A DNA stretch of 64,000 nucleotides. It comes from Pecten maximus (taxonomy: Eukaryota). The notes below the pieces were generated by a model. That model was not told the origin of the DNA. It ran no database searches and worked only from the letters and a program-made list of their open reading frames with translations. The stretch spans positions 4,774,001-4,838,000 of the forward strand of contig NC_047025.1 in NCBI RefSeq assembly GCF_902652985.1, in the 5' to 3' direction. The position numbers and the translations under genes were made by a program. Shown here piece by piece: positions 1 through 64,000 of this stretch. The stretch's first letter is position 1, and each line of letters starts with the position of its first letter.

Positions 1-3000
1 AATGTCAGAGATATAAAATAGCAGTCAGAGATATAAAATGGTAATCAGAGACATGAAATAGTCGTTAGATATATAACATAGTAGTCAGAGATATAAAATA
101 GTTGACAGAGATATAAAATAGCTGTCAGAGATATAAAATAGCAGTCAGATATATAAAATAGTAGTCCGAGATATAAAATAGCAGTCAGAGATATAAAATA
201 GCAGTCAGATATATAAAATAGCTGTCAGAGATATAAAATAGCAGTCACAGATATAAAATAGCAGTCAGCGATATAAAATAGCAGTCAGATATATAAAATA
301 GCAGTTAGAGTAATAAAATAGTAGTCAGAGATATAAAATAGCAGTCAGAGATATAAAATAGCAGTCAGAGATATGAAATAGCAGTCAGTCAGAGATATAA
401 AATAGCAGTCAGAGATATAAAATAGCAGTCAGAGATATAAAATAGCAGTCAGAGATATAAAATAGCAGTCAGAGATATAAAATAGCAGTCAGATATATAA
501 AATAGTAGGAAGAGATATAAAATAGTAGTAGGAGATATAAAATAGCAGTCAGAGATATAAAATAGCAGTCAGATATATAAAATAGTAGTCAGATATATAA
601 AATAGCAGTCAGAGATATGAAATAGCAGTCAGAGATATAAAATAGCAGTCAGAGATATAAAATAGCAGTCAGAGATGTAAAATAGTCGTCAGAGATATAA
701 AATAGCAGTCAGAGATATAAAAAGGCAGTCAGGTATATAAAATAGTAGTCAGATATATAAAATAGCAGTCACAGATATAAAATAGCAGTCAGAGATATAA
801 AATAGCAGTCAGAGATATAAAATAGCAGTCACAGATATAAAATAGTTGTCAGAGATATAAAATAGCAGTCAGAGATATAAAATAGCAGTAAGATATTTAA
901 AATGATAATCAGAGATATAAAATAGTAGTCAGATATATAAAATAGCAGTCAGAGATATAAAATAGCAGTCAGAGATATAAAATAGCAGTCACAGATATAA
1001 AATATTTGTCAGAGATATAAAATAGTTGTCAGAGATATAAAATAGCAGTCAGAGATATAAAATAGCAGTCAGAGATATAAAATATTTGTCAGAGATATAA
1101 AATAGTTGTCAGAGATATAAAATAGCAGTCAGAGATATATAAAATAACAGTCACAGATATAAAATAGCAGTCACAGATATGAAATAGTAGTCAGAGATAT
1201 AAAATAGTTGTCGGAGATATAAAATAGCAGTCAGAGATATAAAATAGCAGTCAGAGATATAAAACAGCAGTCAGAGATATAAAATAGTAGTCAGAGATAT
1301 AAAATAGCAGTCACAGATATAAAATAGTTGTCGGAGATATATAACATAGCAGTCAGAGATATAAAATAGTAGTCAGAGATATAAAATAGCAGTCACAGAT
1401 ATAAAATAGCAGTCACAGATATGAAATAGCTGTCAGAGATATAAAATAGTAGTCAGAGATATAAAATAGTAGTCAGAGATATAAAATAGTTGTCGGAGAT
1501 ATAAAATAGCAGTCACAGATATAAAATAGCAGTCACAGATATGAAATAGCTGTCAGAGATATAAAATAGTAGTCAGAGATATAAAATAGCAGTCACAGAT
1601 ATAAAATAGTTGTCGGAGATATATAACATAGCAGTCAGAGATATAAAATAGTAGTCAGAGATATAAAATAGCAGTCATAGATATAAAATAGCAGTCAGGG
1701 ATATAAAATAGCAGTCAGATATATAAAACAGCAGTCAGAGATATAAAATAGCAGTCAGCGATATAAAATAGTCGTCAGAGATATGAAATAGCAGTCAGAG
1801 ATATATAATACTAGTCAGATATATAAAATAGTAGTCAGATATATAAAATAGCAGTCAGATATATAAAATAGTAGTCAGAGATATAAAATAGCAGTCAGAT
1901 ATATAAAATAGCAGTCAGAGATATAAAATAGCAGTCAGAGATATAAAATAGTCGTCAGCGATATAAAATAGCAGTCAGAGATATAAAATAGCAGTCAGAG
2001 TAATAAAATAGTAGTCAGAGATATAAAATAGCAGTCAGAGATATAAAATAGCAGTCAGAGATATAAAATAGCAGTCAGATATATGAAATAGTAGTCAGAT
2101 ATATAAAATAGCAGTCAGAGATATAAAATAGCAGTCATAGATGTAAATGGCAGTCAGAGATATAAAATAGTAGTAAGAGATATAAAATAGTAGTAGGAGA
2201 TATAAAATAGCAGTCAGAGATATAAAATAGCAGTCAGATATATAAAATAGTATTCAGATATATAAAATAGCAGTCAGAGATATGAAATAGCAGTCAGAGA
2301 TATAAAATAGCAGTCAGAGATGTAAAATAGCAGTCAGAGATATAAAATAGCAGTGAGATATATAAAATAGTAGTCAGAGATATAAAATAGCAGTCAGAGA
2401 TGTAAAATAGTCGTCAGAGATATAAAATAGCAGTCAGAGATATAAAATAGCAGTCAGGTATATAAAATAGTAGTCAGATATATAAAATAGCAGTCAGATA
2501 TATAAAATAGTAGTCAGAGATATAAAATAGCAGTCAGAGATGTAAAATAGCAGTCAGAGATATAAAATAGCAGTGAGATATATAAAATAGTAGTCAGAGA
2601 TATAAAATAGCAGTCAGAGATGTAAAATAGTCGTCAGAGATATAAAATAGCAGTCAGAGATATAAAATAGCAGTCAGGTATATAAAATAGTAGTCAGATA
2701 TATAAAATAGCAGTCAGATATATAAAATAGTAGTCAGAGATATAAAATAGCAGGCAGAGATATAAAATGGCAGTCAGGTATATAAAATAGCAGTCAGATA
2801 TATAAAATAGCAGTCAGAGATATAAAATAGCAGTCACAGATATAAAATAGTTGTCAGAGATATAAAATAGCGGTCACAGATATAAAATAGTTGTCAAAGA
2901 TATAAAATAGCAGTAAGAGATATAAAACAGTAGTCAGAGATATAAAATAGTAGTCAGATATATAAAATAGCAGTCATAGATATAAAATAGTAGTAAGAGA

Positions 3001-6000
3001 TATAAAATAGCAATCAGAGATATAAAATAGTCGTCAGAGATATAAAATAGTTGTCAGAGATATATAAAATAGCAGTCACAGATATAAAATAGTTGTCAGA
3101 GATATGAAATAGCTTTCAGAGATATAAAATAGTCGTAAGATATATAACATAGCAGTCAGAGATATAAAATAGTAGTCATAGATATAAAATAGCAGTCATA
3201 GATATAAAATAGCAGTCATAGATATAAAATAGCAGTCAGATATATGAAATAGTAGTCAGATATATAAAATAGCAGTCAGAGATATAAAATAGCAGTCATA
3301 GATGTAAATGGCAGTCAGAGATATAAAATAGTAGTAAGAGATATAAAATAGTAGTAGGAGATATAAAATAGCAGTCAGAGATATAAAATAGCAGTCAGAT
3401 ATATAAAATAGTATTCAGATATATAAAATAGCAGTCAGAGATATGAAATAGCAGTCAGAGATATAAAATAGCAGTCAGAGATGTAAAATAGCAGTCAGAG
3501 ATATAAAATAGCAGTGAGATATATAAAATAGTAGTCAGAGATATAAAATAGCAGTCAGAGATGTAAAATAGTCGTCAGAGATATAAAATAGCAGTCAGAG
3601 ATATAAAATAGCAGTCAGGTATATAAAATAGTAGTCAGATATATAAAATAGCAGTCAGATATATAAAATAGTAGTCAGAAATATAAAATAGCAGGCAGAG
3701 ATATAAAATGGCAGTCAGGTATATAAAATAGCAGTCAGATATATAAAATAGCAGTCAGAGATATAAAATAGCAGTCACAGATATAAAATAGTTGTCAGAG
3801 ATATAAAATAGCAGTCACAGATATAAAATAGTTGTCAAAGATATAAAATAGTAGTCAGAGATATAAAATAGTTGTCGGAGATATAAAATAGCAGTCACAG
3901 ATATAAAATAGCAGTCACAGATATGAAATAGCTGTCAGAGATATAAAATAGTAGTCAGAGATATAAAATAGCAGTCACAGATATAAAATAGTTGTCGGAG
4001 ATATATAACATAGCAGTCAGAGATATAAAATAGTAGTCAGAGATATAAAATAGCAGTCATAGATATAAAATAGCAGTCAGGGATATAAAATAGCAGTCAG
4101 ATATATAAAACAGCAGTCAGAGATATAAAATAGCAGTCAGCGATATAAAATAGTCGTCAGAGATATGAAATAGCAGTCAGAGATATAAAATACTAGTCAG
4201 ATATATAAAATAGTAGTCAGATATATAAAATAGCAGTCAGATATATAAAATAGTAGTCAGAGATATAAAATAGCAGTCAGATATATAAAATAGCAGTCAG
4301 AGATATAAAATAGCAGTCAGAGATATAAAATAGTCGTCAGCGATATAAAATAGCAGTCAGAGATATAAAATAGCAGTCAGAGTAATAAAATAGTAGTCAG
4401 AGATATAAAATAGCAGTCAGAGATATAAAATAGCAGTCAGAGATATAAAATAGCAGTCAGATATATGAAATAGTAGTCAGATATATAAAATAGCAGTCAG
4501 AGATATAAAATAGCAGTCATAGATGTAAATGGCAGTCAGAGATATAAACTAGTAGTAAGAGATATAAAATAGTAGTAGGAGATATAAAATAGCAGTCAGA
4601 GATATAAAATAGCAGTCAGATATATAAAATAGTATTCAGATATATAAAATAGCAGTCAGAGATATGAAATAGCAGTCAGAGATATAAAATAGCAGTCAGA
4701 GATGTAAAATAGCAGTCAGAGATATAAAATAGCAGTCAGATATATAAAATAGTAGTCAGAGATATAAAATAGCAGTCAGAGATGTAAAATAGTCGTCAGA
4801 GATATAAAATAGCAGTCAGAGATATAAAATAGCAGTCAGGTATATAAAATAGTAGTCAGATATATAAAATAGCAGTCAGATATATAAAATAGTAGTCAGA
4901 GATATAAAATAGCAGGCAGAGATATAAAATGGCAGTCAGGTATATAAAATAGCAGTCAGATATATAAAATAGCAGTCAGAGATATAAAATAGCAGTCACA
5001 GATATAAAATAGTTGTCAGAGATATAAAATAGCGGTCACAGATATAAAATAGTTGTCAAAGATATAAAATAGCAGTAAGAGATATAAAACAGTAGTCAGA
5101 GATATAAAATAGTAGTCAGATATATAAAATAGCAGTCATAGATATAAAATAGTAGTAAGAGATATAAAATAGCAATCAGAGATATAAAATAGTCGTCAGA
5201 GATATAAAATAGTTGTCAGAGATATATAAAATAGCAGTCACAGATATAAAATAGTTGTCAGAGATATGAAATAGCTTTCAGAGATATAAAATAGTCGTAA
5301 GATATATAACATAGCAGTCAGAGATATAAAATAGTAGTCATAGATATAAAATAGCAGTCATAGATATAAAATAGCAGTCAGATATATGAAATAGTAGTCA
5401 GATATATAAAATAGCAGTCAGAGATATAAAATAGCAGTCATAGATGTAAATGGCAGTCAGAGATATAAAATAGTAGTAAGAGATATAAAATAGTAGTAGG
5501 AGATATAAAATAGCAGTCAGAGATATAAAATAGCAGTCAGATATATAAAATAGTATTCAGATATATAAAATAGCAGTCAGAGATATGAAATAGCAGTCAG
5601 AGATATAAAATAGCAGTCAGAGATGTAAAATAGCAGTCAGAGATATAAAATAGCAGTGAGATATATAAAATAGTAGTCAGAGATATAAAATAGCAGTCAG
5701 AGATGTAAAATAGTCGTCAGAGATATAAAATAGCAGTCAGAGATATAAAATAGCAGTCAGGTATATAAAATAGTAGTCAGATATATAAAATAGCAGTCAG
5801 ATATATAAAATAGTAGTCAGAGATATAAAATAGCAGGCAGAGATATAAAATGGCAGTCAGGTATATAAAATAGCAGTCAGATATATAAAATAGCAGTCAG
5901 AGATATAAAATAGCAGTCACAGATATAAAATAGTTGTCAGAGATATAAAATAGCAGTCACAGATATAAAATAGTTGTCAAAGATATAAAATAGCAGTAAG

Positions 6001-7920
6001 AGATATAAAACAGTAGTCAGAGATATAAAATAGTAGTCAGATATATAAAATAGCAGTCATAGATATAAAATAGTAGTAAGAGATATAAAATAGCAATCAG
6101 AGATATAAAATAGTCGTCAGAGATATAAAATAGTTGTCAGAGATATATAAAATAGCAGTCACAGATATAAAATAGTTGTCAGAGATATGAAATAGCTTTC
6201 AGAGATAAAAAATAGTCGTTAGATATATAACATAGCAGTCAGAGATATAAAATAGTAGTCATAGATATAAAATAGCAGTCATAGATATAAAATAGCAGTC
6301 AGAGATATAAAATAGCAGTCAGAGATATAAAACAGCAGTCAGAGATATAAAATAGCAGTCAGCGATATAAAATAGTAGTCAGAGATATATAAAATAGCAG
6401 TCAGAGATATAAAATGGTAGTCAGAGATATAAAATAGTTGTCAGAGATATAAAATAGCAGTCAGAGATATAAAATAGCAATCAGAGATATAAAATAGTCG
6501 TCAGAGATATATAAAATAGCAGTCAGAGATATAAAATAGCAGTCACAGATATGAAATAGTTGTCAGAGATATAAAATAGTTGTCAGAGATATAAAATGGC
6601 AGTCAGAGTAATAAAATAGTTGTCAGAGATATAAAATAGCAGTCAGAGATATAAAATAGTAGTCAGAGATATAAAATAGCAGTCAGAGATATAAAATAGC
6701 AGTCACAGATATGAAATAGTTGTCAGAGATATAAAATAGTTGTCAGAGATATAAAATAGCAATCAGAGATATAAAATAGTCGTCAGAGATATAAAATAGC
6801 AGTCAGAGATATAAAATAGTTGTCAGAGATATAAAATAGCAATCAGAGATATAAAATAGTCGTCAGAGATATATAAAATAGCAGTCAGAGATATAAAATA
6901 GCAGTCAGAGATATAAAATAGCAGTCACAGATATGAAATAGTTGTCAGAGATATAAAATAGTTGTCAGAGATATAAAATGGTTGTCAGATATATAAAATA
7001 GCAGTCAGAGATATAAAATAGTAGTCAGATATATAAAATAGTAGTCAGATATATAAAATAGCAATCAGAGATATAAAATAGTCGTCAGAGATATAAAATA
7101 GCAGTCAGAGATATAAAATGGCAGTCAGAGTAATAAAATGGTTGTCAGAGATATAAAATAGTAGTCAGAGATATAAAATAGCAGTCAGAGATATAAAATG
7201 GCAGTCAGAGATATAAAATAGTAGTCAGATATATAAAATAGCAGTCAGATATATAAAATAGCAGTCAGAGATGTAAAATAGTAGTCAGAGATATAAAATA
7301 GCATTCATAGATATGAAATAGTCGTCAGAGATGTAAAATAGTAGTCAGAGATATGAAATAGTCGTCAGAGATATAAAATAGTTGTCAGAGATATAAAATA
7401 GTTGTCAGAGATATAAAATAGCAGTCAGAGATATAAAATAGCAGTCACAGATATGAAATAGTCGTCAGAGATGTAAAATAGTAGTCAGAGATATAAAATA
7501 GCATTCATAGATACAAAATAGAAGTCAGAGATATAAAATAGTAGTCAGAGATATAAAATAGTTGTCAGAGATATAAAATAGCAGTCAGAGATATAAAATA
7601 GCAATCAGAGATATAAAATAGTCGTCAGAGATGTAAAATAGTAGTCAGAGATATAAAATAGTCGTCAGATATATAAAATAGTTGTCAGAGATATAACATA
7701 GCAGTCAGAGATATAAAATAGCAGTCAGAGATATAAAATAGCAGTCAGATATATAAAATAGTAGTCAGAGATATAAAATAGTAGTCAGAGATATAAAATA
7801 GCAGTCAGAGATATAAAATAGTCGTCAGAGATATAAGATAGCAGTCAGAGATATAAAATAGCAGTCAGAGATATAAAATAGTAGTAAGAGATATAAAATA
7901 GCAGTCAGAGATATATAAAA
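1..7920. repeat. 20-bp tandem satellite (consensus AGAGATATAAAATAGCAGTC), ~395 copies, probably intronic to the SLC7 gene
   Basis: Continuous 20-bp periodicity; runs off the left edge; a few degenerate units resume at ~8046-8081. Confidence 0.98.
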
Positions 7921-7957
7921 TAACACTACAGCAGACAGTGCTAGTATGCTTCACATT

Positions 7958-8037
7958 GGTCATTAGTCTGATGAAGGTGACAGTATAGTCATCGAAACGT
8001 CGCACTCTTAAATATCATATTGGTTGTGTCACATGAC
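7958..8037 (+). ncRNA. Minimal type I hammerhead ribozyme-like motif (Penelope pLTR-type) in a ~125-bp insert
   Basis: CTGATGA (7968-74), A, stem II GGTGAC/GTCATC around loop AGTATA, GAAA (7994-97), palindromic ACGT, GTC cleavage triplet ending 8001; proximal stem I is imperfect. Confidence 0.7.
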
Positions 8038-8235
8038 TTCTTTCATAGTAGTCAGAGATACAAAACAGTAGCCAAAGATAAGAAAACAAAAACAAAAAAC
8101 TCAAACATTTGTAAAAGTGAATTCACTCTGTACTGATCAACGTTTGGCATAAACACCATTCGGTTAATATTGTCTTCTGTTACAAATTAAAATATATGTA
8201 CCTCTTTCTAAGACCATACTTGTTTTTACGTACAG

Positions 8236-8385
8236 CTGACGTGGGGATTGGTGATGTTGTACACAGGGGGCGTTATTGATATGATGGATTTTATCGGTCT
8301 CTACTCCACAACGATGGGAATTGCTGTCGTGTTGTCACTTCTCTACCTCAGGTACACAAAACCGGACGACCACCGACCATACCAG
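8236..8385 (+). CDS. SLC7/LAT-family amino-acid transporter light chain, antepenultimate exon (150 bp)
   Basis: tacag| acceptor, |gtacgt donor; LTWGLVMLYTGGVIDMMDFIG...LLYLRYTKPDDHRPYQ resembles the LAT 'LxLRxxxPxxxRP' motif. Confidence 0.88.
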
Positions 8386-8395
8386 GTACGTACCG

Positions 8396-8632
8396 AAACA
8401 ACAGCTAGGTGTTACAGTAAACAACAGCTAAGTGTCACAGTAAAAAACAGCTAGGTGTTACAGTAAACAACAGCTAGTTGCTACAGTAAACAACATCTAG
8501 GTGTTACAGTAAACAACAGCTAGGTGTTACAGAAAACAACAGCTAGGTGTTACAGTAAACAACAGCTAGATGTTACAGTAAACAACAGCTAGATGTTACA
8601 GTACACAATAGCTAGGTGTTAGAGTAAACAAT
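8396..8632. repeat. 23-bp intronic minisatellite (AAACAACAGCTAGGTGTTACAGT), ~10 copies
   Basis: Direct periodicity. Confidence 0.92.
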
Positions 8633-9061
8633 AGTCCCCCTTTTATATTATAGTGTTACTTAACATATTATTCATTCTGAAGCCAATATATGTCATATCG
8701 CATACAGTTCGATACAAAATTACTACTTTTATACATACCCTTTTTAACACTAATAAGGCTATTCTACTGGTTACATGATGTACGTTCGTTTTTGGACATC
8801 ATTTTTTGTTTGTTTTTGTCCTTTCTTCGGAATTGTCTCCTTCCCCTTGCTAAAAACCATGGGACAGCACTCAATATATTTGACCAATAGCTTTTTCAAT
8901 GTGTCACAATGGAAATAAAATGCATACATTTGTATATTAGATGTATTATTATATTATTGTACTATGTACACTATCAACTAGTAATATTTACGAAAATGCG
9001 GCTAGTTTGGAGGTATACATATAACGGTTCTCGTTACAATAAGTACGTTTTTTGTTGACAG

Positions 9062-9239
9062 ACGATGTTCTTCGTGCCTCTTGTCATGCTGGTTGTCAAC
9101 ATAGCAGTTTTGGTACTCGCTATCTACCAGAAACCTCAGAAGATGGGTATAGGTCTAGGTATCCTATTCTCGGGCATCCCCCTCTACTGGTTTGGTGTCC
9201 TATGGGAGCCTAAACCGAAATGTTTCCGGGATTTTATTG
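9062..9239 (+). CDS. SLC7/LAT-family transporter, penultimate exon (178 bp)
   Basis: gacag| acceptor, G|gtaagt donor; TMFFVPLVML...GIGLGILFSGIPLYWFGVLWEPKPK matches the LAT last-TM 'SGxPxY..GV.W..KP' motif; phase fits the previous exon. Confidence 0.9.
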
Positions 9240-9549
9240 GTAAGTATTTTTTACAATTTCGTCTTAAAAATACTTAAAACACGACATAGGGAAACATCAA
9301 TTCGTGAAATGGTGATATATTTTATCAAAAATTCAAACAATTTAGCTTTCGAAAGCTATTTTAAGAACACATATTAGGGGTTATACCAATAATTTTCAGG
9401 AACAATTGAAAATGTTGTGTTGGAAACATGAACTCATAATTAGTTAGATTGAAAGTATAATTCCTGACAAATTATTTAACGAATTCATGATTTGTATTAT
9501 AAAATGTTTACAAGTGTTAAAATAATATCTTTCTTTTCTTTATTCGTAG

Positions 9550-9605
9550 GAGGATGGACTATAGTTGCCCAAAAACTTTTTATGATTGGAAAGACTTCTT
9601 CGTGA
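9550..9605 (+). CDS. SLC7/LAT-family transporter, terminal coding exon
   Basis: Polypyrimidine tract then cgtag|; phase 1 gives GGWTIVAQKLFMIGKTSS-TGA, with the LAT C-terminal 'T...QKL' motif. Confidence 0.85.
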
Positions 9606-9719
9606 TCATGTCCATGCCAACTCCTCGTGGTGATCTCAGAAAACCAAAGGATGATCTCATCGTTCAAAAACACATTGTGATCATAAATATGTAATCATTG
9701 TGAGGATCTCACTCATTAC

Positions 9720-10060
9720 GGAGAAAATCTCGTAGTGATCACGCTATTGAGAAAATCTAAGTGATCACGCTATAGAGAAAATCTAATAGTGATCTCGCTA
9801 TTGAGAATATCTCGTTATTGAGAAAATCTAGTAGTGATCTCGTTATTGAGAAATTCTCATTATTGAGCAAATCTAATAGTGATCTCGCTATTGAGAAAAT
9901 CTAGTAGTAATCGTGTTATTGAGAAAATCTCGTTATTGAGAAAATCTAATAGTGATCGTGTTATTGAGAAAATCTAATAGTGACCTCGCTATTGAGAAAA
10001 TCTAATAGTGATCTCGTTATTAAGAAAATATCTAGTTATCTAGTCAATGAGAAACATCGT
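9720..10060. repeat. Degenerate ~28-bp tandem repeat (GAGAAAATCTAATAGTGATCTCGCTATT) in the probable 3' UTR
   Basis: Direct periodicity with truncated units. Confidence 0.85.
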
Positions 10061-10924
10061 TGTGATATGGTCATTGAAAAAAATAATTCACTGTGATCTT
10101 TAGTGAGAAAATCTTTATGCGCTCTATTCGTTGATGAATCAGTTGGTATTACCGCCATTTTGAAAAATATTGCAGTTGAAACTCTTCATTAGGCTACGAT
10201 AGCACCGCTAGAGACAAACGTCTTGATCACGTTGACTGTGATAAAGCCTGAAGTAACAAAGACTATGATTGGATAAACATTTCACTCTGTAGACATTCAA
10301 CATATCCTAGTCACGGCGATTGTCTATGTTTTTGATATCAAACTACCCTGAAGGTATAATCAGTCCTAAGATTAGGGGACCCATATGTTGATGGTGAAAT
10401 TTTCTCCAAATATTAATTCCAGCTTCTAAAATTCAAGACAGTGTCCTTGACAAGATCGGCATCTTCAAAAACTTATATACATATATCAGTAGAGTAATGT
10501 AGTTTATATGTATTGTCTTGAAGGTATCTAAAGCAAAATTGATTTTGTCCAACCTTATACCTGGTCGAGTTTCACGCCGATATCTCAGCATAGTAACAAC
10601 CAGCACGAAGAAACAAATTATATAATTACATAATATATTATGATAATCAGTCATTCATTAAGTAGGACATTCGCTTATTAGCTTGAATGACTTTCATGTT
10701 ATATAATGTTCGACCTAAGATTTTTTTGCGATATCTTGTCACAGCGATCGGTCGCGATTTATATGGGTTTGATAAAGTTTTATACAGCAAAAACATAATA
10801 TCGCTTCAGACATTAATAAAATTATCGGAAGCGAGTCGTACCACAACGCGCATATTTTAATTAATTACGAAAGTAATATATCTAATATATATATGAGAAG
10901 ATGATAAAACCATATTATTCTCTC

Positions 10925-11150
10925 TAAACTAGGTATGGCTTACAGCACTATATATCATATCTAAACTAGGGATGGTTTATAATACTACATTATAACTAAA
11001 CTAGGGATGGTTTATAATACTATATTATAACTAAACTAGGGATGGTTTATAATACTATATTATAACTAAACTAGGGATGGTTTATAATACTATATTATAA
11101 CTGAACTAGGGATGGTTTATAATACTATATTATAACTAAGCTAGGGATGT
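10925..11150. repeat. 35-bp tandem repeat (TAACTAAACTAGGGATGGTTTATAATACTATATTA), ~6 copies
   Basis: CTAGGG recurs every 35 bp (11001, 11036...). Confidence 0.9.
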
Positions 11151-12056
11151 TCGATACTATTATCAAGTCTAACCTGAAAATGGGATGCCTTATGATACAT
11201 TGTTAAGGAATTAGTGTCCAGTTCTCTCCGACCAAGGTGGTCATTGTTTAAAAGCTGTTGTTAAAGTTACGGTTAATTTACAATGTTAGAAATATATTAT
11301 TTTATGTTATACGATGATTTTATTTTGAATAAATCTCATACATATATTTTACTATATATATTGTTTTATTTTCACCAACGATGTTCTATCTTCTGACTGT
11401 GGTCCGATAAAATATATATTATGTTCATCATATACATTGATTACGATACAGATGTTACAATAAGTACCTGGATTTAACGAATGCCAAAAGTGATAATTTG
11501 TTCAACCCAGTGATCTATTTTAACCGACTCAGATATATGTTTTTAAGAATTTATATTAATAGATGTTTCCCCCATTTTCCATGTGATTTCCAATTTTGTG
11601 TACTTGGGGTAGAGAAGCGACAGCACGACAGCCATCTCCATCCATGTGGAGATGAGACCGATAAATTCCATCATGTAAATAACACAGCATCACCAGTCCC
11701 CACGCTAGCTGTGCTTAAAAACAATTACAGGCTAAGAAAGACAGAAAACGTTTTCCATGTGGTGAATGTATTTCTGTGAAAACAAATAAAAACCCTAACA
11801 CTTACTCGTAATGTCACGTTACTCTCCCCGATGGTGAAGCAAGACATTTATTTATTTCATGTTTTACAAAACCTAATATTTCCTAAACACTTACTCGTAA
11901 TGTCACGTGAATCACCTCGATATTCCCGAAAACATTCATTTATTTCTTGCTTTACAGACAATGGCGAATGTAGCACAAAAGTACCCCCAGGAACTTTCCT
12001 TAGTTTTTTTCTTGTATGTCCCAGGATCAGACTCGTATCATCCAATGGAGACTCGC

Positions 12057-12410
12057 GCTCTGTTTAGTTCAGTTTATTTAGTAACTTTCTGTCTACAATG
12101 TTTATCTAATAGGAAACTATCTCTCTGTTCAGTTCAGTTAATTTAGTAACTTTAGGTCTTCAATGTTTACATCTAATAGGAAACTATCTCTCTGTTCAGT
12201 TCAGTTAATTTAGTAACTTTTGGTCTACAACGTTTCATCTAATAGGAAACTCTCTCTGTTAAGTTCAGTTAATTTAGTAACTTTTGGTCTACAATGTTTC
12301 ATCTAATAGGAAACTCTTTCTGTTTAGTTTAGTTAATTTAGTAACTTTTGGTCTACAATGTTTCATCTAATAGGAAACTCTCTCTGTTTAGTTTAGTTAA
12401 TTTAGTAACA
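12057..12410. repeat. ~60-bp tandem repeat, ~6 copies
   Basis: Repeating CTCTGTTxAGTTCAGTTAATTTAGTAACTTTTGGTCTACAATGTTTCATCTAATAGGAAACT. Confidence 0.9.
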
Positions 12411-12732
12411 GCCCATACATACAGACAGCGATACATTCTATACACTCTATAGAGAGTTAAATGAAGAGTGGAGTACTACGTTTTGGTTCCTTTGTGCAGT
12501 TTACAGATAATAATTAGTTTAAACATGATGCATTTCCCATTAACATATCTGGTATATCTACGTCATTATTGTTTTTCAAATTTTACAGATTGAACGAAAC
12601 GGAGACGAGCTATGGTGGTACATTATCTTTGAATTCAGATAACATTATGGTATCCACATATTTACAGCCTTAAGCACGCAGATAATCAAGCATATACTTA
12701 TATTTACTTGGTTAAAAATATCGAATATATAT

Positions 12733-12910
12733 GGGGCCGTGGTGGCCGAGCGGGTTAAGGTGCCCTGACACTTTATCACTAGCCCCCCCCCCCCCCCCCC
12801 CCCCCCTCTGGGTTGCGAGTACTCCGGCTTTCCTCCACCTCCAAAACCTGGCATGTCCTTAAATGACCCTGGCTGTTGATGGGACGTTAATCAAAACAAA
12901 CCAAACCAAA
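12733..12910 (+). mobile_element. tRNA-derived SINE, internally deleted
   Basis: tRNA-like head GGGGCCGTGGTGGCCGAGCGG.TTAAGG (A box), central GTACTCCGGCTTTCCTCCACC, (CAAAC)n tail. Confidence 0.75.
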
Positions 12911-12952
12911 TCGAAAGATTACGTGATCCACATAGTGTCTATGTACACCATG

Positions 12953-15900
12953 ATCCGTTTTAATGCAAATATTTCCTAATTTTCACAAATGTTATTTAAC
13001 CAATAAGCAAAGTCGGAATGACTGACCATGTCGCCGTTCCTATACCAAGATTTTGATGGCTGTCCAGCATACTGTTCCTGTACTAAGTCTCTGATTGGCT
13101 AGCTAGCATGCCGTTTCTGTACTAAGCTTCTGATTGGCTGGCAAGCATGTCACTCCTGTACTAAGCCTCTGTTCTCTTCTGTTCATTTTTGAAATTCTAA
13201 CTGGCGAACGGGCAGATGATATGTCAGAGTTTATCATTTTCGATTTTAATAGCCTTGGTATCCTCCTCTGTTAACTCGCTACAGCTTACTTGGCTAGTTC
13301 CCCTTGGTAGTGTCTGTAATCGTCAGCACTCTGACTCCTCATTGTGATTTTTTGCTGGGAAAAGACATAAATAGCTTTTGAAATTACTGTGCAACTTTGT
13401 GAGCAAACTCGAGCCCGGTCGTCAAATAATTAGTGAGGATGAAACCCAGTGGTATCATGCCCATGCTTTCCGATAATTGTTCATTCGGAAACCTCAGATT
13501 ACAAGGTACGCCCACTTGCTTTGGCTGTGTGTATTTACAGCGGTACATATGCTGTTTAATCTACCTTCCTATCATCATTAGTGTGAGATGAGATCTATAA
13601 TTAGATGCTATTTTGTATCACTCTCAATCGAAAACTAAAACCAATCTGAGGCTTTCCGAGATTTGTTCACTCGGAAACCTTAGACAGATTAAAAGGTACG
13701 CCCATCAGAAACTGCAGTAAGTATTGTAATATATACATTCATATCTTCTGTTTAAACTATTTTGTTAACGATTTCTAAACGCAGTGGATCTTCTTGATGG
13801 AATCATCAATGTAAAATGTCTTCCGTGCAGTGTAAAAACCGATTATTACTGGACTGGCCACCAAACATATCCTTTGGACCAAGGTCTGATACTGAACCCA
13901 CAATAGCAATGACTAATACTGAACTGACAGTTGGACTGCCTTATATGTACTAACAATCGCCTGCCTTATACTATACCCACAATCGCCTGCCTTATACTAT
14001 ACCCACAATCGGCCTGCCTTATACTGTACCCTCAATCTGACTGCCTGATACTAAACCCGTAACCTGACTGCCTTATACTGTACTCACAATCGCATGTCTT
14101 ATACTGTACCCAGAATCGGCCTGCCTTATACTGTACCCACAATCGCCTGCCTTATACTGTACCCACAATCGCCTGTCTTATACTGTACCCACAATCGCCT
14201 GCCTTATACTGTACCCACAATCGCCTACCTTATACTGTACCCACAATCGCCTGCCTTATACTGTACCCACAATCGCCTGCCTTATACTGTACCCACAATC
14301 GCCTGCCTTATACTGTACACACAATCGCCTGCCTTATACTGTACCCACAATCGCCTGCCTTATACTAAACCCACAATCGCCTGCCTTATACTAAACCCAC
14401 AATCGCCTGCCTTATAATCTACCCACAATCGCCTGCCTTATAATGTACCAACAATCGCCTGCCTTATACTGTACCAACAATTGCCTGAATTATACTATAC
14501 CCACAATCGCATGCCTTATACTGTACCCACAATCGCCTGCCTTATACTATACCCACAATCGCATGTCTTATACTGTACCAACAATCGCCTACCTTATACT
14601 GTACCCACAATCGCCTGCCTTATACTATACCCACAATCGCATGCCTTATACTGTACCCACAATCGCCTACCTTATACTATACCCACAATCGCATGCCTTA
14701 TACTGTACCCACAATCGCCTACCTTATACTATACCCACAATCGCCTGCCTTATACTGTACCCACAATCGCCTGCCTTATACTAAACCCACAATCGCCTGC
14801 CTTATACTAAACCCACAATCGCCTGCCTTATACTATACCCACAATCGCCTGCCTTATAATGTACCAACAATCGCCTGCCTTATACTGTACCAACAATTGC
14901 CTGAATTATACTATACCCACAATCGTTGTAAAACATTACGACAATCTATTTTCACATTACTATTCATATTTAGTAAAACCAGTTGTATCTAGATTTTCAT
15001 TATACTAAACAAACTTGTTTCCCTGAAAAAAACAGCCCACTAAGAGACTTAAACTAAAACGTTGGATACATTGTTATGGTGACTTCAAGTAAGGTACAGG
15101 GTATCCCAGTGTCCATGTACAACAGGATCCGTTTTAATGCAAATATTTCCTAATTTACACAAATGTTATTTGACCAATAAGCAAAGTCGGAATGACTGAC
15201 CATGTTGCCGTTTCTATACCAAGATTTTGATGGCTGTCCAGCATACCGTTCCTGTACCAAGTCTCTGATTGGTTAGCTATCATGCCGTTTCTGTATTAAG
15301 CTTCTGATTGGCTGGCGAGCATGTCGCTCCTGTATACTAAGCCTCTGATTAGCTAGCAAGCATGCTATTCCTGTACTAAGCTTTGGATTGGCTGGCTAGC
15401 ATGCTGTTCCTGAACCAAGCTTCTGATTGGCTGTCTAGCAAGTCTTCTGTTCTCTTCTGTTCATTTTTGAAATTCTAACTGGCGAACGGGCAGATGATAT
15501 GTCAGAGTTTATCATTTTCGATTTTACTAGCCTTGTTATCCTCCTCTGTTAACTCGCTACAGCTTACTTGGCTAGTTCCCCTTGGTAGTGTCTGTAATCG
15601 TCAGCACTCTGACTCCTCATTGTGATTTCTTGCTGGGAAAAGACATAAATAGCTTTTGAAATTACTGTGCAACTTTGTGAGCAAACTCGAGCCCGGTCGT
15701 CAAATAATTAGTGAGGATGAAACCCAGTGGTATCATGCCCATGCTTTCCGATAATTGTTCATTCGGAAACCTCAGATTACAAGGTACGCCCACTTGCTTT
15801 GGCTGTGTGTATTTACAGCGGTACATATACTGTTTAATCTACCTTCCTATCATCATTAGTGTGAGATGAGATCTATAATTAGATGCTATTTTGTATCACT

Positions 15901-18900
15901 CTCAATCGAAAACTAAAACCAATCTGAGGCTTTCCGAGATTTGTTCACTCGGAAACCTTAGACAGATTAAAAGGTACGCCCATCAGAAACTGCAGTAAGT
16001 ATTGTAATATATACATTCATATCTTCTGTTTAAACTATTTTGTTAACGATTTCTAAACGCAGTGGATCTTCTTGATGGAATCATCAATGTAAAATGTCTT
16101 CCGTGCAGTGTAAAAACCGATTATTACTGGACTGGCCACCAAACATATCCTTTGGACCAAGGTCTGATACTGAACCCACAATAGCAATGACTAATACTGA
16201 ACTGACAGTTGGACTGCCTTATATGTACTAACAATCGCCTGCCTTATACTATACCCACAATCGCCTGCCTTATACTGTACCCACAATCTGACTGCCTTAT
16301 ACTGTACTCACAATCGCATGTCTTATACTGTACCCAGAATCGGCCTGCCTTATACTGTACCCACAATCGCCTGCCTTATACTGTACCCACAATCGCCTGT
16401 CTTATACTGTACCCACAATCGCCTGCCTTATACTGTACCCACAATCGCCTGCCTTATACTGTACCCACAATCGCCTGCCTTATACTGTACCCACAATCGC
16501 CTGCCTTATACTGTACCCACAATCGCCTGCCTTATACTGTACCCACAATCGCCTGCCTTATACTGTACCCACAATCGCCTGCCTTATACTGTACCCACAA
16601 TCGCCTGCCTTATACTGTACCCACAATCGCCTACCTTATACTGTACCCACAATCGCCTGCCTTATACTGTACCCACAATCGCCTGCCTTATACTGTACAC
16701 ACAATCGCCTGCCTTATACTGTACACACAATCGCCTGCCTTATACTGTACACACAATCGCCTGCCTTATACTAAACCCACAATCGCCTGCCTTATACTAA
16801 ACCCACAATCGCCTGCCTTATACTGTACCCACAATCGCCTGCCTTATAATGTACCAACAATCGCCTGCCTTATACTGTACCAACAATTGCCTGAATTATA
16901 CTATACCCACAATCGTTGTAAAACATTACGACAATCTATTTTCACATTACTGTTCATATTTAGTAAAACCTGTTGTATCTAGATTTTCATTATACTAAAC
17001 AAACTTGTTTCCCTGAAAAAAAACAGCCCACTAAGAGACTTAAACTAAAACGTTGGATACATTGTTATGGTGACTTCAAGTAAGGTACAGGGTATCCCAG
17101 TGTCCATGTACAACAGGATCCGTTTTAATGCAAATATTTCCTAATTTGCACAAATGTTATTTGACCAATAAGCAAAGTCGGAATGACTGACCATGTTGCC
17201 GTTTCTATACCAAGATTTTGATGGCTGTCCAGCATACCGTTCCTGTACCAAGTCTCTGATTGGTTAGCTATCATGCCGTTTCTGTATTAAGCTTCTGATT
17301 GGCTGGCGAGCATGTCGCTCCTGTATACTAAGCCTCTGATTAGCTAGCAAGCATGCTATTCCTGTACTAAGCTTTGGATTGGCTGGCTAGCATGCTGTTC
17401 CTGAACCAAGCTTCTGATTGGCTGTCTAGCAAGTCTTCTGTTCTCTTCTGTTCATTTTTGAAATTCTAACTGGCGAACGGGCAGAATATATGTCAGAGTT
17501 TATCATTTTCGATTTTACTAGCCTTGGTATCCTCCTCTGTTAACTCGCTACAGCTTACTTGGCTAGTTCCCCTTGGTAGTGTCTGTAATCGTCAGCACTC
17601 TGACTCCTCATTGTGATTTTTTGCTGGGAAAAGACATAAATAGCTTTTGAAATTACTGTGCAACTTTGTGAGCAAACTCGAGCCCGGTCGTCAAATAATT
17701 AGTGAGGATGAAACCCAGTGGTATCATGCCCATGCTTTCCGATAATTGTTCATTCGGAAACCTCAGATTACAAGGTACGCCCACTTGCTTTGGCTGTGTG
17801 TATTTACAGCGGTACATATGCTGTTTAATCTACCTTCCTATCATCATTAGTGTGAGATGAGATCTATAATTAGATGCTATTTTGTATCACTCTCAATCGA
17901 AAACTAAAACCAATCTGAGGCTTTCCGAGATTTGTTCACTCGGAAACCTTAGACAGATTACAAGGTACGCCCATCAGAAACTGCAGTAAGTATTGTAATA
18001 TATACATTCATATCTTCTGTTTAAACTATTTTGTTAACGATTTCTAAACGCAGTGGATCTTCTTGATGGAATCATCAATGTAAAATGTCTTCCGTGCAGT
18101 GTAAAAACCGATTATTACTGGACTGGCCACCAAACATATCCTTTGGACCAAGGTCTGATACTGAACCCACAATAGCAATGACTAATACTGAACTGACAGT
18201 TGGACTGCCTTATATGTACTAACAATCGCCTGCCTTATACTATACCCACAATCGCCTGCCTTATACTGTACCCACAATCTGACTGCCTTATACTGTACTC
18301 ACAATCGCATGTCTTATACTGTACCCAGAATCGGCCTGCCTTATACTGTACCCACAATCGCCTGCCTTATACTGTACTCACAATCGCCTGTCTTATACTG
18401 TACCCACAATCGCCTGCCTTATACTGTACCCACAATCGCCTGCCTTATACTGTACCCACAATCGCCTGCCTTATACTGTACCCACAATCGCCTGCCTTAT
18501 ACTGTACCCACAATCGCCTGCCTTATACTGTACCCACAATCGCCTGCCTTATACTGTACCCACAATCGCCTGCCTTATACTGTACCCACAATCGCCTGCC
18601 TTATACTGTACACACAATCGCCTGCCTTATACTGTACACACAATCGCCTGCCTTATACTGTACACACAATCGCCTGCCTTATACTAAACCCACAATCGCC
18701 TGCCTTATACTAAACCCACAATCGCCTGCCTTATACTATACCCACAATCGCCTGCCTTATAATGTACCAACAATCGCCTGCCTTATACTGTACCAACAAT
18801 TGCCTGAATTATACTATACCCACAATCGTTGTAAAACATTACGACAATCTATTTTCACATTACTGTTCATATTTAGTAAAACCAGTTGTATCTAGATTTT

Positions 18901-21900
18901 CATTATACTAAACAAACTTGTTTCCCTGAAAAAAACAGCCCACTAAGAGACTTAAACTAAAACGTTGGATACATTGTTATGGTGACTTCAAGTAAGGTAC
19001 AGGGTATCCCAGTGTCCATGTACAACAGGATCCGTTTTAATGCAAATATTTCCTAATTTACACAAATGTTATTTGACCAATAAGCAAAGTCGGAATGACT
19101 GACCATGTTGCCGTTTCTATACCAAGATTTTGATGGCTGTCCAGCATACCGTTCCTGTACCAAGTCTCTGATTGGTTAGCTATCATGCCGTTTCTGTATT
19201 AAGCTTCTGATTGGCTGGCGAGCATGTCGCTCCTGTATACTAAGCCTCTGATTAGCTAGCAAGCATGCTATTCCTGTACTAAGCTTTGGATTGGCTGGCT
19301 AGCATGCTGTTCCTGAACCAAGCTTCTGATTGGCTGTCTAGCAAGTCTTCTGTTCTCTTCTGTTCATTTTTGAAATTCTAACTGGCGAACGGGCAGATGA
19401 TATGTCAGAGTTTATCATTTTCGATTTTACTAGCCTTGGTATCCTCCTCTGTTAACTCGCTACAGCTTACTTGGCTAGTTCCCCTTGGTAGTGTCTGTAA
19501 TCGTCAGCACTCTGACTCCTCATTGTGATTTTTTGCTGGGAAAAGACATAAATAGCTTTTGAAATTACTGTGCAACTTTGTGAGCAAACTCGAGCCCGGT
19601 CGTCAAATAATTAGTGAGGATGAAACCCAGTGGTATCATGCCCATGCTTTCCGATAATTGTTCATTCGGAAACCTCAGATTACAAGGTACGCCCACTTGC
19701 TTTGGCTGTGTGTATTTACAGCGGTACATATGCTGTTTAATCTACCTTCCTATCATCATTAGTGTGAGATGAGAGCTATAATTAGATGCTATTTTGTATC
19801 ACTCTCAATCGAAACTAAAACCAATCTGAGGCTTTCCGAGATTTGTTCACTCGGAAACCTTAGACAGATTACAAGGTACGCCCATCAGAAACTGCAGTAA
19901 GTATTGTAATATATACATTCATATCTTCTGTTCAAACTATTTTGTTAACGATTTCTAAACGCAGTGGATCTTCTTGATCTAACCAGCAATGTAAAATGTT
20001 TTCCGTGCAGTGTAAAAACCGATTATTACTGGACTGGCCACCAAACATATCCTTTGGACCAAGGTCTAATACTGAACCCACAATAGCAATGACTAATACT
20101 GAACTGACAGTTGGACTGCCTTATATGTACTAACAATCGCCTGCCTTATACTATACCCACAATCGCCTGCCTTATACTGTACCCACAATCTGACTGCCTT
20201 ATACTGTACTCACAATCGCATGTCTTATACTGTACCCAGAATCGGCCTGCCTTATACTGTACCCACAATCGCCTGCCTTATACTGTACTCACAATCGCCT
20301 GTCTTATACTGTACCCACAATCGCCTGCCTTATACTGTACCCACAATCGCCTGCCTTATACTGTACCCACAATCGCCTGCCTTATACTATACCCACAATC
20401 GCCTGCCTTATACTGTACCCACAATCGCCTGCCTTATACTGTACCCACAATCGCCTGCCTTATACTGTACCCACAATCGCCTGCCTTATACTGTACCCAC
20501 AATCGCCTGCCTTATACTGTACCCACAATCGCCTACCTTATACTGTACCCACAATCGCCTGCCTTATACTGTACCCACAATCGCCTGCCTTATACTGTAC
20601 ACACAATCGCCTGCCTTATACTGTACACACAATCGCCTGCCTTATACTGTACACACAATCGCCTGCCTTATACTAAACCCACAATCGCCTGCCTTATACT
20701 AAACCCACAATCGCCTGCCTTATACTGTACCCACAATCGCCTGCCTTATAATGTACCAACAATCGCCTGCCTTATACTGTACCAACAATTGCCTGAATTA
20801 TACTATACCCACAATCGTTGTAAAACATTACGACAATCTATTTTCACATTACTGTTCATATTTAGTAAAACCTGTTGTATCTAGATTTTCATTATACTAA
20901 ACAAACTTGTTTCCCTGAAAAAAAACAGCCCACTAAGAGACTTAAACTAAAACGTTGGATACATTGTTATGGTGACTTCAAGTAAGGTACAGGGTATCCC
21001 AGTGTCCATGTACAACAGGATCCGTTTTAATGCAAATATTTCCTAATTTGCACAAATGTTATTTGACCAATAAGCAAAGTCGGAATGACTGACCATGTTG
21101 CCGTTTCTATACCAAGATTTTGATGGCTGTCCAGCATACCGTTCCTGTACCAAGTCTCTGATTGGTTAGCTATCATGCCGTTTCTGTATTAAGCTTCTGA
21201 TTGGCTGGCGAGCATGTCGCTCCTGTATACTAAGCCTCTGATTAGCTAGCAAGCATGCTATTCCTGTACTAAGCTTTGGATTGGCTGGCTAGCATGCTGT
21301 TCCTGAACCAAGCTTCTGATTGGCTGTCTAGCAAGTCTTCTGTTCTCTTCTGTTCATTTTTGAAATTCTAACTGGCGAACGGGCAGATGATATGTCAGAG
21401 TTTATCACTTTCGATTTTACTAGCCTTGGTATCCTCCTCTGTTAACTCGCTACAGCTTACTTGGCTAGTTCCCCTTGGTAGTGTCTGTAATCGTCAGCAC
21501 TCTGACTCCTCATTGTGATTTTTTGCTGGGAAAAGACATAAATAGCTTTTGAAATTACTGTGCAACTTTGTGAGCAAACTCGAGCCCGGTCGTCAAATAA
21601 TTAGTGAGGATGAAACCCAGTGGTATCATGCCCATGCTTTCCGATAATTGTTCATTCGGAAACCTCAGATTACAAGGTACGCCCATTTGCTTTGGCTGTG
21701 TGTATTTACAGCGGTACATATGCTGTTTAATCTACCTTCCTATCATCATTAGTGTGAGATGAGATCTATAATTAGATGCTATTTTGTATCACTCTCAATC
21801 GAAAACTAAAACCAATCTGAGGCTTTCCGAGATTTGTTCACTCGAAAACCTTAGACAGATTACAAGGTACGCCCATCAGAAACTGCAGTAAGTATTGTAA

Positions 21901-24900
21901 TATATACATTCATATCTTCTGTTTAAACTATTTTGTTAACGATTTCTAAACGCAGTGGATCTTCTTGATGGAATCATCAATGTAAAATGTCTTCCGTGCA
22001 GTGTAAAAACCGATTATTACTGGACTGGCCACCAAACATATCCTTTGGACCAAGGTCTGATACTGAACCCACAATAGCAATGACTAATACTGAACTGACA
22101 GTTGGACTGCCTTATATGTACTAACAATCGCCTGCCTTATACTATACCCACAATCGCCTGCCTTATACTGTACCCACAATCTGACTGCCTTATACTGTAC
22201 TCACAATCGCATGTCTTATACTGTACCCAGAATCGGCCTGCCTTATACTGTACCCACAATCGCCTGCCTTATACTGTACTCACAATCGCCTGTCTTATAC
22301 TGTACCCACAATCGCCTGCCTTATACTGTACCCACAATCGCCTGCCTTATACTGTACCCACAATCGCCTGCCTTATACTGTACCCACAATCGCCTGCCTT
22401 ATACTGTACCCACAATCGCCTGCCTTATACTGTACCCACAATCGCCTGCCTTATACTGTACACACAATCGCCTGCCTTATACTGTACACACAATCGCCTG
22501 CCTTATACTGTACACACAATCGCCTGCCTGATACTGTACACACAATCGCCTGCCTTATACTAAACCCACAATCGCCTGCCTTATACTGTACCCACAATCG
22601 CCTGCCTTATACTGTACCCACAATCGCCTGTCTTATACTGTACCCACAATCGCCTGCCTTATACTGTACCCACAATCGCCTACCTTATACTGTACCCACA
22701 ATCGCCTGCCTTATACTGTACCCACAATCGCCTGCCTTATACTGTACACACAATCGCCTGCCTTATACTGTACACACAATCGCCTGCCTTATACTGTACC
22801 CACAATCGCCTGCCTTATACTAAATCCACAATCGCCTGCCTTATACTAAACCCACAATCGCCTGCCTTATACTCTACCCACAATCGCCTGCCTTATAATG
22901 TACCAACAATCGCCTGCCTTATACTGTACCAATAATTGCCTGAATTATACTATACCCACAATCGCATGCCTTATACTGTACCCACAATCGCCTGCCTTAT
23001 ACTATACCCACAATCGCATGTCTTATACTGTACCAACAATCGCCTACCTTATACTGTACCCACAATCGCCTGCCTTATACTATACCCACAATCGCATGCC
23101 TTATACTGTACCCACAATCGCCTACCTTATACTTTACCCACAATCGCATGCCTTATACTGTACCCACAATCGCCTACCTTATACTATACCCACAATCGCC
23201 TGCCTTATACTGTACCCACAATCGCCTGCCTTATACTAAACCCACAATCGCCTGCCTTATACTAAACCCACAATCGCCTGCCTTATACTGTACCCACAAT
23301 CGCCTGCCTTATAATGTACCAACAATCGCCTGCCTTATACTGTACCAACAATTGCCTGAATTATACTATACCCACAATCGCATGCCTTATACTGTACCCA
23401 CAATCGCCTGCCTTATACTATACCCACAATCGCATGTCTTATACTGTACCAACAATCGCCTACCTTATACTGTACCCACAATCGCCTGCCTTATACTATA
23501 CCCACAATCGCCTACCTTATACTATACCCATAATCGCCTACCTTATACTATACCCACAATCGCATGCCTTATACTGTACCCACAATCGCCTACCTTATAC
23601 TATACCCACAATCGCATGCCTTATACTGTACCCACAATCGCCTACCTTATACTATACCCACAATCGCCTGCCTTATACTGTACCAACAATTGCCTGAATT
23701 ATACTATAACCACAATCGCATGCCTTATACTGTACCCACAATCGCCTGCCTTATACTATACCCACAATCGCATGTCTTATACTGTACCAACAATCGCCTA
23801 CCTTATACTGTACCCACAATCGCCTGCCTTATACTATACCCACAATCGCCTACCTTATACTGTACCCACAATCGCCTGCCTTATACTATACCCACAATCG
23901 CCTGTCTTATACTGTACCAACAATCGCTGCCTTATACTGTACCCACAATCGCATGCCTTATACTATACCCACAATCGCCTGCCTTATACTATACCCACAA
24001 TCGCCTGTCTTAAACTATACCCACAATCGCATGTCTTATACTGTACCAACAATCTCCTGAATTATACTGTACCAACAATCGCCTGTCTTATACTGTACCA
24101 ACAATCGCTGCCTTATACTGTACCCACAATCGCATGCCTTATACTATACCCACAATCGCCTGCCTTATACTATACCCACAATCGCCTGCCTTATACTATA
24201 CCCACAATCGCCTGTCTTATACTGTACCAACAATCGCTGCCTTATACTGTACCAACAATCGCTGCCTTATACTGTACCCACAATCGCCTGCCTTATACTA
24301 TACCCACAATCGCATGTCTTATACTGTACCAACAATCTCCTGAATTATACTGTACCCACAATCGCCTGTCTTATACTGTACACACAATCGCTGCCTTATA
24401 CTGTACCCACAATCGCCTGCCTTATACTATACCCACAATCGCATGTCTTATACTGTACCAACAATCTCCTGAATTATACTGTACCCACAATCGCCTGAAT
24501 TATACTGTACCCACAATCGCCTGTCTTATACTGTACCAACAATCGCTGCCTTATACTGTACCCACAATCGGCCTGCCTTATACTATACCCACAATCGCCT
24601 CCTTATACTGTACCAACAATCGCTGCCTTATACTGTACCCACAATCGCCTGCCTTATACTGTACCCACAATCGGCCTGCCTTATACTATACCCACAATCG
24701 CCTGTCTTATACTGTACCAACAATCGCCTGAATTATACTGTACCCACAATCGCCTGTCTTATACTGTACCCACAATCGCCTGTCTTATACTATACCCACA
24801 ATCGCCTGTATTATACATTTACCGTACCAGCAATCGCCTGTCGTATACTATACCCACAATCGCACGGCTTATACTGGACCTATAGTTCGACTGTCTTATA

Positions 24901-24990
24901 CGTACTAACAATCGCTAGCTGATACTATACCCTCAATCGGTGTGCCTTATACTGTTCCCACAATTTGATTGCCTTATTCTGTACCAATTA
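12953..24990. repeat. Five-copy ~2-kb composite macrosatellite (~1.0-1.3-kb non-minisatellite spacer plus 26-bp minisatellite block)
   Basis: Anchor ATCCGTTTTAATGCAAATATTTCC at 12953, 15127, 17118, 19030, 21020; spacers nearly identical. Confidence 0.97.
22100..24990. repeat. Longest block of the 26-bp minisatellite CCCACAATCGCCTGCCTTATACTGTA (other blocks ~13930-14925, 16210-16915, 18200-18828, 20110-20817)
   Basis: Direct periodicity, degenerating toward 24990. Confidence 0.97.
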
Positions 24991-25524
24991 TCGGCCTGTC
25001 CCAAAATGTTCTGGCTTATATTGTTCTTGATGAAGCCAAATACGCTCATGACAAGAACACGTTTTTCCTGATCATCACATGTATTGTTATGAATTCGATA
25101 GTGTTGATATGCTGATTGTGGACGTTGATCTGAGATAAAGATATTCTGATCGGCTGCTTTATTTCAGACTTTGGAATGACATGTAACAGTCTATCATTGA
25201 ACGTGTATACATGCACATGGTGGATGATTATTACTTAAAGGAGTATAGGAGTCTCGTTATCCAAAACTTATTTATACATTTGACGTCACATCTGCGTGAT
25301 CTATTGGGAGAAGATAGAGAGACCAGGATCACCTGTCCTGTAGATAGTTTAAAACAAATATCTGTAGGATCATTGCATTTATTTTTCATTATTCTCAAAT
25401 GTAGCGAGTGCGGTATATACATTGAATTGGTTTGACTATCAGGGTATCAAGATATGTGACAATCGTATGTCAATTAGTTAGGGTGACGATCTGATGTCAA
25501 CATGACAGGCTAAGTATGAGGTAC

Positions 25525-25665
25525 CGAGCCAAAACCAAAACTAAACCTGTAAAGGTGTAAAACTGGTTCCGCGAAAAAGTTCACTCGGAACTCTCCAGAT
25601 TTTACGCTTAAATGGTTAGATTGTCTGACCTGATATCGTGTCACCCAGACTAAACTGACTAGTTC
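25525..25665 (+). promoter_or_regulatory. Conserved upstream module, copy 1a (copy 1b at ~25910-26030)
   Basis: AAAACCAAAACTAAACC...TTCCGCGAA (TTCN3GAA, 25567-75)...GGAACTCTCC (25587-96); homologs upstream of paralogs 2 and 3 and at 60.3 kb. Confidence 0.55.
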
Positions 25666-27143
25666 GCTTTTGTTTACTGTTAAGAACCTACATGTAGTAT
25701 GAATTTAATACATTCATCCTGTAATGAGATAATTCAATTAGACTTAAAATCGAATATGTGTCATGACAGCAATATTGTTTTTTGATGAATTTCAAATCAT
25801 ACCTAATGTTAGAGGACATTTCGGAAAAACCACGACATGTCATTGATATTGTGGCAAAACGAAGTTTAACATATTGTAGACATTTAAAAAGATAGGACTA
25901 AATATAAAGGTACCAGACCAAAAGCAAAACTAAACCTGTACAGGTGTAAAACTGGTTCCGCAAAAAGGGTAAACTCGGAACTATCCAGATTTTACGTTCG
26001 TATGGTAAGACTGTCAGGCGTGATCAACCAGACTAGCCTTACTGGTTTTATACTACTAATATCCCTGTGTTTGACATCATATCATTGGCATGTACATTAT
26101 ATAGTCCCCTCGTAATAGGAATTCATTACCAATGTTGATGTTATATGTATCCGTTGTTGTTGGTACTACTATACATTAAAATCATTCCACGGAGATGAAC
26201 TCAGAGAATCACAACTTAAATGTAAAATAGTGTCACTCTCCGCTCTCACCACACCAGGGAAAATTGTTTTAATCATTGTTAAAGGCATTATGTATATAGA
26301 ATATAAGTATACGGGTATAGAAAGAGAAGAGAATGACACAGATATCCATATCTAAATATAGAGGAACATGATCATGTTAGGACTCTGTAAACGACAATGA
26401 CAAGTAATACTATTTATATTCTGAAAATAGGTTACTCATGGGTACAGCAAATATATTATTAAATCGGAAATAAACACAACGAACAAATAACTAACGAGAA
26501 TAGAATCATTTTAGAATGATTTACACAAACGATCAGGATGAATAAGATGTAAATAACATGATCTTCATGAAATATCTGGCTTTCGTAGAATTGACCATGA
26601 TAATTTAAGAGGAAAAGAATCTTCTGGTCAAATGAAAATGCGTCCATTCTGGAAGAACTGGTGATAGATGAGTCTTTCAATGTGTTTGACTTGATTGTGG
26701 GCGGGTTTTGACGGAGCGTTCTGGGTGTCCTTGATGTAGGTTCCATTTACTGTTTTAGTAGAGCGGTCGATTTCGATCTCCACGGGACCGTCTTCATGGG
26801 TGGCGATGTTTTGACGGTGTTTCGGTCTATGATGGGTGTCACACAAGGTCTGATAGTCAGATAGTAAACTGGTTTCTTACTGTGACGTTGAAGTTTGATG
26901 AAGCCGTGCCTGTGGTGGCTGATTTTTTTAGTCTATTGCGGCTCAACAATTCGAGGAACATTTGTTCAATTATGATAAGGAAGGAAAACTGGTCCTGCAG
27001 TATGACTGGTGAACAGACAGGCATGTCTTCCTGGTCCGTGTGTATGATGATTTTCGGAAAATTTCAGTTTAACCAAATACATTGAGTATTATCGTTAATC
27101 CCGATATAACAGAAGCACTGTTATTCTCTAGAAGGAACGACTC

Positions 27144-28116
27144 TTGAGACATTGCAGCCAGATATATATTTCTAATCATATACTCATTAGGGAATGTTTT
27201 CATAGGCGTTCAAATTGGTCTAAGCATACCATTCATATTTATGAAAATGCGCGTAAAAGAATTAATATTCTTAGAACGTTGAAATACGAAATAGAAAACA
27301 AATCCCTTGAAATTATTTATACAACTTTTTTTCCTACCAATACTAGAGTACGCGAGTGAAGTTATATCTCAAATTTCAATCCATCCATACATTACCTTAA
27401 ATGTCGTTCCGCCTCTTCGCCACAAGAGTTTGTTTAATGTAACAAAAAATATGCAACTTTCCAAAATTTATGTCAGAATAGAATAATCCAAATTGTCCGT
27501 TTCCCTCAATGACATCGGTTAGAGTACAAAAAAGGAAGTTTTAAAACTACCTTAACATGTTGCCCAATATCCATGTACTAATATATTTAAATACATTTGA
27601 GATAGAAAAGTAAACATTATCTTATATTGATTGAGAAATTGTGCCAATAATTTAACCTAGGACTTATTTATTTGATATTAAAGGAATAATGTAATATAAT
27701 GTAATGTTATCGTTGGCGGGGATTGAAGCGCGCGAGAGGTCTTGCTGTGGGAGGAAACTGGAGAACCCGGGGAAAACCCACGTGGTCAGGCAGGTGACCC
27801 CATACCCTTTTTTTCGGAAATCGAACCCCGGCCGCCTATGTGAAAGGCAAGTGTGTTACTACTGTACCACCCGACCACCCATACAATCCTGCATGTTTAT
27901 ATGTGGTTCCCCTGTCGACGATTGCGATCACTTCTTCCATTGCCCTCGCTACATCAACCAAGGGACCATCTAATGAACTCCATCTCTGCTCTGGATGACT
28001 CTTTTATAGTATATACACATACGCTTTTCAAACGTTTCCCTCGACCTGATACCAACACGAACAGTTCTATCATGGATATAAATCAGAGATTCATTAGCGA
28101 CCCTAGACGTTTCTAA
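27144..28116 (+). mobile_element. Degenerate 3' part of a CR1/L2-type LINE, interrupted by a SINE
   Basis: WSKH...ARKRINILRTLK...SLEIIY..F..P.LEYAS-like segment; C-terminal ICGSPVDDCDHFFHCPRY zinc-knuckle-like motif and terminal FISDPRRF-stop. Confidence 0.7.
27687..27880 (-). mobile_element. V-domain tRNA-derived SINE
   Basis: Minus strand: A box TGGTACAGTAG, B box GGTTCGATTTCC, V-like GTGGGTTTTCCCCGGGTTCTCCAGTTTCCTCCCACA, (ACATT)n tail. Confidence 0.8.
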
Positions 28117-29164
28117 TAAGCTGCATCAGACTAATGTACTATATTTATATTTCATATACATACTACATGTACTAACATAATCGTGGGTGAGCTTATTTTC
28201 GTGTATCTTATCTAACAGGACGAATTCACAGAACAGTGAATGGACAGTTCACCAAGCTACATATATGTATACGTATATATTCATGCAGACTTTCTGTTTT
28301 ATATAAAAACACCAACCTCTGCTTATTTTCAAACCAATGCTTATATCAAATATGTTAAGGATCATAAGATTATAGAATAAACTGCCCTTTTCCTGTATCA
28401 GTCTCAGGTATTTAAAGCAACTAAAACACAACCATGAAGAATTTCCTTTTATGAAATAATATGTTAGATTCATTGATACCATTCAGGATTTAAGATTGAA
28501 TTCCGATCTATTATATAGCCTGAGAGTAGAAAAAGTTAATTATCCAAGAAAAGTTAATGAAAAGGTATTGTTCGTCGAATTAGTCCTGGTATTAGTACTT
28601 AGTTCATGGAAAGCAAATTCATTACCGCCTTTGAGATGTTCCCAAGATAAAATATCATAATCATAATCTTGAGTTGTCTGTTAAAGTAACAACACAACAA
28701 AAAACTACGAAATAAGTTTAAAATGTGAATTATTTGACTATTGTGTCAAATTGGCTAGTCACTAATCTTTGCTAGCCTATGGAAATATCTTTTACCTTCT
28801 CAAAAACTATAATCTCCTGAGTAACTCTCATAATTACATACAGATTTCATCTCCACACATACGAACGTTTTAAATCCCTTTATATATATTATATTTTAGA
28901 TATATGTCTCGTTATCTCATCTCGGAAATATAACCAGTTTTGACAAAGATAAAATGGCGGCTGATGCCGATGAAGCAGAAGATTTTTTTTTTCGGCACAC
29001 CTGGTCTAATGATCTTTCATTTTTAAGGGACTCCCGTGTGAGCTTTTATTTTGTTCATATTTGTCCTTACTTTATCGATTTCGAATTAGAATATTGGTTT
29101 TGTTTCTACGTCAATATTATCTTATTGTCTTTGTAGAGCTTACTAGCAGTTGAATAAGGAAATC

Positions 29165-31533
29165 ATGGCTGATCTCTGTAACAAGAAACCGCTGCTAAAA
29201 CAAGATTTGGACAACTTTCATTCGTTTTTCGATTTCGATATAACTAATCTGGATAGGGAACGCGTTGAAACCATAATCAAGAAGCTAGTTGATGACCGGG
29301 AAAACGCACCAAAGTCTGAAGACGAAGATATAAAGATAAGTAACTTTCTGTCATATTTGTATTTTTTGGTGCATCAGAAAGATCAAGCCCTACAGCTTCT
29401 TGAAGAAACCCTTCAGAAGGATCCTGATAATATCATAGCCAACGCAAATAAAGCCAGAATTCTACTGGAGAATGGGGAAGTTTCTGATGTGGAAGAAATT
29501 GTATCAAAACTAAAAAAATTAGAAAAAGAAAACGACTATGGCAAAAGAAAATGTTATGCCGAAGCGGATCTTGCGTACGCGTATGCAAGGTCGGGTCCTT
29601 GGTACCATCAAAGGGCGATAGAACTGTACAGAAGACTTGTGAAGGCATATCCCACAGAATGCGCGTGGCAGTTTGGACTTGGTTTGACTTTACTCAGGCA
29701 GACTTGCGAGTATAATTCACCGGCAGATATCGAAAATGGGACGACATTGGTAGATGCCGCTGAGAGGTTGTTAGCTGCCACGAAATCTAACGATCCCACT
29801 CTGAGTGCGAAAGCATATGCTGAACTTGGCAGAGCAGTGTTCACAATTAAGGAACGAGAGTACAGCAACCTACCACCAAATATAAAGAGTTTAAGGGATA
29901 AGGATTGCTTTGAAATGGCATTAAAAATATGTCCAGAGGAGCCAGCAGTGTTGCAAATTAGTGGTCAATATGCGCGGTACAGAACAGAAATAGATCTATC
30001 CGAGAAACTCCTCAGGAAATCACTTCGAATGAAACCAACGCCTCAAGGATACCACCATCTTGCTCTTACATTAAAAAGAAAGGTAGAAATGGATGAAGAA
30101 CACTCAACTGAACGAAACCGCCCAGAGCAATCAGTAGACCAGGATGGGTTTACTATTGTAAAACGCAAAGAAAAAAAGAGGTCGCCACATCCGCCTGACG
30201 TAAAGAGACGCAAACTCCGTCAAATGATAAAGTCCCCATTGACGGTTCAAATTCACCCAGAGAACAAATCTCTCGAGGAGGCTATATACTTGATCGATAA
30301 AGCAATCGAGCTGGATCCCTGTATTTTGAATATACAGTACGATAAGGGCATTCTATATCGAATGTTAGGCGAAACCGCAAATGCGGTGGATGTTTTCAAA
30401 CATATTATCTCCAAAAGAAAAAGCCTTCCAACCAAAACCCTGATGACCAATGTCTATGAACAACTTGGACTTTGTCTGCTAGAACTGAGTGATTCGAAAG
30501 AAATACCTCCTGATGAAAAGACGAAATACAAGAAAGATGGTCAATCTCATCTTTCACACGCCCTTCAACTTCAATCGGAGATAGTAGCAAACGATCCACA
30601 TTTCAAAGAGGCGTGGAACTCCTATTCGACACTAAAGAACTGTTGAGTGATGAAAGTGAAGGGAAGCCAAAACAACTGGCCGTTCTACACATGCTCATGG
30701 CGGATCACAGAGATTCAATCGCAATTGATACGGAATTAAATGAGAAAGACAAAATGGAGCCAGACGACTGCAAAAACATGTTGAAATGTTACACGAAAGT
30801 TGGCCAGTTTGAGGAATGTGTTACCCTTCTAAGTTCATGGGAGTGTACAACAATGTTTGCGAGACTTCCTGAGTCTTTGATCTTTGATGTGTATATCAAA
30901 GGCGCATTTCACGCCTTCTCCACTAATAACGCACAAATAGCGTACAAACACTTCAGACGAGCATTTAAAGTGTACGACATGTTCAACAAGGGCACTCACA
31001 TGCCAGAGGTTGACGAAGAGGAACAAACAAAAGACATACTAATATTACACTATTGTTCAGAAGACTGGAGATGCGAATTTCCAAAGAATCTCGGAAAGAT
31101 TCTAGGAGACTGTACGGGATTACGGTATACCATCAACTCTAACGACGTGCTCGGGAATGCGATCACTACGGAATCGATGGTTTCCATGATGAAGAAGATA
31201 CCTTGTATCATTATCATGACCCATGACAGTGCAGACAATTATGACAAATTCTATGTCAACCACGCTCTCCAGATGAGTTCAGAGAAAGAGGGACCTAGAG
31301 TTTTGGCAGTGTCAGACGACAAATGCAATGTACCTGATATTGCCAGAACAATATATTTTATCCGGACGCTTCCTCTGCTAAAGGGTGAAGCCATCCGGAC
31401 CCATCCAACGTTAGAGGTTGCTATACAACCGCTCGATCAGAAACCAGATAAGTTATCAGAGATGGAGTTAGGATGGGTGAAAGATTTCATTTATCTACTG
31501 AAGGATCAGCACCATAAGGGACGGTTTACGTGA
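29165..31533 (+). CDS. TPR-TIR protein paralog 1 (IFIT/TTC22-like TPRs plus C-terminal TIR-like domain); one 1-bp deletion at ~30634-37; ~789 aa if repaired
   Basis: Acceptor ttgtag at 29131-36, atcATGG start with in-frame upstream TAG; TPR helices (DPDNIIANANKA, GYHHLALTL, YDKGILYRMLG); TIR-like KDILILH...GLRYTINSNDVLG...CIIIMT...YVNHAL...RVLAV...VPDI; ORFs 29150-30646 and 30613-31533 join when compared with paralog 3. Confidence 0.8.
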
Positions 31534-31549
31534 TAGAACGCGTCGTGAC

Positions 31550-32840
31550 TTGTGTCATCAATGAGCAGTTAATCACCATCACTTGTTACACAATGAACAG
31601 TTTCGCGCAATCGCTTTTCTCATCAATAAACAGTTTTGCGTAACCAATTATTACATAAATGTATAGTTTTGCGCCATCAGTTCTATTCATCAATGGACAG
31701 TTTTGCGTGCTTACCTTTTTTTTTAAATGAACAGTTAATCATCCTCACTTGTTACACAAGTGAACAGTTAGGTGTCATCACTTATTACAGCAATAAACAT
31801 TTTCGCGTCGTCACTTCTAACAGTGAACAGTTTCGCGTCATGACTTGTCATACCAGTGAACGTTTCGAGTCATAACTTTTATTCATTAATGGACAGTTTT
31901 GCGTTATCGGTTGTTTTCATCAATGAACAGTTTCGTGCCATCACCTATTTTCACCAATGAACAGTTTCGTGCCATCGTATGTTTCATCAATGAACAGTTT
32001 TGCCTCATTACTTGTTTCAACAGTGAAAAGTTTCGTGTTATTGTTTGTTACATCAATGAACAGTTTCGCGTTATCATTTGTTTCAACAATGAACAGTTAA
32101 TCATCATCACGTGTTACCCAAATGAACAGTTTTGCGTCATCACTTCTATTCATCAATGGACAGTTTTGCTTTATTGCTTGTTTCATCAATGAAACTTTTC
32201 GCGTCATCACTTGTTTCACTAATGAACAGTTTCGCTTTATTGTTTCGCTAATTAATTGCTTTATCACCTGCTTCATTAAGGAACTGTTAATCATCATCAC
32301 TTGTTACACATGTGACCAGTTCTTTGTCATCACTTGTTACAATAAGAAACTGTTGTTAAATCATTGACCAGTTTTGCAGAATTCCTTGTTACAACAGTGA
32401 ATAGTTTCGTGTCCTCGTTTATTACAGCAGTTTTGCATAATCAAACGTCTCACCAATGAACAATTTTGCGACATCGCAACATGTTCCGGCATCACTTCTA
32501 AAGACAAACAGTTTCGCGTCATGACTTGTCACAAAGTGAATGTTCAATTGACACGTTTGTTCATTAATGGACAGTTTCGAGTCATCACTTGTTTCAACAA
32601 TAATTTATTTGAAGTTATCACTTGTTAAATCAATAACCATATCATTTCGCGGTAAATAATTCCGGTTTTTACAGCGGTGAACAGTTTCGTCTCATCATTT
32701 TTACAACAATGAACAGTTCCCGGTCCTGACTTATTTTTACAGTGAAATATTTCACGTCATCACATGTTTCACTAGTGAAAAGTTCTATGTCATTGTTTTT
32801 CTCACTAATGAACAGTTTCGCATCATCACTTGTTTCACCA
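31550..32840 (+). repeat. Degenerate 33-bp array downstream of paralog 1 (AATGAACAGTTTCGCGTCATCACTTGTTTCATC)
   Basis: Starts just after the stop codon; same family downstream of all four paralogs. Confidence 0.9.
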
Positions 32841-33323
32841 AAGTACGACGGCCCATATACGCCTCTACAAAATACACATAAGCACTAAAGATTTGTCCGC
32901 ATTCCTAAAATGCGTCGTCGAAAAACTGCATATGCATCGGACACATTTCATCGTCATATTTTGCCTTGCTTTTTACTTATTTTGACAACGCAATGCTATC
33001 TACCATTTGATAAACCCTGACAGCCTGATGACGCACAGGTGGATCATGGATGCATCATTCAATTCTTCGTCCATTTTGACTGCACGAATCGTTTTCCTGT
33101 GGTTTTTGTATTACTAAGTGGATTAGCCTTAAATTGATCTCCTTGTTCAAAACAATTTTATGTTCAAAAACAAATTCACATCTCTTAACTTAAAAACACA
33201 TGCCTAACATCACTGGTTTGTTCATATAAATTGCAGATCGAGTGTCACTGATTTGTTACCCATTCTTGTGTTGACGATGTAGTATATAATCCTACTTTTC
33301 TATTTTACTGAATTATTATTCAA

Positions 33324-33833
33324 GGGTGTACTCTTCTGTTGTTGCAATCACATTAAAGTGTTGTGTATGTAGGTTGTATGGGTATTACGATATCACATTG
33401 TACAATCTAGGGGAGATAATCTAACTCCATATGTATATGAGTTATTCCCCTTTGTAGTAATTCTTTTCGCTTGTAAGATACATTTTGATGATTCATAAAA
33501 AAACGTGGAACAGGAAAGACGTTTGTGGTTTTGCTTGACGATATGTAACGTCATTTTCGCAAGCATCCATACATATTTGACAACAAATATGGAAGATATT
33601 TTATGGTTTTGTCATGCAAAAAGTAAAAACAGTAAAATTCACTTATAATCACATATTATATCAAATTTGTATCTTTGACCCCGCCATAGCACTAAAAAGA
33701 GCACACAGACATATAAAGGTAACTTCTTTTCGCATTTTCTGCTACGATATTAACCTTTTCCAAAAATGTAAACGATGAAAAATTTTAATACAGGAATTCA
33801 TTTTTTACTTTTTACTTTTAGAGGTGTACATCC
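33324..33833. mobile_element. Possible TTAA-targeting (Kolobok-like) MITE
   Basis: Imperfect TIR GGGTGTACTCTTC / GAGGTGTACATCC (10/13); TCAA on the left, TTAA on the right. Confidence 0.4.
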
Positions 33834-34539
33834 TTAAACGCCAATTATAATAGACGCCATCTCTTTGTAAACTTTTTTATGAAAATTAACTGTGTTGCCT
33901 ATTCCCGAAAATATATCTTATGATCACTTGTCTAAAGAAAACTATAATAACAGATTAAACATATTCGACAGAATAATTGTGATAGATTGCAAACAATAAT
34001 TCGCCGTTTCTTTCTATGCAAAAACCAAAAGTTACATATTCTTTACATTATTATCATCCTCCAAAAGTTAGTCTCACTTTCTATCTTTTGAATTTAGGTG
34101 GATATATAATTAATTGAATACCGAAGAAATTCATTCGTTATAACTTGAATGCGACTTGCACTTGTATAGGCTTTCCTTATCAGGAGGCTGTTATTATTTT
34201 TTCTGTTGGTGTTAATAAGATATATTTCTATATCACAGTTGCGATTCCATGTATTTTTTGACAACCAGTATATACTATTTGTCGATATGACAAAATTTGT
34301 TAAAATTATCTTTATTGAGAGGGAAGTAGTATATGCTGTACCCTGTACAAACTATATACCTCTGCATTGTTTGTGTTCCCGTAAGAAGCTGAATATATTG
34401 AAGAGCATATATCAGAACCAGTAACTGAGACCATGCAAAGTCGATCTCACTTATAGGTATTATGACGATGTATAATCATTAAATAAGAAAACAAAAAAAT
34501 AAATAAATATATAAATTAACTATATCGATTGGATATAGC

Positions 34540-35010
34540 ATGTAGAAATTGAAATAAAGCACATTCAATGACTCTTAAACACCAGATGCTTTTCTCGATC
34601 TTAATTTATAACATAGTTGTATGATTTCAACTTCCCAGTTGATAATTTTCCATTTCTAGATAGTATACGTATCATCATTGATTTTCCAACATACGGTGTT
34701 AACATGTCCCAGATAATCGACATCCGGGGGCTTGTTGGCATTATCACGATATCCGTGACATATTTCGGCTACAGACGGTAAAAATAACAACACAGCATAT
34801 ACCAACAGATGCAGGTTGATGAAATCCATGGAAAAGTTTAATGGTCGACATCATAATATCGTTTGGAAATTATCTATTTCCTTATGCTATGGGGTCACCC
34901 TAGTTCTGATTATTAGAAAATGACTTAAACCGGATTTAACCTAGATTTGTATGTCGGTTTCGTTGGCGAAGCTGAAGACTCTACTCTTCCGGAACGCCTG
35001 GTCTTATTCT
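34540..35010 (+). mobile_element. Penelope-like retroelement RT C-terminal relic
   Basis: Decayed EIK...FLDL...DFNFPVDNFPFL...YGV..SQII...KF.GRH motifs. Confidence 0.65.
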
Positions 35011-35039
35011 CCTTGTACTTTTTCATACCTAGATTAGTA

Positions 35040-35410
35040 TATAGGCCTTCATACCAAGACGTGTGTATGGGCCTTCATACCAAGACGTATGTATGGGTTT
35101 TCATACCAAGTCGTGTGTATGGGCCTAAATATCAAGACGTGTGTATGGGCCTTTATACCAAGACATGTGTATGTATTTTCATACCAAGACGTGTGAATTT
35201 GCCTTCATACTAAGACCTGTGTATGGGCCGTCATACCAAGACGTGGGTATGGGCCTTCATACCAAGATCTGTGCATGGGCCTTCATACCAAAACGTGTGT
35301 ATGGGCCTTCATAAAAAAATCTGTGTATGTGCCTTCATACCAAGATCTTTGTTTGTGCCTTCATACGAAGACGTATGTATAGGCCTTCATACCAAGACCC
35401 GTGTATGGTG
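35040..35410. repeat. 26-bp minisatellite GGCCTTCATACCAAGACGTGTGTATG, ~14 copies
   Basis: Direct periodicity. Confidence 0.9.
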
Positions 35411-35699
35411 ACCGCATAATCATGACAAGGAAACTCAACCGAAAACAAAGTGCATTCACAAAGATTTTTCCAAATAAAGATCCTCTTACAGAAACCGACC
35501 GGCAACCGACATTTAGAAAAAGTATACCATTGTATTTGCTATCCTTACAAATCCTTATATACTAGTTTTCAGCTTAAATAAACATTATTTCAATTCTGAC
35601 CAATAAAAAAGCTTCAGTTAAGTTTTCATGGTAACAAGTATGGGGAAGCCTGTTGTTTAAAATTAAAAGTTTTGATAATTTACACTACTTGACCAAGTT

Positions 35700-35975
35700 T
35701 GAATAAATGCACTAAATGGACAATAGCAAACAAGCGGATGTCATCTATCTTGACTTTAAAAAGACATTTGATAAAGTACCACATACACAACCAGTGGAAT
35801 ATAACGGTATACGCGGAAAAAACACTCGGCTGGTATCGTGACATTGACCATGAACTACATACTCCAGTCCAGTGGAGTCCACTAGGGAGTGTTCTAGGAC
35901 CAGTACTGGATCAATAACATTCCTGAACTAGTTAAAATCACCACTTAAATGTTCGACGGCGACGCCATATTTAAC
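35700..35975 (+). mobile_element. CR1/L2-type reverse transcriptase fragment
   Basis: QADVIYLDFKKTFDKVPH and SGV.LGSVLGPVL motifs, with deletions. Confidence 0.8.
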
Positions 35976-36688
35976 TGCTATAGGAGGAAGTAGTGATAGG
36001 AGATAGGAGATAGCATTGATTACATAATCCACTGTAGATAAACTTAGCGTCGGGGAGGTGACACCATACCTTTTAACACGTCTATATATAACCTCGCTCT
36101 TGACTTTTTACAAATCTAAACAACGAACTATTTTCGATTCCTGACCAAAATCTTTTCGAATGATGTTGATGGACCCCATGATAACCTTCGATAAAATTTA
36201 TCTCCTCTTGATATGCGAAGTGTGATGTGCTAAATGCTTTAGGTAATTATGCTTTTTGATAGTGACTATCAACTTTTTGTAAATCCAACTACGACATGTA
36301 AAGAATTATACAGAAGCCACACCTCTAGATACGGTTATAGTATATGGTAAGTTATGATTATAAAGTTACAGCAATCAGCTGTTTCTTGGTGGGAAAGGTA
36401 GAAAGAAGAAGACGAAGTTGATAAGAAAAGGATAATTGGAATCGCAACTTTTATCAGGCAGCTTAGCAGAATCTACAGACAAAGGTAATCTGTGGATGTC
36501 GTAGATATCAAGTTCAGATGTATATTTTTTCTATCAATACTTTCTCACAAGATCTGGATGTAACTTGGACGAGCACGACTAGCAGCGCTGATGTAAAGAA
36601 TGGAACAAATTCCCCATATACATTATATACATGAATTTTTTTACAATAATGTACATATTTAACAGTTACATATGCAATAATAGCAATA

Positions 36689-37496
36689 CAGTCGAATCTG
36701 TATTAACCGACCACTCAAGGGAAGTTGAAAAACGGTCTCTTAATGGAGAGTGGTCTCTTAATAGAGATGGTATCTTAAATTTAATAAATGTTCATAAGCT
36801 TTTTATTCGCTTTATAAATTGGCAATAATGATTTATAATATATATGAAAAATGAACCACCACTTTGAATAAAACAAAACAATTTTCTTTTTTTTTAATAA
36901 TTATTACTGTGCTAATTTTTCATCACTATATGTATTTTTTGAAATTCTTTCAGCATAGCAAAATACATCGATCTAACATGAGAAATATATTTCATTGGTT
37001 AATTACTAAATTAGATTACTTTCAAATTATTTATATATTTTTTTTAATTCCTGAAATCTTGGTCCGGATTTCCGCTCTGATTATTATTTACGTTCCTGCA
37101 TTTCCTACTTTGAAAACGGCGACTTTTTCACTGGTAAATATCTGTTTTAATGTCTCAAAAAAGATAACAAATCACGATTTAACAGTAAGTTAACTGTTTA
37201 TGCATTCCTTCATTGTTATATTTCGCATGCAAATTGATATATCGTATATAAAACGTCTGAAAATCGTCAGAATTCCAGACGGTCACTTCGCCTAATCTCC
37301 CGTCCTTTTGCACGAAAAGTAAAAATACTTACATTATTGTTATCACGGGAACGAAAAATTGTGTTCGCTGGTCGCGTGAAGAGAGGGTCGCTTAATAGAG
37401 TTAAAATATATAGCGAAAACGCTCGGGAGGAATTGAAATGGTCGCTTAGAACAGAGGGTCGCTAAATAGAGATGGTCGTTTGGACAGATTCGACTG
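36689..37496. mobile_element. Non-autonomous Tc1/mariner-pogo-type DNA transposon (MITE), 808 bp
   Basis: Perfect 13-bp TIR CAGTCGAATCTGT...ACAGATTCGACTG, extending imperfectly to ~25 bp; TA on both flanks; subterminal GGTCxCTTAATAGAG repeats. Confidence 0.9.
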
Positions 37497-37688
37497 TATA
37501 TACAACTTTCTCACAACTAACATACTCATACATACACTCTGAATCAGGTGGTCTGCAATCCACAAATACTACAGAGTATATATCCGGCAATCTTCCAATG
37601 ACGTAACCTCTAACATAGAAAGTTGTTACACTCCAGACAAAGGTTGACAAGTCAAGTTTATGTATCTGTCCACAAAGAACTGCTCAAC

Positions 37689-37955
37689 GTTATATCCGCC
37701 CACACAGGACATATGGAAGTATGGTTGACCACAAAGGTCTGTATACAGTTATATCCGCCCACACAGGACATATGGAAATATGGTTGACCACAAAGGTCTG
37801 TATACAGTTATATCCGTCCACACAGGACATATGGAAATATGGTTGACCACAAAGGTCTGTATAAAGTTACTTCCGCCCACACAGGACATATGGAAATATG
37901 AAGATATGGTTGCCCACAAAGGATATAACATTACAATCTGCCCACACAGGACTTC
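37689..37955. repeat. 59-bp tandem repeat, ~4.5 copies
   Basis: GTTATATCCG at 37689, 37748, 37807. Confidence 0.9.
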
Positions 37956-39589
37956 TTACGATGCATATAGCTGCCGATACAGGATAGCTCACCAATAGTT
38001 GTCAACTTAACATCTCACCAACAGCTACCCACACAGGACTGCAATCAGTTAGTGATAATGGTGTTTGTATTGCCCACACAGGACTAGAAACTATGGTTAC
38101 TGGATACCATGTCAGTCTCAATTGACATCTGCCCTCACACCATCATAGGTTAAAACTGTAACGACATATATATGAATGTCTAACTAAAGGTTTTGCTACA
38201 CTATACAAATATCATAATGATATAGTATTTATCTACATCATAGTTCTATCAACATGCACTTATTTATGTAAACGACACATTATTTGACACTAATTCCATT
38301 GTACTCTTATAACACACTGATATAAAGAAAGTTAACTAGCGATATACCCGCTATATATATAGTTATACATATAATATAAGAGCTAATACGATAACTAAAC
38401 ACATACACGTTTAATACTCGTAAGACTTGCTAATTCTTTATAAATAAGTAATGATTTACCCCAAATTCAACAATTCTAAAAAGATTATACCTTACATAAA
38501 AATCATAGCTCAGTTACTTCAAATATTAGCCTCATAAACATAACATTCACAGACCTATGAACTGTACTCATCGGTACGCATTACGATTAGAAAATAACAT
38601 GTTATACTTCGGATATAAACGCAACAGATTTCGGGGTTTAAAAACCAACATATTGGTGTATAAGAAACATAATATAACTTACCGCAAACTGTATGTTGCG
38701 CTTGTTTAACCCATGTATACCTTCCAAGGTCACACAACCGGTTCGCCCGTTTACCCGTGCGAATATCTCTCTCACACTAATTTACTCGCTATGACCCCGG
38801 GTCCGGAGAATCCGTATTTATAGCAAATAACAAATAATTACCAAAACTAAATATATAAATTACATAATAAAATAAATAGAAATTCTACCGTATTATAATT
38901 GTACATTCAACATAGAAAATGTCCATTTCCTGGAATATAATGGATATGTATATCGCAAAATATGGTTGGGACTGTGACACTGGGGAATATTAAGGAATTA
39001 TTCCATTTCAATTTTAATATAAAATAAATTTAATTTGATAGTTTAGGTGCGTTTACATTTTTTATTATATCGCATAGATTGTTTTCTGATCTTTGTATAT
39101 ATCTTATCAGCCATTCTAGTATTATACATAGGAGTGTGTTCATCAAAAGGACGGGTCTATCTAAATAATGTGAAAAACTGAAATGCGCAGTGTCATCTGA
39201 AATGTCAGGGCTGCACAAAAAAGATCGATAAACAGGATATATAAGGAGTGCTCAAGGATACAAGGGAATGTATTGGTAGTGGCGGATCGACAGACAGGGG
39301 TAAGTTGTCCTGTTGACAGCTTAAGGTAGATATATTCAGTGGTGGACCGACAGACCAGGATCACCTGTCCTGTTGACAGTTTAAGGTAGGGTAATTGCAT
39401 TTATGTTTTTACAACAATTACCATTAGTACCAAGAGTGATATACAAGTTATATAATACTTTTCTTATACATCTTGCTTATCAAGTTCTTTAAAATATAAT
39501 ATTCTCCCAACTAACCATATGACTATTCACTGGGTATAATGATTGCATGTCAACGTGACAGCCACGTTCTACCCCTAGGTATAATGGCA

Positions 39590-39765
39590 TATAGTCAAAA
39601 CTAAAACTAAACCGTGTAGCTGTAAAACTGATTCTGCGAAAAAGATTTACTCGAAACTATTCAAATTTGACGTTTGAATGGTTAGACTCATAAACTTAAT
39701 ATACTATTATATTATTATCGTAGCCTGTTTACTACCACTAATAATCCTTTTCGTGGATGGTAAGT
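39590..39765 (+). promoter_or_regulatory. Upstream module plus probable non-coding exon 1 of paralog 2 (donor ATG|GTAAGT, GT at 39760)
   Basis: Diverged homolog of the module; TTCTGCGAA at 39632-40; donor conserved with 50357 and 60505. Confidence 0.55.
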
Positions 39766-40901
39766 GTAACGATATCTTACTGATATTATATAGTCTTTTT
39801 GATTATATAACAATATGCTGTATCTCTTAAAGCAAGTATTTTTATTTAGATACTAGTTGTAGTACTCCCCTTAGCAACGATATGTTTGTCATTACGTCAT
39901 GGGTATGTGCATTATATACAGGTATGTGTAGATCATTGTGTTGCTGTGTGGTATTTTCGTCCAATCCAGTCACAGGAGTTCCTATGATCCGGTCCGGTTT
40001 CTTTCCACGTCGTATTTAGTTTTGTCAGAAAAGGTCTTTAGTTTCCACATTTCTTCTATGCCAGGTATACTTAGTTTGTATACTGTTTCATGTTTCGAAG
40101 CCTTGAGATTGGCCGCGATATCTTAGTCAGTTAGAGCGTCTGCCACGTAACGTAAGATGGAGAGCCGTGGAGCGTGGTAATAGTAATAACGACAGTAAAG
40201 ACAAGTACGTTGTTGAATTTTGAGACAATCTGCATTTTTACCAAGACACAAATACACCACAAGCGATCACATACCGACAAGTTACGAATAAACATATCTA
40301 GTAGATGAACTACGAACAACGTCGTCGTGTTTTGCTTGTGCTCATAATCCGTACTGTCGATAACTAGTTATTAACTAGACCGAAGGGATCATTGACACTG
40401 CCAATACTCTGCACAGTGTTTTTCCTGATTCATCTACTAGTTTTACATGATGTAACTGTTTCATGTTTCCGAAGAAATACTTCAATTTTGCTCTTTGTCT
40501 TTACCTTGACGTTACTATTAATTTGTTGTGACATTGATCAATTAATATATATATATATGGAAATTACGTCCTTTAAACACAAATTTTAATGGATTGCCAA
40601 GATTCGACGAAAGTACTAAATACGTGTTGTCGAGTTCTTCTTTTACTTAATGTATTACTTTGTCCATAGGTATTACAGTATTTAACCAAAATTGAATTGA
40701 TGTCGATGAAGCAGAAGACGTTTACCTTTCTGGAGCACCTGGTCTGATTTTGTTTCGTTTTAAACGGATTCCCCTGTGAATATACATATTGCTCATTTTG
40801 TCCTCGCCTTATTTTGTTTGAATCAGAATATCGGTTTGGTTTTCACGTCATTATTCTCTTGTTATTGTTGTAGAGCTTACTTGAAGATCCTTAAGGAAAT
40901 C

Positions 40902-43032
40902 ATGGCTGGTTTGATACAACTAATCTGACTAAGGACCGCGTAAGAAGCTTGATAAAAACTCTAGAAGATGTACGGAAATACACAAGAAAGTCGGATGAAG
41001 AAGATGTCAAGATAATTAACTTTCTGTCATATTTGTATTATTTGTTGAAAGAAAAAGAAAATAGCCTACAGCTTCTTGATGAATCTCACCAGAAGGAACA
41101 TGATAATATCATAACCAACTCAAACAAAGCAAAAAGCCTGCTGGAGAATGGGGAAGTTTCTGAAGTGGAAGAAATAATATCAAAACTCCAAGAATTAAAG
41201 AAACGGAACGTTTATGAAAAAAGGAAATATTACGCAGAAGCATGACTTAGCATACGCATATGCAAGATCGGGTCCTTGTTACAATGAAAGTGCGGTAGAA
41301 ATGTTCAGGAGAATTGTGGAGGCATATCATAAAGAATACACGTGGCAGCTCGGACTGGGTTTGACATTACTCAAGCGGAATCATCCCTTTCCTCATCCAG
41401 CAGATAGCAAAAATGAGAAAACAACGATAGATGCCGCTGTAAAGTTGCTAGCTCCCACGGAATCGGACGATCCCATTCTACCATGTCAAACTTGGCAAAG
41501 CAGTGTACAGCATTCGGACAAAACAATATAGAGATCTACCACCTGAAATAGAGAATTTAAGGGACAATACATGTTTTGGAAAAGGATTGGAAATATGTCC
41601 AGAAGAACCATTGCTGTTACAGATCTGTGGCCAATATGCGCGGTACAGAAAAGAATTTGATACATCCGAGAGACTCATTCGTAAATCACTTCGAATCAAA
41701 CCAACGCCTCATGGATACCATCATCTTGCTCTTACATTAAAAAGAAGGGTAGACATGAGAGGGGGACACAACCATGGTTTTAGGGAAATAATATACAGCA
41801 GGGAAAAATCTGGATTCCAACAAGGTTGTAATTATAGAGTAGCGAGGTCGCCACAATCGCCTGACGTACGGAGTGGAGGACATATGCATATGCATTATGA
41901 CAAAGGCATCCTATATAGAATGCTGGACCAAACTAAAAAAGCCGTGGACAAACAAAAAGTCTCCAAAAAGAAATATCTCCTGACACATACATGGTTGACA
42001 CATGTTTATAATCAGCTTGGAGTTTGTCTCTTAGAATTAAGTGAGTCGAAAGAAACACCTTCAGAAATCAAGCAGAAGCACAGAAAAGATGGCCAAATAT
42101 ACCTCTCACGTGCTCTTCAGATTCAATTTGAAATTGTCGCAAACCATCTGCAGTTCAAAGAAAAATTTAACTCCTATTCAACTCTAAAAGAACTAATGAA
42201 TGACAAAAGGAATGGGAAACCACAAGGACTGATAGTTTTGTGCATGCTCATGCGGGATCATATGGACAATATTGACAACTTCAATGACTTATGCATGACG
42301 GAGGAATGCAAGTTGGTGCCAGACAAATCTATAGCCATGCTTCAAGGTTACATGAAAGCTGGACAACTTGAAGACTGTGTTACGCTTTTATGTTCCCTAG
42401 AGTGTACAACAATGTTTGCGAGACTTCCTGAGTCTTTGGTCTTTGAGGTGTACATGAATGGTGCATTTCACGCCTACTCTACGGATAACGTACAACTAGC
42501 GTACGAACGCTTTAGACGTGCTTTCCACGTATACGGCATCTTCGGCAAAGTCAGTTACAAGACCGAAGCTGACGAAGGCGAGGATACGGAAGAAATACTA
42601 ATATTACATTCCTGTTCACTAGGTTTAATATGCAGACTTCCAAGAGATATCGGAACGATTCTAGAAGACTGTACGGGATTACGGTATACCATCAATACTG
42701 ACAACGTGCTCGGTAATGCGATCACAACAGAAGCCATGGTTACCTTGATGAAGAAGATACCGTGTATCATTATCATAACCCACGATAGTGAAGACAAATA
42801 TGACCAACTATATGTCAATCACGCTCTCCAGATGAGCTCAGTAAAAAATGGTCCTCAAGTCGTGGTCGTTTCAAATGACGAATGTAACGTGCCAGATATT
42901 GTCAGAACAAGAGGTGTACCAATAATCCCGATGCCCCCTTCGTTAGATGACGCCATGCGACAAAACGATCAGATCCCAGATAAGCATCAAGAATGGGTGA
43001 AGCAATTTATCGAAAAACTGACACCAAATTAA
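40902..43032 (+). pseudogene. TPR-TIR paralog 2, pseudogene
   Basis: Same acceptor/ATG context (tag 40871-73, ATG 40902); frameshifting deletion just after ATG, 1-bp insertion ~41243, frameshift ~41480, internal deletion before YDKG; TIR-like domain readable to 43032. Confidence 0.85.
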
Positions 43033-43359
43033 CCGATTTCTGCTGATGGAGTTCAATAGTACCAGATTCTACTAAAAACCATTGAACACATTTCCTTATC
43101 TGAGTGTTATACCAGTAAATGGTATGGCTTCAAAACGTTATGTTTGATTTATATCGACACCTGCCATAGATCATCGTGACACTAATGGACAGTGGACAAA
43201 TTTTGCAGTAAACATAAGCATATCCGGTAGAAGAAGAATATTATATTCCTAGGATATGAGCGATAGTCATAGATATGCCTTGTGTAAGTATAGCCTGAAT
43301 TTCACCTAGAACTCTCGCTGATGATGTTTTCGTCTCTAAACAGTCATTACTAAACAAAT

Positions 43360-44090
43360 GAATGTTACACCAGTGAAAAATTTCGTGCCAGCACTTGTTG
43401 CACTATTGGACAATTCAGTGTCAACACATGTTAAACCAGAGAACAGTTTCGCGTCATCACTTGTTAAAACCAGTGAACAGTTTAGTGTCATCACTTGTTA
43501 AACCAGTAGACAGTTTCGCGTCATCACTTGATAAACCGGTGAACAGTTTTGTATCATACATGTTAAACCAGTGAACGGTTTCACGTCATCACCTGTTAAA
43601 CCAGTGACCTGTTTCGCGTCATCACTTGTTAAACCAGTGAACAGTTTCGCGTCATCACTTTTTACACCAGTGAACAGTTTCACGTCATCACTTTTTACAC
43701 CAGTGAACAGTTTCGTATCAGTAGTTGTTACACCTGTAAACAGTTTCGTGGCATCAATTGTAACACCAGTGAACAGTTTCATGTCATCACATGTTAAACA
43801 AGAGAACAATTTCGTGTCATCACTTGTTAAACCAGTGAACAGTTTAGTGTCATCACTTGTTAAACCAGTGAACAGTTTAGTGTCACCACTTGTTAAACCA
43901 GTGAACAGTTTAGTGTCATCACTTGTTAAACCAGTGAACAGTTTAGTGTCATCACTTGTTAAACCAGTGAACAGTTTAGTGTCACCACTTGTTGCACTAG
44001 TGATTAGTTTCCAAGGATTATTTGTTTTGTCAATGAACAGTTCCTCGTTATTAATTGTTACGCCCGAGAATATTTTCGCGGCATCACTTT
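43360..44090 (+). repeat. 33-bp array downstream of paralog 2 (ACCAGTGAACAGTTTAGTGTCATCACTTGTTAA), recently homogenised
   Basis: Exact 33-bp periodicity; explains ORF 43571-44110. Confidence 0.93.
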
Positions 44091-44834
44091 ATATAGAAAG
44101 GAAAAGCTGAATTTCATTTGATTCAAACTTTCAGTGTTAACTATGTCAATGCACTGTTTCATTTCGGCGCCTGCTTTGAATCACCATGACTCTACTGGAC
44201 CGTGGACATGTTTAACAGTAGACATCGCCATCTTTACTTTGGGAAGTACAGAATTACATTTCTTCCTTGTCCAATTAAAAGTCAGTATGTTAGAAATCCG
44301 TTGATCTGTCAGGTGGTTCCGTAGTCAGCACCACGTTTCTAAGTTTGAGATCATGACATCTGAAAATGGACTCTCATCAATGAATTGACCCGCTACCTTT
44401 AAACTCCTACTTTCATAGCAGCAATTTTAAACTAATTTAGATTTCTGTGTAGCTGTTTGTATATCTTACTGTGTTCTTCTTTTTGTTTAGAGTGTTTATC
44501 AACTTTGATTCAACGTCAGTCTCGCTAGTGGTAACTTTCGCAGCAACTCGTATTTGACCAGTATAAAAAATATCTCCCTCATCACTTCATTCAAGTGATT
44601 ACTGTCTCTTCCATCATTCAGCATTTTACACAAAGTTACAGTCAGCACTCTAATTGCGTGAACATTTCCACGATATGATTTCAATTTCATATGAGCGGAC
44701 ACTTCAACAGTGAATAGTTTCGCGACCTCATTTTTAATCAGCGAACAAAATCGCGTCCTCGAATTTCAACAAATTGTGTTTTAACCTTGAACATTGTCGA
44801 AAAAACTCCTATCAGAGTTACAGACAGATTACCA

Positions 44835-45190
44835 TTGTATAAATCATGTTTATAATCACAATAGTATATACACCCATTAATGATTTTATCATGCATTTAA
44901 TGTCTAGTATAGTATAAATCATGTTTATAATCACAATAGTATATACACACATTAATGATTTTATCATGCATTTAATGTCTAGTATAGTATAAATCATTTA
45001 TATAATCACAAAATCATATACATGTACACTGATTAATCTTATCATTATATATTTATTATCTAGTATAGTATAAATCATGTATATAATCACAATTATATAT
45101 ATCAATTAATTATTTAATCATGAATTTAATGTTTAGTATAGTTTAAACTTTCTTGTATATAATCAAAATGTATAAAACCCTAGTATAGTA
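44835..45190. repeat. ~75-bp AT-rich tandem repeat
   Basis: GTATAAATCATG recurs at ~75-bp spacing. Confidence 0.85.
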
Positions 45191-45489
45191 TCCAGAATGG
45201 TAATATTTTTTTCTATGAAATTACATTACAGTCCCATCATTTATATCTTGTTCATTAATGTACATGTATAAATTATCTTTTATATACATTGTTATTCATG
45301 TATTATAAAACCGTTGTGTGAACCATGTAAACCCTGCTAGGATATCTTTATATAAACCATACGGTGATATTGCATTGTGGTGATATCATTATATAAACCT
45401 CTTGGTGATATCATAGTAAACATATCAAGAATCCTGTTATTTATATGTTTTGATAATATTATCCCTGCTATCAGTACAGCCACTTATCA

Positions 45490-45900
45490 ACCGGTCAATT
45501 TTATAAACAGTGGTGACTGGTGACGGGCAAATTGATAATGACTGGGTGGTTTGCAGGACAATCAGATTAGTGGAACCTGGGTAGTTAGCTGCTTGACCAG
45601 AGAAGTTGACTGACTAATTCAAAGGACAACCAGACTAGTACTGATTAGTTAGTCACCACGACAACCAGTTAGTGGCGACTGGCTATTTAGCAGGACAACC
45701 AGTTAGTGATGACTGGTTAGTTAGCAGGAATGGATAATCGGTTTGATAGTAACTGGCTAGGTATCAGATCAACCAGTTAATGATGTCTGGTTAGTAATGG
45801 ATAATCAGTTCAGTAGTGACTGGCTAGTTAGTATGACAACCGGTTGGTGGTTATTGGTTAGTTAGCGGGACAATCAGACTGGTGGTTACTATTTAGCATG
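45490..45900. repeat. Degenerate ~34-bp repeat with internal dyad (GGACAACCAGTTAGTGGTGACTGGTTAGTTAGCA)
   Basis: AACCAGT...ACTGGTT in each unit. Confidence 0.75.
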
Positions 45901-47219
45901 ATTATCGAATTATTCAAACATAACTTTTCTAAAAACTAGCAATAATATAATATACCTTTATATCCTGTTATGCAATATTTCCATATCGACACTTAGCTTT
46001 ATTTGTTTCAAATCACATCTTATACTCACTCACGATAACATGGCCAAGGGAAGTAACTCGAACAGACAACCGACAAAGGACAATATTACGATCTTTTTCG
46101 CAACAAATAGAGACGCACATCATTTAAACTCTTTCCTTCTGTAATGTCCGATTTTTCTCTAAAGTTTACAGATAAATCCATGTGCTTTAGCTTGCTTCCT
46201 TGTTACACATTCAGAATTTTGGTAGATATCATTTATCTATTAATATTCATTGATACCTATTATCAAATTGTTGATTTTGTGTAAGAATGTCAAATGAATT
46301 TAACAGCAGAATGCCGAGATGTATCTATGACGCACGATCGGCTTTTATGTTTATTAAATGGAAGATCAGATTAAAGATCAACATGTTTACATAGTTGTTG
46401 TAGTTTTTTTTATTTTTTTTTTATTTCGGGGTTTAATGCTCGTGGTATCATATACGATCGATAGGATAATAAGGGTTTTCGAATCTGTAGGGAATGTCAC
46501 ATTGTTTGCCTATTATGAAAACATGCAATCACGTGATAAAAAGTTGTTCAGTTAAGTATGGCTCAAAAATATCTCTCTTATAGAAAACAAAGTGTATCAA
46601 GACATCAAAGACATAACAATCTATGTAACAAGCTATTTCAAATTCTTTCCTGAGGGCACATATCTTGTCTTAAGTTTCGGCTAAGCTGCCTGATAAATGT
46701 TGCGATTCAAATTGAGATGTATGTATTTCTCAATAATTTCACACAGAAATGTGGAAATATCAATAAAATGTTCAATGAAATCTTTTGAATATAAAGTTGA
46801 TTAGATTTATAGTTTGTTTCGGCGTGTTTGCAATATTTTTATGTATAGAATTGATTATATTCTATTCTGGTATCATGTGGGTGGTTGTGTACGTCATAAG
46901 GACGGGTCGATTTGTATACTGTAAAAAGTTACATGTGCAGGGTCGGCTGAAATCGCAGGACTTCACAGAAAAGATCAATTAACAAGACATATAAGAAGTG
47001 ATCGAGGAAACAAGGGAATGCATATGTAGGGGTGGAACGACAGAGTAGGATCACCTGTCCTGTTTAAGGTACGATAATTGCATTTTTTTCGTTTCAAATT
47101 TTATTTTTAGATTTTTTGGGTTTTTTTTTTTTGCTTCTATTTTTTTTTTTTTTTTAGTTTGTTTCCTTTTTGTGTGTGTTTTTTTCTGTTTTTTTGTTGT
47201 TGTTTTTTTTCGATATTGA

Positions 47220-47860
47220 GAGGAAAGAATTTTATACTGTACTTGTATAAACCTCCATTCATACATCCTGATTTTGATTCATACGAACTGGTTACATTAA
47301 AGAGCTTATGATCAGAACAGGTAACAGATACCGTTCAAATTTATTCAAGTTCATTAAGAACTATATTGCCGATGTGTTATATTTATAACAAAAACATGTT
47401 GATAAGATATATCCTATATACAATGTAACTTAAAAAATCAAGGACACTTATGGGCTTTTAAGACCAGCCGCTTACCTCGATCTTAAATGATTTCAAATTC
47501 CCAGGTGGTAATTTTCCAATTTGAGAGGGATAGAGAAATATTCCGTTTCCCCTACCAGTGGTGTTTTCATATCCAAGTTGATCCAATATTTAAATACTTG
47601 TTCTTATTGTCACGATATCCGTGAAATTGCCACTGTTGACGGAAAAAGAATAGCACAGGGTTTTGACAGATACAATTTGTCGAAAACGACGATGATATTT
47701 CATTGTCAACATCATGATCTCATTTGGAAATGTTCTTTTCCTCGTACGATGTGAAGTCAACCAAGTGGTCCATTTTAACCAACCCCCGTTCTCATTTTGA
47801 GATTGTGACTTAATAAGGATTTGACCTAGATTTGTTGGCGGGTACCGTCGATGGCGTAAA
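47220..47860 (+). mobile_element. Penelope-like RT relic
   Basis: AAYLDL, DFKFP, SPTSGVFISKLIQYLNTCSY...QGF...FHCQHHDL. Confidence 0.7.
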
Positions 47861-50179
47861 AGATGATCTTTTTCTTATTGTTCATATGCTTTCCTCATTA
47901 TCGATTTCGATGTAGAATAATGATTTTTTTATGTCATTAATTTTGGTGCCTATACAACGTATTCCGTATACTACACTCTAGATTTAGGCTACCTAATAAA
48001 AAACGTGTTGCCTTAAGGTGTTTCACCTTAGTGCCAGATTTTTCTCATTTGAACGACTCCTCCTCAATACTTAGAATGCCTTTTGTCCTGCTATTTGACT
48101 AGCATCAATATTGCTTAAAGAAATGATATTTGTCACGTTATTTACGTCATAGTGGTGAATTTTAGTAGGAACCTGTGAAATAGGTATTATCTTACTGAAG
48201 ATCATTACTAATGTGTATAACCTGTCCTAATTGGTAAATCTTCTAATACAGCCTTATTAGTAGTACAGAAGAGCCAAAGGGCTACGTTTGTCAGGTTTCA
48301 ATCTGCGGTTAACGAAAGATTTTGTTCTGACGTTTATGCCACCTTCTACAGCTATATATGGATATACAATTAAATCGTTCAAACCAGACAGTCCAGTGAG
48401 CTTATCTGCGTTTGTAAACAATGACACGTCATTGGAATGTATCAAGCTTCCTATACTATACTGCAATAAAGCTCTGGCGTTCTGCTTGACTGGGTGGAAG
48501 TGTCTTACTATGCCCATTTCATAAACCCGGATTTTCTTACTTCTTATTACTACCATCCGGGTACGTTACCATTATTGGCGGCTGTATATTGTATGGTTGG
48601 AAACAGAAAAAAATCAGAGAGAAATGCGTATAAGAGAAATTCCAGAGTATCGCCTGTCTAACAGGTTAACAGTTGTCGGCTCGTTGAAGACCAAAGTAAA
48701 TCTCTCATGAATAAAATTTCAGCATAACTACAGCACCGCCCTCTACATTCCCAAATATCTCAAACCTTACTTCAACTGCTTCCTAAGAAATCATGCTGTT
48801 AGTATCCCTCTTGCAAATGAATAAAGAGCGTTGGTAGCCCCCTTAGCTTTTTTGGAAGGCTAGTACTTGTGTTTATCTTATCTTGGGTGTATTGATTATT
48901 TGTCAAATTTGATGCTAAACTTTCCTATCTTGGAAACATAAAAGGGAAATAATAAACTGAAGAAAATGACACACAATCTGTTTTTGTCAATTCAATTGAA
49001 CAGTCACAGATATTCATGCCATCAATAGATATCCCTCACAGAGTCATAATGGATCGCCAGCGCAGTCAATCGCAAACATCCTAAATAATGTCCATGTTGA
49101 ACAGATATAAGGCCTTCAGATATTGTATCCGGCTAGATTATTCCTCTTGATACTTCAAGTCATTAACATTTGATACCAACTGCAATAATCGTTTCATTGA
49201 GAGGAAACATCGCGGACAAGCATGGCGAGTGGCTCAAGATATTGTATCCGGTTAGACTACTAATGAGGAAGTTTAACGAAACATTTGAGAGGTAAAAACA
49301 AAAAAATAGAGTTTGAGGTCTACTGTATCCCGAACTGGACAAATTCCGTACAGTTAGTTGCATCTGAATTCTAGATCAGCGGCTCTTCGCAAGGACTGTA
49401 TAATATTGGGAAGGTCGAAATAATTATACATTATTTCTCACTGCGTTTCACCGAAAAAATAATATTACTTCTCCATCACATTATATTAAGCCATAGTTTA
49501 GTATACTCGTTACCAGAGACAACACGGGAGGTTTTTCTTATGCATCCAACGAAGTACTTCATTTCAAGTTATGTACAGGATCAACATGGTATACTAAGAT
49601 CAAATTAATTGATAGATGATGAGGGTTTTTTGTGTTGTTGATTTCATATTAAGATATTAATTTCTATATTTGTATTATACTTTTTGATGTTTTGATGGAC
49701 AGCTATTAAACCAAACCAAACATCTTTTCATTATTTTCCTCCAAGACACGGACATGTTAATGCATTAAAAATAAATTTCATTTTGCAGTTCTATGATTTT
49801 GACATCGAGTAGGCTATATTCTGGTTATACCGTGGTGACTTAACTTCACATAAAAGAAGTAAGTAATTTAAGCAGTAATCAATTATACAAAGGAATTATT
49901 GAGAGGAGATCGACGGACCAGGAATACCTGTCCTGATGACAGTTTAAGGTAGATATATGAAGGTAGGACTGACAGACCAGGTTCACCTGTATTGTAGATA
50001 GTTTTAAGTAGATATATGTAGAATCATTGCATATATTTTTAGATATTCATTCACAGGTGTAATGAGTGCGGTATATAAACTGAATTGGTTGGGCTATCAG
50101 AGTATCAAGATATGTGTGTCTCGTTTGACAATTAGCTAGGGTGACGATATGACGTCAACACGACAAGCTAAATATAAGG

Positions 50180-50362
50180 CACCGAGCCAAAACCAAAACT
50201 AAACCTGTATAAGTGGTAAACAGGTTCCGCAAAAAATTTCACTCGGAACTCTCCAGATTTTACGTTTGAATGGTGAGACTGTCAGACCTGATACCGTGTC
50301 ACCCAGACTAAACTGACTAGTTCGCTGCCACTACTATTGTTTCCTTAGACGAGATGGTAAGT
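50180..50362 (+). promoter_or_regulatory. Upstream module plus probable non-coding exon 1 of paralog 3 (GT at 50357)
   Basis: AAAACCAAAACTAAACC, GGAACTCTCC 50245-54, GAGATG|GTAAGT. Confidence 0.6.
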
Positions 50363-53244
50363 GTTACGACATCTTACTCATATTATATATTCTTATTGAC
50401 TATGTAACAATCTGCTGTATCTCATAAAACAAGTATTTAAAAAGAACAATCGTTACATTTCCCTTAGCAACGGTGTGTTTGTCATTACGTCATGGGTAAA
50501 TGCACTATATACAGGTATGTGTTGATGTGTGGTATTTTCGTTCTATCAAGTTACAGGGGTTTCTGTTATCTGGGTTGGTTTCTTCCCTTGACGCATCAAG
50601 TTTTGCCACAAAAGGCTTTAGCATCCCTTAATCTTTAGTTACATCAAATGCATTTTCTCAATTGTCGAAATTTGACAAATACCTTACAAACGATGTAGGA
50701 TACGCACCAAGCAACAATCACACAACGAGCATATCAGACTCAAATAAACACAACGTGGAATATGAACAACACAGGCATAACACAAAGAGCCATAATGAAA
50801 TTAGTCATCAAACAAATTCAAATTTACAGGACGACCCATCAGATTTATTGGTATTTGTCAAGAGTATGAATTAAAATCGAAGTCTGATCCAATATAAATG
50901 TCACAGGGCATTTTTCTCAATGAACAAATTCAAAACGTCCTGCTGGTTCGAATATTTTCATTATTAGACCGGAGACATACAATAGGAATGAAACCTGCAA
51001 TACAAAAGGCCTGAATTAATCAAATGGACAAAAGTAGGCAAAATCTGCCGAAGTAGTTAATAAATTTTCAATTAATTTAGTTAAATATTTATATAGATTT
51101 TTACGACTACATTACGTCACATGAGTTAAGATAATAATTACCTTCCAAAACATCTATATGTCCAGTAAAATCATGTCAATGTATCGGGCTGGGCCGTGTC
51201 GACGGGACACCAGAGGATGTGCTCCGTCGCCCGAGTAAGGCCAACTGCGAGTTACCGCGGTGTACGAACGGTTTTGTTTAACTTGCACTCGAACTTGTAC
51301 GCTTTTTCTCAAATCACCCATTTGATTTACATATAACTTGTCAACAACACCAAATACGGACATACAGAAATAGACGACTACAGGTAAGACACCACACAGG
51401 ACTATAAATAGTAACACGGTACTTTCCACACTACAATACACAGGTGACAAACGTACAACACAACCCAATACTATAAACTATCTAACTAATAACATTATTT
51501 AATACATTATGTTCCAGTGTCATATTCCAGTAAAGTAAAATTCATGAAGAATTTCTTATTTAACTGAAAACTGTTGGCTAACAATTTGAGGGACTTTTCA
51601 CCATCCTCTGACACAAACAAGACAAGACTTAAAGGTTAAATATATATAAAAAAAAAACCGGTGTAAATTATTTTCCGTTGTCCATCAAGTCGATTCGCGA
51701 ATTATGAGTGTTATTGTCAACTTGTTGGATTGTGTTGTGTGCATGTGTTTATGTTTTGTCTTGTGACCTCTGACCCTTTTCAACCCATTAACGTCACGTG
51801 TCAAGGTTTTAGCAAACACCGAAAATAGCCTTTGTCACTTTGATAATGATTTTGATGTAGAAAATAAACTAGATTTTTGACAGAGGAATCCGGCTGCTTG
51901 TTTTGTGTTAGTCCTCTGTCCTAACTCATATCGGTACTATTTATTTGATACAAACCAGGCAGAGGGATTGAAAATTGTAATATGTGTAGAAAACACTTGA
52001 GACATTTGATAGTCACTCTTGTGCATTGTAAGATTTTGACATAATTGACCACTGCGGCATTGTACATGGGCCAAGGTCATTCAGATTGTCTAAGTTAAAA
52101 GCCCATTGCATATCAGCATTTTTTTCACTGTTCGTTTCACACAATTACCTTGCTTAAAACCGCCAGTTGATGTTTTACAAATTTTCATTTCTTTATTTTC
52201 TACTATTAAATACATAGAATAAATTGAATACATTCATCCGCTAATGAGGTATTTTAACTACACCTAAAATCGTATATGACGTAATGGCATTGAGAAAAAG
52301 ACTAAGAAGCAATATCAGAAACTTAACAATTCCAAACGGTCTTTTCACCAGTAGGTGTCATTTGGCCAATACGATCACCAGTAGGTTAAAGGACCTCAAA
52401 GGAAACACAACAATTCCAAACGGTCTTGTCACCAGTTTATTATCTAGGATGTAATCTAAATTAATCATTCTAATCTTGAGATGTCTATTATAGTAACGAC
52501 ACTTGTACTTGACACTTTTATCAAATTGGCGACCTGTCACAAACCTATGTCGTGACATATATCTCTAGAGTTCATCAAATTAACTTAAAATCTCCCGAAG
52601 AACTCTCAGAACCTTTCTATGTCTGACCTCCACATACAAGAAAGATCTTAAGACTCTCTATAGATAATGTGTTCTATATATAATAATAATAAATAACTTC
52701 AAAAGAAAACTGGTAATATCCCGAACGCTTTCGAGTCTGTTCAAATGTCGCTCTTCACAAGGACTGTTCATCTTATATATATATAGAAACACAACTGACG
52801 ACGGGAGACAGCTTTTACCAATGCGCCACATCCGCGTTCTTAAAAAGAACATTTAAATAGCACATAAATGACACATTGATGGTCGGCCCGATACCCCAAC
52901 ATAGCATATTGTCAAGTAGTCTATTAGATGATATGAATATCTTGATCGCAATGCATATACATACATGGATGCGAATTTTACTTATATTCAACACAGTATA
53001 ACGTATTTTGTAAAGGCTAGTAATTTCGTTGTCACTATCTCGTTTCTCATTTTGGAAACCTAACCAGTCTTTCTCAAATAAATGGTCTTATTATCTTTTA
53101 TTTTAAACGGACTCGCGTGTGAATATGTTTTTGGTCATATTTGTCCTCGCATTATCTAGTTTGAATATTATTATTGCTTTTGTTTTCACTTCATTATTAT
53201 TGTTTTGTTCTTTTAGAGCTGACTGGAAGTACCATAAGGATATC

Positions 53245-55616
53245 ATGGCTGCTCTCTGTAACAAGAAATCGCTTAAACAAGATTTGGACAACTTTCCGTC
53301 AACTTTCGAATTTGATACCACTTATCTGGCTATGGACCGAGTAAAAAGCATAATCAGGAAGCTAAATGATTACCGAACGAACACAAGTACGACCGAAGAC
53401 GAAGATATAAATATAACCAACTTTCTGTCATATTTGTATTTTCTGCTTGATGACCAAGAACATGCACTACAGCTTGTTGATGACTCTCTTCAGAAGGATC
53501 CTGATAATATCATAGCCAACGCAAACAAAGCCAGAATTCTACTGGAGAGTGGGGAACTTTCTGATGTCGAAGAAATCTTATCAAAACTCCAAGAATTAAA
53601 AAATGGAAACGATTATGGCAAAAGAAAATGTTATGCCGAAGCGGATCTTGCGTACGCGTATTCAAGGTCGGGTCCTTGGTACCATGAAAAGGCGGAAAAA
53701 CTGTACATCGACATTGTGGACGTATATCCAACAGAATACACGTGGCAGTACCGACTTGGCTTGACTTTACTCAGGCGGACTCACCACTTTCATTCACAGG
53801 CAGTAGGCGGACACAAGAAGAGAACTGTAGATGCCGCTAAGAGGTTGCTAGCTGCCACGAAATCCAACGATCCCATTTTATGTGCGAAAGCATATGCTGA
53901 ACTTGGCAGAGCAGTGTTCAAGTATTGGTAAACGTATGAATCAGCGACTTACCACCAGAAATAAAGCAGTTAAGGGATAAGGAATGCTTTGAAAAGGCAT
54001 TAGAAATATGTCCAGAAGATCCATCAGTGTTACAGACATGTGGTCAATTTGCGCGGTACAGAAACGACTTGGACGAAGCCGAGACACTTCTTCGCAAATC
54101 ACTTCGAATTAATCCAACGTGTCATGGATACCACCATCTTGCTCTAACATTAAAAGACAGGGTAGCATTGGGAGTAGAAAATTCACATGAAGAAAACTTT
54201 GTAGAAGAATCAGGATACAGTTGTGATTTTCAGTCTACGGTATTCGACAGTGACGAATCAGTACACCAGCAGGGTTTTAATGATAAACCACGAAGCAGGG
54301 AGGAGAGAAGGTCACATTCCTCTGACGTACAGAAACGTAATCTCCGTCAAATGATAAAGTCCCCATTGACGGTTCCAGTTCAACCCAAAAACAAATTACT
54401 TGTGGAGGCTATAGGATTGATCGATGAAGCAAAAAAAATGAACTCATATACATTGATCATGCAGTACGATAAGGGCATTCTATATCGAATGTTAGGTGAA
54501 ACCGCAAAGGCTGTTGATGTTTTCAAACAAATAATCTTTAAAAGAAAATGTCTTCCCACCAAAACCCTGTTGACTAATGTCTATGAACAACTTGGACTTT
54601 GTCTTTTAGAACTGAGTCAATCGAAGGAAATACCACCTGATATAAAGACGAAATACAAGAAAGATGGCCAATCTCATCTTTCTCATGCTCTTCAACTTCA
54701 ATCGGAAATAGTAGCAAACGATCCTCAGTTCAAAGAGGCGTGGAACTCATATTCAACACTCAAGGAACTGTTGAGTGATGAAAGTGAAGGGAAGCCAAAA
54801 GAACTGGCAGTTCTACACATGCTCATGGCGGATCACAGAGATTCAATCGCAATTTATAAGGAATTAAATGAGAAAGACAAAATGGAGCCAGACGACTGCA
54901 AAAACATGTTGGAATGTTACATGAAAGTTGGCCAGTTTGAGGAATGTGTTACCCTTTTAAGTTCATGGGAGTGTACAACAATTTTTGCGATACTTCCTGA
55001 ATCTTTGATCTTTGATGTTTATATTAATGGCGTCTTTCACGCCTACTCCACTGATAACGCACAAATAGCGTACAAACACTTCAGACGAGCATTTAAAGTG
55101 TACGACATGTTCAACAAGGACACTCACATGCCAGAGGCCGACGAAGATGAGAAAACAAAAGATATACTAATATTACACTCTTGTTCAGAAGACTGGAGAT
55201 GCGAATTTCCAAAGAATCTCGGAAAGATTCTAGGAGACTGCACGGGATTACGGTATACCATCAACACTGACGACGTGCTCGGGAACGCGATCACTACGGA
55301 ATCGATGGTTTCCATGATGAAGAAGATACCTTGTATCATTATCATGACCCATGATAGTGATGACAAATATGACCAACTCTATGTTAACCAAGCTGTCCAG
55401 ATGAGCTCAGAGAAAGGGGGACCTAGAGTTTTGGTAGTGTCAGACGACAACTGCAATGTACCTGATATTGCCAGAACAATGCCTTTTATCCGGGCGCCTC
55501 CACCGCTAGAGGGCGCTATCCAACTGCCCGATCAAACACCAGATCAGTTACCAGAGAAACAGATAGAATGGGTTAGAAAGTTCATCTATCTACTGAAAGA
55601 TCAACACCGTAAGTAA
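53245..55616 (+). CDS. TPR-TIR protein paralog 3; net +2 frameshift at ~53920-43; ~789 aa if repaired
   Basis: Acceptor ttttag 53211-16, atcATGG; ORFs 53119-53931 and 54027-55616 are collinear with paralog 1; 23 nt versus 21 nt in paralog 1 at the lesion. Confidence 0.8.
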
Positions 55617-55639
55617 CGGTTTACGTGATCGAAGGCGTC

Positions 55640-56110
55640 ATCAAATGTTTCTTCTCTTAAAAGTTTCGTATCATCTCTTGTTTCATCAATGACCAGTAAA
55701 TTGTCATCACTTGTTATTTATGAACAGTTTCGTGTCATCATTAGTTTAATGAATGAATAGGTCCGCTTCATCACTTGTATAATCAATGAACAGTTTCACA
55801 TCGTCGCTTGTTTCATCAATGAACAGTATCGCGTCATCATTTGTGTCTTCAATGAATAGTTCCACGTAATCGCTTATTCAAAGAATATCTAGTCGTCATC
55901 ACTTGTAACACCAATGAACATTTTTGCGTCATCGCTTGTGTCAATAAGGAACAGTTTCAAACCTACACTAGTTTCACCAAAACAATTTCGCGTCATTACC
56001 TGTATTACCAATAAATAGATAATCATCATCATCACTTGTTCAACAAAGAACGTTTTCGCGCCATCACTTATTAAAGTGCTTAATGATTTGATCATTTGTT
56101 TCACCAAAGA
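55640..56110 (+). repeat. Degenerate 33-bp array downstream of paralog 3
   Basis: AATGAACAGTTTC...TCATCACTTGT units. Confidence 0.85.
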
Positions 56111-56570
56111 ACACTTTTTCGCAAAGTTGGCAAGTGCTTAATCTCTGAACTAAACTTGATCAGTACGTGATTACAATCTTATGTAAGCAATAATTAATGA
56201 TTCTACATATCCGACAAAGATCAATTATAAAAAATTGAGAAAAAAAATATCTTAAATTCTTCTTTATCTTTAATTTTACTTTCAATCTTATACCCGATCA
56301 ACATTAGGTAGCTGCTTTCATTTTCTTTTTTGTTGGTGTAAATTAGATATACATGTATTTCTATATCACGGATGCAATTTTATTTATTTTTGTGACAAGC
56401 ATTGTACACGTTGTAGGAGATGTGGAATGATCCCTCATTTTATACCTTATATGAGGACAGAATAATCAATCAAAATAATGATATATGTTCAGGGTTTCCA
56501 TAATAATGTTGCTTATTTTCTTATCAAATACTACCTATGTAACTTTATCGATGATTTCTACCTTAATTAA

Positions 56571-57039
56571 AGATGCTGTATCTCCGAGAAAAGTAATATT
56601 ATCGACTATAAACAGGAATAAATGTTGTACATTATAAACAGGAGTAAAATTACATACTCTTGGCTATTGTCCCTCAAAACTGGATAAATTAATACATGAA
56701 CACAAAGAAATTCTCCCTTTAAAGCGGCTATTTTATGACGCTGTTACTATCATATACTCGTTGGTAATCGTCGCATTTCTACCAGTCTTTATAATGTTGC
56801 GGGTGTGGCATCTGAGAAAGATTGTGTTAAGGGGACAAATCTTACATCTTTTCCTGTAAAATGATTTTATTTTCATTTAGACAGATATCTGTTAAGAGTT
56901 TCCATGATAGCATTGCTTACTTTCTTATGAAATATTATCTGTGTATCTTAATCCATGATTTCGACCCTTCTTGAAGGTGCTGCATCTCCGACAAAAATGA
57001 TTCGGCTGTAAATAAGAAAATGTTGGCGATGCAGCATCT
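56571..57039. mobile_element. TTAA-flanked MITE (Kolobok-like)
   Basis: TTAA-AGATGCTGTATCTCCGA ... TGGCGATGCAGCATCT-TTAA; extra internal TIR copy at ~56975. Confidence 0.6.
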
Positions 57040-57554
57040 TTAATTAGTGAGAAAAATGGAACATTTAGTATAGAGTAAAGGGGACCAATAACATCCTGTA
57101 AAACCTTTTGATATTCATTTATCCAGATCAAAAGGTACACTGATCGTTCATCAGAAGGCAATGTATATTGTATTTGGATTATGTTGCATGTGAAAAGGAA
57201 TATGCTTTACTATTATTTCTTTAAATGTACAACCGAAAGTCAAAAGAAGAATGTTTCGACAACATAATTTCTACTGTATTACAAGTATTTAGAAATACTA
57301 GATTTGTAAAAGTCGAAATATTTTGCGATAGCGATACTTCCTTAGAAGGAATAAGTCAACTCTACAATCGACATATTGTAAATGCATGAATATATACTTT
57401 AAAATGTTCTTCTTATGCCAGCCTTCCTGTACTTATCTTATGGTTGGAATACTATAACAGATTATAGATATATAACATGTAAATACGATAATCAAACAAT
57501 CTATTTATTAATGTATTTATTTTATATGAAAATACATTTACAAAATTATTTTTA

Positions 57555-57930
57555 ATGAGAGGAAAGAATTTTATGATGAACATGTATAAACCTCCATTTC
57601 TACATCCTGATTTTGTTACATACGAACTGATTACATTAAAGCTTATATCAGAACAGGTAACAGATATCGTACAAAGTCCATCAAGTCCACTCAAAGGTAT
57701 ATTGACGATGTGTTATCTTTTGTTAAAAGGCGATCAGATATACCATGTAGAACTTGAAATCTAGGACACTCTCAATGACTCATAAACACCAGCCGCCCAC
57801 CTCGATCTTAATTCAAAACGTAGCTGTAATATCTAATGTTCTATTTTGCGATAAGGAAAAATTCCTGTTTCCTCAAACAATGGTGTTTATATATCCCAGT
57901 TTATCCGATATTTAAAGACTTATTCCTATT
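57555..57930 (+). mobile_element. Penelope-like RT relic, paralogous to 47220-47860
   Basis: RYIDDVLS catalytic motif at 57695-57718, IYHVELEI, AAHLDL, GVYISQFIRY. Confidence 0.78.
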
Positions 57931-60327
57931 ATCATGGCATATGTTGATTTCGATTTACAGTTATTTTGTTGTTATGTCATTATTTGTTATGCCTATACAG
58001 CTTATTCCGTACACTACATCAACGATTTTAGTCCACCGAGCCCAACACGAGTTGACTTAGGGTGTTTCACCTTCTTGTGCCAGATTTTCTCATTTGAACA
58101 ATTCTTTCTCAATAATTAGAATGCCTTTTGTCCCGATGTTTTACTAACATTACTATTGCTGAAATAAATTATCTTTGTCATGTTATTTACGTCAAAGTGG
58201 TGAATTTTAGTACGAACCTGTGAAATAGGTATTACCTTACTGAAGATCATTACTAATGTGTATAACCTGACCTTATTGATAAATCCTCTAATACAGCCTT
58301 ATTAGTAGTACAGAATAGCCAAAGAGCTACGCTTGTCAGATTTTAATCTGCAGTTAACCAAAGATTTTGTTCTGACGTTTATGCCACCTTCTACTGCTAG
58401 ATATGGATATACAATTAAATCATTCAAAACAGACAGTCCAGTGAGCTTTTATGCGTTTGTAAATAATGACACGTCATTGGAATGTATCAAGCTTTCTATA
58501 CTATACTGCAATAAAGCTCTGGCGTTCTGCTTGACTGGGTAGAAGTGTCTTACTATGCCCATTTCATAAACCCGGATTTTCTTAATTCTTATTACCACCA
58601 TCCGGGTACGTAACCATTATTGGTGGCTGTATATTGTATGGTTGGAAATAGAAAAAAATCAGAGAGAAAAGCGTATAAGAGAAATTCCAGAGTATCGCCC
58701 GTCTAACAGGTTAACAGTTGTCGGCTCGCTGAAGACCAAAGTAAATCTCTCATGAATAAAATTCCAGTATAACAACGGCACCGCCCTCTACATTCCCAAC
58801 TATCTCAAACCTTACTTCAACTTCTTCCTAAGAAATCATGCTGTTAGTGGGAGATAACTTGTAATTGTAATGTTTGTGCTGAACTCTCCTATGTTGGAGA
58901 TACAAAAGAGAACAAATAAACTGAAGAACATGACACACGGTCTATTTTTGTCAATTCAATTGAAGAGTCACAGATATTCATGCCATCAATATATATCCTT
59001 CACAGAGTCCTCATGGATTGCCAGCTCATAGTCAATCGTAAACATTATAAAATAATGTCCATGTTTAATAGATGCAAAAACAGAAAAACAAACAAAACAA
59101 AAGCTGATAATGTGCAGATACAGTCAGCAGGGATATCTTTAGATTGTTCCTCTTTATACGTCGAATCATAACCGTAATCGTAGAAGACGTGGATACCAGC
59201 TTTAATATTCGCAACACTGAGAGGAAGCCTTGGGTCAAATATCGTGGACACGCATGGCGAGTTCTATAAGGCCTTCAGATAATCTATCCGGCTCGATTAT
59301 TCCTCTTGATACTTTCAGTCATTAACATTTGATACCAGCTGCAATAGTCGTTACATTGAGAGGAAACATCGTGGACAAGCATGGCGAGTGGCTCAAGATA
59401 TTGTATCCGGTTAGACTACTAATGAGGAAGTTTAACGAAACATTTGAGAGGTAAAAACAAAAAAATAGAGTTTGAGGTCTACTGTATCCCGAACTGGACA
59501 AATTCCGTACAGTTAGTTGCATCTGAATTCTAGATCAGCGGCTCTTCGCAAGGACTGTATAATATTGGGAAGGTCGAAATAATTATACATTATTTCTCAC
59601 TGCGTTTCACCGAAAAAATAATATTACTTCTCCATCACATTATATTAAGCCATAGTTTAGTATACTCGTTACCAGAGACAACACGGGAGGTTTTTCTTAT
59701 GCATCCAACGAAGTACGTCATTTCAAGTTATGTACAGGATCAACATGTTATACTAAGATCAAATTAATTGATAGATGATGGGGATTTTTTGTGTTGTTGA
59801 TTTCATATTAAGATATTAATTTCTATATTTGTATTATACTTTTTGATGTTTTGATGGACAGCTATTAAACCAAACCAAACATCTTTTCAATATTTTCCTC
59901 CAAGACACGGACATGTTAATGCATTAAAAATAAATTTCATTTTGCAGTTCTATGATTTTGACATCGAGTAGGCTATATTCTGGTTATACCGTGGTGACTT
60001 AACTTCACATAAAAGAAGTAAGTAATTTAAGCAGTAATCAATTATACAAAGGAATTATTGAGAGGAGATCGACGGACCAGGAATACCTGTCCTGATGACA
60101 GTTTAAGGTAGATATATGAAGGTAGGACTGACAGACCAGGTTCACCTGTATTGTAGATAGTTTTAAGTAGATATATGTAGAATCATTGCATATATTTTTA
60201 GATATTCATTCACAGGTGTAATGAGTGAGGTATATATACTGCATCAGGGTATCAAGTTATGTCAGTCTCCTATCACAATTAGTTAGGGTGACGATTTCAC
60301 GTCAACACGACAGGCTTAGTATGATGT

Positions 60328-60510
60328 ACCGAGCCAAAACCAAAACTAAACCTGTACAGGTGTAAAACTGGTTCCGCGAAAAAGTTCACTCGGAACTCTC
60401 CAGATTTTACGTTTGGATGGTGAGACTGTCAGACCTGATATCGTGTCACCCGGACTAAACTGACTAGTTCGCTGCCACTACTATTGTTTTCCTTAGTCGA
60501 GATGGTAAGT
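60328..60510 (+). promoter_or_regulatory. Orphan upstream module plus exon 1 (GT at 60505) adjacent to the gap
   Basis: TTCCGCGAA 60372-80, GGAACTCTCC 60392-401, GAGATG|GTAAGT. Confidence 0.6.
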
Positions 60511-60538
60511 GTTACGACATATTATATATTCTTGTTAG

Positions 60539-61038
60539 NNNNNNNNNNNNNNNNNNNNNNNNNNNNNNNNNNNNNNNNNNNNNNNNNNNNNNNNNNNNNN
60601 NNNNNNNNNNNNNNNNNNNNNNNNNNNNNNNNNNNNNNNNNNNNNNNNNNNNNNNNNNNNNNNNNNNNNNNNNNNNNNNNNNNNNNNNNNNNNNNNNNNN
60701 NNNNNNNNNNNNNNNNNNNNNNNNNNNNNNNNNNNNNNNNNNNNNNNNNNNNNNNNNNNNNNNNNNNNNNNNNNNNNNNNNNNNNNNNNNNNNNNNNNNN
60801 NNNNNNNNNNNNNNNNNNNNNNNNNNNNNNNNNNNNNNNNNNNNNNNNNNNNNNNNNNNNNNNNNNNNNNNNNNNNNNNNNNNNNNNNNNNNNNNNNNNN
60901 NNNNNNNNNNNNNNNNNNNNNNNNNNNNNNNNNNNNNNNNNNNNNNNNNNNNNNNNNNNNNNNNNNNNNNNNNNNNNNNNNNNNNNNNNNNNNNNNNNNN
61001 NNNNNNNNNNNNNNNNNNNNNNNNNNNNNNNNNNNNNN
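60539..61038. other. Assembly gap (500 N)
   Basis: Run of N. Confidence 1.
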
Positions 61039-61299
61039 GTCGGGTTCTATCAAATGGTGTATAGCAAAGCTCGAAAAGTGCCAAGGCGGTTATGGGCCAA
61101 CACTGCATTGTCAAAATAAGCAAAAAGCAAAGCAAAATCTGATGATGAAATGTGTCCGACATTGGGCAAAAAAAAAACACACCTGCATACGCAGTTTTTT
61201 CGAGTACGCATTTTAGGAAACTGCGGACAAACATTTAGTACTTATGTGTATTTTGTAGAGGCGTATATGGGTCGTCGTACTTTGGTGAAACTTTTGAAG

Positions 61300-62590
61300 T
61301 GATGATGCGAAACTATTCATTAGTGAGAAAAATAATGACGTAAAACTGTTCACTAGTGAAACAGGTGATGACGCGAAATTGTTCACCGCTAAGTAATGAC
61401 CAGAAACTGTTCATGGTTGTAACAAAAGATGAGACGAAACTATTCACCGCTGTAACAACCGGAACTATTTACTGCGAAACTGTTAATTGATTTAACAAGT
61501 GATAACATCAAATAAAGTATTGCTTAAACAAGTGATTACTCGAAACTGTCCATTAATAAACAAAGGTACGAGTTGAAAACTCACTTTGTGACAAGTCATG
61601 ATGCGAAACTGTTTGCCTTTAGGAGAAGTGATGCCGGAATATGTTGCGATGACTCAAAATTGTTCATTGGTGAGGCATGTGATTACGCTAAACTGCTGTA
61701 ATAAGTGATGACACGGAACTATTCACTGTTGTAACAAGGAATTCTGTAAAACTGTTCAATGATTTAACAACAGTTCATTATTGTAACAAGTGATGACACA
61801 GAACTGGTCACATGTGTAACAAGTGATGATGATTAACAGTTCATTAATGAAACAGGTGATGACGCAAAACTGTTAATTAGCGAAACAATCAACCGAAACT
61901 GTTCATTAGTGAAACAAGTGATGACGCGAAAACTTCGAATGATGAAACAAGCAATAAAGCGAAACTGTCCATTGATGAATAGAAGTGATGACACAAAACT
62001 GTTCATTTGGGTAACACGTGATGATGATTAACTGTTCATTGTTGAAACAAATGATAACGCGAAACTGTTAATTGATGTAACAAACAATAACACGAAACTT
62101 TTCACTGTTGAAACAAGTAATGAGGCAAAACTGTTCATTGATGAAACATACGATGGCGCGAAAATGTTCATTGGTGAAAATAGGTGATGGCACGAAACTG
62201 TTCATTGATGAAAACAACCGATAACGCAAAACTGTCCATTAATGAATAAAAGTTATGACTCGAAACGTTCACTGGTATGACAAGTCATGACGCGAAACTG
62301 TTCACTGTTAGAAGTGACGACGCGAAAATGTTTATTGCTGTAACAAGTGATGACACTGAACTGGTCACTGGTGTAACAAGTGAGGATGATTAACTGTTCA
62401 TTTAAAAAAAAAGGTAAGGACGCAAAACTGTCCATTGATGAATAGAACTGATGGCGCAAAACTATACATTTATGTAATAATTGGTTACGCAAAACTGTTT
62501 ATTGGTGAGAAAAGCGATCGCGCGAAACTGTTCATTGTGTAACAAGTGATGGTGATTAACTGTTCATTGATGACACAAGTCACGACGGGT
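61300..62590 (-). repeat. 33-bp array downstream of paralog 4; inverted homolog of 31550-32840
   Basis: Reverse complement is collinear with the paralog 1 3' flank (ORFs 62253-62492 and 31636-31875 are near-identical). Confidence 0.92.
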
Positions 62591-62606
62591 TTTATCACGT
62601 AAACCG

Positions 62607-64000
62607 TTACTTATGGTGCTGATCCTTCAGTAGATAAATGAAATCTTTCACCCATCCTAACTTTATCTCTGATAACTTATCTGGTTTCTGATCGAGCGGT
62701 TGTATAGCAACCTCTAACGTTGGATGGGTCCGGATGGCTTCGCCCTTTAGCAGAGGAAGCGTCCGGATAAAAGATATTATTCTGGCAATATCAGGCACAT
62801 TGCATTTGTCGTCTGACACTGACAAAACTCTAGGTCGGTTCCATTTCTCTGAGCTCAACTGGATAGCGTGGTTGACATACAGTCTGTCATAGTTGTCTGC
62901 ACTGTCGTGGGTCATGATAATATCACATGGTATCTTCTGCATCATGGAAATCATGGATTCCGTAGTGATCGGATTCCAGAGCCCGTTGTCAGTATTGATC
63001 TTAGAACGTTATCCCGTACAGTCTCCTTAAATCGCTCCGAGATAACTTGGAAATCCGCATTTCCAACCTTGGGAACAACTGTGTAATATTAGTATATCCT
63101 TTGTATCCTCGTCTTTGTCAGCCTCACTTTGGTCAGCAATGACCTTATCGAACATGCCGTAAAATTGAAAGGCTCGCCTGAATTGTCTGTGCGCTAGTTG
63201 TACGTTATCAGTCGAGTAGGCGTGAAATGCACCATTGATATACACATCAAAGACCAAAGACGGTGGAAGCCCCGCAAAATTTGTCGCACACTCCAATGAG
63301 GTTAAAAGAGTAACGCATTCTTCAAACTGCTTATCCTTCATGTAGCATTCCAGCATGTTTCTGTAGTCTTTGGGATCCATTGTTTATTTGTGCTTGGATA
63401 ATAATCCTTGTAAATGGCGATTGAATCTCTATGAACCCCCATGAGCTTGTGTAGAACTGCCAGTTGTTTTGGCTACCCATCACTTTCATCACTCGACGGT
63501 TCTTGGAGTGTCGAATAGCGGTTCCACAAAAAAGGTTGAGATTGATCATCGTTCTCGTATTTCCTCTTTTTATCAGGCGGTATTTCTTTCGAATCATCCA
63601 GTTCTAGGAGACAAAATCTAAGTTGTTCCTCGGCATAGGTCATCACAGTTTTGGTTGGAAAGCTTTTTCTTTTAGAGATTATTTGTTTGAAAACCTCCAC
63701 AGCATTTGCGGTTTCGCCTAACATTCTATATAGAATGCCCTTATCGTACTGTATATTCAAAATATTGGAGTCCAATTCTTCTGCTTTATCGATCAATTCT
63801 ATAGCCTCCTTAAGTAAGCTGTTTCCGGGATAAACTTGAACCTTCAATGGTGACTTCATCGTTTGATTGGGTCTCTTCCTTTTTTTGCCGCCTACACAAA
63901 TAAAACCATCTTCGTCTCCTGATTCTTCAGGGCGGTTTCGTTCAGTTGAGTGTCCTCCTGGCATTTCTACCATTTTTGCTAATGTAAGAGCAAGGTGGTG
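62607..64000 (-). pseudogene. TPR-TIR paralog 4, 3' portion, pseudogene; continues past the window
   Basis: HHLALTL...YDKGILYRMLGETANAV...TKDILILHSC...YVNHAI...LLKDQHHK; nonsense codons (TAG 63473-75, TAA 63027-29) and several frameshifts. Confidence 0.88.

Follow-up and report, generated by a model that had tools for sequence, protein, structure and literature searches.

The window, the whole 64,000-bp stretch of DNA analysed here, lies at 4.774-4.838 Mb of chromosome contig C11 of the king scallop Pecten maximus. It contains four tandem duplicates of a mollusc-specific gene family that has no name. An earlier note on this DNA had described four paralogs at these places, and a blastn search of the first copy (c1) against the window bears this out: c3 is 81.6% identical over 2.5 kb, c4 78-84% and c2 73-76%. 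An Rfam scan of 26-64 kb of the window returned no match.

A gene of this family has a short 5' intron and then a single coding exon of about 750-1000 codons. Its protein starts with a TPR array homologous to vertebrate IFIT proteins and most similar to TTC22 and IFIT, continues with a variable basic linker and more TPR-like helices, and closes with a divergent TIR-fold domain (about 150 aa) and one last helix. In orthologues the gene is one ORF of 740-770 codons without interruption. Every named match to the family is an "uncharacterized protein" (from Pecten, Mizuhopecten, Argopecten or Ylistrum). More distant members in oysters (Saccostrea, Crassostrea virginica) and a periwinkle (Littorina) keep the layout of TPR plus C-terminal domain. 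The P. maximus genome holds at least 23 copies, 4 of which are intact. Intact members include LOC117337470 of P. maximus and LOC144626444 of C. virginica.

The splice acceptor upstream of the coding exon is shared widely. A polypyrimidine tract and an AG lie 28 nt before the ATG in c1, c2 and c3. An acceptor is found about 23-31 nt before the ATG in c4, four other P. maximus paralogs, two Ylistrum genes and one Argopecten gene; the polypyrimidine-AG acceptor is conserved in three genera. The earlier note had proposed complete coding sequences in one exon behind a conserved acceptor. The acceptor stands, but none of the four window copies has a complete open coding sequence in this assembly.

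Two copies with a single frame break

Copy c1 (29137-31533, forward strand) follows an acceptor AG at 29135-29136, has its ATG at 29165 and its stop at 31531-31533. Its exon comprises 788 codons, spread over two frames. The frame breaks at 30630-30638 (near 30633) through a 1-bp deletion: in ACACT[C]AAAGAAC the bracketed base is absent in comparison with the paralogs. DNA contigs from three studies carry +C and +G forms at this site, and these forms may derive from paralogs. A search of the assembly for a c1 haplotig found none, the closest copy being 88% identical. The TIR-like alpha/beta domain and C-terminal helix of c1 are encoded at 31009-31530. Directly 3' of the gene lies a 33-bp minisatellite (31577-32245). 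An RNA contig enters this minisatellite from the stop codon, and the minisatellite is probably within the 3' UTR.

Contigs from RNA libraries lie on the c1 coding sequence and its 3' end, while the 2.6 kb upstream flank is bare except for a repeat. These contigs are short, possibly come from paralogs, and cover neither 29137-29408 nor 30633. The sequencing runs were mapped as short contigs, with paralogs cross-mapping at 95% likeness.

Copy c3 (53217-55616, forward strand) also retains the acceptor, with the ATG at 53245 and the stop at 55614-55616. Its 783 codons are likewise spread over two frames. Two extra single bases, a G in AAGTAT and a T in GAATCAG, break the frame at 53920-53945. They create a TAA at 53929-53931, and reading resumes in the other frame at 53940. 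Both extra bases are absent from an Illumina-derived contig of another individual, which is in frame across the site. The TIR-like domain, the sequence of which was modelled, is encoded at 55137-55613, and a 33-bp minisatellite follows at 55635-56069. In c1 and in c3 the single break may reflect either a true null allele or an assembly error left uncorrected.

Two decayed copies and an assembly gap

The other two copies are dead and clearly decayed. Copy c2 (40874-43032, forward strand) keeps the acceptor and the ATG (near 40902). Just past the ATG it has a 62-nt deletion, and further on the frame shifts twice, near 41244-41275 and near 41480. The remaining ORF of 509 aa (41503-43032) covers the C-terminal TPR and TIR-like part, and the 33-bp minisatellite lies 3' of it at 43363-44011.

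Copy c4 is a pseudogene on the reverse strand that runs from 62607 to 64000 and onward past the window end, where its first 885 nt, including the ATG, are located. It contains in-frame stops at 63473-63475, 63027-63029 and 63009-63011 and a frameshift at about 63384-63404. Its 33-bp minisatellite, in reverse complement, occupies 61769-62587.

An N gap at 60539-61038 joins a duplicated intergenic segment, whose end is at 60536, to the 3' flank of the inverted c4 unit, where homology to c1 ends at 61101. Because the gap sits between these two segments, the orientation of c4 depends on scaffolding. As a cause of broken genes the gap is ruled out, since it lies outside all copies and touches none of them.

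Turnover of the family

Between genera the dN/dS ratio of the family is 0.11-0.25, and between paralogs it is 0.31-0.55. The family forms species-specific clades. Together with the number of copies and the small intact fraction, these values fit birth-and-death turnover, as the earlier note had suggested.

The window cluster could still be a graveyard in which all four copies are pseudogenes and any function of the family resides in intact paralogs elsewhere. This is quite possible, although we give it clearly less than an even chance. In the assembly no window copy is free of frame breaks, and c2 and c4 carry several lesions each. The clade of c1 and c3 is young and without a fully open member, and the dN/dS of 0.53 between these two copies is among the highest in the family. 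However, c1 and c3 are open apart from their single break, the short-read contig of the other animal reads through the c3 break, and in-frame forms also exist at the c1 site. Seven P. maximus paralogs have exactly one break each, all at different places, which is also the pattern of uncorrected long-read indel errors. Furthermore, RNA contigs match the 3' end of c1 with 0-1 differences.

The N-terminal array resembles IFIT proteins

The earlier note had recognized TPR arrays in the N-terminal parts and a likeness to TTC22 and IFIT proteins. Both observations hold. Pfam TPR matches fall in the N-terminal parts. When a profile of the family is compared with PDB sequences, the matches are IFIT5 (E = 1.1e-13), IFIT1 (1.6e-13), IFIT2 (4.2e-9) and IFIT3 (8.4e-7). 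IFIT5, IFIT1 and IFIT2 rank above all natural TPR proteins of other kinds in the PDB, the best of which score near 3e-7 or weaker (MamA 3.2e-7). Profile positions 54-178 correspond to IFIT5 49-186 and positions 239-318 to IFIT1 228-308. The array is all-helical and colinear with IFIT1 and IFIT5 across subdomains I-III. A feature search of the ESM Atlas with the N-terminal 489 aa places TTC22 and IFIT1/1B/2/5 clusters on top, with a score of 0.96 and 202-212 of 256 features shared. With the N-terminal profile, a word-indexed search of proteins returned family members and no IFITs.

The RNA-binding pocket of IFIT5 is matched in the family at some positions and not at others. The pocket for the RNA 5' end includes K150, R186, Y250, R253, Y254, R260 and Q288, and IFIT5 mutated at K150, R186 and R260 binds RNA less well (PMC9677429). 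In the family the columns of K150, R186 and R260 are occupied by an invariant or near-invariant Arg, and the H287 column by an invariant His. The Y250 column is aromatic in oysters, Ylistrum and Argopecten, and Ala or Ser in c1 and c3. R253, Y254 and Q288 are not conserved in the family alignment.

The scallop genes and the IFITs are alike in arrangement as well. Vertebrate IFIT genes are clustered and have two exons. The scallop family is also clustered, with nearly the whole coding sequence in the last exon, and shares with the IFITs a colinear N-terminal stretch of ~420 residues (profile positions 54-418), for which they are the best sequence matches in the PDB. The arrangement also differs. 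IFITs consist of TPRs only and are about 470-490 aa long, whereas the scallop proteins add about 300 residues of TPR-like helices and TIR-fold domain. The ATG of IFIT genes is in the first exon, but that of the scallop genes is in the large exon. TTC22 is the top named language-model cluster for the N-terminal 489 aa (0.96, 212/256), a comparison made by such features, and unlike the family it has no TIR domain.

The likeness to TTC22 allows another view of the family, as a housekeeping TPR scaffold without an immune role and with neutral turnover of copy number. TTC22 clusters equal IFIT clusters in Atlas score, and the genes go unmentioned in the literature searched. We nevertheless regard a housekeeping role as unlikely. 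More than 20 tandem copies, mostly broken, in species-specific clades and with a dN/dS of 0.3-0.55 are rare for housekeeping genes, and the attached TIR-fold domain speaks for signalling or defence.

The C-terminal domain has a TIR-like fold

The earlier note had also proposed a C-terminal domain of about 120 aa with a TIR pattern. The size agrees with the alpha/beta domain of 110-150 aa that we find. AF2 models of this domain agree with each other (pLDDT 76-79), and the model, with a mean pLDDT of 78.6, has five strands in a beta-alpha x5 order, which is flavodoxin-like. In the c3 domain the strands are formed by residues 10-15, 40-42, 66-71, 97-102 and 117-119 and the final helix by residues 140-158.

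Structural comparison places the fold among TIR domains. In a VIA-align search of 48,161 PDB chains, TIR domains take all of the first 12 ranks with Z scores of 10.0-11.8, including IL-1RAcPb (Z 11.8, rmsd 3.2, 131 residues aligned), TRIF (11.5), SARM1 (11.4), TIR-1 (11.3) and the TIR-STING protein of C. gigas (10.0). SEFIR, ThsB and nucleoside deoxyribosyltransferases come next at Z 9.8, the flavodoxin-like fold being common, and CheY-like folds reach 8.4 or less. Foldseek with the domain-only model also returns the TIR domain of IL-1RAcPb as its best match. Foldseek on a 282-aa two-domain model had given a non-decisive mixture of TPR, Rossmann and TIR matches, so the domain-only model was needed. 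An ESM Atlas search with the C-terminal domain lists TIR clusters.

Profile comparison gives a weaker signal in the same direction. Alignment by hhalign to 12 TIR_2 domains of P. maximus is in register and has a global score of 26.9 (P = 4.3e-5), compared with 6.9 or less for 20 column shuffles and 2.2 for the reversed alignment; the hhalign probability is only 32-42%. Standard sequence searches do not reach this likeness. Whole pieces of the proteins have no significant match to Pfam TIR, only to TPR. Among 17 domain sequences the best TIR_2 E-value is 0.076, with matches in 2 of the 17, short of the cut-off of the curated profile. The domain profile matches no PDB sequence, and no match appears when family members are compared by tblastn with 30 canonical TIR loci of P. 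maximus. What survives of the earlier TIR assignment is the fold, while Pfam significance is lacking for both TIR (PF01582) and TIR_2 (PF13676) of the STIR superfamily.

The motifs of TIR domains are matched in some members and not in others. Where TIR domains have the box 2 or BB-loop motif R-D-x-x-P-G after strand B, the family alignment reads D-D-x-x-P in most members other than the P. maximus copies: oysters, Mizuhopecten, one Ylistrum gene, Littorina and P0011 (PG). In Argopecten and all P. maximus copies, those of the window included, it reads D-D-V-L-G-N, a change from Pro to Gly. A Trp in the last helix, at the place of TIR box 3, is kept in scallops; other members have no Trp there. 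The catalytic Glu of helix C, conserved in TIRs of the NADase class (SARM1, plant and bacterial TIRs), is absent: in the global hhalign alignment its column is Tyr or Phe, in a stretch of low confidence, and there is no conserved Glu nearby. Four other residues, H14, C16, C22 and H72 (numbered as in the c3 domain), recur in at least 90% of the 30 sequences compared. Together they make up a His-x-Cys-x5-Cys...His set where strands A and C reach their C-terminal ends, which is where folds of this kind usually bind a ligand. Both Cys are missing from the Littorina protein.

The closest known counterparts in structure are the signalling TIR domains of metazoans (IL-1RAcP, TRIF, MyD88, TIRAP, SARM1/TIR-1), which give the best matches (Z 10.1-11.8, 121-135 residues aligned) and have the same order of strands and helices. 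Most family members other than the P. maximus copies have D-D-x-x-P in the BB-loop, and scallops have the Trp in the last helix. In contrast to these domains, the family domain misses the Pfam cut-offs for TIR and TIR_2 and lacks the helix C Glu, its sequence identity to them is only 12-16%, and the near-invariant His/Cys/Cys/His set is its own.

A family-specific flavodoxin-like domain that binds metal or acts as an enzyme, and takes no part in TIR-TIR signalling, would account for this set at the ligand site, the missing Pfam significance and the aromatic glutamate column, but we consider it improbable, because TIR domains fill the first 12 places of the structural search, 2-3 Z units above CheY-like folds, the profile of the entire domain aligns in register with that of real TIRs and scores above controls, the BB-loop Pro and last-helix Trp are retained in the members named above, and the Littorina protein does without both Cys.

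Proposed function

We read the window as tandem copies of a family that joins IFIT-like TPRs to a TIR-fold domain, that has a candidate role in ligand sensing and TIR signalling, and that turns over by birth and death. We give this reading a probability of roughly 0.6. The protein is probably cytosolic because it has neither a signal peptide nor a membrane segment. Its IFIT-like clamp would bind a ligand, for which an RNA 5' end is a plausible candidate given the basic residues conserved at the K150, R186 and R260 columns. The TIR-like domain would relay the signal by TIR-TIR assembly, in the manner of a scaffold such as MyD88 or TRIF. An NADase action is unlikely because the TIR glutamate column is aromatic. 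A complex prediction for two copies of the TIR-like domain, run without controls, scored 0.00 and speaks neither for nor against self-association.

A more specific version is a one-protein cytosolic receptor of molluscs, in which an IFIT-type clamp for the 5' ends of non-self RNA would be coupled to a TIR-fold output and a His-Cys-Cys-His metal site would replace the NADase glutamate. We offer it tentatively, as a rather unlikely case. If it were true, the IFIT fold would be older than vertebrate interferon and would have been first a sensor wired to TIR signalling.

To our knowledge, IFIT proteins are regarded as vertebrate, interferon-driven RNA binders without a signalling domain, and the scallop has no known interferon system. 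Here an IFIT-like array is clear in bivalves and a gastropod, and the TIR-fold domain joined to it escapes standard domain scans. If confirmed, the family would be a candidate for coupling nucleic-acid recognition to TIR signalling in animals without interferon, and a hidden class would be added to the inventory of mollusc TIR genes.

Oyster 'TIR-TPR' proteins have been described as a class within the expanded, non-canonical set of bivalve TIR genes (Zhang et al. 2015, PMC4346834). They combine TIR and TPR as the present family does, and the two sets possibly overlap. However, that class is defined by a detectable TIR domain, whereas the oyster members of our family have no Pfam TIR match. The literature searched contains no description of an IFIT-TIR fusion, of the ecTIR-DC classes or of the LOC numbers of these genes. 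Judged from sequence and models, the combination of an IFIT-like repeat domain with a hidden TIR-type domain would be undescribed in that literature; the study of bivalve TIR proteins by Gerdol et al. (2017) was outside the search and may list the family.

The single frame breaks in many copies, which may be assembly errors, call for caution with gene counts of such families in this genome. One of the intact paralogs lies 26 kb to the right, at C11:4,862,814-4,865,168.

An IFIT-like TPR array joined to a divergent TIR fold

The four copies in the window (c1 to c4) belong to a mollusc gene family whose members all carry the database name "uncharacterized protein". The anatomy described for them holds up, and so do both domain calls as statements of fold and of family resemblance. 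It is reasonable to infer a putative sensor wired to TIR signalling. Neither an IFIT-TIR fusion nor a mention of these loci appears in the literature searched (Gerdol et al. 2017 lay outside its reach). A "TIR-TPR" class in oyster (Zhang et al. 2015, PMC4346834) may overlap with the present family.

On the N-terminal part, Pfam reports generic TPR families only. We built a profile from 13 full-length scallop, oyster and Littorina members of the family and ran it on all PDB sequences. IFITs rank first: IFIT5 (E = 1.1e-13), IFIT1 (1.6e-13), IFIT2 (4.2e-9) and IFIT3 (8.4e-7). Among other natural proteins, MamA, BBS4, OGT and Tom71 score best, at about 3e-7 to 9e-7. The match is colinear: family residues 54-178 align with IFIT5 49-186, 239-318 with IFIT1 228-308, and 365-418 with IFIT1 318-371. 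An independent ESM Atlas feature search ranks TTC22 and IFIT1/1B/2/5 clusters top (0.96). Both searches support the IFIT/TTC22-like N-terminus proposed in the earlier note.

Mutating K150, R186 and R260 in IFIT5 strongly reduces RNA binding (PMC9677429). Opposite these residues the family has an invariant or near-invariant Arg, and opposite H287 an invariant His. IFIT5 R253, Y254 and Q288 are not conserved in the family in the profile alignment. On sequence grounds, the N-terminal array would be a candidate RNA binder.

For the C-terminal part, Pfam TIR models return nothing significant. We searched 1.84 billion representatives exhaustively by profile and obtained 17 proteins, which belong to scallops, oysters and Littorina; of the 13 new ones, the 10 that were scanned have no Pfam domain in this region. 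AF2, given a 30-sequence alignment, yields consistent models (pLDDT 76-79) with five beta-alpha units in order and a final helix. In an unbiased structural alignment against 48,161 PDB chains, ranks 1-12 are exclusively TIR domains. Z scores are 11.8 for IL-1RAcPb, 11.5 for TRIF, 11.4 for SARM1, 11.3 for TIR-1, 11.2 for IL-18Rbeta, 10.6 for both RPS4 and TRAM, 10.3 for MyD88, 10.1 for TIRAP and 10.0 for C. gigas TIR-STING. The TIR relatives SEFIR, ThsB and deoxyribosyltransferase follow (Z 9.8), and CheY-like receivers reach at most 8.4. The top Foldseek match is a TIR as well. With hhalign, the domain aligns in register over its full length to 12 canonical TIR domains excised from the P. maximus genome, with a global score of 26.9 (P = 4.3e-5); controls give at most 6.9 (20 column shuffles) and 2.2 (reversed alignment). 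ESM Atlas returns TIR clusters at 0.88-0.91. Taken together, the model, the structural ranking, Foldseek, hhalign and the Atlas argue for a divergent TIR-fold domain. The TIR call holds for the fold, but not at the level of Pfam significance.

The conserved Glu of NADase TIRs is absent; the aligned family column is Tyr/Phe. Gly replaces the BB-loop Pro in the P. maximus copies; Pro is retained in Mizuhopecten, Littorina, the oysters, one Ylistrum gene and the unplaced relative P0011. A His-x-Cys-x5-Cys...His set is near-invariant. It occupies residues 14, 16, 22 and 72 of the c3 domain (55137-55613), where strands A and C end, and may be a metal site in place of the usual TIR active-site region.

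Gene structure and transcription

A polypyrimidine tract and AG lie 28 nt upstream of the ATG in c1, c2 and c3. An acceptor is also present about 23-31 nt upstream in c4, four other P. maximus paralogs, two Ylistrum genes and one Argopecten gene, although the flanks of these genes have otherwise diverged. P0011 has a like feature 13 nt upstream of the ATG. Orthologues are single ORFs of 740-770 codons, and the CDS is contained in one exon. These ORFs, and the pre-ATG AG across scallop genera, agree with the claim of a single coding exon behind a conserved acceptor. Splicing there is predicted, since the junction falls outside RNA contig coverage. P0011 (L031:290-370) also has a possible 12-nt micro-exon, AG|AATCATAAAATG|GTAAGT, 45 nt upstream of its pre-ATG acceptor.

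Contigs of one RNA library match the c1 CDS and, with 0-1 differences, continue past its stop codon into the repeat on the 3' side. The 2.6 kb flank upstream of c1 has no contigs, except at a high-copy repeat. Some loose contig ends match other paralogs; transcription therefore holds for the family as a whole. The repeat upstream of c1 (27639-27992) has a summed word depth of 5,000-45,000 in DNA contigs from three studies, against about 40-150 alongside, and is found in RNA contigs too.

State of the four copies

Protein matches and a genome search place the window in P. maximus contig C11 at 4,774,001-4,838,000, and blastn with c1 as query finds three additional copies in it. We determined copy states from open frames and comparison with the intact paralog L067 (785 aa). 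All four paralogs are real, as blastn and the open frames show; complete open coding sequences number 0/4 in the assembly.

c2 and c4 are truly decayed. c2 (40874-43032, + strand) retains acceptor and ATG, followed by a 62-nt deletion and two frame changes, leaving a 509-aa ORF. c4 (- strand, from 62607 to 885 nt past the window end) carries a frameshift and an internal deletion besides three in-frame stops. The other two copies are broken in the assembly, possibly through error. c1 (29137-31533, + strand, 788 codons in two frames) lacks one base at about 30633 (ACACT[C]AAAGAAC). c3 (53217-55616, + strand, 783 codons in two frames) has two extra single bases, giving a TAA at 53929-53931. The two in-frame pieces of c1 and of c3 were searched separately.

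Our check of these breaks gives a limited result, because it used short contigs only and paralogs cross-map. A contig from a different individual (X4) has neither of the extra bases at the c3 site and stays in frame across the break, giving AVFNIGKRMNSDL. The marker word TGGTAAACG is found only in c3 among the family loci examined. At the c1 site, DNA contigs from three studies have +C and +G forms, which are possibly paralog-derived because a 28-nt context is common to two paralogs.

Genome-wide, seven paralogs have exactly one break each, all at different places, and four are intact. This pattern fits many recent null alleles and uncorrected long-read indel errors alike. Besides c1 and c3, five paralogs with otherwise open frames have one break each: L002 (C368), L003 (C11:3.465 Mb), L006 (5.264 Mb), L012 (C721) and L013 (6.254 Mb). 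These may reflect indel errors left uncorrected where the assembly covers multi-copy regions.

Gap and repeats

The sole N run (60539-61038) lies inside none of the copies, between the c3 end (55616) and the c4 3' end (62607). To its left, intergenic 47214-50397 recurs at 57553-60536 (73-95% identity), and this second copy stops exactly at the gap. To its right, the c4 3' flank matches that of c1 at 87.7% identity as far as 61101, 63 nt beyond the gap. Since the duplicated segment ends on one side and the flank homology on the other, the gap marks a duplication/inversion joint. The inverted orientation and distance of c4 depend on scaffolding.

Downstream of each copy lies a 33-bp minisatellite, 13-25 units long (unit approximately CATCACTTGTTACACAATGAACAGTTTCGCGT), at 31577-32245 (c1), 43363-44011 (c2), 55635-56069 (c3) and 61769-62587 (c4). 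It lies within about 20-50 nt of the stop codon in c1, c3 and c4; in c2 the interval is about 330 nt. It is probably in the 3' UTR, because the RNA contig continues from the c1 stop into it. The minisatellite also lies 3' of paralogs L067 and L068, and is not present after L066 and L070; one Ylistrum orthologue has a related repeat behind it. Other tandem repeats between copies lie at 35022-35408, 37689-37900 and 44837-45174 (periods 26, 59 and 75 bp).

Family turnover

The P. maximus genome has at least 23 family copies, nearly all on C11 at 2.88-6.29 Mb. In a tree built on the C-terminal 280-300 residues, Ylistrum, Mizuhopecten and most P. maximus copies form species-specific clades, and one older lineage (c2-type) is common to P. 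maximus and Argopecten. For dN/dS, the pieces of c1 and of c3 were laid end to end in the codon alignment with nothing inserted at the break. Values are 0.11-0.25 across genera and 0.31-0.55 among P. maximus paralogs. They indicate purifying selection together with rapid turnover, the pattern expected under the birth-and-death evolution suggested earlier.

In EukProt, entries under the name Digyalum oweni, a gregarine that parasitises periwinkles, share the 90%-identity cluster of the Littorina saxatilis member (P0023/P0038) and equal it in length (886 aa). They are probably host RNA within a parasite transcriptome.
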